Part shown: one piece after another, positions 1-64,000 of the stretch
Numbering within the stretch: position 1 is the first letter of the stretch
How the letters are laid out: each line of letters starts with the position of its first letter
The notes under the pieces: generated by a model
Databases searched by the model: none
Told to the model about the DNA's origin: nothing
Seen by the model: only the letters and a program-made list of their open reading frames with translations
Assembly (NCBI GenBank): GCA_964057225.1
Contig: OZ059898.1
Location: forward strand, 4,030,001-4,094,000
Reading direction: 5' to 3'
DNA length: 64,000 bases
Origin: Auanema rhodensis
Taxonomy: Eukaryota; Animalia; Nematoda
Translations under genes and position numbers: made by a program

Positions 1-1128
1 GCACACAAGCTCATATTTGAAGAAAACTGTTTTAGAAAAAATAAGTGTGTATAATCATTTTTTTCAATTTCTTTCAAGTTATAGATATGAATATCTTTTT
101 GTGATTTTTTCGATATTCGTTTTGAGAAAAGTGTCCATTTACTTTTATCCATCAAAATGTACATGCATACATGATGATTCATGTTGAGCTTCAAGAATTT
201 ATTCAAAAACCTTTTTACGGACATTGCATCACTGCCTTAACTGTCAAATCTGCTTGGCAAGAAAGGATAAAGATAACTACGGAGAGGGTTAGAGAAAAAA
301 AGAAGAAGTAGGGTGTGTGAAGGAAAGACACAGCTGAGGAAGTATAGAGCGATAGATATGCAGAGAAAGCAAGAGATTCGAGAATTGAGGCAGAGGATGT
401 CCTCCGTTTGGCAACTAGGCTGTAGACGCTTGCCTGCCTTTTTGCTCTGCCTATCTATTCCTAGTCTTTCGTTTCTCTGTTTCACGTGCTCCTTGCTCTC
501 CTTCCTACGTCTCTGTCCTAGCCTCGTTTAAGAGCATACTCTCTGAAGGTCCATGAGCTTGCTGCTGACGCTGTCAATGTCTCTTAAATGCGCAAACTAG
601 GTCTTCTACTCCTCTTCTCTCTTTCTCTCAATCTCTCTCTGTTTTATCGCTCTCCTTCTCGTTGCTCTCTCATTTAATAATACTATTTTTGAATGCCGTT
701 CTTCCTTACTCTCCCTCTTTCTTCACAATGCCATTGCGTTCACCATCATATACAGACAAGCAGAATCTAGTCCTCCTTCTCCTTCTTGTCTTCTAACACT
801 TGGACAACAACGAGCCTGAAAAAAGTTCGGAAGATACGAAACTGCTTGGTTCTTTTATTTTCTTATTCGAAAGTATAGCGCCAATATTACTCAGTTTATT
901 TTCATCAGTAGTACAAGGCTGCTAGCTAGCTATTCTAGCTTATTTCATTCCCCAGCAAACATTTTCATTCAGAAAAAGTATTGAAATATCTTCCAATATT
1001 CGTAGATATCTGCAGCTTATATCTGGTAATTGATATTCGTTAGTCTCATATTGCTATTAGGCTTTAACCAGTAATACACGGCAGCACTTCTCTTGATTTT
1101 CTAAAATTCACTGAATTGCTATTGAACT

Positions 1129-1911
1129 ATGAATGAGCCGGAGGATCGAATTCTTCACAAAGATAGCTCATGCACATCTCGTGGTCGGCCAGAAATACCA
1201 CGAAAAATGCGCCTTTTACGTCATTTATCTGGTTTGCTAGATTCGAAAAAAGGTAAGCTAAGCTAATTTATAGTGAAGGACTGAACTTTAGTCAAAGCCT
1301 GTTTATAATAGTTTTATTTATTGGTTATAATATATATATATATATACTCATGTTTAAAGCTAACTTTAACTATATATTTAACTTTTTTTTCTTTTATATA
1401 ACTCAAAAGACTTTCTTTCTCTTACATTTCTTGTCAAATTGAAATATGCTACTCGAGACGTAGGCAATGTATATAGAGAACCTTTTACGAGCCTTTCCAT
1501 AATTGAAAAATTTTAATTATCATCTATAGCCACCTCTATTCTCTACATTGTCTCTTAAAATTACCAATCAACATTCAGTCAAAATTTGAAAGTTATTTTC
1601 ACATTTTATTATCATGTTCTTCTTCATCTATCTATATTATTATTTTGATTATAAACTTTTTTTTTAGTTTATATACATATATAGTATGTTGAACGATTAA
1701 TTCAATTTTTATGTTAAATTTATAATATATAGTAAAGATATATATATATATGTTTTCTATATCAATTCATAGATAATTTTATTATATTTTATTATATACT
1801 ATAATAATAATAATAATAAAAAAAAATACCTTTTTCAAAATGAAATATTCTATAAATAATGTTAATATTCATATTTCTTAATAATTATATTATAGTTCAT
1901 ACAAAAATTGT

Positions 1912-1950
<39 letters not shown>

Positions 1951-2498
1951 TGATACATTATAATGTGATAAGAATATTTTATTAATTTTATTATCTTTTT
2001 TATAACTTTTAAGTAATTGTTTCGCTCGTACGAGCACATGTATGTATGTATGTATGTATATACATATGTCGTCATAATATCCGTAACAAATAATATTCTA
2101 TATTCTTCGTGAATAAGTTTATAATTTATATTTTTCCTCAGTTTGCATCAACCTCTATCAATTTCCTCTCAATACGAATAAAGGACTTAGGTTTTTATAT
2201 AAATGCAATGATTAAATATGAAGGAACGCGAATGAGTTGACATCCCCCCTCCTCTCTCTATGAACTTTTCAACAATTTCTGTACAATATAAACTTAATAT
2301 GTTTAAAATAATCTTTAATAACTAAATTGCTGTTTTTTCATTTAAATTTTTTAAAATTGCATTAATTCAACTATAAACTCAAATATAAATAGATTCAAAA
2401 ATCATATTTTGTTATCTCACGGATTGTTTCAAACTTTCTCTGCTTTTGCCTTAATTTATAACTTATTTGAATATATTTGCTTAGAAGAATCAATATTT

Positions 2499-2531
<33 letters not shown>

Positions 2532-4758
2532 CTTTTCCTTAGTTTATTATATATAAAATATATGTAGATATGTATGTTCGCATCATTGGTATTTCAAATT
2601 TTAAATTCCACTGTTTTTCGCTTATGCATTTTACGTAGTCGTCATAGTATTATAAACGAAAAACATTTTGTTCATACTATATGGTTTCGAGAAACCTTTT
2701 CTTCCAGAATAAATGATTTGCATAAATATATTTCAAAAAAATATTATACATTTTTTATAATAAATTTCATTTATTTATTTATTAAAATAAAATAAATTTT
2801 ATAATAAATAAATATATTTAATAATTGAAATATATAATATCAAACTATATAAATAATTATATTAAAAAAAATAAAAAATTATACAAATCATCTAGATAAA
2901 TCTATTATTTTCAAACAACACATGTAATATGATACTTATTATTTTTTTGCATTTCAATCTACCATCCACCAATTTTCTAACTGTTAAAGTTATCTTTCTT
3001 TCGTTTTTTTCTTTCAATATAAATTTTGTTCTCATCATCTACTTTTTCACATAGTATTTCAAACTATTATATATATATTTTTTTTTGACAATATATTCAA
3101 TATTTTTCAAGAAAATAATTAAACTTTTGTCTTCAAAATATTCACAATTTTCAAATTTATTGTTTTTTCTAATATTTACAATAAATTCAAAATAATTTTA
3201 ACCCAAAAACACAAGATATACTTCTAATTCTAATCTTTGTTTCCTTTCTATCAATCTGTAATGATGAAATATTTGTCTTATCAGCAAATTTCTCTTTCAA
3301 TCATCATCAGATATCTTACTTTCACTTGATTCACTATATTAACTTTTCTAAACTATAATTTTATTTCAGATTTTAGATCAAAATTTTTGAATAATAAAAT
3401 AGAAATTTAAAAATATTCTTTTTTTATTCGAAAACAAATAAATTATGATATCACTTTATAATTATTCTCATTATTTTATCAATTTTAAGCTTTCTAGTTT
3501 TCATTAAATCTCATGTTTCTCCTTCCCTCCTTTCTATCTCTGTCACTGTTTCTATAATTAAACAAAAACTAATAAGAAGATTATTCTTCTTTGCTTATAA
3601 AATGTTATTTTGCAATTATGGTGTCCAAAACGCGTGGGTCAAAAGATCACATTCATCTCATATTTCAATGTCAAAATTCTATACTCTGCTTTTTCATGAT
3701 ATATTTAGCTTAGAAAATCTTTAGTTAACAGCAAAAAGCATTTTGTATTTGTACATATACATATGTGTATATTCATTTATTTTTTTATTTTAATTTTAAT
3801 TAAACTTACATTAAACATTTAATTCTTACATATATACATATATGAATATTCTTAATTTTTATATAATAAAATATTTTTTCATTGACAACATTTTATTTAA
3901 TTATATTTCAAATTATATATAATCTAAATACTCTTTCTATATATATATATATTAGTGCAATAGAATTTAATAATTTATTGTTGAAAGTTAAAGATCTCCT
4001 TCTTTCTATACATAAGTGCTGTGTGTTCTAACTTGAAAAATCGAATTGAAACATGATTGTTATACATTACATGAACAATAATTTTTATTAATCTGATATC
4101 AGACTCCGTTTTGCATAAAAAGTTGCAATTTTTACAAATTAAATTATCATACGTGTAACCTATCTTTTTCTAGATCTGATGAATGATTGGGAGATAGGTG
4201 GAACGCAAAATAAATGGGTTTGTCCCAGCGATCGACATCTCCAACTTCGGGCACAGTAAGTATACAGTTCAATAGTTTTTTAATTTCTATTTATTTTAGG
4301 CTGAAAGCTGGCTGGTCGGTTCGAACGGCTACCGCCCGAAGTCCCACAAATTCTAAGGCAAATGCCGGGATTACAGATGCTGAACAAGAACATATTCGTC
4401 AGGTTTGACAGAATAAGACCTTCATAAATAGCTTATTACTTTTTAGGTTCTTGCAAAAGCGGAAGAAAGCCGTTTGAAAGAAATGGAAAGATTAGGGTAT
4501 AAATTAATAAATATAATTTTAAAATTTATTTTACTTTTTTATGAAACTAAAAGTTAAATATTTTTATATTTTACATTGTTATTCAAACAAACAAATTCCA
4601 AAGAATTGTTCTTTTATATTTTTTCAATTTAGTAAAGAGCATTACAAGTCATTAAAGAATTTTCTAATTTTATTATTCAATTTTTAAAATTGGAATTAAT
4701 TTAGAGAAACATTCTGAAAGTCTTGTTCATTCTTCATTTTTAAACATATTTCTAACTG

Positions 4759-4798
<40 letters not shown>

Positions 4799-5804
4799 GC
4801 AATTATTTTTAAAAAAAAGTTTAAAAAATCCTAAACTTCATCATATTTTCTTTTTTAGAAAAATGGTTGAGCGTTTGGAAAAAATGAAAAGTCGAGCTAC
4901 CGGAAATGGCGTTACTCATTGTGTATTATGTCGAACCGAATTTGGACTTTTAGCTTCAAAAAGTTATGCTGCAATGTGTAATGATTGTAGAAAGGTTTGA
5001 TATATTAAAATAAATTATATATTTGTATTAATTTATTCTGTTTAAGTACGTTTGTCAGCGTAACTGTGGAGTTGAAACAATGGATCCAGCAAGAGGAACA
5101 GAAATGATTTTTCTTTGCAAAATCTGCTCTGAGGCCAGAGAGGTGGTTAGTTGAATTTCTTGCTACTGTGGTGGCTTTTTATTTTATTTAATAATGCGTA
5201 TTATGCCTATATTGCTTTTTGTGCAAAAACAATCTAACTATAACTGAGCTTGCCGTAAACTATATATCCTAACCAATAGTAAAAACTGTTTAGTTTATAT
5301 ATCTCTTTATCATAAGAAAGAAAGCAAAATATGTGTAAACACTTTCAATTTTACTAAATTTAACGAAATATTTTCAAGCTTTGGAAAAAATCAGGCGCAT
5401 GGTTCTACAAGGAGTTACCAGAATATGTTCGCCCAGAAGTGGTAAATCTTTTGGTTTTCTATTTTCTATCATTGACTTACATTTCAGCCAAATGGTAATG
5501 TATCTTCACCGCCGATGCATTCTAGATCGGCATGGGTTCTTGGCACAATTCCCCGAAATTCCCCATCAACATCGTCGATGCCTACGGCAAGTTCAACGAT
5601 GAACTCAATGAATCCACCGGAGAAGGCACCCAGAAGACATTTACCAATTGCCCCTCCAGAACCGAGGTAATATATAAATTTTTTGCATAAATCTCAAGTA
5701 ATTTCGTTTTTATTGTTTATTATTTATTTAAATTATATACATTTCCGTTTATTATTATGAATTAGCAAAGTTTTTAAAACCGAAAGTTGCTGTATTCTAT
5801 GTCG

Positions 5805-5838
<34 letters not shown>

Positions 5839-8800
5839 TAGAGAATTCAACAACATTTTTATAGGTTTTGACAGTTATTTTAAAACATGTTTTTCACGAA
5901 AATAATTATATAAATAAATAATGTCTTTCAGAAGTTCATCTGATGGAGAATTCGTGCAATCTGGTGTGCCGAGGAAACCTCAAAGAACTCCATCAGCAAA
6001 TCGAAGAGAAGCGAATTTGGCTCGATTTTCAGCATTGCAAGCAGCAATTAGGAATAATGATAGTGGTTTGAAAATAGGGGTTTGCTGAATCGGTTCTTTC
6101 TTTTTTTAGAATCTGAAGATGACTCATCTCCAGAGTCACGAGCTTCAACCCGATCCACTTCTCCTCGACGTTCTTTAGCAACTCCATCCTCGTACGATTC
6201 ATCTCAAAAAGATCTTCGTCAAAGTGATGTGATAGGTCCAGATGATGCTAGAAGTATAGACAGTGGAGGTAACAGTCAGTTTTCATTGATTTCTCAATCA
6301 TAGAAGATATTTAAATATTCTTTATAGTTTTTAAATTATATATTAAATTGTAGTTATATAATCATTTAATATAATATACTTTTATATATAGTTATTATTA
6401 TTATTATTTTATTATTTCAGTTGTGCAATCAGACCATTCAAACCCCCAGGCTGCCCTAACTTTGTCAGCTTCATCTCTAGCACCTTTAGCTAATCACATT
6501 AACGATAGTACTTCGAATAGTAGGATTAGTCAAGATTATGGAAATGCTCGAATAGCTCAATCTGCTTCTGGTAAACTTTAAAACCTTATCAAAAACATTT
6601 TTTTTTCATTTTTAGGATCAAGCCTGGTTACACCACCACCAATTCCACCTCGGACAAGCAGTCCAACTAGAGCTACAAACGATCGGCAATCATCAACGGA
6701 ATGCACATTATCTAGAAAAATTAGTTTTAGGTTTAATATTGTCAAGCCTATATCTGTAATGTTGAAAGTATTTCAGTTCGGCTGCAAGCACTAAACGTGC
6801 TGGTACGTCAAGTGATAGCGTCAATGCTGGAACAGATACTCCAAAAGTCGTTGTAAGATTTTATACATTTTTTTGAATTATAATGCCATATTTATAAAAA
6901 CAAACTTATTTTAGCCTGCTCGAATCGAATCTCCATCAGCATCATTTATGAGTTCACCGGACGATGATTCAAGTACGTTTGGTTGTCCTATTCCTTCCTT
7001 AATTGCCCATAAGAATTAGAGATTAAATCAAGAATATAAACTCTATTTAATTGTTTCAAAACATGTTTATTCGCTATGAAAAATATATAAAAATCTCAGC
7101 TTTTATTTCATTTATTTCAGCTTTTTCTATGTTTATGTTATCCCATGCTTTATTCAGATTTAAGTTATACTTTATTCTTCATTTCTTTCATAATTTTGAT
7201 GATAATTTCAAAAAATTTAAATGAAAATGAAATTAAGAACAAAAAGTATTCTTGAAAAAACAAATTAAAGCCACAATTTAGCTATTTCTTAAGTAGATCA
7301 TTCCCCCCTTATTATCTTTGTTTTTTTTCTGCTTTCAAGCTCTTCTGATTGAACCGTATTTATGTTTAGTCTTTGATGTTAAATACCCACTTTAAGTTGT
7401 TCCATCGACTGTCGTTGATTCTTCTTCTGTGTTGCTCCCCCCTTGGCATTATCAAGCCTATACGCACCATGGTCTTCCCCATCGGCACCGCTCACTGCAC
7501 TATTCGTCGCCTAGCGGCGTTTCACTCAGCACAATTTTGCCTACAGAACTGACACGTTCAACTCGACGAGGAGCTCGTGTTCTTGATCAAATAGACATTT
7601 CACTTCTACCACAGACTTTTTCTATGACATCATTTTCAAATATCGGTCCATGTCAAGCTGATCGTTGCAGTCAAGATAGTAGCATTAGCTCTAGTCGAAG
7701 TATCACCTCAAATTATATAATAGATGACCATCTGAATCAAAGATCATGTACAAGTCAGCCAGATCTGACCAATACATACATGCAAACTGACAAAAAAGAA
7801 TTGTTCATCAATACAAATAAGGCGAAACATCTTGTTCATCGTGATAGTAATGGCAGCTTTGATAACTATTTGGCTGGTGCGGCATCTTCTGTTTCTGATT
7901 ATGTTTATACTTTTATTTCTTCTTTTTTCTTTCTTTGGATTATATGCATGATACTTCAAAACTCGGAAAATTCATAAGCACATCGTTCTTTAAAAAAAAA
8001 AGAAAACGAGTTGTAGCTTGAAGTGCTAATGTATAAATTGGAATGTCTGTATGCATGTAAACTTCAATCTATCAATACATAACATATTAGATATTTTTCT
8101 GACTAGAAAAAAAGAGTATTTTTTCATATATGAATAACTATAATAATTATTTCTTTTCACTCATATTCTATTCTAACCGTATGCATTATATATAAATATA
8201 TATAAATGTATATATATTCATATATATATATATATATATTTCAATTCTATCCTAATTTAGATTAAAATTACTACTTCTTATTTCCTATTTTGATTAAATT
8301 GATTATAATTATCTGAATTAATTATTTCAGGCACATTGGGATCAATACAATTCAGTCTTCAGTACAGTCAATTAGAAAAGAAATTAGATGTTCATCTTAT
8401 ACGAGCAAAGGTTTGAAATCTAACTTCTGTTTATTGAATTTTTTTTTTTTAGAATTTGAAGGCAATGGATAGTAACGGGTTTTCTGATCCATATGTTAAA
8501 CTTCATCTTCTTCCTGGAAATGCTAAAGCAACCAAATTAACATCGAAAACTATTGAGAAAACATTGAATCCAGAATGGGATGAGCATATGAGCTATTATG
8601 GAATTACTGAAGAAGATAAATTACGAAAAACATTGTATGTTTTAAAAATTAAAATTATTTCTATATATGAACTATTATTCAGACGAGTAACAGTGTTGGA
8701 TCGTGATCGTATAGGTTCAGACTTTTTAGGAGAAACACGCATCGCTTTAAAGAAATTGCCCAATAATCAATTAAAGAAATTTAATTTATATTTAGAACAT

Positions 8801-9442
8801 GCTATACCAGTAAATTTTTCATATAATTGATATAGTTATATTAACTTATTAAGGTACAACCAAGCCGTCAAGATGATATGAAAGAACGAGGAAAGATACT
8901 TGTTGGAATTCAATATAATATTCAACAAGGATCATTATTTGTGACTTTGAAACGTTGTGCTGAACTGATTGGTATGGATTCTACAGGCTTTTCTGATCCT
9001 TATTGTAAAGTGTAAGTTATCATATTAATTATATGTAATATTTTTTACTTCTTCAGTTCGTTAACACCTATTACATCGAAAGCTCATCGCCAGAAAACAT
9101 CAATTAAGAAAAGAACACTCAATCCTGAATTTAATGAAGTAGATTATATAATTTGAAAAAAAAAAGAAAAAATTGTATTTTCAGACATTACAATTTGTGG
9201 TGCCCTTCAAAGATCTGCCAAAGAAAACATTACAAGTAGGAGTTTATGATCATGATCTTGGACGCCATGATGACTACATTGGTTACTAATTTACATAGTT
9301 AATATATAATATATATTATATTGTAGGAGGAATATTACTGTCCACATCTGCAAAAGGGGAACGAGGACAACAATGGACTAGTTGTATTGAAAATCCTGGT
9401 CAACTCTTTGAATATTGGCATAAGTTAGAACTTGATTCATAA
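1129..9442 (+). CDS. rbf-1: Rabphilin (Rab-effector zinc finger plus tandem C2A/C2B domains), multi-exon
   Basis: Spliced translation gives MNDWEIGGTQNKWVCPSDRHLQLRAQ, CVLC..CNDC..CKIC zinc finger, SGAWFYK Rab-binding motif, C2A (KAMDSNGFSDPYVKLHLLPG) and C2B (GMDSTGFSDPYCKV...YDHDLGRHDDYIG); TAA at 9440-9442. The upstream exon 1129-1252 (phase 1) joins 4174 in frame; ATG 4179 is an alternative start. Confidence 0.95.
7397..7977 (+). CDS. rbf-1: Alternative exon of rbf-1 inside the 6973-8330 intron (cassette 7397-7876 or terminal to 7977)
   Basis: TTTAAG acceptor at 7391-7396 is in phase with the 6972 donor and opens a stop-free frame to TAA 7977; GC content is exon-like compared with the flanking intron. 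Confidence 0.7.
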
Positions 9443-10653
9443 GAGAGAAATAATATATTGAAATAATTTATTATTCAAAAGATGGTGTCTATTTTCACAT
9501 TGGTTAAGCTGCCATAAGCTGCCTCTTCTATATCTCAGAGATGTTTTCAATTTTTTTTCATAATTTATTCTGAAGAACTTTATTGTCATTTAAACATAGG
9601 CTCACTTCAAAAATTTTCAAAATATTTCGGCCTTTTCATATTCATATGTATTCTCTTTTTTTTCATTTATACACATCATCATCAAATTTTTATTTTTTTT
9701 TTAAATTAAAAGAAAGAAAAATTATATTTTGTCTGTCAACTGTTATCGCCTTATGCATTTAAATGCATAATTTTCGTAAAAACTGTATCTCTTCTATATC
9801 GGGTTAAATTTTTTTTCTTTTAATATTTTAAAATTTGTTTCTTTTTTTTTTCAAATTTTAATTAGATCACAATGTAAACATAACTATATATTTATTATAT
9901 ATTTTTGTATAAAATAATTATAATTTTTCAAAAAAAAAAAGAGAGCAAATCAATATTATACAATTTTTTATGATAATTTTTAATATTGATAGATGAAATA
10001 GTGTTTGAATACTAATAGTTAAATATTAATCAAATCTTTTTTTTTTTTTTGAAAAATTTTATTAGATCTTTGATAACTTTCCTTTTTTATTTTTAAAATT
10101 TCCAATAGATCAATACGAGGTGATACATGTTTCCTTGACAGGTCCATATGTATAATATTTTGTTTTTTGGAAAAAATACTATAATAAACTTTTATTTTCT
10201 TTCATATATTAATTTATTTAAGATATATACAAAGTATATTTCATATATATCATTGTAGTAAAAGGAAAGATCATACCGTATCAAAGATACCTTTAATAGA
10301 AAAACAAAGAAAGGAAACATGTAATGCTGAAAATAACAAAGGAAGAAGGTTATTTTTCTATTTGTTCTTACAATATAAATAAATTCAAATAAGAAAACAA
10401 TTTTAGTTATGTTAGTATTAAATAATTGTACAAGAGAATAAGTATTCAAATCATTTACTTTCAAACCTTATTTCAAACACATGAGCTAACAGTATGAATG
10501 AAGAACATGTGAAGTATGGTAAAAGGTTTTTTCAAAATCTATATAAATCTGGTAAATATAATACAATAATAAAGTGAATAGGAATGTATTAGCTAATAAA
10601 AAAGACCTGTAAGCTTCTGATCTCATAAAATGAAATACAATATAACTATTCTA

Positions 10654-11299
10654 TTATATCTTTTCTAGAATTTTCTTTTGTAAATTTGTTTTAAATTTTC
10701 CAACAGTTGTTAAAGTGCACGTTGAACGAATCTGTGAAGGATGTGAGCCGGGTTGTGATTGTGGTACTAACTGTTTCTTAGATTTATAATATTCAATCCA
10801 ATATGGAAGAATATTGCCATCATCATCTGAGAAATTCATTTTGTGTTCAGGAAATGGAACTTTAAATTCTTCATAGCAAAATGTTATTAATTGACTGCAA
10901 TAAAATGATTTTTTCCCCTCCGAGTTCAAATAGTTCCAAGAAAACAGATCATTGTATGGACATCCAATTACTGACCGAGCTTTATCAACAGCTTTTGATC
11001 TTACTTCTGCTGGTAAGTTTACTGAACAAATCTAAATAATTGATTAATGTATTGATCAGAAATTTGTTTACAACCTCTATATAATCGGGTTCTATTCTTT
11101 TAATTGCTTCCGATAATAGTTCAGAGATGACACCTTGACTGCATGCATGAATAATATAACTATTACTATCAAATATTCCAATATGATAATAATTTCCGGG
11201 AACAACTTCCAGAATAGCATTTTCAATATCACTTTCCGATTTGGTTTTTCCAAAGAATAGAAGATCTCCTTTTTGATATTCATTATTATTTAAAAACAT
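10654..11299 (-). CDS. Permuted papain-like amidase, YaeF/YiiX (peptidase C92, NlpC/P60 superfamily)
   Basis: Exons 11299-11075 and 11031-10654 (43-nt GT-AG intron). Motifs GDLLFF, YYHIGI (His), IIHA, GCPYNDLF, FYCSQLI (Cys after His, the permuted order), and YW..YY...VPQSQPGSHP. Confidence 0.88.
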
Positions 11300-11632
11300 C
11301 TACAAATAAAACTTAAAATATGATGCAATAATGAAATTTTTTTCCTTATCACCAAGAATTCGAGAAAAAAAGCTTTCTTTATAAGTATTAGTAATGAAAA
11401 TCATTTATATGTATATTAAAGATATAAAATTAATTTTAATTCATATTTATATTTATATATACAATATTTAATATATTTATATTTATAGAAAAAAATTAAA
11501 AAGAAAAAAACGTATGGCAAGCTCTGAGACAACACGAAAATCAACGACTATGCATGACCCGTCTTACTAATGAAGATTAAATTACTGATAATAAAATTGA
11601 TATAAATGATACAAAAATGAATTGTTATACAA

Positions 11633-14600
11633 TTAAATTTCAATTTGAACATATTCACGTCTTGTATTACGTATATTATGAGAATCTTTGTATTGCTTAA
11701 CATCTTGGAATATATTATTTAATGGTTGATATAAAGGTGATTCATATGGAAATATTGGTGTCTGAAAACAAATATTTTAATTTTATGTTTAAATATTAAA
11801 ATTACCAGAATAGGAGCTGTATCATAAGGTTGAATGTTTGAAACTCCATTAGTTTTTCCAGGCTCTATAACATCATATACTCTAGCATATGTGAGATCAT
11901 TCAAATTTGAATCAATTGTATCATTCTGACGTGTTCTTAAAACAATTTTTATTTAATCTGGAGTAAAATATATTGTATCTTACGTTATTTTCGAGTTGGA
12001 TATTTGATTACCATGAACACCTAGAGATACAAGATAATCAGTTACAGAACTTTCTAGTGATGCATTGTCCGGATCAATTCCGGAATCAGGTTGAGATCTG
12101 TTAGTTGGGAAGTCGCGATTTGACAATGCTGATCGTAATTCAGAAGATGTCAATAATGAGGATGTCACTGAATTGACTTGAGTAGGTTGAACAACATTGC
12201 GTAATTGCTCTGTTGAATGTGGCATTCGAGAATTTGGTGATAAAGAAGTTAATTTTCCTTTAGTTACAGAATAAATCTAGAAAAAAACGTATTTGGTATA
12301 ATACTAACTTTAATCAAATCAAACCTGTTTCCTTGGATTATCAACTTCTTTTACAACTGGTGGGCGACAACAAAAGCAACATATGACCAAAAGAAGTAAA
12401 GCAATAAAAATGGTAGATGCTCCAAAAATAGCGATTTGTTGAGTATTGAAACTGATTAAATCAGATTTTTCTGATGATAAGCCAATTTCCAAATACACAA
12501 TTGTTTTCGTCGATTGAATAGATGAGCTTGAGGCTGTTACAGCTACCTTTTCCACAGTTAGATTCTTTTTATGATCAATACTGGACCGTAGAGTTAACTA
12601 GAAATAAATTAAGAAATTAACCAGAAAATAATAGTTTTACTTACAATTCCTGTTTTAGAATTAATTTCCAACAAACTATTCTTATCATCAATAGAATAAC
12701 GAATGTGACCATGAGATCCTCCATCTGAATCAACTGCTTGAACTCTTCCAATAGCAGATCCAACTGATGTTCCTAGTGGAACCTTAAATGAAGTAAGATA
12801 ATATCAAAAACATTATTTATATTTTACTTGGAATTTATATTCTTTTTTGGTAAATGTAGGAGCATATTCATCACATGGAAGTATTTTAAATTCAAAAAGA
12901 ACAACGGCAGATCGAGCGTTTCTGTCTGATGCAACTACTGATATTTGATGATTATTGTTTGTTTCAAAATCCAATTGAGAAATTAATTCAATAGCACCAG
13001 TTATAGAGTTAATTGAAAATTTCTGAAAGAATAGCATAATGTAATAATAATTATATTGAAATTTTAACCTGATCAGGATTTTTAATACTATAACGCAATC
13101 CTTGTATTGGAATACCTGCTCTATTCACAGCTCTTGCTGTGAATACAGTAGTATTCCTTACCGTATTTTCAGGTATATGTACGGTATATTTAGATTGTAC
13201 AAAGAATGGAGCTGTAGATGACCATGTTGACATCGCTATTGACATATCCAAATAAACAATAGTAGATCTTTGTGGATGTCCATGATCCACAGCTTCAACA
13301 ATCATCACCCATGATCCATTTGTGTATTTATTCAAAATATCATCATTCCATTCGTTGAATAAGATAGCTCCTGTTTCTGGCTCAAGGCTTACAACATGAT
13401 AATCATTTCCAGTCAGGATTCGATAAGTTACACGACTATTATCCCCTGAATCATCATCTTGAGCATTTAATCTGAAATACAAGGATTGTCACCAATAATG
13501 CAAAATTTAAAACAAACCGATAAACTAAATCTCCATTGACTATTCCGTTTCGAATTAAAACAGATAAACGTTCTGATGAAAACTTTGGCGAGTTGTCATT
13601 TTCATCCGTTACTTGAATACGTACAGATGTAGTTGAATTCTGATAAAACATCGATCCATCAGCTCCTACATCAACCTAATATTCAAAAATATTATAATTA
13701 TTGATTGAATATTATTGGTTTTACCTCAAATTCATATGTTTCTTTACGTTCTCGATCAATAGGTGTTCGAAGCATCAATCGTCCCAAACGATCAATTTCT
13801 ACCGTATTCGATATATCTCCATCAAGTATACGGTAGTGCAGATTTGCGGTAGAAACGGATATGTTTCCAAATACAGCATTTATTGGCATATTTTCAGATA
13901 TAATAAAACTAAAAAAATAAGAAGAAAATTAAATTTTTTTTGTTATCTTACTTGTATTGTTTTTGAGGGAATGAAGGCCTAGCAGATGGTTGTTTGTTAG
14001 TTACTGTGAGTCGAATTGGTACAGATGAAGATAAGTGAGGATTTCCGTGATCAAATGCAGTAACAGTTATAAGATATTGTGATGATAAAGCCATAGATGA
14101 ATGAAGAATAATAGATCCTTAATCAATATAATTAATATAATTAATATAATAAATAGATAATACCATCTGATGTTATACTGAATTGTTCTTCATGACGTTC
14201 TAAGGAATATGATACTTTGCCATTATCACCAGAATCTTTATCTATTGCTTGTACTTTCAAAAGTATATCATCCGGATTTGCATTTGGATGAACTTGAATA
14301 TCATAAAAAGGTTTTGTGAAAATAGGAGAATTATCATTAATATCAATAAGCAATAATTGAATATCTCCAGTTGTTTTATATTTTCCATCAAAAGCCTAAA
14401 ATATAAATAATAATAATACTTTAATATAATTGTTGTAGTCTTACAATAACTTTAAGATTAATTTCGGAATTTTTTTCATAATCTAATTCTGCTATAGTAT
14501 GTATAACACCAGTATATCTTAATAATATAAATTATAATAAAAAATAAAATTATAAGAAATACCTATCAATAGCAATATCATTATTATCTGTTTCAAAGTA

Positions 14601-17600
14601 ATATTCTATTATACTATCTTGATCAACATCATTTGCTGATAAAGTACTAATTAAAGATCCAACAGGAATAGCTATAATACATTTAATTTTAAGTGTTCTA
14701 TTTATTTTAATGAACATACATTCTAATATCTTTCGAGTAGTTATCTTGGGAAAAGCAGGAGGATTATCATTAATATCATTAACTAAAAGTGATAATATAG
14801 TATTTATATTAATTATTAAATAATTTCAATTAAACTAACCTTTAATATCAATTATTGTTGCTATTTCTCCAGGAAATGGTCCAGTTCCAATAACACGAAG
14901 TTGATATTTTGGTCGAATTTCAAAATCTAGTTCCTGAGCTGTTTTCACAAATCCATCTAAAGTAATATGTAAATAAGTTTATAAGTTAAGGAGTTATTAT
15001 TTTGGAAAAAAATTATTCCAAACCTGAATCAATCTCAAATGCTCCATCTATATTTCCTTCCACAATACTATATGTAATACGAGCATCTCGGTTTATAGTT
15101 CCAACTTGTAAAACTTTTTGTCCTCGATCTAATCCTTCATCAACATCTGATATATAGTTTTCTCGTAAGAAAGCAGGCTCAGCCTCGTTTGGTGTGAGTT
15201 TGGAAAAGCTTTTGCGTTCATCTCGAACACGAATGAACCGATCAGATGATAGAGGTCTATTGCCTTGATCTGAGACACGAACGCGAATCATCCATTCATC
15301 TTGAGATCGAACAAGATTTCTAATAATTTACAAAATATTAAACCTAGTTGAATGAATATATTACCGTTTGTAGTAAAGTTTTCCAGAGCTTGGATCAATA
15401 TCCAACATCATTGAAGTATCTTCAAGCAATTCGAAAACTAGCATACTATTTTCATCAAGATCAAGATCAAGCGCTGTTAATCTAAATCATTAAACATAAA
15501 ATATTGTAAATTGAATAGATGTTTTACTGTGTAATCATTGATCCTTCTACGATTGAACTATCCAAAATCAATAGTTGTGATGTTGATGCTGAAAATTGAG
15601 GAGCGCAGTCATTTTCATCAGCTACATTTATTTTAATTGTACACGAATCCTAAAAAATTTTTAAAGTTTTTTTTAATGTGTTGACTGCTATGATATTACA
15701 TTTTTTCCATTTCCTTCTGCAATAATGACAAGAAAATGCTCAGATTTGCTCTCACGGTCAAGTCCTAGACAAGATAAGTGACCAGTAACCGAATTAATAT
15801 CAAAAAGAGAATTTGAAGCTAAAAATAATAATATTAAATTGAAAAAACTGTTAAATAGATAAAATAACTCACTTTGTAACATGAATCTTTCAATATTTTG
15901 TCCAATTACTCTCTTAAATCCAGTAATTGCTTTGTTCTCTGGTATGGTAACTGTACCACATGAAGCTGAACTAATACGTGGTGGTTCAGGTGCAGATGAG
16001 ACAATTATTAATACGGTAGCCCAATCTACATCTTGTGATAAAGATGAAGCCAAAACTAGAAAAAAATAATTTTGTTGAATAATAAAATTAAATTGAAAAT
16101 TACCAGAAAAACGATATTCTCCATTTGCTAATGAACTTTGAAGTTTCATTTCATTTTCGCTAAGTATTATTTGTTTTGGCATTGATATTGGAGATATATT
16201 AGCATTTCCTAAACAAACAAAAAAGAAATTTATAAAAATCATTTTCTTCACACCTTTTCCAGATATTTTGCCTATAACATTACCAACTTCAAAATTATTA
16301 GCAATGGTAAAAACATATTCTGGACGATCAAAAAAATGCCACCGTTTCGAGCTATTCATTAGTCTAAAAAAAATTTTTTTTTTTGAATAAAATAATTATT
16401 TTTTTACTTGATATAAATAGTTTGTTCTGTATGATAAGGAGGTATTGCTGAATCTGATACAGTTACAACTAATGTTTCTTCAGAAGATGGGAATTGTTCC
16501 ATGAATATTTCACCTTTAAATGTATTTTAATATATTTTAATTATAATTATACTAACCTGTTTTAGTATCAATTGAAAAAATATTATCAGGATTAGAAGAT
16601 AATTCATATTTCAATTGACTATTTAATCCATTATCTTTATCTCTTGCTACTATACGATGAATTCTACGAGAACTATCAGGCCATACATATACAATATCAT
16701 CACTATAATATTATTTATTTATTTGTTTGTTTTTTGTTTATATTTACCTCATTATTTCAGGTTTGTTGTTATTAACATCCAAAATATTTATTTTAATTAA
16801 TTGAGTTGATTTTAATTTTCCACATTTCGCTTCTACTACTAGTGAATAATGCTGATTCTGAATATTTTAATTATTTTTAAAATTTTTAAAAATTAAACTC
16901 ACATCAAACCATTCTAATGTTGAAAGTAATGAAATATCTCCAGTATACTGGTCAATAGCAAACATATCTGTTGGATCAATTAATTTATATGTAACTGATA
17001 AGTTGGCTTCAATAGGTATATCAGCAGATGTTGAAGCTATTATTGTATCTGATATATATTTAGTTTTTAATTAATTTTTTGAATTATGTAAAACCTGGCA
17101 ATGTATCTTCAGATAAATCTATTTCAATAATATCTTTTTCAAACTTTGGAATAACTTCTGTATTACCAACAATCTAAATTATGAATTTTAATAAAATATT
17201 TATAATTTTGTAAAAATTACTTGAAATTCAATCAGAATATCATCTACTGATTCTGTTTCAATATTGACTTTTCGAAAATAAATGGCATGAACAGTTTCTC
17301 CAACATGATCTTTTAATCTTCCACTTAAATATACTGTTCCACTAACTTCATCCAATTCAAATAATTGAGTCTATATAAATTATAACTTAAATTAATTATA
17401 ATTATATTACCTTATTTGATAAATTGTAATAAAATTGTCCATTTTCAGTATTATCTCCAATGACCGCAACTTTAGAACCGATTGGTAGAGATTGCGACAA
17501 ACTTACAGTTTCTCGAAGATTCTATGGTAAAGACAATATTACGTATTTTATAATTTTTATATAAAAAAACCTTAGATAATGGTGGAAGAATCTTTAATGT

Positions 17601-20600
17601 TAATAACTTTTGACGTCCTTCTTTGTCTGATAAAACAAGAACGAGATGCCATGGAGGTAATGTTGATGGTAACGAAATAAGTTTCAAGATTCCATTATTT
17701 ATAAGAAAATTATTGGAAACTTCTAAATTATTTAATTAAATAAACATATATAGATATAGATAAATATACCTGAGCTTTGTAATAACCATTTATGAACACC
17801 GGATGCTTTTATTTCTTTTAAATAACACATAGATGTGCAATTTAGAGGTATACGAATTGTTCTTAAATAATTCAAATATTCTAATATAATTTTTTCAAAT
17901 TTAATTAAAACCTTTCGAATGGTTCTGCTAATTGTACAGCAGTTTCTCCTTTTGCTACTTTGATTGGAACATGACATACAGATGATTTTCGAGGATGTCC
18001 ATTATCAGAAGCAATAACTGATATACGAAAATCATTAGGATCTAAATCAGTTAACTTTCTTCGAAGACGTACATCACCTGAATAAAAAAATTATTACACT
18101 TATAATTAATATTTTTATTTATATACCATTGCTATTAATATGAAAAAGTTGATGAGTTTGCTGTGCTCTATAAACAACAGTACTATTTTCACCATAATCT
18201 GGATCAGTAATCACAATAGAACCTAAATTCATTATTCAGATTATATAATTGTAAAAATAGTTGTTTTTTACCAAAAGATGTTGTTGTATCAGCACTAATT
18301 GGAACAACTAAAGTATGTAATGAAGAACACGATGGAGCATTATCATTAACATCTAAAACTCGAATCCTGACTGTTGTCGTACTAGATAGAGATGGCTGAA
18401 AAACGAATATATGATAAACATGTCTTTTTTTTCAAAATATTATATATAAATTATAAAGTAAATAATTACATGTCCACGATCCTCTGCTAAAATTGTTAAG
18501 TTGTATTCGGATTTCTTCTCTCGATCAAGCTCTTTCTTACAATATAAAGAACCAGATTTTTCATCAATACCAAAATTCTAAATATTGAAAAAGTATTAAT
18601 AATAATAAAATAATTATTTAATTTACATCAGATCCATTTGTTATTCGATAATTAATAATTCCATTTTCATCTGAATCAATATCTGTTGCATTAACACGTA
18701 ATATTTCCACCATTGATACAGAATTCTCAACAACCTTCAATGAAATTCAATTAAATTTTCTTAAATTTAATAAAAACAAACCTCAATGTTATATATTTCT
18801 TTTTCAAATATTGGAGCATTATCATTAACATCACTCAAATGTAATAAAACTGTCATATTTGCTGATTTTGCAGGAATTCCAGCATCAAATGCTTTTACAC
18901 GAATTCGATAAAATTTGATTCGTTCATAATCAAGTGTTGCTGTTAATTGTAGTTGTCCAGTAGAAGGATGAATCATAATTGGACAGGTTGGATGTGATGA
19001 TATGATGGAATAAGAAACTTCTCCATTCTAAAAATTTATATTTTTATAATAAAATAATTCTAATATTTCTTACTTTTCTTTTATCTTTATCTGTTGCGTG
19101 TACAATGTAAAATGGTTCATGTATTGGTTGATCTTCTTTAATTGTTACATCTACAGTATCCATTGGAAATACTGGATAATTGTCGTTATGATCATCGATT
19201 TCAATAAGAACTTGTGTATGATTTGTTCCTCCGCCTACTAGATCAGCCTATAATAGATTTCAAAATAGCTTTGTTCAGTTTATCAACATACTTGAACGTT
19301 TAAAAGTACTGTATCTGATATATCAGCATCAAGATAACGAGCTACTGTAATCCGACCGTTCTCAGGATTTATAATGAATTGATTTCCAGTATTTCCAGAG
19401 GATATGCTATATCTTATGCGTCCCTTTCCAATAGCTTGCACTGTTCCAATTGATATTCCGGGTAGAATATCTTCAGAAGTGTGAATAGTATAACGAGATT
19501 GTGTAAAAACCGGAGATGGAGCATCGCGTGCAATAACATTCAAATTGATTGTAGCCTATTTGTATTTTCAATATATTGTAGAAAAACTACAATTAAACTA
19601 ACTGGATTTTCTGATGCTGCTCCATTACCATCTACAGCAATGACAGTTATTTGATATTTTCCTCGACGTAATTGATCAGAAGCATACACTTCTCCTGATT
19701 TTCTATCGATTCTGAATGGCAGATCATCTGTTGCAAGAGAATAAAATACCTAAAGTATAGAATTATTTGAAGAATTATTTTAAAGTTTTTACTTCGCCCA
19801 AAATTCCTTCATCCGCATCAGTAGCAGCAACATTCAATAATGCTTCTGTGGGCACATCTCCTTCACGAATTGATATATTATATTCAGAAGGATTAAATAT
19901 AGGTGAATTATCATTCACATCAATAACCCTTATACTCACAAAACAAATTCCAATTTGTCCGTCTGAAAGCAGAAAACTGATATGATCTCTAGTTTTTATC
20001 ACTACAACTTTTTCTATGAATTATATTAATTATTTACAAAATAATGCAAAAGCACCTAACAACTTGATTTTATATTATTTTATTTGTTAATTAAATCGAA
20101 CGTAGAAAATTATATCAGAATTAATAAAAAAATCTTGTTAATATTAATTAAATTTTCTTGGCGTAAATAAGAGTTTTCACTTTTGGAAAACAACAAAAAA
20201 CAATATCTTTGCTCTAAATAATACTAGTAATATATAAATATTATATAATATTTATATATTATATATTATATATTTCTTTTTTGGTCTTTTATTACTGTAT
20301 TAACTTACTTTGATCAGTCGCTGTTAACACCAGTTGATGAGTGGATGCTGTTTCATAATCCAACATTTTTTCCAAACAAATAGTACCGGAAGTGGAATCC
20401 AAGGAAAATAACTGAAAACATTAATTGTAAAGATATTAACTATGGTTTGCGTAATACATCTGTTGATCTCTTCTGATTATCTTGAAAAGCATAATGAACT
20501 CGAGGAGCATTTCCACACATTGTATTGTTAGCTTTCACCTGAATATTTCTATTTAGATAATATTTGTATTATTTTAATTTATTTAAAAAATTATATTGAT

Positions 20601-20632
20601 GAAATACTTTATTATAAGTTTAACTATTACAG

Positions 20633-20671
<39 letters not shown>

Positions 20672-21367
20672 ATAAGCATTACTTACTACAATTTCTAGTA
20701 TTCTACAAATTGATCTTATGAGTAGAAAATAATTTTTAGAATTAAAGTTTTATCAATATTATAGTCAAAATTATATTAATTGAGTAGGTTAAGCTTTTTG
20801 AGATTAACCTTAGAATTATATTTTATAAATAATTTGTATGAAATCAATCATTTATATTAATATTATTGATTTTGTAGTATTATAAGTAAGTTTTTACTAC
20901 ATATGATAAAATATATCAAATATTTAATATTTATATGTTTAAAATTATAAAAAATTTCAATAATATTTTATTTTTTAAAATTTAACTCTATTTTATTGTT
21001 AAAAACAGTTTTACTTTTTGTTTATTTTAAAAGCTTTCAATCAATTTAAGTATTCCTTTCCTTATGCACGCATATTTTAAAATTATATAATTTATTTAAT
21101 TATTTGTTACTATAGTTATCCGAATAATTAAAAACATTAGCAATAATAGATTAATCGTTGTATGCTAACTCTTATGAATTCGTTGCCAAGTCAACGGATT
21201 GTCTTCAAACATATCATTATTTCTTCCCAAAGTTTATATTATATAGAAACAGATAATATTATTTGAAATTGTTAACGATTATTATTTATAACAAAAATAA
21301 AATAAATATAGAATAATTTTCTTTTTTTTTATTCAAAATTAGATTTTATCATATAGATTACTAACTT

Positions 21368-21400
<33 letters not shown>

Positions 21401-21507
21401 TATATACATATATATTTCTATGATTTTCTTAAAAATACTAAAAACCTAAATACTCCTTTCTCTCTTTCTCTCTTTCTCCCCTTCTATCTCTCTATACTTC
21501 TCTCTAT

Positions 21508-21577
<70 letters not shown>

Positions 21578-24500
21578 CACACATACTCTATTTCTATCCC
21601 ACTTTCTCTATCTCTATCTTAATTTTACTCTCTTTTATCTTATGTATGTATGTACATAGCTTCATTTCAACAAGAACATATGAAATACTCCGCCCATGTA
21701 TTTTAATATTATTCTCGAAAAAGGCTTCGATTACGCCAGATAATATTTGAGTTTGTTTAACTATTTTTTGCTCATCAAAACATATTTTATATATAAAAAG
21801 TATCTTAACAAATTTTGATTTATGTATTAACTTCAAAAACAAATATATATATTTACAGATTTTTCTCACTTCATGTTAAGAAGATTCTTATTAAATAATT
21901 AATTTAACTATAATTAAAATTATATTGATCAGAAATCGACACGAATACAATATTTTCTAATTTTTAATAGAATTATTTTATTTTTATCTATATATGTATA
22001 TGTATATATATACATATAAATATATATATACATATATATATATTCATATATATAACATTGTATAATAACAACTAATTGTGGTTGATTCATGAAGGAATGA
22101 GCCTCAAGGCTTTTCCTTTACTATATGTTAACCTTGTCGGTGAAATGATCTACATATTAGAGCAACGCTTAAAGGTTAGTATGATGAAAATTTTAAATTC
22201 TAAATATATGTATATATATATATATATATTGCTAATTTTTTATTGTTATGCTGATAGAAAAAACCAAAAATCTTTTCATCAAATTTTAATATTATTCTGC
22301 TTCACATAATTTTATCGAATTTTTTCAAGCAAATAAACCTAAAAATAATGGTTCTCATCATCACAGTAATATTATTAATATTTGAGTTTTATAGCAAATG
22401 GATCAAGAAAAAAGCTTAAAAGTTATAAAAGACATAGTAAATGCTGTGTTTTCAAAAGAGCAGCTAGATGATGTATTTCATCCTCGTCCAATTCCAACAC
22501 GATCTATTTTACGTAAAACATTCGATGCTCTTGCTCATACAAGTTGTATGAAGTTAGCAGAATCAAGGTATAATATTAATTATATAAAACATAATTACTG
22601 AATTATTTAATTTTTTATAATCTTACATTGCAGCATGGATAAGCTATTTGATTTAATGACCATGACATCAAAATTTCAAACTCTAGGTATAATCTATCCG
22701 GAACAGGTAAGTCCATTAAGTGTTCAATGAGATTATAAAAATAATTTTCATTTCTGATAATTAAAATAAAGTTAGAAAACTATTACAGATTCTAATGGTA
22801 GCTGTTAATCATTTGAGAGGTATTAAACAGCTTATTGGAATTAAATATGATAGTGGCTGTATAGCAAATGTTCATCTTCGGGCACGTTTTCTGATCAATT
22901 AAATCAAATAATATTAATTTTAATTTTATATGTAGTCCGATCATTTCACCCCCACGTTCCCAGTCCTATACATGCTGGCAATGCTCTAGCTAATTGTTCC
23001 AATGGCAACATTAGCTGGTTTATCGCCAGCATGCATAGTGACGCCATATTACCTATGCAAAACATTCTATCTAAGAATTAATAATATGAAATACATGTTA
23101 ATTCATATAAATTATTATTATATATATATATAATAATTTCAAATAGAAATAAGTTTTAATTTTCTATTATTCCAGCTTCTAGCTTTGTATCGTCCAACTG
23201 CTAGTTGGGAATGGTCTATGATACGTAATGATCTTCTAGCATATTATCAAGTTAATCATTATCAGTTATTAATATAATAATTGAATAATTTATATTTACT
23301 TCAGGATTGTAAAATTAAAATATCACTACTTATGCGTCAAGGAAGGCAATTGGATGATGGAACTTTTAATCTTCATTTCTCTAATGAACCTTTTTGGTTG
23401 AAACCAGGAGATACTATTCCAGGTTCATGCAAAACTTCTAAATTTCTGTAATTTTTTTATAATTTAAGGAGTTATTAACTATTATGATGTAGATGGAAAT
23501 GTTTATAAAAGAGAAGAACCCGAAGATATTAGATGGACAACAAAACCAAGAACCTTTGGTTTTTTAAAATTTCATGTGCTAATAATGATAATCATAACTT
23601 AATATTTTTTTAATATTATATATTTCAGGATAATTTTGATCTTGAACAAGAAGAGAGATCAACACATCTTGGAGAAAATATGTTTTCAGCAGCATCAACT
23701 TTTCCGGTAAATTCACTTTATCATCCTTATATATATATATATATTTATAATTAATTAAAATATGCAAGAATTAAGTAAAAAAATTCTTTTTTTTCTTTCA
23801 AAGTTTGAAAAATGAACGTAGCAAAAATTACAGAGTATATTTCAAATATTGGATTGGTTGCCTATAGCAACGATTTGAGACAAAACTTTAAATTCAAAAA
23901 AAAAAAGTATATGTATGTATTGAATTCATTTAGTGTGTAAATAAATGAATTATATATTACATATATGTATATATGAGTAATAATTAATTCAAACTATTTC
24001 GTTTTTAATGAGAATGCTTATGATTAAAACTTTTTTTTTCTCAGATTTTATAAGATTAATAATTAAATTGTAAATGTTACTAACCTATAGTTATAATAAT
24101 AATAGTTTTTCTCTTAATAAAAATCTATACTTATATCTTTATATCTTTATATATAGATTATAAGTATAAGTTTTCAAATTTTAAAATAAAATGAAAAAGT
24201 TAAACAAAATTTTTTATAGAATTCTAATAGCTCTAATAAGTCAGAGCCTGTTCCACTACAAGGAGATGAAATGAAATTACTTGAAAGTATTTTTGGAGGA
24301 ATGACTAAATCAAAAGGTAATACTGAAATAATTAGAACAAACGAATTATTTTATTTTTTTAGAAAATGATTCAACTTTTGATTTAATTGGATTAAATGTT
24401 TTTGAAAATGAAGAAGAAGAAGACGAATCTGTTCAAACGTATATTTCAGAAATTAATTCTAATATAGGAAATAAAATTAAAAAAATTGATGCAGCTAGGA

Positions 24501-27500
24501 ATAAGAAAAGTTTGGATGCAATTATGAATGAGGTGATTGTATCTAATATTACTCTAAATTATATATTTTTCTTCTTTTATTTGTTATTACGATCCCTCAT
24601 ATACATATATGTTTCACAAAACATATGAATTTTGAAATGAAAAAATACACAAGTAAAATGCCCAATAAGCTTGAATAAGATCCGAAAATAAAATTTGTGG
24701 ACGAAAAACGTTGTCATTGGAAGGGTTATCCTTCATGTTGCTGTCTGCCTTACTGTCTCAAGAGATTTAACAAAAGGCTTTTAACCGCCGGCACCATTCT
24801 AATGAATAAAGAAAGAAAAGAGTTTCTTAGAAGAAAGAAGAATATTTTAATGAAAAAAGAATCATTTGATATATATCTATTCTCTATAGGCAGATGGTTA
24901 ATATGAGATGACAATATGATCATACCATATACAATATTCAATCATATATGTATATAGTATATAGAATCTTTTAGAAAATCTATCTAAATTTATTTAAGAT
25001 ATGATAAAAGAAAACAAAAGAATATATGTATTTTTTAATTATTATATTTGTTTATTATACTTATATGTTTATTCTATTATATTCTATTTTTTTAGCTCAA
25101 TTTTGATGAGCGTCCTGTTACAAGAGCAAGTAGAAAACCTCGTGGGGCAGATATTTTGAATATGATGGACGAAGTTGCAACCAGGTGAAATTTTTTCCTT
25201 TTTAACATATATTATATATTATATAGACCATACACAGCCCAACAGAATAAAACACTGTATGAACAACGTAGTCGTCCATTAACACGGGATGCATCAAGCA
25301 GAGTAACCTCTAGTTTGACACAGTCGAGGCAGCCATCAGCAAAAAGTCGCACTAGTTCTAGCGGTCCAAGTGGTCGAACGGAAACAAGTAATCCCATATC
25401 TCGATCCCCAAGTATGAACTTGAATATGCAACATGTAGCAACACCACAATGGAGCACCATATATGGATGAACATTGCCATAAACAACATATCAACAATCA
25501 CAAAATAGTATAACAGTAAATATATTATTTACTTATATAATTATTGACAACTTTTGTAATTTAATGAATAAATATATGTTTTAAAAATATTTTTTTGAAT
25601 ATTTCTCTCCTCCCTTGACTCAACTAAGGATTTTACAGTAGTTGACTCTTATAACATGCTAATGATGGTGATTGAGCACCAGATGACCTACAGAGATCTC
25701 TTCTACTTATTTTCAAGCTAGGTAAACAAGTTGTCATGACAGCTGTCAACTCATGAAACAAACCCAACATTTTAGTTATTTGGATAGTAATTGATGCCAA
25801 TAAGTACAATAATATTTAATCAATTAAAAATTATAGGTTCGTACCTTTAAAAGACATGATCCTTTCTCGGCATCTTCTTGAACCAAAACTTCATATAATG
25901 ATTTCTCAAACTGTGGTGGTTTACCATTAGAATCAATAAGATCAGCAATAATCTAGAACAATTCCTATTCAATTAATAAAAAAAAATAATGAATACGGTA
26001 ATATCAGAATGTTTAGGAGGTTTTCCATTGTCTTCCGCTCGAACACGAAATTTGATAATTGGTCCAATTGAACAATCCAACTAAACGAGTTATTTTCTTA
26101 ATGTTTCTTGTTCATTAAAACTTTACCTCTTTCTCAATAATCAATCTTCCTGAATCAGGATCAATTTTTATTAAGTCCGTGTCTAAAACACTATATCGAA
26201 TCCGACCATTTGCTCCTTGATCGGGATCAACGGCATCTAGTACATGATCATTATCTCCATTCCTTTTTATAGTTAAATGCATATTAATTTGTGACCATTG
26301 AGGAGCATTATCGTTAACATCACCTAAAAACATTTTATTTTTATTCTAATATTATATTATATCATACCTATAGTTAATAATACAGGATGTTCAAGAATAG
26401 TTGTATCATCGTCTATATTTTTCATTAAAAATTTCAAATGATATTCAGATATTGTTTCTCTATCGAATAATCCACAAATTAACAAAAGATATATTCTAGA
26501 TGAATCACTCTGTTGTATACATAGTGATGGACATCCACTTAATATCACTTTACTATAAATATAATTATATATATATATATATGTGTGTGTATATAACTTC
26601 TGACAAACCTATTTTTTTGATTTTCATGAACCGATATACGGGCTACAATTGAACCTAATGTTACATTTTCCATCAAATGAGCTGTTGCTGTATCTGTTAA
26701 CCATATGATATCAAGAGCAGGAGCATCCATATTTGAACCTGAAGTAAATAATAACAATTATATAATTTATACAAATAATAAATTACCTTGTATATTAACT
26801 GTAACAAATGTTGTAGCTTCTAATGGAGGTTTTCCATGGTCAGTAGCTACAACTACTAGATCATAAACGGATCCGGGAGGCACAGTTGAAAGCGTTGTTA
26901 AGACCCCAGACGGAGAAATTGAAAAAAATGAAGATGAGCTAGATCTTGTCTACAATTAAATTAAATAAAAATTATATTTTTTTAATATTTACCTTCTGTA
27001 AACGATATGTTAATCGTGCGTTTTCATCAATATCAGCATCAGTTGCTTTTACTGTTAATATAGATGAACCAATGGTAGTAGTTGATGGAATTCTTAAATA
27101 TTAAAAATAACAAAATATATATATATATATATATTTTATTTTAAAAAATTTTAATTATTATTTCATAACACTTACAGTACAGAATATCGAGGCTTCTCAA
27201 ATATTGGTACATTATCATTAGCATCAAGAATATTAATATTCAAACGTAATCGACCAATTCTATAAAATTTATATAAAGTTTTAAGAAGAAAGTTTTTAAT
27301 TTATTTTACTTTGGAGGCTTTCCACCGTCTATAGCTTCAATCATCAACTCATATTTATCTCTATATTCACGATCCAGCTGACCATTAATCACTAAATCCG
27401 CATATAATATTCCATTTAAACGTCTAGTTGTGATCTAAAAAATAAATTTCTTTTTTTTTGCATTCAAACAGTTAATTGTTATAAAGAAAAAAGAAATAAA

Positions 27501-29156
27501 AACATTATGTTACCTTGAAAACGTTGTTGACATTTCCTTGAGAAATGCGGTACTTTTGAACATTATAGCTAGGACCATCCCGATCATCAGCTAACGGTAG
27601 TGGGTATTCAGAGCCAATACGCGCAAATTCAGATATTTCAATCTTAAAAGGAAAGTATGTTTGATGTCAAAAGAAGTTATGCCTGAATACCGTTACATGA
27701 TCTTCTGGGAATGTAGGCACATGGTCATTTTCATCTTCCACTTCAATAGATATTGGAATTCCATCACCGCCTTCCACAGGAATTACCAAAATATCAAAAT
27801 TGGTCTTTTTTTCATAATCAAGGTTTTGTAGTGTAACTATCTCTCCAGTACGTTCATCTACTCGTATTATCTATAATTTATTTTATTTTTATAAACAATT
27901 GCTTAGAAATGAATTGAATGAACTTATAAAATAAGGAAATTTGTATGAATTGTATGTATTATGAAGTATGAGGTAAAAAGGTGCCGTAAGTGGATAACAG
28001 ACGGATGTCAATTAGACCAAACATCGCGTGTTTCCTGTCAACCTTTTATTTTGTCTTTCTCTTCTACATCCTATGTCTTTATTCCTTTTTGTATGTTACT
28101 TTCTTTTCACTATATCTCACTAGATCTTTATGGTCAAACGAACAAGGACGACATCATCTGGACAGAACGGAAGACAGACGTTAGAAAAAGCATGACAACA
28201 CTGATCGTCCTGTCTACAAACGGAACATCTGTTGTTTGTGACAGCTTCATCTGACATTTGATGCTTTAGCTTCGTCAGCAGATTCTTCTCTCTGCTGCCT
28301 TAGAATCTTGACAGATCGCTCTCAGATATTACTTACAAATGCAAATCAACAGAGTTCATCAGAGTATGAAAACGATAAGATCTTGTTTGAGTCTAACTTT
28401 TCTATCTAATAGATATATCAAAAATGAGCTCTACAGGCTCTCTATAGTTACTTAGGTTATTCATTTTAATGAAACGGTCGTGTGCCACTAGTAGTATTAA
28501 CTATACTATCTATATGTATGTACATAATAATAATAATATGAGACTATATGATATTCGGCATACCGAACTATCTAATTATTGTGAGGGATTGTGTCTTATA
28601 AGATGCGTGCTAAAGGCTCTATGGTTTAGTGAAGGTCATATCATTCAGACCTCAAAGGAAAAGAAAAGATCAAGACTATAAGAACGAAGAAAAGTAGGTA
28701 TGAGGTAAGTTGTTCTCATCCCTTTTTGGTCTTCTTAGTATGTCCGTCCTGTTATTCCACTTAGAATTCATCCTCTTTTACCCTCTTCATGGCTTCTTTT
28801 TCTTATCCGCATGATTTATTCCAAAATATCAAGGTCTAATACCTTTATAAGTATATTTTGAAATTTTAAAAAATTATAGTTAAGAAAATGAAAAAAAAAA
28901 CTTCAAAAATAAGATCAAAACACGGAATTTGAAACAAAATCAAGTTGAATAGAAATGTATAAAAATAACTCACTTTCTCTACAACATCATCAGAGTAGAC
29001 CACAAAAAATCGTGGATCTGTGGCTATTTTTGGACTTCCTTCAACATATCCAACGATATGACCAATAGGAACACTTTCCGGTACAGAAAAAAGTATTGAG
29101 TTTGTCAATGATATACTAGTAATTAATAATAAATAGATAAGAATAAAAATAGGCAT
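11633..29156 (-). CDS. cdh-1: Dachsous-type giant atypical cadherin, dozens of short exons
   Basis: Signal peptide in exon 29156-28973; many cadherin motifs (DxNDNxP, LDRE/LDYE, AxDxD, DxGxP); TM helix IAIFGASTIFIALLLLVICCFCC; cytoplasmic PDSGID motif like Dachsous/DCHS1; ends YVQIEI then TAA at 11635-11633. Confidence 0.92.
21511..21573. repeat. (TC)n microsatellite of about 31 units, preceded by degenerate CT-rich repeats
   Basis: Uninterrupted TC dinucleotide run. Confidence 0.95.
22097..25470 (+). CDS. OSCP1: OSCP1 (organic solute carrier partner 1, cilia-associated), nested antisense in cadherin intron 20539-25844
   Basis: MSLKAFPLLYVNLVGEMIYILEQRLK, LAHTSCMKLAESSMDKLFDLMTM, THLGENMF and GADILNMMDEV match the OSCP1 family pattern; about 12 exons; TGA at 25468-25470. 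Confidence 0.92.
22966..23038. other. 73-nt imperfect hairpin in an OSCP1 intron; its apex is an X-box-like site (22996-23009)
   Basis: CTATACATGCTGGCAAT..TAGCTAAT.GTTCCA pairs with TGGCAAC.ATTAGCTG..ATCGCCAGCATGCATAG over about 30 bp; centre is GTTCCAATGGCAAC. Confidence 0.6.
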
Positions 29157-29492
29157 AGTTGTATGAATTTAATAAATGAGTAGTAACTTAATAGAATAGT
29201 GACAGCTTAAGATAATTCTGCATATCTTTTTAAGAAAATAATCTGAAACATAAATATAAATGTACATACATATATTTATATATAAATTTTTAAAAAAAAG
29301 ATCATTTTGAAAAGATAGATGAGTGCAAAAGAGGAGAAGAAGTAGAAATTGGTGATGGTAATTGTAGATGAGGTATGAATCATTCAAATGTTCTATCACG
29401 AAGCAGATGGTACTACTAAAGAACCTTAAAATCATTCGTACCAGCCGGATAATTGTTTAAGCCATATATAACATATGCATATTATAAATTTT

Positions 29493-29971
29493 GGCGCTGG
29501 TATTGTTTCGCCCACCCCCCCCCTAATAATCAGAGAGTTAACATTAGAGCGCGCTTATAACATTTTGGGGACACACCAGCTCTGCATAAACTAGCGGGAG
29601 TGCTCTATCCCAGATCCGGGGGGTCTGGGGGGGTATCCCCCCCAGATAGAGAAAGCTTCAACAAAATTTAGAAGTATTAAACTCGCAGAAATGAGACTGT
29701 ATTTTCGAGTAAATAACGCATGATCTAAGATAACATTTTGGGCACGCACTAGCTTTGCATAAACCAGCGGGAGTGCTCTATCCCAAATCCGGGGGGTCTG
29801 GGGGGGTATCCCCCCCAGATAGAGAGAGCTTCAACAAAATTTAAAAGTATTAAAAGTATCAGAGAGAGCACTCCCACTCGCAGAGATGAGACTCTTTATT
29901 TTCAGGTAAAAAACGCATGCGCTCTAATGTTAACTCTTAGGGGGGGGGGTGGGCGAAACGATACCAGCCCC
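29493..29971. mobile_element. Non-autonomous DNA transposon (MITE), Merlin-like, 479 bp
   Basis: Imperfect TIRs of about 55-60 bp (29493-29552 and 29919-29971) with GG...CC ends; 8-bp direct repeat TAAATTTT on both sides (29485-29492, 29972-29979); two internal direct repeats (29557-29722, 29730-29919); no ORF. Confidence 0.85.
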
Positions 29972-31439
29972 TAAATTTTATATATATATATATATAAATG
30001 GCATATAACATTGTTAAAAAATAAATAAATAAAAGATAATTATGGTTCAATATACATATATGTGTGTGGAAATAATGAAGCATCTATAAGAGTATTGAAA
30101 TAATGAAAAGATGAAGATTATATGAATATTTTCATGAAAATCATATGTATAATAAAGTAAATATAAAATAAAATCAAAAAAAGAATATAACTTATCAATA
30201 GATTTGAATCAAGAAAATACAATTTCAAAAAGTTCCAGAGAAAGTTGGTAAAATACAAGTAAATCTATATGAAATAATTGAAAAATTTTTAATAATAACT
30301 ATATTATGCTGAAGAGAATAGTGCAAAAAAGAATGTAAAATTTAGTAAGAAACATAAGGTAGGAGGGATGACTGGGGCGAACCATTTGCTCCGAATTTGA
30401 AGAAAAAGGCAGAAGATATTATTGTGTGAACTCTAAAAGACTAGAGCGTGAGAAGAGAGATAGGGGGATGGAGCGTAGGTCAGACAGTACAAGAATATGA
30501 GAGAATAAGAGAAAGAGACTAAAAGAGATAGAGAATCACGTCGTCAGACTTATAGAAGGGGGTGAGGGGATAAAAAGGGTGCAAGAACAGCAATATAGCG
30601 GTCAGTCAAGGCCATACCAGACACCGTATCTGTAGAAGTTCTCAGAGGATTCCAAGGTAGTGGCAAACCTTTAGCTATAAAGAACGATGAACGAGGGAGG
30701 AGTGACTAGGTATAAAGATGGAATAAGAGAGATATACATCTATAGAAATATGTTTAGAGAGAAAAAAAGAAAAAGAGAGAATGATTCTAGAAAGTGATTG
30801 AGATATAATAAATGAAAGAGAATATACTTACTGTTTGTAACTGGTTTAAAGGCCACAAGACAATAACTATAATCGTTCATAATCGTCTCATTAATTTGAA
30901 GAAAATTAGACTGATTAACATTATTTGATGAAGCAAAATTCAATAATGAAAAAGTTTGACATTCTTTTAGTATATATATATATGGAATTATAATATTCTT
31001 ATTTCAATATAATATAATTAAATAATATTAAAACAAATAATACAACAACTATTACTAGAACTATGACAATTTTCATCATTTATTTTCATTTTAATTAGTT
31101 ATAAATCTAAATAACATCTTGTATATAATTAATGATATTTTATAACAAATTGAGATGAATTAAAAAATTAAAATATAAATTATATAATTCTTTGTCATGA
31201 TAATCATTTAAGTTTATCTTAATTTCTTTATAAAAATAAAAACCTTGATATGCTTGTAATAGCCATTAGATCGACTAATGACAAACAGCTAGAAACGAAT
31301 TTCAAAAAAGTTAAAGGACAACTTTGATTTTGTCCTTCAAAAACCAGCAATTCAATCATTTCTAAGTGTTCTTTTCAAAAAAGTTGAAAAATCATTTGTA
31401 ATAAGCGTTCAATGGATAAAAAGCTGAAAGTATGATTAG

Positions 31440-31478
<39 letters not shown>

Positions 31479-34400
31479 TAATACTGTAAGCATATAACAT
31501 ATGAGATCATTTGAACAAAATGTGGTAGCATGTAAGTAGCTTAAACCAAAATAATGGAATTAGTTTTAGGATCATTAGAAAGCTTAAATATAATATTTAT
31601 ATAGTGTTGAAACTCAGCTGATCGAAAGCCCAAAGGAATTGAACAAACTTCTTAAAAGGGTATGATGAACTTGCTTTGGGCTAAGAAATAAGTGTATAAA
31701 TGTGAGAGTGAAGAGGAGAGAGATAGTAGAAGAACATTCAATAAGTGAAAGAGAGAAAGCGTAAAGCAAAGAGAGATTGAGAGATCGAAAGAAATGCTTA
31801 GCCGTGTGGTAGGTCATCTGGTGCTACTGGTTATAGCTGAGCGATTGAAGACTGGAATCAGAATTAGCCGGAACAGAATGACTCAAATGAAGCAACATGA
31901 TGAGCAATAATCATCAAACTCATTCGTTGCTTTGGCGAAATCTTTTGAACATCCGCTAAATAGTTCATAAATGGCTTGAATGCGTTGAAATAGTCCTAAA
32001 ATTCAAATCACTACCGAACAATAGAGAAACGGATAGAGAACTTCTATAATTGTCATCAGAAAGATGTCATTATTCAGCTAGAGTTTTAGAAAAGCCAATC
32101 GGACAACTGAATAATGAAGGACCAAAAACTGAATCTCATCTTATGAACATCATCAACATTATAGTCATCACCCTTTTAGTATGATGTCTATTTTAGTATA
32201 CATGAAGCTTACTACTAGGTCATTATCTATCCATTGTTTTATCCATCATTCTTACACTCTTTTTACATAGTAAATTCTCTTTTCTTCTAAATACTATTAT
32301 CCTTTAAATCTGTGTGTCATACGAATAAGAAAAAGTGACTAAAGTGTTGAGAAAAGGAAGAAGAAACGAGTTATCGCTACACTGAGCAACAAATGTGATT
32401 GTCAAAAACAGACTGGAAATACTGAGTTGACCAATTTTACAAGAAAAGTTATTTACAAATGACAATTGGATAAAAATTGAGACAAATTTGTAACTGATCT
32501 ATAAAACAGAAGAAAATCATACTTTATAATATATAATTAAAACTTAAAATAATCAAATACTTAATAACTTTTCAATATAGAATAATATGTTCGGAGAAAA
32601 GGTTTGTAACTGTTAATAAGAAACTTTTTTATCTCTCAGTTACTGAGTAAATATTATACGTCGGATACTTAACCTTAAAAGAAACTGTTGGCAGCAGGAT
32701 ACTTTTGTAAATGAAAACATACATCTCATGCTGAGATAATATCTTATGATCATAGTAAATTGAAAATAATAATTTTTATATGATCGATATAGGTTTAGTC
32801 AATACCAAATAAAGAGGTAACAGTATATAATATAAATTATATCTTATTTGAATTATAAAAATAAATATAAATATAGTTAATGAAATTTATAAATAATCTA
32901 GTATTCAAATTTAAAGCAACTTCATACTATACTTAATGACTAAGTTAAAATGTTTCATTCCCTTCATGTGGCAAAGATACGTAATATCCTTTTTCTATCA
33001 AAGTGTTAACTAGTCCTCAAAGTGGCTTTTGCAGATGAATTGACGAACGATGAAGTTCAAGCTTGTCTATATAAAGAAGAAGAGGAAGAAGAAAGGAGGA
33101 TAAGAGGAGGAGAAGATGCATACATCAAATTTGTCAATTCTGTTAAAGCACGGACTAAGATTAAACACAAGAAGCCAGACAGAACATCTAAATTTTCAAC
33201 TGGACTTGTCGTTTCATCACTCTATGTCTACCACTGTTTTTTCTCCAGATGCTAGCCGACAAAATTGAATCAGGGCGTAAGGAAGAGTTTGGTAGTCAGC
33301 TTTGTTTGGTCAAAGTCTTACCCAACATTCACTTCTACGTTAAGTTACTTTGGATGGTCATGTATAAAAGTAAAACTTTCTAGAAAATAACATTTAGCTT
33401 GTAGTTAAACTAACTAATACATATAAGTACAGTTGTAAAAATATTTAACAAACAGAAGATTATGTACTTAACAAAACGAAATAACAGTTCAGTTATAAGA
33501 GTCCTCGAAACCACTTGTGCTACTTTATCATCATATTGATCTGTCAATTTTTTGTTAATCAACTGAATTATAAAATTTAATTATAAATTATGTTTAAATC
33601 TAGAAAACTAATTAATGTATTTGAGCACTTTATATGTTATAAATTCGGTTATTGAAAAAAGCAATAGCTTTGTTGTTTACATGTAGTTATGTTAATTTGA
33701 CATCTGGCCTTTCATCAGAATGATCCTTCTCACCCATCCCAGTGTCCATGCTCTTGCAGCAAAGTAGCACCATCAACTTTCTCTAATTCTCTTCTCATCT
33801 CTCTTTATATCTCTTCTATGTTTGATTCTCACACTCACATGCTCTTATTCATTGCTAATCTATGGGTTCCGTCTGCTTATTAGGACTCTCCTTCGAGCAA
33901 AGATGAAGAGTAGCTAATCAGTGACTATTAGCGTCTAAATTAGGCAATCCTAACTAGTTTTTCTATTAATACTGTAGTCATAGGCTAATAAAATATATTT
34001 TTTACATAAACGATAGTATATATATGTATATAGTATATATATATAATAATTAGATAAATTATCAGAACAATTAATAGAAATCAATATTACATTAAAATGA
34101 ATAATATTCTTTCAATTAATGTCAAAAAAAAAATGATGTCATCTTCTGTTTTATTTATCTACCGTATTCTCAACGGATCATCAAAAGTTTCAAAGAGTAC
34201 ATTCAATATATCAAAACAAATAAGCATTAGGCATGTTATCTCTTTGTTCCTTTCATGTTGTCTTCTGTAATCCTAATCGTTATGGAAAACATCACGTTGT
34301 TTCAGTCATCACAAGATTCTTTCTCTCATATCCAGGTCTAGTAAAGGCTAAGAACGACATATTTGGTTAACTTTCATAAGCATTTGCATATAAACAAAAA

Positions 34401-35820
34401 AATCTCAAGTAGATGTCCCAATGAGCCGTCAAGAGGGTCCTTCGCGCCCTTCGTAGATAACTAACTGGAAAGTTATAGTAATTTTGTATCTAAGAAAAGC
34501 CATAAAAAGCCTATTTCCTGATGAGACAAGATCTTCTCAACTATTACATCCACTAATACAATTTCTTCTTGTTCCACTTTTCTAAGCCACAAAATAAACT
34601 TGTTGAAACAATTTTTTAAACAGCACATCATATGAATTCTGAATAAGTATTTCCATCCATCAATGTATTTTAAATAATTTGATGATTTAATGCATACCTA
34701 TACGATTTCAAAGACAAAGATTTCTTATAAGATTAGAAACTCAATCAATTGATTCTATTTTCAAATTATACCCAACTTACAATAGGAGTTCGAAATAGTT
34801 TAAAAAAGTTTTTTTTCGTTTTTGGCAGCCGAACGTCTTTGATGATTATCGCCGCATAACGGCTATTATGTGCCGAAACTGCCATTGAATTGGGTCAAAA
34901 GAAAATAGAGAACAAATAAAACATTAAAGACATTATACTTCATGGATTATAAGTTTCAAAAACGTTAAAGAAAATCAGTAAAATATAAAAACAAAACAAA
35001 AAATATATATATATATATATATTCAAGAGTTAATAAGAGTAACAACATATAGAATGATGTGCATACATATATTTTCTGTGTCAAAAATATATATAATTAT
35101 ACTATAAAATACTTAACTAATAAAGAAACATAGTCAAATTATTATATTAGTGAAAGGGGCTAATATGATGAAAGGTATAACACAAAAAAAAGAAAGAGAG
35201 TTAATATAGTAACATGACAGATGGCATTAGTAAGCAACCTGTCTATCACAATAAAGATTAGGTATTCTATTATATAATTGTGAGTACAAACTGCATTTGA
35301 CTAAGAAAAAAATCAAATAATAGATATATACTATGATGAAAGAAATCACTACACCTCTTCTCAATCATCTTCATCACCCTATTACTATCTTCACCCCAAA
35401 GCTTTTTATGCATATTTACCTTGCTCACCACACACCCTATCTTACTCTGTAGAGTTGAATCAACTTTGTGAGCTTATTCATCCATATTCCCTAGTCCTAT
35501 CCCTTACTGTCTCACAATCTCTCACACAGAGAACTGTCTCTCATTTTCCCATAAAACGGAACTACTGGTCTATAGAAGCAGTTGAACCGTGAATTATATG
35601 GGAAATGAATACTTAGTTCTACAACTCCATAATTTTTCTTTTCGTATTCGAACAAACATTTCAAGCAAAACAGTTCAATTCCCTATTTTTAAAATGAAAA
35701 GGATTTTACAATTCTTTTATTGTAAGATTTGAATTATACAAAATGAAAATACATACATATATACACATGCAATATGAATTTGAAGAAATTGACGTTGATT
35801 ATGATATTCTTGACATGTAT

Positions 35821-36349
35821 TTAGGCTCTTGGACGGTTATACTAGAAATAAAAAAAATTTAAAAGACTCTTAAGACACATCTAAACTTACGTCAGTGAAT
35901 TGAACTCGCGAAAACTCATGATTCATCCTACGTTGAACATTTTCAATTTCTTCCATACAAATATTATAATCTTCTGTTTCCATAAGAACTTTCTTCTAAA
36001 AATAATTTATAAATATAGAAGTTTAAATGAAAAATACCTCTTCGTATCCATATTTAATGAGAACTCCTAATTCAGCAACAGTTCTAGATAATTGACATTT
36101 CTCATGTTTCAGTTTAGCTACAGTTTCTGGAGTGGTACCAGCAGCTGCCGAAATTCTATCATTCAACTAAAGAAAAACGATATGTTATATCTATGTATAT
36201 GACAATGAACAACTTACACTCATGATTTTTGAAATTGTGATTTGTTGCTCATATTCAAATCTTTGAATACCAGCTTGAGCACAACGTAAGTAATCAGATT
36301 TCCATTGATTCATCATTGGGCTAGCATGTTGATCAAAGTTGTTGTACAT
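35821..36349 (-). CDS. Uncharacterised 128-aa helical protein, palindrome left copy (family member P1)
   Basis: Mirror image of the 36859-37387 gene; four exons, GT-AG, all phase 0. Confidence 0.85.
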
Positions 36350-36858
36350 GATTAGAGTAATAAGAATAAAACTGTTGTTATAATTGAAATAACTAATGGT
36401 TAATGTTCTTGTATATCTTATATAGTATTATTTTAGTTGTTAATATTTCATATACCCTATAATATAACTCCAGGGTAAGCTTGTCATTCAAATTTCATGA
36501 ACATAGCGGCAAAATCTCAAAAGATCTTCTACTTTTTTTCGTATGCTCATTAACATCTGAACTAATAAATTAAACTATGATCAAGTTATTCAGGCTTTGT
36601 TTGGGACTGATAAATGTTCAAATTTATTTATTATAAAAAAGTTCAGAATTAAGTTTAATGAGCATACGAAAAAAAGTAGAAGATCTTTTGAGATTTTGCC
36701 GCTATGTTCATGAAATTTGAATGACAAGCTTACCCTGGAGTTATATTATAGGGTATATGAAATATTAACAACTAAAATAATACTATATAAGATATACAAG
36801 AACATTAACCATTAGTTATTTCAATTATAACAACAGTTTTATTCTTATTACTCTAATC

Positions 36859-37387
36859 ATGTACAACAACTTTGATCAACATGCTAGCCCAATGATGAAT
36901 CAATGGAAATCTGATTACTTACGTTGTGCTCAAGCTGGTATTCAAAGATTTGAATATGAGCAACAAATCACAATTTCAAAAATCATGAGTGTAAGTTGTT
37001 CATTGTCATATACATAGATATAACATATCGTTTTTCTTTAGTTGAATGATAGAATTTCGGCAGCTGCTGGTACCACTCCAGAAACTGTAGCTAAACTGAA
37101 ACATGAGAAATGTCAATTATCTAGAACTGTTGCTGAATTAGGAGTTCTCATTAAATATGGATACGAAGAGGTATTTTTCATTTAAACTTCTATATTTATA
37201 AATTATTTTTAGAAGAAAGTTCTTATGGAAACAGAAGATTATAATATTTGTATGGAAGAAATTGAAAATGTTCAACGTAGGATGAATCATGAGTTTTCGC
37301 GAGTTCAATTCACTGACGTAAGTTTAGATGTGTCTTAAGAGTCTTTTAAATTTTTTTTATTTCTAGTATAACCGTCCAAGAGCCTAA
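36859..37387 (+). CDS. Uncharacterised 128-aa helical protein, palindrome right copy (family member P2)
   Basis: Exons 36859-36990, 37042-37170, 37213-37317, 37367-37387 with GTAAGT/GTATTT donors. Protein MYNNFDQHASPMMNQWKSDYLRCAQAGIQRFEYEQQITISKIMS|LNDRISAAAGTTPETVAKLKHEKCQLSRTVAELGVLIKYGYEE|KKVLMETEDYNICMEEIENVQRRMNHEFSRVQFTD|YNRPRA. TATATAAG about 70 bp upstream, AATAAA near 37487; two paralogues in the window support the model. Confidence 0.88.
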
Positions 37388-37570
37388 ATACATGTCAAGA
37401 ATATCATAATCAACGTCAATTTCTTCAAATTCATATTGCATGTGTATATATGTATGTATTTTCATTTTGTATAATTCAAATCTTACAATAAAAGAATTGT
37501 AAAGAATATATGTATATGCTTGTTACAAAATATTGAATGGGCGAGTAAGGCAAAGTCGATTGTCAGTAGA

Positions 37571-38321
37571 TTAAGCCAGTTTCACTTTTTCGAGCATACC
37601 AGAGGCCAAAATCATGAATGGTTTCAACGCTCTGTTATAGATCAAGCAAGATCCACGGGTTTGCGGCAAATATCCAAAAACCAAGACGGCTGTACGAAGA
37701 ACAAAGTAAGCAGGGAATTCATGAAGAAGAGAGTCGAACAAGACGAAAACTCCAAACAACATGAAGTAGCTGAGAATACCAGTTTCAGCAGTACTATTGG
37801 TTTTGAACATCTAATAATAATAAAATTTGATCAAATTAAAATAGGTTTTCTTACTTGAACAGTTCTATACATAGGATAAGCAAGAGCCAGTACGTTACTA
37901 ACAAATTGAGCATAGTTACCGGCTAATAAATAAAGAACAAGTACACTCAAAATTCCGTAAACAGCCTTAATTAAGCATTTATAAATAATTTATAAAATTT
38001 CGATCAACTCACATGTTCTCGCTTCACGCCATTAGCTTCAATCTTGGCAATATTGGAATCGATTGCAGCTCCATGTGATTGTGCAATCCATTTCAACATA
38101 TCACTCTAAAAATAACAATTAAAGTAAAGTAAATATATAAATCTATGTTATACATGAGCTTGCTTGAGTCCTGGGACAATATTGCATTCTGAGGATGGTG
38201 TTGAAGGAGCTGAGACAGCAGACGATGTATTAGCAGTATGGAGTTGTTCCTTATTAGAAGAAACAGGAGTCTTAGATGAGCTTTTGGCTGTTGCGGTACT
38301 GACACCCTGAGAGTTAGACAT
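37571..38321 (-). CDS. Divergent REEP/DP1/Yop1 (TB2/DP1/HVA22) ER-shaping protein with an S/T-rich N-terminus
   Basis: Four exons; GVKREH..VYGILSVLVLYLLAG...SNVLALAYPMYRT, LSYFMLFGVFVLFD and LPQTRGSCLIYNRALKPF follow the REEP5/Yop1 pattern. Confidence 0.85.
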
Positions 38322-38635
38322 GTCGACTTTGGCCGGTAATCGAGATGAAGTGATGAAAATGATTTTGGAACTGCTTATATACGGAGAGATTCTGACTCAC
38401 GTTACGTACTCACGTAGCGCACGTAAGTGGATTGATTTTCAAATTCTTATTTAAAAGAGACAAAATTTAAATTGATATTTATACATATCAATTCAAATTA
38501 TTTTTTAAATTTCAAAATCAATATACATATGTATGATTCAAATTATTTATTATTATTTTGTACAGATGGGAAAACATAATTTTTTTAATACTATGTTTAA
38601 ATATAATATATTCACTGTTGTATTTCTTTATTCCG

Positions 38636-39362
38636 TCATTCAAAATCTGGATCATCAAATGGAACAGTTGGAGCGTTGAAATCTAAAGAAGGCTTTTTGC
38701 GACCTCCTTCCATAGCTGACTTGCGACCATTACTGTTTGCGAGAACAGTTTTAATTTCGGATTCCTTAAAAAATATTTTTATTTACAAATAAGTTATGTT
38801 TATTGTACATTTAAAGGTGGAGCTGTTTCAACGGATGCGCCACGTCTAGCTCTTGATGGCTGTGTGCTAGTTATTAAATTATTAGATAAAATAGTATTTG
38901 TAGTTAATGTTGTTGAAGCAGTTGTTGATGTTATGTCCTCTTTGCCCTAAATATAATTTCTTTTAATTAATAAAGATGTTGGTTTTATATGAACCTCATC
39001 TCTCAATTCACGAACTAAAGCCATGTATTCGATTGGTGAAATATATAAATCCTATAATTATTTTAAGGTTTTTATTTTGTTTCATTTTTGAACCTTGTTA
39101 TAATCAACTTTCTTAAAATTGCGTTTTAAAGTAGGAACATTAAGAGCTGGATCAAATCGTTTCAAATCTCCATAACTCAATTGTTCTTTTTTATTAGTTG
39201 TAGCCCATTTCTGAAATATTGAAATATCTTATATTATCTTTTGTACTATTTGAAGTTCAAAAAGAAAACATACACCATTCCAAGTAACTTCTGAGGAAAG
39301 AAAATAAATAGTACCCAGCGACAACCACAAATAAACAATACACCACAACCGCTATTACTCAT
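38636..39362 (-). CDS. Small EF-hand protein with a Thr-rich linker; N-terminus uncertain
   Basis: Five phase-0 exons; EF loop FKKVDYNK|DLYISPIEY spans a splice junction; ends PFDDPDFE then TGA. Confidence 0.7.
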
Positions 39363-39708
39363 TTATTAATTATAAATAAACTATTAAAAAATCAAAATAA
39401 ATTGTTTAGTCTGACGGTCCTCTGAGATTATTCTTTTCCCTTATAAACTTAAGGATATATATTGTTGTAGTAAAACATGAATAGCCGTGCAAACCGACAA
39501 GACCCCTAGGCATCACATATAAAACAAACAAACAAAAAAAAACAAACAAAACAAAACAAAAAAGCCAATATAGTAAAAAAAACAATGTTTAGAACTACGA
39601 ATGAAATCACTTGAAGCCGCTATTAAACTATAAACGGATCATAGAACCACTAACTATATTAATATTGTATTATATGAACCGTAATTAGAGAATTGATTTC
39701 TTAAATAA

Positions 39709-40419
39709 TTAACCACGTACAGAAAAACGTGCACCCATTGTTTTAACAGCTTTGCTTCGAAGTTCTAATAATAGTTCGGTCCATTCAGAGTTGCTTCGTT
39801 GTCCGTTTCCCTATGAAGAAAAATAAATAAAAATCTTAATTTTAAAAATACATGATGGCTTCTGGCAAAAATAAGATCAGCATCTTCAGCTGGAACTCCG
39901 AATTCATTTAAGGCCAAACGGCGAACTTCAGTCTGGTTAATGTTTCCATCGCTGTCGGCGTCGTATTTCTTAATAAGTTTAACATTTTATTTAAGAATGT
40001 TATCGATTTACGGTTTTAAATTCTTGGATTCGCTGTTTCATAGTATCTCGAAGAAGTTGTCGAACGACAGGACATTCACTACCGTCCAAATCACTATTCT
40101 TGTCTTGATCAGCAGTCAAAAAGATTCTCTCCAGCTCTATAAAAATATTAGCGACTGTTCTTGAAGAACAAAAACCTTTTCTATTCAAATCCAGTACTGC
40201 CAAAACAAATGGACTGAATTCTCTAAAAGAAATTGCGCCGTCTTCATTTTTATCGTTATCTACACAACATATTTGAAGCCACCCTTCCTCTTCTAGAGGC
40301 TCTAAAATGAAATTAAATAATAAATACAACTTAATCAGTTTATGGTTTCACTAACTGAGTCCTAGTGGTATCGCTGATCCCAAGCATACAAAAGTGGCCA
40401 AGCAAATTAAAAGTCGCAT
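39709..40419 (-). CDS. Secreted EF-hand calcium-binding protein
   Basis: Signal peptide MRLLICLATFVCLGSAIP; EF loops DKNEDGAISFRE, DQDKNSDLDGSE, DADSDGNINQTE; four exons; TAA at 39711-39709. Confidence 0.85.
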
Positions 40420-41555
40420 GATAGAGCTAAATTGAAAACAATAAGCTTACATTTCAAACTAAACACATCTATGATCAAGAATAAAAGATTTACGTAGACA
40501 TAACATAAGGTCTAAATGAACTAGGCCGAAATATGCAGCTTGGTTAAAAGTGACGACAGTATATGAAATGATTGAATTCATAGAAAAACAAAAATGGGAC
40601 ATGTTTACTGGGTCAACATAGTCAATTGGGACGACTTATCAATCATTTTACTCACTACATTTGCCTATATATTTTAGGAGGAATCGTGAGATATAACAAT
40701 AAGAAAACAACTACAACAATATAAAAACTTCCCTATAGGGTTGAGCAGAAAATACAATATAAAATAAGTTGGTTGTGACTATAAAGAGTTCCTACTTTAA
40801 CTTTTATGATATACTTTCAAATCATACATTAAAATTCAATTTTTTTAATTTACAAACTAATGATTATAATTAAAAATCAAATTATTATTTAAAGAAACGT
40901 TAACTGTTATATATATATGATTAGCAAAACAAGTCAATTCATATACTTTCAACGGCAAATTGATCACCAAGATCTTGCAAGTATTGTCAGAGTATTGAAC
41001 ATTGAGACAGAAAGTGTGAAACGTCAACCGGTTTGTCGATATTAATGATTACGACTAACGTTTCATGATATTAGTGATATGTTAAACTCATTACTTGACC
41101 AGAAAGAAACAATAGCATACATGAAGGAGCCTGCAGCAACAGTATCATCAGGTCTTAATAAAACGTTCGAGAAAAGCAATCATTTGAAATGAGAACAGAC
41201 TCTCAAGGTTGATGGTTCATACAAAGCATTGCTTCAGCCTTTTATATTCTTCTGTACGCTCAAAAACCATAGAAACTTTCTTAAAGCTTGATATTGTTTA
41301 ACATGACGTTCATCAAGTAGGAACAATAAACACGTGTGACGAATGATATACTCTGACAATGGAAATAAAGCACTAGAAAATCTAAAAAAAAAAAGATACT
41401 TTATGATTTACTCAACAAAGCATTAACCAACATTGTTGAATTAATAGGAAAAGAATTACGAAATGTAGAAATCAAAGAAAAAGTTAGTATCAAGAATTAC
41501 AATCGAATGAATAAGTTACAATAATACTAATTTAAGAAATTTTTATACATGCATT

Positions 41556-44101
41556 TTAGACTTGAGCTTCGGTTATGGGAAAGATGGCACTTTCGTTTTG
41601 AGTATCATTCAATTTTGGTGATATCTTTTCTTCTTGGAACTTTAAAAATAGATCTTTTATCATTTTACTGTTCTCCGACGTAATACCAGCAAGAGTAGCT
41701 TTTTGAAACTAAAACAATTAGGTATACCGAGAAAACTTATGCTTGACTTACATCATCCGTCATTGTGTTCCATGATATAGCTTTTTCAATAATTTGTAGC
41801 ATTGCTCCGATGCATGATGTTTCGCTGTCCCATTCCTTAGAAGATCGGCAGAACATTGGATAGAGTAACTAAAAATATTAAGTTGTATTGTAAGCTGTTG
41901 ACTTAAATAAAAATAACATACCACTGTACGTATTGTTGGATCAGCAAATGCTTCTTTCAAACCACAGCCTATTCCATTTCTTACCATTCGATCCAGGCCT
42001 GCGTCTTCTGAATAACACTGCTCCATCCGATTGACAACGATAAGACCTGGAAGATATTTCTTTAGCATTTAAAAAAGAAAATTTTTGATTACTCGATTTC
42101 CCTAATCTTCGATATATAGCAGCAAAGTCTGGATTGATTCTTGTACGAGAAGCTAATGTTGCTTTTATATCAGTTTCGTTTTTAAGTAAATATTTTGCAG
42201 CCTCAGAAACTGAAAACAGAAACGTTAAAACAATTATACTGTTTCGATGCACCTGGTCTTCCCATTATGCAATCGACAACTATAGCATCATATGTGTCAT
42301 TTTCTAGCAAATCCATTACAGTAAGATCTGACACAACCATTTTCTCCATGAAAAGCCGTGCATATTCTAAAGAGTGAAACTTTGCAATACAATATCAAAT
42401 TACCGCTTACTCTCTTCACGTATCTTCCCAATCCTGCTTGTATTAAATGATATATCAGCTATACTACTTGTATTAGAAACTTAAAAGAAGTTTGTATATG
42501 AATACTTGAAAAAGTTTTAGTACCAGTGTCAATATTACTATGACGACGGTCCCTTGGTATGGAAGGTCTCTCTTTTCCCGTGTCTGTTTTAGCTCGTTTC
42601 AGATTTTGACTATTAGAACTATCACATATATTACTTCCTGATACCCGTCCTTAAAAAACAATTTATAAACGGAAACGGATATATGTAAACTAACTGTCTA
42701 ACACAAACCCAAGAACTGATGACACCCGTTTTTGAATACTAGATGAACTAGGAGTAGTTCGTCTGAGAGTAACAACTACGGGGCGAAGTGGAGTCCCTTC
42801 CCCTCCGGGAGTATCTGAATACTATGCTTAAATATTAGAGATAGCTTTAATAATACCTGATACAGATTCAACATTCGCTGTAGGCGTTGTTAAAGAGGAC
42901 CTTCTTCGGGTACCACCAAAAACTCTTGATTTTGAATTGCTAAGCCATCTTCGTGTACTACTTCTCTGAATAGAAGAATAAATTAAATGAATACTAAAAA
43001 AATAGATAATTACCTTTGTAGAAGGAGGAGGCATCATAGACTTATCCAGCATAGGAGTAGAAGGAGTGTTGCAACCAGTTTTATTGTTAGAACTCAGAGG
43101 AGACTAAATCAGAAATGTAAATGGTGAATAGAAATAAAATATATACATCTTCAACGTCCTTCTCCTCCGGCAAATCAGCCATACTTCCCGACATCTTATG
43201 CATTAAACGCATGGACCGCCTCCTGAGAAAACCACCTGGCGATGTTAACGAATCGGATAAAGACGAGGCTGCTCGGCGAATAGCACTTAAAGTTAAAACT
43301 ATAACTCAAAATGAGGAAATATCGAACCTGTTGCACAAGCCGTTTACTAAATCTGATTCACCCGGCATACTTCTCGAGCTTGATCGGATATGCCCTCTAT
43401 TGAATTCACCTCTTGCGGGAGTAGCCAATAGACTAACCGCATCAAAAGCTGATCTAGAGTCCAGTGAAGAAACAGATGTATTGGTTAACTATTATAACAC
43501 AAGAATTATATCACAAGCAGTAAAAAACTAGCATACCGAAAATATTTCGCTGGGCTCTCGTTCTGAGTTCTCAACAAACCTAAGCAGTTCGGTATTTCTG
43601 TGAAATGGGAGAGGTAGAGGTTCAAGCGAATCTTGACTCTGAAAAAAAAGCCATCAAATTGAAGTGTAAAAATACTCACAGATTCACTTAGACAGGATAC
43701 ATCAGAATTGTGACTATCAGGAGCAAAAAAGTGAGATAGCTTTGAAGTTGATTGAGCTTTACTACGATCCTACGGCAAAATTAAAGTAAAAAAGCATAAC
43801 ATAATCTTCCACATACTTTTAGAGCTGAAGAGCTCCTTAACTTCTTCAAAAAACCTCCGATTAAACTTTTTCGCCTTTCCTTCTCTGGGGGTGGTGCAAG
43901 AGCATTCTGTTGTTAATATTGATATTTATGCAATTAAAGTAAGCAGGAATACCTCTTGATTATCATACCAGGGTCTTTCTTTTTTATTTAGTGGAGGTGC
44001 TTCGCACCCGATGTCAAGCTTAAAATCATGTTGCAACAAAAAAATATGTGCTGAATTACCTGATTAGTTGACTTCCGTTTCTTCTGAATTGAATTCATCA
44101 T
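41556..44101 (-). CDS. Uncharacterised protein: long S/T/P/R-rich disordered N-terminus plus an alpha/beta C-terminal domain (possibly macrodomain-like)
   Basis: About 17 exons join in frame through GT-AG introns, from MMNSIQKKRKSTNQ to PITEAQV then TAA; C-terminal part contains TYDAIVVDC, SLIVVNR and LKEAFADPTIRTVLLYPM. Confidence 0.78.
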
Positions 44102-44375
44102 TTAGTTCATGAAATATTAGAATCGAACTAGCACGAGTTCAGGAGAAATCTAAAAAAAAGAATAATCAAACTCTAGATAAAATGCTATATGTCATTACTA
44201 TTAAGACCAAAAAGTCTAAATATTAGAGAAATATTTAAATTCTTATATAGAATACAATATATATTTATATATATAAAAAACTAATAAAGTTAATATAACT
44301 CAATAAATTAAGTTTAAAAAATTGATCGATGAAAATACAACCTTACTATAAAAAACTACTGACAACTAACGCGCA

Positions 44376-44403
44376 TTCAAATTTTTTGTTTTCGCGCGGA
44401 AAA
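44376..44403 (-). promoter_or_regulatory. E2F/DP-like site (TTTTCCGCGCGAAAA) followed by CHR-like TTTGAA; DREAM-type promoter element
   Basis: Minus strand reads TTTTCCGCGCGAAAACAAAAAATTTGAA, about 280 bp upstream of ATG 44101. Confidence 0.5.
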
Positions 44404-44652
44404 GGAGGTGTTGCTGTTGGGTCATCAAGTGGGCCATTGTCACTAAACGGACAAAGTACTCCCCCACTTTATAACCTAAGACTATATTATGCGATATTGT
44501 TACATAATACTTACGGGTGTAATACTATGTAACTTCAGGCTATATTCATTAGTGATGTATAAAAAAACCCTTTATTAATAGATTAATACAAATAAGTACG
44601 AAGAGATCATGAATCTGCCTTTAGTTCAAGTTTGCTCGAATTTTGAAATGTT

Positions 44653-45700
44653 TCATAGAAATTTTAATATGAACAACGATTTTTTGTTCCTGTAAAAAAA
44701 TAAAAGACTAACATAACACACAGGAAGTTGTTTCCCCTACCTTTTGATCCAATTGAAAATGAATTTAGCTAGAAATGGCCAAAAAATAAAACAAATAATG
44801 ATAGGCAAGTACCGAAAAATGCGTGAAAAAGAAAAAAATGGCGTTTTGCGTGTCTGAAATAAGTAATTTTATATTTTGAATATGTATACTATATTTTTGT
44901 GTTATATTCGTGTACGCTTATTTTTTTCAGTACAGACCTGAAGTAACTTTCCCAGCATATGAGTGATTATCCTAAGCTGAAGGGTATTGGTAGATTCAAT
45001 GTCGTACAGTTGTCGGCTTAGTAATTGAAGTTGTTGATTGATCTGCACTAATACAGGGTAATGAGCCACTTCTTGAAACTAAACAAAGAATAACTTAAAA
45101 GCATTTCCATACATAGTTGGTTTCCCAGTAGAGATGATTTGAATAGTCAGAATAATATATCGTTTTTCAATCATGCGATTATTCGAAAACTGATCATGAG
45201 GTCACAAAAATCTTACTGTGTAATTTACAGGCCTCCAATCATCTTCGGATTGGCTGCTACCACTTCGATTTCCAACACGACGGTGCCGTTCTCTTTCTCG
45301 CAATGTCGGTACACGACTTCTTATACCTAATATAGCAAATTCTATTAAGATAATATTGACTTCTTAGAACTACGTTGTATATTTAACGTAAAAATAATAA
45401 TCCTAACCTTCTATTCTAATCTTCTCAATACTAGAATTTTCACTGCTACTGGATCTTTTGTGTTTCGAAGAAGATGCCCGAACAATTGGGGCTAATATAA
45501 CTCCCTCAGTTTTTGGTCTTAATGTAAGTTAATAATAGCAAAATAAAGAAGATTCGCACATACTTTTGACGTTTTAGATGACGTGCAGCATCTTCACATA
45601 GTTTTTTTAGTTCAGAATCACTAACATCAAGGGCATCTTCATACGATGAAATCATACCTATATCTAAGTCACCAGATACACTACGGGATATGGCTTGCAT
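44653..45700 (-). CDS. Tail-anchored coiled-coil protein of about 215 aa with an ACBD4/5-like C-terminus and no ACB domain found
   Basis: Exons 45700-45564, 45517-45408, 45326-45217, 45078-44938, 44853-44741, 44689-44653 join in frame; FFAT-like SSYEDALD, coil VLVQINQQLQLLSRQLYDIESTNTLQ, TM IIICFIFWPFLAKFIF and basic tail KRNKK. Confidence 0.72.
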
Positions 45701-46995
45701 TCTACAAAACAAATCTTATAAAAATAAGTATATAGGCAATTGGAATGGTAATATAAAGAATACTTTAGTATTACTATTTGAAAAAAGAGGTATGCGAAAG
45801 ATATGGATGAAAATCAGCCGATTAAGTGAACGATAAGAGGAAACAGCTTCTACGTTCTGCAGAGACTGTTCAATCAATATATTGATAACTATAATTAAAC
45901 GTATAGCAAATAAAAAGAAGCCACAGAAAAAATCTTATCATAATTATTCAAAAATAATGTCTATTCGTTTATAGCAATATATCAAAGAATTTTTAAAAAT
46001 TGAACCACATTGTTTAAGCCACAAAAGCAGGTATAGATTTTTGATTTTGAATGTATATTATATATTATATATAATATAATCTGGAAAAATCAAAAAAAAT
46101 ATAGATAACTGTTTTATAATTATTCCATAAGTTTGAAATATTTAATGAATCAAAAATGATTAATAATGTTGAGTTATAATATATATCTATTATCTATATA
46201 TCTTTTCTGAATTATTATTATTATAAAAATAAATACAATTTTCTATATAAGCTTATACGTGTTATATACATATTTAGATAGTACTACTTTTAATATTTTA
46301 AATTTAATATTTAATTTTAATTAGGTATATGCATATATAATATAATATAGAGTATTATGCTTAATTGAATTCTTCAATAGTTACTACGATACTTAAAATA
46401 GAATTTATATTGACAAATTCTTAGTTTTAAGAAGAACTTTTATGAAAACCTACTTTGTTATGGTTAAAAATCTGATATTCAAAAATAACAAGAAGAGAAA
46501 ATAGAAATAGGATAAATCTAGATGGATATATATAGATTAACGAAGACATTGAATTGACATCTGCCCTCTGAATGACCTTAGCGTTCCTGGTCATTCAAAT
46601 AATATGTATTGATTTTTATATTATGATGTTTAGAATGAAACAATAAAACTTGGAAGTAAAGTAAAAATGAAGTACTCTGTACAATACTGAAAATAATATT
46701 ATATGAAAATAAAATCAACAAAAAAAAGTTGAAAGTTTCAAATCCAAATCTTAAATATAATTCAATATAGCATTTGAAAAACAGTTCTATATTGTATATT
46801 CTGTATTCCTTATTTAATCATATGAAATAATCAATATGACAAAAGAACCTGTTTAGATGCCGTAATATCAGCTGAAATTGCGGACGAAGACGCAAACATC
46901 AGGTCCTTTGCAGTATCAGAGTGTAGTAATAGTTTGGTATGATTTTATATGAAAATGACAGTTTAAATGAAGAGTCAAAGATAGTATAAATAACC

Positions 46996-47031
<36 letters not shown>

Positions 47032-48188
47032 ATTATAAAAAATCCCAGCTTAAAATAATTGAAGAGAATCCCTATGTTTAGTCTTCAATATATTAAAAAG
47101 ATTTAAAAACTTTGATGTAATGAGCAAAGACCTAGCTAACATATCCAAAATTATTTTTAACACATTCCCAGAGAAAGCTTTCAAGTAAAATAGACTCTCA
47201 CCACATCAAGCTCAAAAGAATATTTCTCTTATATAGTTATATTTAAAAGAAAAGTGGAAATTTAAGATCAGTATACATTTTTATTTTGGAATAGAATTTC
47301 AACGAAATTTTTAAAGAAAATAGATTAGTTTTCAATTTTTGATTACTTTCTTTGTTTTTTTTCTATCTTAACACCTCTTTAACAAACGATTTAAAAGTTG
47401 AATAGACAATTATTCTAATTGATTTGCATATTAGATGAGGGAATGCATTTTCAAGATTGTTAGACCTTCTTGAAGTCCGTGTCTTGCCTATTGAGTTGTT
47501 GTCTTCTTAGCTTCTTCTTCAATTTTTTTCAATTTTTTTTGAGGAGAATAAAACATTTATCAAAAGCATTTCATTATTGTAAAATGAATATAGTTTATAA
47601 GCATTCTATATAATCTAGACTAAAGCTATTTATTATATCCAGAATAGTAAAACATATATATCTAATCATTACTTTCATTAATTCAAAATAATATTATATT
47701 AATGCATTAAGATAGATACATATACATATTAATAGAAATGTTATACTTTTTCTCTTTGAATAGAGTACCCATTTCCTTATATATTAGCAACATTATAATT
47801 ATCTTTGAATTATTTTCCATTTTTAATTCATCAAAAATCTGATTGTTTCATATTTAAATTAAATTATTTTTGACACAATTATACATTTTTTTATTATTAT
47901 CGTTACTAAATTACATGAACATATATCTATTTTCAGTTATTGAGTCAGTACCAACACCTTGTTTTTCTCTGTAACCTCTCCAACCCTCTCCCACATATCT
48001 CAAGAGTGAAAGAGTTGAAAAAAAAAGAAAGAAAAATGACAAAATATTTCTTTTTCTGTTTTTCCTATGAACATTTTTGTATACGTCTTTCATATTAAAA
48101 TATTTTTCTTTTATTCTTGAAAATATTAGATGTTCATATATATTTTTATGCTTTTTTATAAGTTTTTAGTTATAAATAAATAAAGAAA

Positions 48189-48232
<44 letters not shown>

Positions 48233-48806
48233 TGTATATATATGTATATATAAATAATTTTTATATTGTATCTATTAGTTTAATTATTACATTTTGCAAT
48301 TCATCACTCTTTATTCATACTACATGAACACATTACATCTCTCATTGACTTTTTCTTTAGCTTTTCTCATTATCTATTCTTTAACTCCATGTATTTTTTC
48401 TTCTAAATCTTTGTCATCAAAGTATAATATTAATAAATTTGTAGCATAATTATACTATAATAATATGAATAATAAGGGTACATATGGATATATTCATTAT
48501 GAACAGTATAGAACATTTATAACTGATCAAGTTTCTAAGTTTCATTGTTTCTTTTGTCTTCGATAAAAAATACAACCACTCTCTCATTTTAAACCAATTT
48601 AAAATAAGTGGATTCCGACTCAACAGAGTAATTCGATTTTATAGACTTGTAAGGAATTCCTGCGAATAGAATCTTCTTCTATCTTTACAATTTCTTGGAA
48701 TAATCTTTTTTTTGTTAAATTATAGTTTTTTTCATCATATTATGTTTGTTTTTGTTGTTTTTTCTTTTTTTATATTAAATTTTATGTTTTTATAGTTAAT
48801 ATAAAT

Positions 48807-51800
48807 ATGCTGTTAGGAGGAGAATGTTTCCCTAGTCGTTATGACGTAAGTTTTTTAAAATTTATCTGAGATTTCTCGTAAGTTTCAAATTTTCAAAACA
48901 TATTACCAACATACACGTTTAAAAAAAGTTATTCATAATAGTAGCCGCAACTCTAAAAAACGTTTTTTTCTCAAATTGTCTAAGAGTTCAGTTTTAGCAC
49001 ACCTGTTAAACTAAATTTAAGACAACTTAGTCAAAAGATATCCAGTTTCTAGCGTTTCCGCATGATTTTTAGATAAAGATACTAGGTACCTTATCTATAT
49101 TCGCATATTTCTAAAGATAACTGGTGATGAATCATATTCGAAAATTAACTAATGCTTATAAGCGTCCATTTTCGCGAAATGTTATTGGTCACGTTCCATC
49201 AGTTTCAAGAGTAAGTACTAACAATTCTTTTTCTTTAGTGTATTGTTATAAGCAATGCTATCTTTTAGACTTTTCATTATATATTATAAAAATATTATTT
49301 TATAAAACACTTTATTCTTCTTAAACTTTCAAGAAAATATCTAAAAGTTCAATTAAAGGAAATTAAAAAAGAATTAAGAATGTGAATAAACATTTTAATT
49401 CACATGATTAATAGTAAAAATAAGTTAGTCTGATTTTATTTATCAGCTGTTAGAGCGTCAAATGTTTCTTAGCATATAATCAGCGATTTATCAATTTCAC
49501 ATCGTCTTTAGCTCTCATTCCTGAAGTTTTTTTCGTTTAGTGTTTTGTTTTTATATAAATATTTTTCATAAAAGCTTTAAATATAACTATCGTTTTACTT
49601 CATGACTTGATTGTGTTACCACTTGTTTGGAAATGGAAATGGAAACGATAATTCAAGTCGTCTAAGATTTCTTCTTCTCAATCAAAGTGGTTCCACCAAT
49701 ATTCTAATATATTCTCTAATTTTTTTTATATCATTCTTTCAAAACAATATAAACAAATTGATATTGTATTTATATTATATACATATAATATTATTTTACT
49801 TTACTAGTTAGTGAAGAAATAAACTTCTTACTAATAACACAGCCATATCAAACAGCCTTTTGTTTAAGATCGTTCATCCAAGCATAAAAGCAAGAAAAAT
49901 CCAAAATCTATCTGGATTCTGGATGCTTAACGAACAACATTATCTTTATTCTCATAGTCTTCTCCAAATCTCTTTGTCTTTTCCAAGTCTTTTCATTATG
50001 TTCCTGAAGAGTAATAATTGGACGGAAAAATAAGAGAAAAATCAGAATTAAACGAAGAAAATGGAATAAAAATGTTGAAAAAAACACACATAAAGAGAAT
50101 CTTTACGTTATGAAGGACATATTAAAAACAGTTATCTTCTATTCTTATAGTTTTTGTTTCATTTTTTCTTTTATTGTATCATTTTTATTTTTGGAAAAAT
50201 GTCGGCCTCACGACGACAATCTATGGGATTTGTACTTCGTCAATTTGCGAACAGTATTATTCCCCTTGCAGGAGTACACAAGCCACGAATGGTTGTAAGT
50301 TTATTTTAATTCACACAGGGTTACTCATATCATATCTATCAATCTATCTATATACTTTGTTTAAATTATTTCATATTCTTATGTTTATATAGAATATTGA
50401 AATATATATTCATGTGTATTCCTATTTTGATTTGAAAATAAGCATTTTATCAGAAGATTTTAAGGAAGGAAATAGTGTAATTCTTACAATCATACTTGTT
50501 TACTAAAGGTCCGGAAGAGTTATGAAAGCTATGAGTAACTAGTAAACTTCAAATCCTTTCTTTCTAATTTTTTTTGTTCTAACTGAATATAGACTATGGT
50601 CTGGCATGTGTTTACGTTGTTGTTAATTTTTTTGATGTTTGGCTTGTACCCAAAAAACATGTAATTTATTTAGAATGTGGAAAAAGCAACAACATGAAAT
50701 ATTATCCGAAAAATAGAGTTTCAAACAATTTCTACTTTTTTTTTCGGTTTTCATTCTCTATCGGCTTTTACATTATTATAGAATAAATAATTTCATAATA
50801 ATTTAGATTTATAATAATTATTTTATATATAATATATATATATATATATATGTATGTATATTATATTAATGAAAAAGTTAGTCGTTATATGTAACAAGGT
50901 GAATGAGTGAAAGAGAAATAGATGTAAAAATGATGTAAAAGTGAATATATCAAATTACGAATGCAAGGTTTGATTCATTAATTAACAAAGTCGCCAAAAT
51001 TTTTGTCTCACAGAAGTTTTGTTTCCTAATATCAAACATAATATATCTTTATAATCATTTATATTTCTAAATCAATAACAATACAAGATTTTATATTTGA
51101 AAAAAAAAAAGATTTTAAAAGATCCATTTCCATTTGATCCATTTAAACTTTTATATAAAATTTGTTCATTTTTCTTTCTTATTAATAGATAATACTCATG
51201 CATAAAAATAATTTTATGAATTACATGTCTTATTTTTTAATTAAGACATCATGTTCTTAACTCCAACTAACTAAGGCAATAACATTCATTCCTAGAATGT
51301 ATTGGAACATTTATTGAACAACATTTAATTCTCCTGAACCTCGATTTTCCACCATTTATGGGGCAAAAGAGAAACAACTTTTACGGCATCTGTCACAGGG
51401 CTTCTCACTAGTTGATATAAACTGAATATTTTTTAAATGTTACGAACATTTGCCATTTTTAAGCTGTACTTTTCATATATTGTTTGTTTTTCAAAATATG
51501 GCAATTTGTAGATTCATCTAAAATTTCTTGCTACTTCTACAACACTGGCAAATTTCTGAATTTTCTTTCTAAAATATCACATAGTAAAATGCCAAAGTTG
51601 TCTCTTCGGTTTTGAATTTCATTTAGCATCACGAAGTTTGTCCCCATGCACCTCTTTTCTTTTCCACTTGAGCTACTGAAATGGCTAACTGTCAGCCAAC
51701 TTCCAAACTTTCTCATTATACAAAGGATTTGATGGTAATCAATTCTTCTAATCAATTTTTGTATACTATATACATATGCTGAGAATATGATAAAAATATA

Positions 51801-53293
51801 ATTATATACTAGTTTATCTTCCTTTAACTATTCATTTTGTACTTCAGATGCCGACTACTCAACTCAATATAGTATTGTCAGAACAACGAGCAGTAGCCGG
51901 TGAATACTTGCAAGCCAAAGTAAACTCATAATCGTTTTAAATATTTTAATAAATATATTTCAGGTTTTGTTGGATTCTGCTGACCCGGACACAGTAATTC
52001 ATTCCTTAATCGCAGAAATAAAAGGAGTAGGACGTACTGGATGGGTTAATATCCATACAGATAAAATATTTGAAACAGAAAAAGTATTGACACATATATT
52101 GTTTCTTTTTTATTATTTCTTTTATTTCTTTTTAGGTATACTTGAACATAAATTTATCGTTATGTCATGATGGTGTACCAATACCTGTGGGCAAACATCA
52201 ATTTCCATTACAAGTAAATTGATATCTTGTTAGTACAAAAGCTCATAAATAATTTACAGATTCAACTTCCTGATCATTTACCCAGTAGTTATGAAAGTCA
52301 ATTTGGAACTGTTCGCTATCAAGTGAAAGTAACTCTAACAGCAAACTCTGAGCAGGTATAATAAGTCAAGTGAAGTTGGACTTATTGATTTTTTTCTTAG
52401 GCATGCTGCTCCGAAGTATTTCCCTTGGTTGTTTTGGCCAGATCTTTCTTTGATGACATTCCCTTCAACGTTTTATCCCCAATTGATTTCAAAGATGAAG
52501 TAGGAAAGAATTAAAATCAAAATTCTATAGAATATTCAGGTTGATTTCACATGCTGTTCATTGCCATTTGGATGCGTATCAATTGTTATATCACTTCCTA
52601 GAACTGCATTTTTATTAGGAGAAGTATGTTAATATGTTTATATAAATGTAAATTAATGTATATAGAATATGGAAGCACAAGTAGCTATTAATAATCGAAC
52701 AAGGAAATGTTTAAAAGAATGTTCGTTAACATTGACTATGAAAACACAGTTTGAGGCTATGAGCAGGTGTGACTTACTCGATTCTCTTCTCTCTAACAAT
52801 GAAGAATTTTAGATATGAACATGTGAACGAAAAAAAATTGAGTGAACAACTTCTAGAAATGGTACCTCTTGGCTCAGTTAGAGCTCGGAATAAGATTGTA
52901 AATTATAAATTGAATTGTACAAAAACAAATATAATTTTCCAGGTTTTTGAAAAATGCTTGGTCAAGATTCCAGATGCTGCTCCTCCGACTCAAAACTATA
53001 ATCTTGGAACAGGAGAAACAGCAATTATAGCTATTCATTATGTTTTGAAATTGACAGCTCTACCCGGTACATATACACAATATTTTAAAATTTTAATGAA
53101 AATACAAGAATTTAAAAAATTTGAATTTATTATTTTATTACTAGGTATTGAATGTGAAGTTCCAATTATTGTTACAACTCGAGGATATAAAGATAAAGCG
53201 AAGCAAGCAGCTTTTTTGATCCATAACAATAATAAACAGCGGCTTCAAGCCCAACATCGAGCTCAAAATATGGTAGACAATAATAGTTTATGA
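48807..53293 (+). CDS. arrd-15: Alpha-arrestin (arrestin domain-containing protein) with alternative first exons; common body starts at 51848
   Basis: MPTTQLNIVLSE..AGE, GRTGWVNIHTDKIFETEK, GKHQFP, LPSSYESQFGTVRY and AIHYVLKLTALPGIECEVP match C. elegans ARRD-15 as I recall it; phase-0 first exons at 48807-48845 (MLLGGECFPSRYD) and 50199-50294. Confidence 0.9.
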
Positions 53294-55240
53294 TGAAAAC
53301 TATATGTTTAAAATATAATAATCAGAAATAATATTTTTGGGATTTTGTGTCATATACAGCATGCTTTAATTTGATCTATATTATTATTATTATTATCATA
53401 TAATATAATTTAATTTTGATCTTATTTATATATTATTCATGAATATATTAATTTTATTTAAATAATCGATTAATAAAGTGTGGATAATAAACTCATTTTA
53501 TTTATATTTTTATCTTAATTCTCAATATTATAATAGATATTATATTTTCTTCTTTGTTCTAAATAAACTCTTATCTATTTAAATATGTTATAATATGTGT
53601 AAAAATTGAACAAAATAATAATAAAATTTAAATTATGATAAAAAAAATATTTTCATCATACGTTATCTTTTTTGAATATTATATTAAGTTGTATAAGTTA
53701 ATAAGTTGATTTCCATAATTACTCATGTATAGATGCGACTAATTTTGGAAAACATAAGTTCATACTCAATATGCATATTGTATTATGAAAAGCATATGCG
53801 TATGTGAGTATGTATGTTAAACTAAACTATTTAGTATTATTTAGTATATATAAACTTTATTCTTTACTTATATACGTATATGAGAAACGAGCAATAATGT
53901 ACATACACATGTTACGTAACCATAGAAATTCTATATATTCTTCATATCTTGAATTCAATATTATAACGTCATACTTCGGATTTTAGTTCTGTATTATTCA
54001 TTGTGATGTCTAATACATCACAATGTGTATATATATATATTCTCATATTATATATTATATAGTTATAGTTATAAAGTCTTTGCAATCCATAACAATTAAT
54101 AATCATAATATCTATATTATATATTGATTATGTTCTATAGTAATAACTATAAAATAAAAAGTTAGCATTTAAATATAAAATGCTTTATATCGTAAAATCA
54201 TGTGTTCACATAAGATATTTGTTTGCAGAATTTTTCAAATACCTCATATTTCGGTCTTAAATTCTGATCTTTACAGTGAAAATTTCCTGAACGACTCAAA
54301 CAAATACGATAACATTTGAAAACCTGATCGAATCTGATCATACATCTTCACACATGTATGTCTATGTCTTTTCGTGAACCTTTCCAGGAAATAAGATTAG
54401 ATGAATAGATACTGCTCTCATTTACCATCTGAAAATCTTCTTCCTTGTTTCATTCATTATTATATGTTTATCGACTTAGATAAGCATGTAAAATGAAAGT
54501 CAGCTATTTCAAATTGTTTGAATGACATCATTATTCTACCAACACATCAATAATTTTTTCAACTATATTGTGCAATAGAAAGTTCTAAAATCGTTCAATT
54601 TAGTTCTTTTTTCATTTTAAAAAATGTATAGTTTGGTCTTTTTAATGTTCATTTGCTTATAATCATTTTCAATTTATTAATTCTTCGTTATTTTTTTGAG
54701 TTTTTTTAGTTTTTCAAAGAAGATAGTTTTCTCTGTAAAGGTCAGTATTAAAGATTAAAAAATGTATATGTTTCATATAGTATATATGTATATAGTTATA
54801 ATCTTAACTAGCAATGAGAACCACGCTCTATCGTACAAACTTCTTTTCAATAGATCCCTCGTATTTCTACTACTTCACAGTCTCCCCTTATTTCGTTATG
54901 TTTCTCTTTCTCGTTGTCTGACTCTCCGCTCAATTTTTAATACTCTATGCATCTCAATCTCTTTTTATTTTATGTCTCACCATACAAGAGCTAATCTCGG
55001 AGACTCATTGATCCAAAATCTACTTTAATCAGTCTTTAATATTGCATGAATCTGCACTTTTAGTTCTCAAATTGATCTCTCGGTTTATCAATTTTTAAAT
55101 AATTTAGATAACGTTTTTCTTATCAGCATTTTTTGCTGCATTCGTTTCACATTGTCGTATTTGTTACAAAACCAAAGCTATATACTTATTAACACGTTTT
55201 TTCACAAAAAATAATAGATTATGTTAATGTGTAAACTACA

Positions 55241-55313
55241 GCCCGGTTAGCTCAGTCGGTAGAGCACCAGACTCTTAATCTGGCTGTCGCGGGTTCGAGC
55301 CCCGCATCGGGCT
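55241..55313 (+). tRNA. tRNA-Lys (anticodon CTT)
   Basis: Cloverleaf with acceptor stem GCCCGGT/ATCGGGC, anticodon arm CCAGA-CTCTTAA-TCTGG, GTTCGAG T-loop, and a T-run terminator from 55320. Confidence 0.97.
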
Positions 55314-55975
55314 TCAAAATTTTTTTTTCTAATTTCTACAATTCATCGGTCACGTTTGTTATAAGCTAAGGTTTCATCTTGATTATCATTTTAAAATAAT
55401 AGGTACCAGGCTTCCAGAACCCTTATTTTCTACCTCGTGTATCTGTCAATAGAATAGCTTGATTTGGAAATATTGTAGGAATATCTCTTAATTTTCATTA
55501 AGATTAATCTTCTTCATGTAAAAGACGAGAATACTTCTTAATCGCTCAAAAACTGGTTTATCCTTACCGATTCATTCTTTCCTTTTGTTCACCATATTTA
55601 TTTATTTTGTAACTGATTAATAATTATAAAATCAATCACTATTTATTTTTAAATATGAATATTTAATGTTTTTATTTTCCGATTCAACTTACTATTTTTC
55701 ACCAAAAATATTTTTTTTTTTCATAGAAACTTCAATTTTTTTTTCCAATTTAAAGGCTTATTGAAGGGTGCTCATTTAAATAATATTTCTTTCGTATATT
55801 ATAGATTTAAATGAAATTTAATATTTTGTTTTTCTTGGATTATTCATTTTTTGATCGATTAGATGTCTGATTTTATGTTTTTCTCCGTTTCCTTTTTTTA
55901 TAAAAATTAATTCAGAATAAACATATTAAATCGAACTTCTTAAATTTATTAGTTGAGAATACATAGCTCTTGGCT

Positions 55976-57873
55976 ATGGTGAAAAAATCTGTCGAATATG
56001 GAGAGGAAAATAATCGTAAATTATGGACAAAGTTAGTTTCATGTTGAAATTAAATAAATAAATATTTGAAAATAAGGTCAGAGACTAAGATTTGGACAAT
56101 AACATTGTTCAGTGGAACATGTATGTTATATGCTGCTCGTGTTGCTTTGCCTATATCTGTTGCACAAGTGGGAAAAGAGTTTGGTTGGTCAAAAACGGAT
56201 TCTGTGAGTAAAACGCATTTTCAATTTAGTTTAATTACAATATTGAAATCATTTTAGGGAACATTTTTATCTTGCTTTTTCTGGGGTTACGCTTTAACTC
56301 AAATATTTGCTGGTGGCTTTGCTGATAGTTTAGGTGGTGAGAAGGTTGTGATGTTATGGTTATTTTTAAATTATTTTCTTGTATTCTCCAGATATTACCA
56401 TATAATACATTATGCTGGACATTGTTAACATTCTTCACTCCTCAATTGTTTGACTTTGCATATTGGACCGGTTTACCACTTTTAGTTATTCTTTTCACAA
56501 GAATTGCTACTGGCATTGGTCAAGGTATGAATGTTAATATATTCAATCAATATCTATGGTTCTGATTATTTTGGGAATTTTCAAATTTGAACAGCTTTTA
56601 CCGATTTCAAATTGTTTGTTCAGGTTTTCATTTGCCTTCTGTTGCTTCGCTTGTTTCTCGACATTTAACAGCTTCAGATAAAGGAAAAGTTTTCGGGGTA
56701 GTTTTAGCAGGATCACATTGCGGGTATCAAAAATTATTATTATTATAAACATATATTAACAATTGTTTAGAACAGTATTAGCTGGTTCGTTTGGATCATA
56801 TTTACTCGATGAATTTGGTTGGAGAGCTTTATTTCAATTTTTCGGTAAAAATAAGATTAGAATAGATATTGTTATTATCAGTAACAACGGTTTAAGGTAT
56901 AATTTCCTTGGCATGGTATTATTGGCTTTGTTATTTTTTGAAAAAGATTGATCGTACTCCTCTTCCCTTATCGAATGATAGTGAATATTTAATCAAAAAG
57001 GTCATTTAAGTCTGTTTTTGTTAAACTCATCTTGAAATGTATTTAGGGTCCTAGCATATATTCTAGTATCAGCACAACTACTGTGCCATGGAAAACATTA
57101 TTTCGGCATCCTGGGTTTTGGTATGTTTGTAATGAATGTTTCAATTTTGATTTAAGTGAATAATAGTATTAACTAATTATTAATTTTAGGGCAGCTGCAA
57201 TAGCTCAATATACAGGAGGTAATGCATATTTTACTATGTTTAATTGGCTACCAAGTTATTTCCACGAACTATTTCCTAATGCATCGGTATGAGCATCCAT
57301 TATTACTATGCTCAATTATACTTTTTAAGGGTATTATTTATAATGTTGTTCCTTCGTTAGCAATAGTTCTTACTTCGATGGTAGCACCTTATATGGCTAT
57401 TAAACTACTTGCAAATGGGCATTCAACAACAAGTACACGTAAACTAATGGAGGTACGATCTTTAAAACAAATTCTTTAATTACCATATTAACTAAAAAAA
57501 TTTATAACGTTAGTATGAGCACTTTAAGGGATTGTCTTTAATTGGAGTAGCTGTGTGTTTGTTCATTGTACCAGGAGCTCATTCATTTGTTGCGGCTTTA
57601 CTAATGTTCACATTAGCCATGGCTTCACGTGGACTTCATCATGGAGGTGTATCTGTTAATCCTCATGATTTTGCACCACATCATACTGGTTCTGTATTTG
57701 GCATATTTAATGCCTGCGGAGCTATTACCGGATTTATCGGAGTATATGTAGCAGGATATATTCTGGAAGCTTCCGATAACAACTGGTCTTATGTTTTCAT
57801 CATGACGGGTGTTCAATGTGTTGCAGGTGCAATCATTTACGGATTATATGGAACTGGGAATAAGATTATCTAA
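55976..57873 (+). CDS. SLC17A9: SLC17A9/VNUT-like MFS anion/nucleotide transporter
   Basis: WTITLFSGTCMLYAARVALP, GTFLSCFFWGYALTQI, WLPSYFHE and HHGGVSVNPHDFAPHHTGSVFGIFN motifs; about 11 exons; TAA at 57871-57873. Confidence 0.92.
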
Positions 57874-58271
57874 TTTTGCCTAACTAAACTTTCACGATTC
57901 ACAGTGTTATGAACTAACGTGTCATACCGTCCTTCTATAATATTATTTCATGGGTCATTCGTCATCCAGGATCACTTGTCATACAGAAACAAAACTCAAA
58001 TTTATCAACTAGCACTGTATAACCTAATATATAAATATTATTTCAAACGTCATAATACCAGCTAAGTATTACCAACTAATAGCAAGAAATTTGTATCGTT
58101 GGCTACGGGGTACATAAATATTTATTAATACAGTATGCAGTATATTAACTTTAACACTAAATATTTCTGTTCTATGCATTGTTATAATTTTTTTTAAATA
58201 ATCACATTATTTATTAATAAATGTTAATAATAACAAGATAATTTGTGGTTTATTATACTGGACATTGTAAT

Positions 58272-58802
58272 TCATCCTCTACGTCTTGTGAACTGAAAAG
58301 AAATATTAATAATAATGCAATTTTCTGTGGCATTTTACATCTGAGGATCTGATTTTTAAAACTTCTTGTGCCATTTCATCTATAAGCAAATCCATGCAAA
58401 ATGACCAATGTTCATATTCAGCTATTTCTTCCAACACAACTTTCTAAATGTCAATGTTATTAAGTAGATAATTTCAGATAGATAACTCGAGAAACTTACA
58501 ATTTTAAAAATGTAACGAAGTTGAACCTCTAATTCTGATAATCTTTGTGCACAATTAGCTTTCTCCAGTTTTGCTACAGTTGTAATCTCTCGTTCCGAAA
58601 CGGAAAAATCACGAATTAATATATTTAACTATAAATAGAATCATGTTTGTGTGTTTTTTAAATCACTTACATTTACTATTTCCCATATAACTTGATCTAT
58701 TTGTCTGTTAATGTGTTCTAGTCCAGTATATGCCAAATGTATATAAAATATTTTCCAAGATTCGATTAACTGTTGAAATGAAACATCAACATGCGCAGAC
58801 AT
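58272..58802 (-). CDS. Uncharacterised 128-aa helical protein (family member Q), paralogue of the palindrome genes
   Basis: Exons 58802-58671, 58628-58500, 58443-58339, 58292-58272 (44/43/35/6 codons, phase 0). Protein MSAHVDVSFQQLIESWKIFYIHLAYTGLEHINRQIDQVIWEIVN|LNILIRDFSVSEREITTVAKLEKANCAQRLSELEVQLRYIFKI|KVVLEEIAEYEHWSFCMDLLIDEMAQEVLKIRSSD|FTRRRG. Confidence 0.88.
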
Positions 58803-59109
58803 ATAGTTTCTGAAGAAAATTGAAGTAGAAAATAATATTGAGAATAGAAAAAACATAATATTGTAAAAACAATAAAGTAATACATTGAGTTTCGTATAGA
58901 ATATTAATGCTGCACTAACCTTAGAAGGAATTAGATAAAATCAACTGAACATCCATATATACCCTAGGCTATATTGATATCGGCAGGTATTGATGCTGTT
59001 GTAACCGGTGGATATAATTAATATAATTAGATCTAAATATATATAATATATTAAGTGATGTTCATAAATATTCAGCTACTTGGAAAATTTTATTTAAGAG
59101 TTAATTGAA

Positions 59110-60605
59110 CTAATCCAAATTATTTGCTGTAAGATATTCCAATAAAGTATTTTGCTCAATAGCTTCTTCAATTCTATTATAAACAGTATATATGTATTGT
59201 TGGTTAAAAATATCTGTATATTATGTAATAAATACCTACAAAAGAAATGAAGATTGTAAGAATTTTAGAAGCGATTGTTGTTTCATGATTCGATGAATTT
59301 GGGTAGCATTCAAATGTTGAAATTCATAATTTGTTGCCTTCTCTGCTACTAAGGGGCTAAATAAAAAAATTGTTCGAAATAAATTTAAAATTTTCCTTGC
59401 CAATTACTACATGATTTGTCTTCCTTATCAATGTTTGTTCCTACACATCTCTCAGCAATTTGTCGAGGTAAAGGCATATTTTTTGAAGTTGATCTAAATA
59501 GGATGATAATCACTTAATATTTCATTCTCATACTTTAAATGTACTCCGGGTAATGAACAGTCCGTTTTAACCATTTTATTTGGAAGAATATCTCCATCAA
59601 AGTTATCTTCTTCATGAAGCATAATCTGAAATGAAATAAGATACATCTAATTTAAATACAAAGCAGTATATTGAAACTTCAAAGTAGCTACCTCTACTAT
59701 AGCTAACTATTCCTATAACTGGCTTCGTTCATGCTCAAATAAGTATTGAGTTAAAATGTGTGCAAATTTGGCATTGCGAAAAAAGTTTAAAGACATAAAT
59801 TGGTAATAAGTTCATTCAAATACATACTTTATTTCATACCACATACAATTAAATGAACGCAAAAAGATGAGATACAGATCAAATAACAAATTAACAAAAT
59901 AGAACAAGTGAAAACAGCGATAATATATACAAGCAAATACTCTAATAGCATCGTAACATGTTACACACACCTCTTCTCATAGCAATTATAAAAGACAGAT
60001 ATCTGTCTTCATTTATGAAGAGTTTTGAAAAAAGTTATCCCCTTCGGCGAGAAAACTAAAATACTTTCCATATAATTGTCTTTTCTCCAGTATTTTGTTT
60101 ACCTCTGTTCCTTGCACAGAATTCATAGCCACACCGAGCATCTCAGCAAGTTGATCCATCTTATTTGAGCAACTCGTGTAATCAGGAGTCCTTAACAGGA
60201 CTTTTTTCTAATATATAAAATGATTATACTTGTTTAGTTATTTCTTACATACCACTGCCAATGTATACTCTAACTTCAATTCTAAATCAGCTAATCGTTT
60301 AGCACAATTATATTTTATGTTTATAGCTTCCAATGCTTTTTTTTTATCTGTGGAATAGAATTCAGCTATGAAGTTATTCAACTAAAAATATGAAATACAC
60401 AATTAGAGTGAGTCAAAAGATTTTAAACTAACTATTTTCAAATAAAATTTGAAATTTCACTTACATTAATTATATCCTTAACAACTTCCTGGATATTTCT
60501 TTTAAAATCCGTGATCCCGTGTTCAATAGAAAGAAGAAAACGTTCTTTCCATTGATGCTGGTCACTTTCGCTTTTCAATGAGGTATCTTCTCGTGTATTA
60601 TCCAT
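59110..60605 (-). CDS. Uncharacterised protein of about 246 aa (family member R): family domain plus C-terminal extension
   Basis: Exons 60605-60465, 60381-60253, 60207-60103 (47/43/35 codons, phase 0), then 59625-59534, 59493-59401, 59356-59240, 59173-59110. The last two exons need a GC-AG intron at 59400-59357. Confidence 0.75.
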
Positions 60606-63600
60606 TTCTTTTTTATTTCTCTACCAAAACGAGATACGTCCAAGTTTCATATAAATCAAAATACTAAAAAAGTTATGTAAGAATTAGATCTTATCTTTAT
60701 TGATTGAATAAGGAAACAAACATAATATAAACATTACTTCGAAATGCTAATTGAATATTTTGTGAGAAACAAACCAATGGGTATATTTTTAAAATCAAAT
60801 TAACGTTTATATGTAAACAATATTCTACGAATCGAATTATCTTTAAAAACATTGAAAAAAATGTTAAATTATTTAAAATTTAACAGATAGAAATTATAGA
60901 CTTAAAAAGCGCTGTTGACTATTTTATGCCTATTTGCGAAATTTGCGAGTGAAATTCCGTAAAAGGAACGACCACCCAAGATGATTTTCCGCAGTTAGCA
61001 TAAAATCCGCAAAATTGTAGATTAATTTTTTCATAAAATATAAACTTATAACGCTTCCTATCAATTATCATAGATACATAAAAATATAGGTTATTTATTC
61101 TTTAAATTTCTAGATAAAGTTGAATATAACAGAAAGTTATTTAGTTTTAAGCATATTGATATTACTTAGAAAACTAGTGTACGTAATCTTACGCGCTAAG
61201 ATTGATCATGACACACACCAAGGTTAAGCTCAAACGTTATAATTGATACTTCAAATCATACAATCTTACTCATTCAGTATTAGCAAAACCGAAATTTCAA
61301 ATGTATTACAGGCGGAATATAGCAAAAAAAATTTTATTACTGTTAAAATTATAATAGATGGTTGTTCTTATGTTGAAACATCCGGCAAACTCACTAAGTA
61401 GGTGCAATATTCGATGAATGTAACTATAGCATCTGTTTTGCACTTCACATCCGGGCGGCAGCGTTTCTCACACAGACTGTTTTGATTTACTGTTCTTCTA
61501 TCTCTGATACATCAAATAAAAATAAATTAACAAAAAAGAGATATATGTGAATTTCTAGCTATATTATTCATATGCAACTATGATTTAAGAGATGATCAAA
61601 GTTATAACTGTGCTCAAGCAATGATCCTACTCTTTTTCTAATTTTTTTAAGCAAAAATTTATAGAAAGTTTATTATTTTATCTTGAATGTTTTATTGTCA
61701 ATCAAAACGTATTAGTTTGCACTTCGGTATCATTAGTATATAATATAAGAAACTTAAAGCAAATTAACGAATAATTAAAATGAGACATAAAACATGAATA
61801 TTATGTTCTTAATTGAAAACTTTTCTAAAAATTATATATTTTCCTTCTGTTTACAAGTTATAATCGAATCCTTTGTCCGTTTATAGCCACTCCTGCATTT
61901 CTTCTTTTTGTATCGCATGTACACAAAAGAGCTCATACGGGTTCAAACTTGGGAAAAAGGACAAGAAGAATCGAACACACAGACAGAGGTGAACTGTTTG
62001 GTGGTCATAAAGAGGGGTTGTCTCCTCATTCACTGCAGTTTGGTGTCCTGATTTTTGGATATTGTATTCTGTTTTGTGATACTAAATGCTATATTGATTA
62101 ATATAATATGTCAACTATTAGTCAGTAGTTCATTATTAAGTTTTGTTTCAAATTTACGTTACATACCTTACACAGATTTACTAGTTCGATCCTTTGTAAT
62201 AGTTCGATAACTGTTCTATGTAGAATTATCATATTTCAATTGAATTGAATTGAACTTTAATTTTAAAATTGTGATGCGGAGAGAAAATAAAAATATCATA
62301 ACAGTACATATGTTCATAAACTTCTCTCTTCTGTATAAGTATTGTCAATATCCTGCTCCGGTCTTTCTAGTTATGCTAAATAGAATTAGTCATCATGAAA
62401 TGCCGATATATGTGTATACATCATAATCGATATAATTCTCATTTTTTCATTATAATTGAAATAATTTATCCTTTTTCTTAATCTCCTTCATACTATTTCT
62501 ACTTGTCATATCATAGCAGTGACAATCTGACTGATTTTCTTCTCCTGCTGTGATTTAGGGAAGGCGGGATCTGAAATATTCGTCTAACACCTGCTCAGAG
62601 AATTTCTTTGTATTATATGGTTAGAAGATTTACTTGTAAATAATTTTATTGGTTTAAGATTTTTCTTAGACAAGGATTATGTTACTCAGTTTTATTAATT
62701 TAATTCTATTCAAGTTTTAATCGACCAAACCTTTTTGTTGAGTTCCTTATAACAATGTTCTATAAGCAAGTTCTGTTAAATTGTTCCATGCCTTTCATGA
62801 AAAAACTTGTGTCAATATCATGAGAACCGTTTTTCAGAGCTCTATACAGCTGATGTATAGCGGCATGATGATATTTCAGAATGACATGCTTTATATTCCC
62901 ATTTTACTTACGTACTTACACTTCTCTTCACTTGTTAAATATTCCAATAGCCTATTTAACATCAGTCATGTCATTAATTTCACCATAAACACGTAATTCT
63001 ACCTCGGTTCAACTGTTTTTCTTATTCTTTTAAATTCTTTTTCTTTTCTTTTTTTTTCCTAGAAGACATTCATATCAGGCATGTAATGCATTATTCTTAT
63101 TTATTTCTTGTATTTCTTTTCTCTCTACACTCTTATACATATATGTACATATTCCACTAGTACTTGAGGTTTATACCATTTTTGCTTTTCGATTGATCAT
63201 CTCTAGTTGACCGGAACGCATTATCGCCATTTGTGGTTTTCGTCAACTAGCAAACTGAACAACATGAAAGGCTTTGTATCAATACAGATCTATCTTTAAT
63301 TCCAATGCTTTGAGCATTTTTCAACTTGTCAACTATTTATACTATTTCAATTCAGTTTGTCATACAAGAAATACTAAATAATATAAATTCGATTTGTAAA
63401 GTATTTTAAGTTCTTTTTGTTTAAATGTCTGAACATAATATAGTTAATACTATTTCTTTAGCTTTAACACAAACAGAGTTTTGAGTTTACTTGAAATGAA
63501 CGAATTCTCAATACTTTGATTGTGATACTGTTCAATCGTCAAGTTCAATATAATTTTGAATAAAGTATATAAAATTAAAAAATCATATATTATATTTTAA

Positions 63601-64000
63601 CTAAATATTATATATTTGGTTAATATATATATGCTCATTTACATACAAACCGTTTCAAATATTTTAAAGTGAAAATTAGCATAACGTTCACGTTCACGTG
63701 AAATATAAAAAATGTTTGTATCTCATTGTACAAAAATGGTTTGGCTTAACCGGTGGTGATGCAATCGAAATTTTAATGTGAGTTCTTTTAGTCTTTTTTT
63801 CCATATAAGCGTCTGATCCTTGTTTCGCATATCGCTTAAGTTTCTCGTTTTTTTTTCAAATTGTGGAAAAAAGTCGGTTTTATTCTGTTTAAGCTACTTT
63901 AAGCATGTACACCCCTTTCGCACTCTAGAGTTGTTCCTGGTTTCTTGTTTAGTTTTAAATATTTCTAATATTTTATTTTTTATAAAAAAAAAACAAAATA

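Follow-up and report, generated by a model that had tools for sequence, protein, structure and literature searches.

A 1.8-kb palindrome carrying two copies of a small gene in Auanema rhodensis, possibly the product of a recent inverted duplication

The 64-kb window analysed here, the whole stretch of Auanema rhodensis DNA under study, contains a single long inverted repeat, a palindrome at 35705-37503 whose two arms each carry a complete predicted gene (Table 1). By aligning one arm to the reverse complement of the other, we found 0 differences over the 849 nt, and this identity covers introns and untranslated regions (UTRs) as well as exons. Since the introns and UTRs also match, the exact identity points to copying rather than to selection. 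A preliminary description of this locus had claimed 849-bp arms that are identical even in introns and UTRs and that are separated by a 101-bp spacer, and both our exact alignment and our spacer coordinates agree with it.

The genes around the palindrome are ordinary, and the sequence on either side of it is unique. On the right, a TB2/DP1 (REEP-like) gene of four exons on the minus strand ends at 37571, 67 nt from the arm, and a secreted EF-hand gene, also of four exons, lies beyond it. On the left, a large cadherin-like gene has its end near 29156. The window is free of any N, the palindrome is internal to it, and the unique sequences next to the two arms differ from each other. Outward of both arm edges the next bases are unpaired, so that the identity stops sharply. 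Gapped alignment of the outer flanks gave no residual symmetry (p 0.44-0.99), and we found neither a target-site duplication nor another direct repeat at the outer ends of the palindrome, where the flanking sequence is ..AAGGAT before the palindrome and, after it, GAATAT... As routes to the orthologous locus, exact look-ups of the last TB2/DP1 exon and of a 136-aa open reading frame, as well as a word search with an EF-hand exon, returned no match. The introns of 42-51 nt and the G+C content of about 28% fit a rhabditid nematode.

Table 1. Positions of the palindrome, of the predicted gene copies with their signals and of the two distant paralogues in the 64-kb window
Feature	Position	Strand	Size	Basis or remark
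Left arm of inverted repeat	35705-36553		849 nt	100% reverse complement of right arm
Spacer	36554-36654		101 nt, 24% GC	Imperfect single hairpin centred near 36600
8-mer TCTGAACT	36556-36563			2 nt from left arm; half of the only significant spacer inverted repeat
8-mer AGTTCAGA	36640-36647			7 nt from right arm; partner of 36556-36563, 76 nt between
Right arm of inverted repeat	36655-37503		849 nt	100% reverse complement of left arm
Right gene copy (predicted), ATG to stop	36859-37387	+		Exon translations; paralogue exon sizes and C-terminal motif; exon versus intron GC
Right copy, exon 1	36859-36990	+	44 codons	
Right copy, exon 2	37042-37170	+	43 codons	
Right copy, exon 3	37213-37317	+	35 codons	
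Right copy, exon 4	37367-37387	+	6 codons plus stop	
Left gene copy (predicted)	35821-36349	-		Exact mirror; exons 36349-36218, 36166-36038, 35995-35891, 35841-35821
TATA-like site, right copy	36784-36790	+		Motif scan; 75 nt upstream of ATG
TATA-like site, left copy	36418-36424	-		Mirror of right-copy site
AATAAA, right copy	37487-37492	+		Motif scan; 11 nt inside arm edge
AATAAA, left copy	35716-35721	-		Mirror of right-copy AATAAA
Distant paralogue (predicted)	58272-58802	-	44/43/35/6 codons	4 exons; ends FTRRRG
Distant paralogue (predicted)	60035-60605	-	47/43/35/6 codons	4 exons; ends FSRRRG

The predicted gene has 4 exons and 128 codons, and its introns of 51, 42 and 49 nt all follow the GT..AG rule and lie in phase 0. 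GC content is 0.12-0.25 in the introns versus 0.31-0.43 in the exons. With tblastn, the left copy matches the right copy at 100%, and the last exon of the left copy is translated as well. The two copies point outward, their ATGs being separated by 509 bp with no locus in between, and each arm encloses the 3 introns together with 204 bp of upstream sequence. Judged from the positions of the predicted signals, the copied unit seems to correspond almost exactly to one transcription unit plus these 204 bp, extending to about the poly(A) site. The earlier claim that each arm holds a full gene, transcribed outward and equipped with a TATA box and a poly(A) signal, agrees with what is read from the sequence. 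Scans of the palindrome with Rfam and for tRNAs gave no match, and a non-coding RNA reading was rejected on these empty scans.

Two distant paralogues of the gene lie further right in the window, and no family member was found in the 64 kb beyond these two and the palindrome copies. The identity of the paralogues to the palindrome gene is only 19-31% per exon. In all three, the last exon codes for six residues that follow the pattern aromatic-x-R-[R/P]-R-[G/A], and the four-exon model is supported because the paralogues have matching exon sizes and the same C-terminal motif.

Protein searches were run exon by exon with the spliced model not joined. None of nine exon peptides matched Pfam, and for those of the palindrome gene this held with the E-value limit raised to 10. 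Exon 2 found no match in a word search whose length filter left the full-length protein outside its scope, and in an exhaustive phmmer search it returned only two repeat proteins, both spurious and explained by their composition. With ESM Atlas no score exceeded 0.8, which is noise, and profile searches of the PDB with exons 2 and 3 yielded a designed repeat protein and otherwise weak noise. Judging by the bit scores required, we estimate that orthologues of less than roughly 55% identity escape a query of 43 residues, so that absence at exon level is a weak statement. With this limit, the helical-looking protein appears to belong to a small, lineage-restricted and fast-diverging family with no relative detected at exon level.

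Then, we analysed the symmetry of the spacer, for which the outcome depends on the measure. Global mirror alignment was no better than for shuffled sequences (z 0-1.5). By banded local mirror alignment and by the longest mirrored word, the spacer stood out at p about 0.03 against both shuffles and GC-matched genomic pieces. Folded as single-stranded DNA, it forms one imperfect hairpin on the palindrome axis at -11.6 kcal/mol (z -3.2). Shuffled spacers fold at -5.8 +/- 1.8 kcal/mol, with 2 out of 200 as good as the real one, and 0.9% of the GC-matched 101-mers from the window fold equally well. When the outer 8-bp pair was removed, the inner 76 nt gave p 0.11-0.13, and the innermost 49 nt gave p 0.24. 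An AT-only stem adds to the symmetry, and stems of this kind are commonplace in the DNA of the window. Together these data indicate that the self-complementarity of the spacer is real (p 0.009-0.03) but stems from a single 8-bp inverted repeat located next to the arms. Of the degenerate symmetric centre proposed in the preliminary description, the quoted 8-mers are where they were placed and the full spacer is significant at p 0.009-0.03, whereas the inner 76 nt are not (p about 0.11). The further proposal that the palindrome once reached further inward and then drifted is weakly supported, as the signal comes down to one 8-bp repeat and the inner symmetry is not above chance.

Three readings of this centre, namely a drifted centre, a template switch and a TTAA-specific miniature element, would each leave a short inverted repeat next to the arms. 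Under a drifted centre, symmetry is expected to fade gradually inward, and such fading is not seen above chance here. Moreover, the centre is no proof of an old, drifted palindrome, because the same trace is expected where the template is switched at a short interrupted inverted repeat (PMC10766186). We prefer, with modest confidence, the template switch as the explanation of the centre over both the drifted centre and the TTAA element.

The account that we put forward, and to which we grant a little less than an even chance, is that the palindrome is real and arose recently in evolution, when a template switch duplicated one complete small gene head to head in inverted orientation. The ancestor would have been a single gene, with the short interrupted repeat lying immediately upstream of it. 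While the DNA was being replicated or a break repaired, a 3' end would have switched template at the 8-bp pair formed by TCTGAACT and AGTTCAGA, 76 nt apart, and the switched end would have run back through the gene, leaving a copy in opposite orientation. By a second join, the copied strand would then have been brought back to the neighbouring DNA. The spacer would be the old loop between the short repeats, and the arms would be identical because they were copied from one another only shortly ago. The outcome would be two outward-reading copies with a common 509-bp promoter region and, if both are expressed, a doubled dose of a lineage-restricted protein.

The 8-bp repeat with its 76-nt gap fits the geometry described for template-switch sites at palindromic junctions, namely inverted repeats of about 5 nt that lie 40-80 nt apart and are kept at the centre of the junction (PMC10766186). 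Junctions formed by origin-dependent inverted-repeat amplification (ODIRA) or fold-back priming resemble the locus in having a short inverted repeat centred between long perfect arms (PMC10766186). However, the ODIRA model yields an inverted triplication with flush repeats, whereas we found two copies and 8-mers that lie 2 and 7 nt off the arms. The copy number counts against ODIRA proper. The unmatched nucleotides count against a template switch as well, since flush repeats are expected and a later small indel is needed.

Another possibility is that the genome is truly single-copy and that the second arm was produced by assembly, polishing or library preparation. An artefactual copy would likewise be perfectly identical. 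Assembly polishing is also able to erase small differences between near-identical repeats, and the figure of 100% may be slightly flattering if a few true differences were removed in this way. Yet a simple fold-back read or contig artefact is disfavoured because the palindrome is embedded between unique flanks: it lies well inside 64 kb of sequence that has no N, with distinct flanks and a real neighbouring gene at only 67 nt. Its centre is a 101-nt unique spacer instead of an abrupt turn-around, and a chimeric fold-back read would, we infer, continue until the read stops and lose out to the other reads in the consensus. That the limits of the palindrome enclose what is predicted to be a complete gene also favours a real structure. 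We thus regard the palindrome as probably real and an artefact as improbable. Still less probable, in our estimation, is a mobile element, either with the whole unit as a foldback-type element or with the spacer as a TTAA-specific miniature element of about 95 nt (36554-36648) inserted into a near-spacerless palindrome. The miniature-element version draws on the TTAA at 36550-36553 and at 36649-36652, which flank 36554-36648, on the near-terminal position of the 8-mers (2 and 1 nt from the ends of the element) and on the fact that the arms are 2 nt apart once the element is removed. However, symmetry itself dictates the TTAA at the start of the right arm, and the second TTAA was spotted only after the fact. 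In addition, the outer edges lack a target-site duplication, no other copy of the spacer or the arms is present within the 64-kb window, and there is no transposase.

The most serious competitor is an older palindrome in which intrachromosomal gene conversion from arm to arm homogenises the arms while the centre, beyond its reach, has drifted, a reading that we hold to be possible but on balance doubtful. It would account for the 100% identity of neutral-looking introns and UTRs, and the hairpin on the palindrome axis beats 99% of matched controls. In Caenorhabditis, inverted paralogues that lie next to each other have been shown to undergo conversion, as with the hsp16 modules and the hsp70 pair (PMC3966223), and for C. 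elegans it has been suggested that close inverted duplicates are preferentially homogenised (PMC3194840). On the other hand, apart from one 8-bp repeat the symmetry of the centre is not above chance, with a non-significant global mirror alignment, and no decayed symmetry is present in the outer flanks. Identity alone does not tell conversion from recency, and 0 differences over 849 nt are equally compatible with frequent conversion in an old palindrome. Ongoing arm-to-arm conversion therefore stays plausible. The stronger proposition, that a long-lived micro-palindrome has been held identical by frequent conversion in this three-sexed nematode, seems to us rather unlikely. The X chromosome of this species is reported not to recombine in hermaphrodites. 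Whichever event came last, its age can be bounded. Mutation accumulation in C. elegans proceeds at about 2-3 x 10^-9 per site per generation, and by this rate the last copying event would have occurred less than roughly 10^5-10^6 generations ago (about 7 x 10^5 at 95%). Both the duplication and a conversion after it would qualify as that event, and the sequence cannot tell them apart.

Returning to a young inverted duplication made by a template switch, we compared the locus with the class of young adjacent inverted duplicates of C. elegans (Katju and Lynch 2003, as summarised in PMC2728529 and PMC3194840). In both cases, two inverted copies lie side by side without a locus in between, span kilobases and contain a whole small gene. 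Divergence is also about zero in both, non-coding sequence included, and the copy is DNA-mediated with introns and flanks kept. The palindrome differs in its genus, in copy limits that come close to those of a transcription unit and in the short inverted repeat at its centre. As it agrees on each feature tested, the palindrome fits within this class. In C. elegans, newborn duplicates are often adjacent and inverted (PMC2728529). Inverted pairs make up more than 80% of the closest duplicates with dS<0.03 but drop sharply at higher dS, for which preferential homogenisation has been named as one cause (PMC3194840). Inverted gene duplication of this sort is already well described in rhabditid nematodes, and the present example is real-looking and ordinary.

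Two further systems had been suggested as precedents. The hsp-16 locus of C. elegans is a perfect inverted repeat with whole genes around a few hundred unique bases, attributed to recent copying or conversion (Russnak and Candido 1985, as described in PMC3966223). Its arms are 1.9 kb long and each bears a divergent pair of small heat-shock genes, compared with 0.85 kb and one gene here. As a precedent, hsp-16 holds for the layout but not for the genes and the promoter: no exon gave a Pfam match to the small heat-shock (alpha-crystallin) domain at E up to 10, at exon-level sensitivity, and each arm has no three-unit heat-shock element and only one isolated TTCnnGAA. With neither the domain nor the element found, a heat-shock reading was rejected. 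Palindromes of the human and ape Y chromosomes, like the present one, have gene-bearing arms that are more than 99.9% identical around a unique spacer, and conversion between their arms was demonstrated by cross-species comparison (Rozen et al. 2003, as cited in PMC3966223 and PMC3194840). Their arms measure from 9 kb to 1.45 Mb against 0.85 kb here, and the likeness is in form only.

A single locus by itself matters little. If it is a young duplication, the palindrome adds one more clean example of gene copying in nematodes, inverted, about one gene long and turned around at a short inverted repeat. If instead the long-lived conversion reading were true, it would be a small-scale counterpart of mammalian sex-chromosome palindromes. 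In either case, it could help to decide whether the "newborn" inverted duplicates of rhabditids are truly young or are old pairs made young-looking by conversion. With its 1.8 kb, the palindrome fits inside single long reads and offers a compact test case.

Both arms of the palindrome, an exact inverted repeat with 849-nt arms and a 101-nt spacer, carry TTAA at their inner ends, as symmetry forces. A further TTAA lies in the spacer, 2 nt short of the right arm, and together with the one at the inner end of the left arm it therefore delimits a 95-nt piece flanked by TTAA direct repeats. Within this piece the 8-bp inverted repeats (36556-36563 and 36640-36647) are near-terminal. On these sequence features, the layout of the TTAA-flanked piece is MITE-like; no second copy of it was found in the window.

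At the other end, the outer arm edges (35705 and 37503) fall 11 nt beyond AATAAA, that is, approximately where poly(A) cleavage is predicted, so that the duplicated unit corresponds to one transcription unit, that of the palindrome gene (four exons, 128 codons, one copy per arm reading outward), plus 204 bp upstream. The right copy is convergent with a TB2/DP1 gene, and the 67 nt separating the stop of the latter from the right arm lack AATAAA. A candidate poly(A) signal for the TB2/DP1 gene is an AATGAA within the right arm (~37465-37460). Supposing that the right arm were absent, the alternative candidate would be an AATAAA on the minus strand of the spacer, ~95 nt past the stop. These candidate signals give a hint that, of the two arms, the right one may be derived.

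Features located in the window
Feature	Position	Strand	Basis
TTAA	36550-36553, 36649-36652, 36655-36658		
TB2/DP1 (REEP-like) gene, four exons, ~203 codons	37571-38321	-	
Paralogue of palindrome gene	58272-58802	-	Exon sizes and last-exon motif
Paralogue of palindrome gene	60035-60605	-	Exon sizes and last-exon motif
125-nt direct repeat	29557-29681 and 29730-29854		
Secreted-looking EF-hand protein gene, four exons, ~190 codons	~39700-40419	-	
Large cadherin-like gene	~13000-29156	-	Motifs in ORF pieces
tRNA-Lys (CTT) gene	55240-55315	+	Rfam / ARAGORN

Two tandem paralogues of the palindrome gene are strongly diverged from it (19-31% identity per exon) and have identical exon sizes. A last exon of six residues, aromatic-x-R-[R/P]-R-[G/A], is conserved in the family, and an exon-level Pfam search returned no match. 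As judged from sequence, these genes form a small orphan family. Between the paralogues, exon-like pieces (59110-59625, minus strand) lie where the preliminary description placed a 'family member R' with a dynein-intermediate-chain-like tail; they were not matched by the family's exon profiles.

In the EF-hand gene, exon 1 is signal-peptide-like and exon 2 has two EF-hand loops; a word search limited to the 60-190 aa range found no close relatives. The cadherin-like gene shows DxNDNxP-type motifs and a signal-peptide-like first exon (28866-29156), immediately upstream of which lies the 125-nt direct repeat (copies 94% identical, spacing 173 nt). The tRNA-Lys is the sole Rfam or ARAGORN match in the window.

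Follow-up and report, generated by a model that had tools for sequence, protein, structure and literature searches.

A lineage-restricted nematode family of small three-helix proteins encoded by genes with a common phase-0 exon layout

Four genes in the 64,000-nucleotide stretch of DNA analysed here (the window), namely the mirrored copies P1 and P2 together with Q and R (Table 1), constitute a real, ordinary family that is restricted to one lineage and whose members are three-helix proteins of about 130 residues. As it stands, this is a typical fast-evolving nematode family. The four genes are probably paralogues, seen here and in Auanema sp. JU1783, that encode soluble, intracellular proteins of about 15 kDa.

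In all four genes, three phase-0 exons with GT..AG borders, which measure 44 (47 in R), 43 and 35 codons, are followed by an arginine-rich last exon of 6 codons. A reading made from the DNA without any searches (the sequence-only reading) had proposed these lengths and phases, and exons 1-3 of P2, Q and R agree with it; the last exon that it had assigned to P and Q is confirmed by spliced contigs for Q and is a predicted one in P, and R is now known to carry one too. The homology among the predicted P, Q and R proteins is significant: Smith-Waterman scores are 106-133 compared to 29 +/- 5 for shuffles (z 16-19), and none of 1000 shuffled sequences matched the real scores. Ungapped identities amount to 30/128 for P and Q, the same as in the earlier hand count, 28 for P and R and 31 for Q and R, that is, pairwise identity of 22-24%, where about 23% had been claimed. 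The three motifs previously noticed in exons 1-3 (WK-x9-G; LN..I...K...L...Y; K.VL-x5-Y) are all present in P, Q and R, and 16 columns are invariant across these proteins and the Auanema orthologue. A family HMM, suggested as a check and run over the whole window, matched P, Q and R exons only, and no members beyond P1, P2, Q and R were found.

Table 1. Coordinates of the family genes, their transcript features and adjoining elements in the window
Feature	Position	Strand	Basis or remark
Left arm of perfect inverted repeat	35705..36553	.	holds the entire P1 unit; 849 nt, 100% complementary to 36655-37503
P1 predicted coding span, 128 aa	35821..36349	-	exact reverse complement of P2; family HMM matches the mirrored exons
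P1 exons	36218-36349, 36038-36166, 35891-35995, 35821-35841	-	mirror of P2
Right arm of inverted repeat	36655..37503	.	starts 204 nt ahead of the P2 start codon; extends past AATAAA 37487-37492
P2 predicted coding span, 128 aa	36859..37387	+	GT..AG borders, all phase 0
P2 exons	36859-36990, 37042-37170, 37213-37317, 37367-37387	+	last exon YNRPRA, stop
Q coding span, 128 aa	58272..58802	-	exon borders and spliced contigs
Q exons	58671-58802, 58500-58628, 58339-58443, 58272-58292	-	last exon FTRRRG, stop
Q junctions in spliced contigs	58292/58339, 58443/58500, 58628/58671	-	all three seen
Intron in Q 5' UTR	58810..58919	-	joint 58809/58920 in run X4; GT..AG
Gene S, small, separate	59110..59625	-	between R and Q; neither part of R nor a family member
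R 3' UTR	59828..60034	-	contig ends 59837-59878; AATAAA 59833-59828
R coding span, 131 aa	60035..60605	-	exon borders and spliced contigs
R exons	60465-60605 (47 codons), 60253-60381, 60103-60207, 60035-60055	-	last exon FSRRRG, stop
R junctions	60381/60465, 60207/60253, 60055/60103	-	present in 4/4 runs
R non-coding 5' exon	61395..61498	-	spliced to 60663 over a 731-nt intron

The palindromic duplication that had been claimed for P1 and P2 is borne out in the sequence, with arms that are 100% identical throughout and P1 being the exact mirror of P2; the spacer between the arms is 101 nt long and self-complementary at only 34/101 positions. The family would have grown through local duplication, with Q and R as a tandem pair that has gene S in between, and the inverted pair P1/P2 may be either recent or gene-converted.

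Spliced contigs, obtained in four runs that belong to a single study, cover every junction of Q and R and show that both genes are transcribed and spliced. The junction check by RNA thus upheld the predicted splicing of Q and R, except that the last exon of R differs from the claimed model. R had been assigned a span of 59110-60605 that included a fusion, and the spliced contigs refute this: because they link positions 60103 and 60055 in all four runs, and because exon 4 reads through its arginine-rich codons to a stop, R is a stand-alone 131-residue gene that is not fused to the 59110-59625 tail. Upstream of the R coding sequence, the loose end of an X3 contig maps to 61395-61424, the 5' intron has the donor GTGAGT and the acceptor TTTTTTAG, and there are in-frame stops ahead of the ATG. 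The upstream UTR exon of Q extends to 58955 or beyond in a spliced contig. None of the four runs has contigs over 58956-59795, gene S included. The exons of gene S are conserved at the syntenic site in Auanema sp. JU1783, where R is not found upstream of it; gene S has no match to the family HMM, and Pfam searches with four pieces of it returned nothing.

The sole true relative detected in a search of 1.84 billion (1.84e9) representative proteins with an exon-2 profile (43 residues) is CAI4230397.1, an 'unnamed protein product' of 116 residues from Auanema sp. JU1783 (E 6e-11). This protein is the syntenic orthologue of Q: intron positions and phases are identical, and the order of arrestin, tRNA-Lys, MFS, Q and S is collinear between the two genomes. 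The analysis probably also corrects the start codon of this only database relative. Word-based searches recovered no relative besides this orthologue, and such a search with Q exon 1 (99-aa stop-free reference, bringing 128-aa proteins in range) gave zero candidates. No relative outside a narrow clade was found, but more distant ones could be missed because this distribution rests on the 43-residue profile and one word-based search. Copies of R or P were not found within 10 kb on either side of the JU1783 Q orthologue, nor was an orthologue of R at the syntenic site, where a 170-aa gene considered as its counterpart is unrelated.

Q and its JU1783 orthologue are 61% identical, with dN of 0.28 and dS of 1.77, which yields a dN/dS ratio of roughly 0.16, a rough value because dS is saturated; between the same two species, dN is 0.078 for the neighbouring MFS gene and 0.062 for the arrestin gene. 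This dN/dS comparison, of the kind that the sequence-only reading had proposed and covering one orthologue pair, indicates purifying selection, with amino-acid change about 4 times faster than in the neighbours, and not an arms race.

The structure was predicted from a very shallow alignment for the JU1783 orthologue of Q, which stood in for the proteins of the window. The AlphaFold2 model (pLDDT 89.9, pTM 0.78) has helices at 3-40, 45-81 and 85-108 and a tail with pLDDT <50, and the ESM Atlas model agrees with it (pTM 0.73). The fold is confidently predicted to be an antiparallel three-helix bundle, in which one helix is about 24 residues long and the other two about 37 each. Hydrophobicity in the family is amphipathic, with a period of 3.5-3.6 residues. 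Both results accord with the helical bundle that had been proposed, whereas the accompanying notion of one helix per exon holds only approximately because the helix ends in the model sit 6-8 residues beyond the exon borders. No transmembrane segment or signal peptide is detectable in the family, as had been claimed (maximum Kyte-Doolittle value over 19 residues <=0.87). The C-terminal 8 residues are disordered in the model; the last six, [FY]-x-R-x-R-[GA], come from their own exon, and the two arginines of R-x-R are invariant in the family. The fold and the conservation hint that these proteins could be small non-enzymatic adaptors or assembly subunits; partners might bind along the bundle's conserved face, and the basic tail might be a short signal for docking, localisation or turnover.

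None of the nine P, Q and R exons, searched one by one, had a Pfam match, and CAI4230397.1 matched no family even at E <= 10; the only relative being an unnamed protein product, the family is unnamed, and the earlier statement that it contains no recognised domain stands. Searches with Foldseek against the PDB, with VIA wide and of Atlas structures returned generic helical hairpins only (best VIA Z 11.2, below the noise level of about 13 for helical models; best Foldseek E 0.08). The suggested combination of AlphaFold and Foldseek thus produced a confident bundle for the Q orthologue, but its fold matches are generic. Long helical bundles carry no functional signature. Several candidate identities were rejected. 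Yeast Nmd4, matched by CAI4230397.1 in a phmmer search of the PDB (E 0.011), is an alpha/beta PIN protein, and it was discarded for this reason and because the match vanishes with the family profile. Keratin 14 (family profile against the PDB, E 0.012) is generic coiled-coil noise, and two proteins of 2049 and 3121 aa, each with 10-12 short repeated matches to the exon-2 profile, are spurious coiled-coil matches that served as decoys. A spectrin repeat (conserved W in helix 1) has neither Pfam nor fold support.

The nematode lineage in question is a subject of study because of its three sexes, the unusual inheritance of its X and its programmed elimination of DNA, and the sequence-only reading had regarded the family as genes in conflict. 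A family caught in a germline, sex or pathogen-related arms race, or one that is part of a selfish element (for instance drive or a toxin-antidote pair), would fit the restriction to one lineage, the higher dN of Q compared with its neighbours (0.06-0.08), the divergence of the paralogues at fixed length, the location of one copy pair in a perfect gene-bearing palindrome and the lack of an R orthologue at the syntenic JU1783 site; in addition, the likely host genus is reported to have non-Mendelian X transmission. However, the low dN/dS of the one orthologue pair, the retention of length, introns and the 16 invariant residues in all members, and the lack of any visible partner gene, transposon or presence/absence polymorphism all argue against conflict; tandem and inverted duplication is common in ordinary nematode families, and duplication with fast change is normal for nematode orphan families. 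We found no evidence for the claim and consider conflict highly improbable; the chance is similarly slim that P1/P2, Q and R are a germline- or sex-biased conflict family, of the segregation-distortion or toxin-antidote-like kind, in a three-sexed lineage with a non-Mendelian X, with the arginine-rich exon as a turnover or targeting signal. It is scarcely credible that the frames are transcribed without yielding functional proteins, as young, decaying or chance ORFs, with the P1/P2 palindrome possibly an assembly artefact. The absence of a named domain and the single database relative are compatible with non-functional frames, and the complete identity of the palindrome arms with an artefact, but the former are countered by four intact copies with phase-0 exons, canonical splice sites and the invariant residues, by conservation of the frame and introns in JU1783 with dN far below dS and by the confident predicted fold, and the latter by the unique non-palindromic spacer and the gene-rich contig.

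BLOS1 (BLOC1S1, GCN5L1; PF06320) is a helical subunit of about 125 residues that is common to BLOC-1 and BORC, and the family might consist of very diverged, lineage-specific BLOS1 paralogues that function as alternative subunits of rod-shaped helical assemblies in endolysosomal trafficking, an origin that we regard as rather unlikely. When the family profile was compared to all PDB sequences, only two matches were obtained at E <= 10, one being the BLOS1 chain 9tqb_G (E 0.26; 129 aa, close to nematode BLOS1), which aligns without gaps over 70 residues (31-100 against 30-99), with LN opposite HLN and VLEEIAEYEHWS opposite ALKEIGDVENWS; the other, keratin, outscores BLOS1. In hhalign, comparing the four full-length members with 19 BLOS1 sequences gives a score of 23.3 (P 0.003, 72 columns), with a range of 19-23 (P 0.003-0.017) over the family comparisons; this is above the controls (column-shuffled BLOS1 12.0 +/- 2.8, n=60, maximum 21; reversed BLOS1 12.9), and with 40 coiled-coil decoy windows BLOS1 reaches a score of no more than 16. 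Nevertheless, the hhalign probability is only 2.7-10.7%, and the family scores up to 23.0 against decoys, so that the best coiled-coil decoys equal BLOS1. An HMM of the 19 BLOS1 sequences aligns both R exon 2 and Q exon 3 in the same register, and of the 1984 six-frame fragments that the window yields these two rank 5 and 17. However, the HMM assigns P, Q, R and the orthologue only 2.0-7.3 bits, and reversed R scores nearly as high as R. The Pfam GCN5L1 model does not match CAI4230397.1 even at E <= 10, and Foldseek with a BLOS1 model found nothing. The family lacks the BLOS1 invariants AY.NQKRLD.E.K and QT.QW, and the aligned W is present in the Q lineage only; of the motifs DHLN, AY.NQ.LD.E.K, QT.QW and LKEIGDV.NW, every member retains LN and nothing more, apart from L.EI..-E.W, which is kept by Q and its orthologue. 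The lengths are alike, the middle exons measure 129 nt (family) and 133 nt (BLOS1), and the helix break at VVD aligns with the IGD break of BLOS1; however, under this alignment the introns lie 3.7 and 5 codons apart and differ in phase (BLOS1: codon 20/21 phase 1, 44/45 phase 2, 89/90 phase 0; family: 44/45, 87/88 and 122/123, all phase 0). Genes for ASD2 and Mago-bind adjoin BLOS1 in Diploscapter, Acanthocheilonema and Enterobius but are absent from the family locus, where Q sits between the MFS gene and gene S. In BORC or BLOC-1, BLOS1 has KXD1, BORCS6 and BORCS8 as partners (PMC12846789). Paralogy among the subunits of these complexes is itself ancient (PMC12846789), which favours kinship, whereas canonical BLOS1 is predicted, and reported in an intertwined tetramer, as a single extended helix (PMC12846789), unlike the compact bundle of the family. 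Kinship with BLOS1 is a weak sequence-based lead and unproven because it disagrees with the Pfam model, the positions of the introns, the synteny and the predicted fold; if it were true, a core BORC/BLOC-1 subunit would have expanded in one lineage, which is rare.

Read as an ordinary lineage-restricted family, P1/P2, Q and R add a cleanly defined orphan family that is transcribed (Q and R) and has a confident predicted structure, and the R gene model is corrected. The family is of use mainly for annotation and as a candidate in expression and knock-out screens.

Among known systems, ESCRT-III/Snf7 (PF03357) and PspA/Vipp1 resemble the family in that its helices 1-2 superpose on their alpha1-alpha2 hairpin (76-81 residues with an rmsd of 0.8-1.2 A; Z 9.7-10.5), a likeness with which the Atlas structure matches agree and which is one of geometry only because Z is below the noise level for helical models. 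These proteins have 200-240 aa and further helices, compared to 128-131 aa and three helices in the family, which shows no Pfam or sequence match to either group and does not contain the full ESCRT-III/Snf7 core (alpha1-alpha5/6, about 200 aa). Nematode BLOS1 proteins share 60-83% identity and have no arginine-rich tail exon, whereas the family paralogues, which have one, are far more divergent from each other; the likeness of the two consists in the size of about 120-130 aa, the all-helical structure and a weak, collinear, gapless alignment over 65-72 residues.

Each exon of the family genes P2 (which forms a mirror pair with P1), Q and R was located by exact translation, with GT..AG at every border and all introns in phase 0; exons 1-3 consist of 44 (47 in R), 43 and 35 codons, bearing out the common exon layout proposed in the sequence-only reading. 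The 30 identities over 128 gapless positions claimed for P and Q were recovered, the ungapped P:R and Q:R comparisons yield 28 and 31 identities, respectively, and the motifs named earlier are present in the family members. Local alignment scores among P, Q and R are 106-133, that is, 16-19 standard deviations above 1000 shuffles, confirming homology. A six-frame scan of the window with the family HMM matched the twelve exons of P1, P2, Q and R and detected no further family exons (next best E 0.57). P, Q, R and the Auanema orthologue described below have sixteen invariant columns in common, among them the R-x-R of the tail.

Exons of the family genes and of the adjacent gene S
Feature	Coordinates in the window	Strand	Counterpart in Auanema sp. 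JU1783 (L001)	Basis
P2, exons 1-4	36859-36990, 37042-37170, 37213-37317, 37367-37387	+		exact translation
Q, exons 1-4	58671-58802, 58500-58628, 58339-58443, 58272-58292	-		exact translation
R, exons 1-3	60465-60605, 60253-60381, 60103-60207	-		exact translation
Gene S	59110-59625	-	9357-9623	exons conserved at the syntenic place

The transcript data come from four runs of one study, in which about one-third of the words of 58200-60700 are present; the contigs are spliced and are therefore derived from RNA. For Q, all three coding junctions are exact, and a 5'-UTR intron is joined at 58809|58920. In R, contigs from each of the four runs match 60381|60465 and 60207|60253 exactly and contain a third joint, 60055|60103, leading into an exon that encodes FSRRRG followed by a stop; the contigs end at 59837-59878, beside an AATAAA at 59833-59828. 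Hence R is a gene of 131 residues with the four-exon layout of P and Q. One contig extends upstream into a non-coding exon (61395-61498), with in-frame stops before the ATG. The predicted splicing of Q and R, the family and its homology stand, whereas the fusion of R with the exons now assigned to S does not: contigs from all four runs close R with FSRRRG and a stop, and none lies within 58956-59795. The contigs may be compatible with a rare read-through isoform of R. S is a separate gene, with exons 61-71% identical to a syntenic JU1783 stretch that has neither annotation nor R upstream; Pfam gave no match for S, and none of the four runs yielded an RNA contig for it. Its first ATG lies 3 nt after a TTTCAG acceptor. 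R, S and Q occupy one strand (58241-61498, -) with intervals of about 200 and 150 nt between the genes, spacing that looks like that of a nematode operon. The MFS transporter contig (+) has its 3' end at 58243 and those of Q (-) end at 58241-58248, so that these convergent genes either touch or share a few bases, essentially without intergenic DNA.

P1 is the exact reverse complement of P2 and lies inside a perfect inverted repeat with 849-nt arms and a 101-nt spacer. Each arm starts 204 nt before the ATG and extends past an AATAAA, and is therefore a complete gene unit. The spacer (36554-36654) is self-complementary at only 34 of 101 positions, compared to 100% identity between the arms, a contrast that would fit arm-to-arm gene conversion or an inverted duplication that arose very recently around a unique centre. 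The window is AT-rich (~28% GC), with introns of ~45-85 nt, and also contains exons of a cadherin, a C2-domain protein and the MFS transporter.

Relatives were sought exon by exon. Pfam gave no match for nine exons, nor did a word-based search with exon 1 of Q, and an exon-2 profile built from three copies retrieved a single true match among 1.84 billion representatives (E 6e-11), the unnamed 116-residue protein CAI4230397.1 of Auanema sp. JU1783, which ends in FTRRRG. Two giant coiled-coil proteins from the same search were set aside given their many short repeated matches. The CAI4230397.1 gene has exactly the intron positions and phases of Q, and its locus is collinear with the window (arrestin, tRNA-Lys, MFS, Q, S). 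Because an in-frame ATG 14 codons upstream yields an MS start as in Q, the annotated start is probably 14 codons late (L001 9959-10000), for a true length of ~130 amino acids. The tRNA-Lys(CTT) gene (window 55240-55315, +; L001 13398-13493) lies between the arrestin and MFS genes in both species, and its sequence is conserved as well. The 10 kb to either side of the JU1783 gene contain no copy of R or P; a 170-residue gene at the place of R is unrelated. The family is new and unnamed; it is also lineage-restricted and of a common structural kind.

Q and its orthologue are 61% identical, with dN of 0.28 and a saturated dS of 1.77; in the same species pair, dN is 0.078 for neighbouring MFS exons and 0.062 for arrestin. 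Q is thus under constraint, yet its rate of change is roughly four times that of the genes around it. The family is real and conserved, with Q and R spliced and transcribed and this single orthologue pair under purifying selection; nothing measured points to the genetic conflict suggested earlier.

An AlphaFold2 model of CAI4230397.1, for which the alignment was supplemented with the well-aligned exons of the window (without exon 3 of P or R), has pLDDT 89.9 and pTM 0.78, with helices at 3-40, 45-81 and 85-108 and disordered final residues; the ESM Atlas model is concordant (pTM 0.73). Each of the three helices shows a hydrophobic periodicity that is strongest at 3.5-3.6 residues, and neither a transmembrane segment nor a signal peptide was found in the family members, both as anticipated. 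The protein is predicted to form a compact three-helix bundle, and a separate mini-exon encodes its conserved basic tail. The modelled fold carries no functional signature: Foldseek (best E 0.08) and VIA-align (best Z 11.2, under the ~13 noise level of helical models) returned only generic hairpins, as in ESCRT-III, PspA, BAR-like proteins and seryl-tRNA synthetase arms. These proteins might be small non-enzymatic adaptor or assembly subunits, and the tail, [FY]-x-R-x-R-[GA], could serve as a short signal for docking, localisation or turnover. Protein ends of the form -RG or R-x-x-G resemble C-terminal degrons read by mammalian cullin-2 ligases.

The one lead to a known family is BLOS1 (BLOC1S1/GCN5L1), a subunit of BLOC-1 and BORC. 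Searched against all PDB sequences (E <= 10), the family profile matched only keratin 14 (E 0.012) and the BLOS1 chain 9tqb_G (E 0.26), the latter over 70 gapless residues, at near-equal coordinates and with the same protein length; over the matched stretch, this chain is 83% identical to Heterorhabditis BLOS1. The comparison set comprised 28 canonical BLOS1 proteins, all containing PF06320. In profile-profile alignment with BLOS1, hhalign gave scores of 19-23 (P 0.003-0.017, probability 2.7-10.7%), above both column-shuffled (12.0 +/- 2.8, maximum 21) and reversed (12.9) BLOS1. With 40 coiled-coil decoys, the best score of BLOS1 itself is 16; however, the family reaches 23.0 against the same decoys, and the four members score just 2-7 bits with a BLOS1 HMM. 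Kinship with BLOS1 therefore appears unlikely, and membership is not established. Nematode BLOS1 genes (L002, L003, L004) have introns at codons 20/21 (phase 1), 44/45 (phase 2) and 89/90 (phase 0), and these positions, along with the neighbours ASD2 (upstream) and Mago-bind (downstream), are kept in Diploscapter, Acanthocheilonema and Enterobius. The family introns lie near the BLOS1 positions but are not identical and differ in phase, and the conserved BLOS1 neighbours are missing around the family. BLOS1 is reported to be an extended helix within an intertwined BORC tetramer (PMC12846789), and canonical BLOS1 is predicted as a single long helix, in contrast to the compact three-helix bundle modelled for CAI4230397.1.
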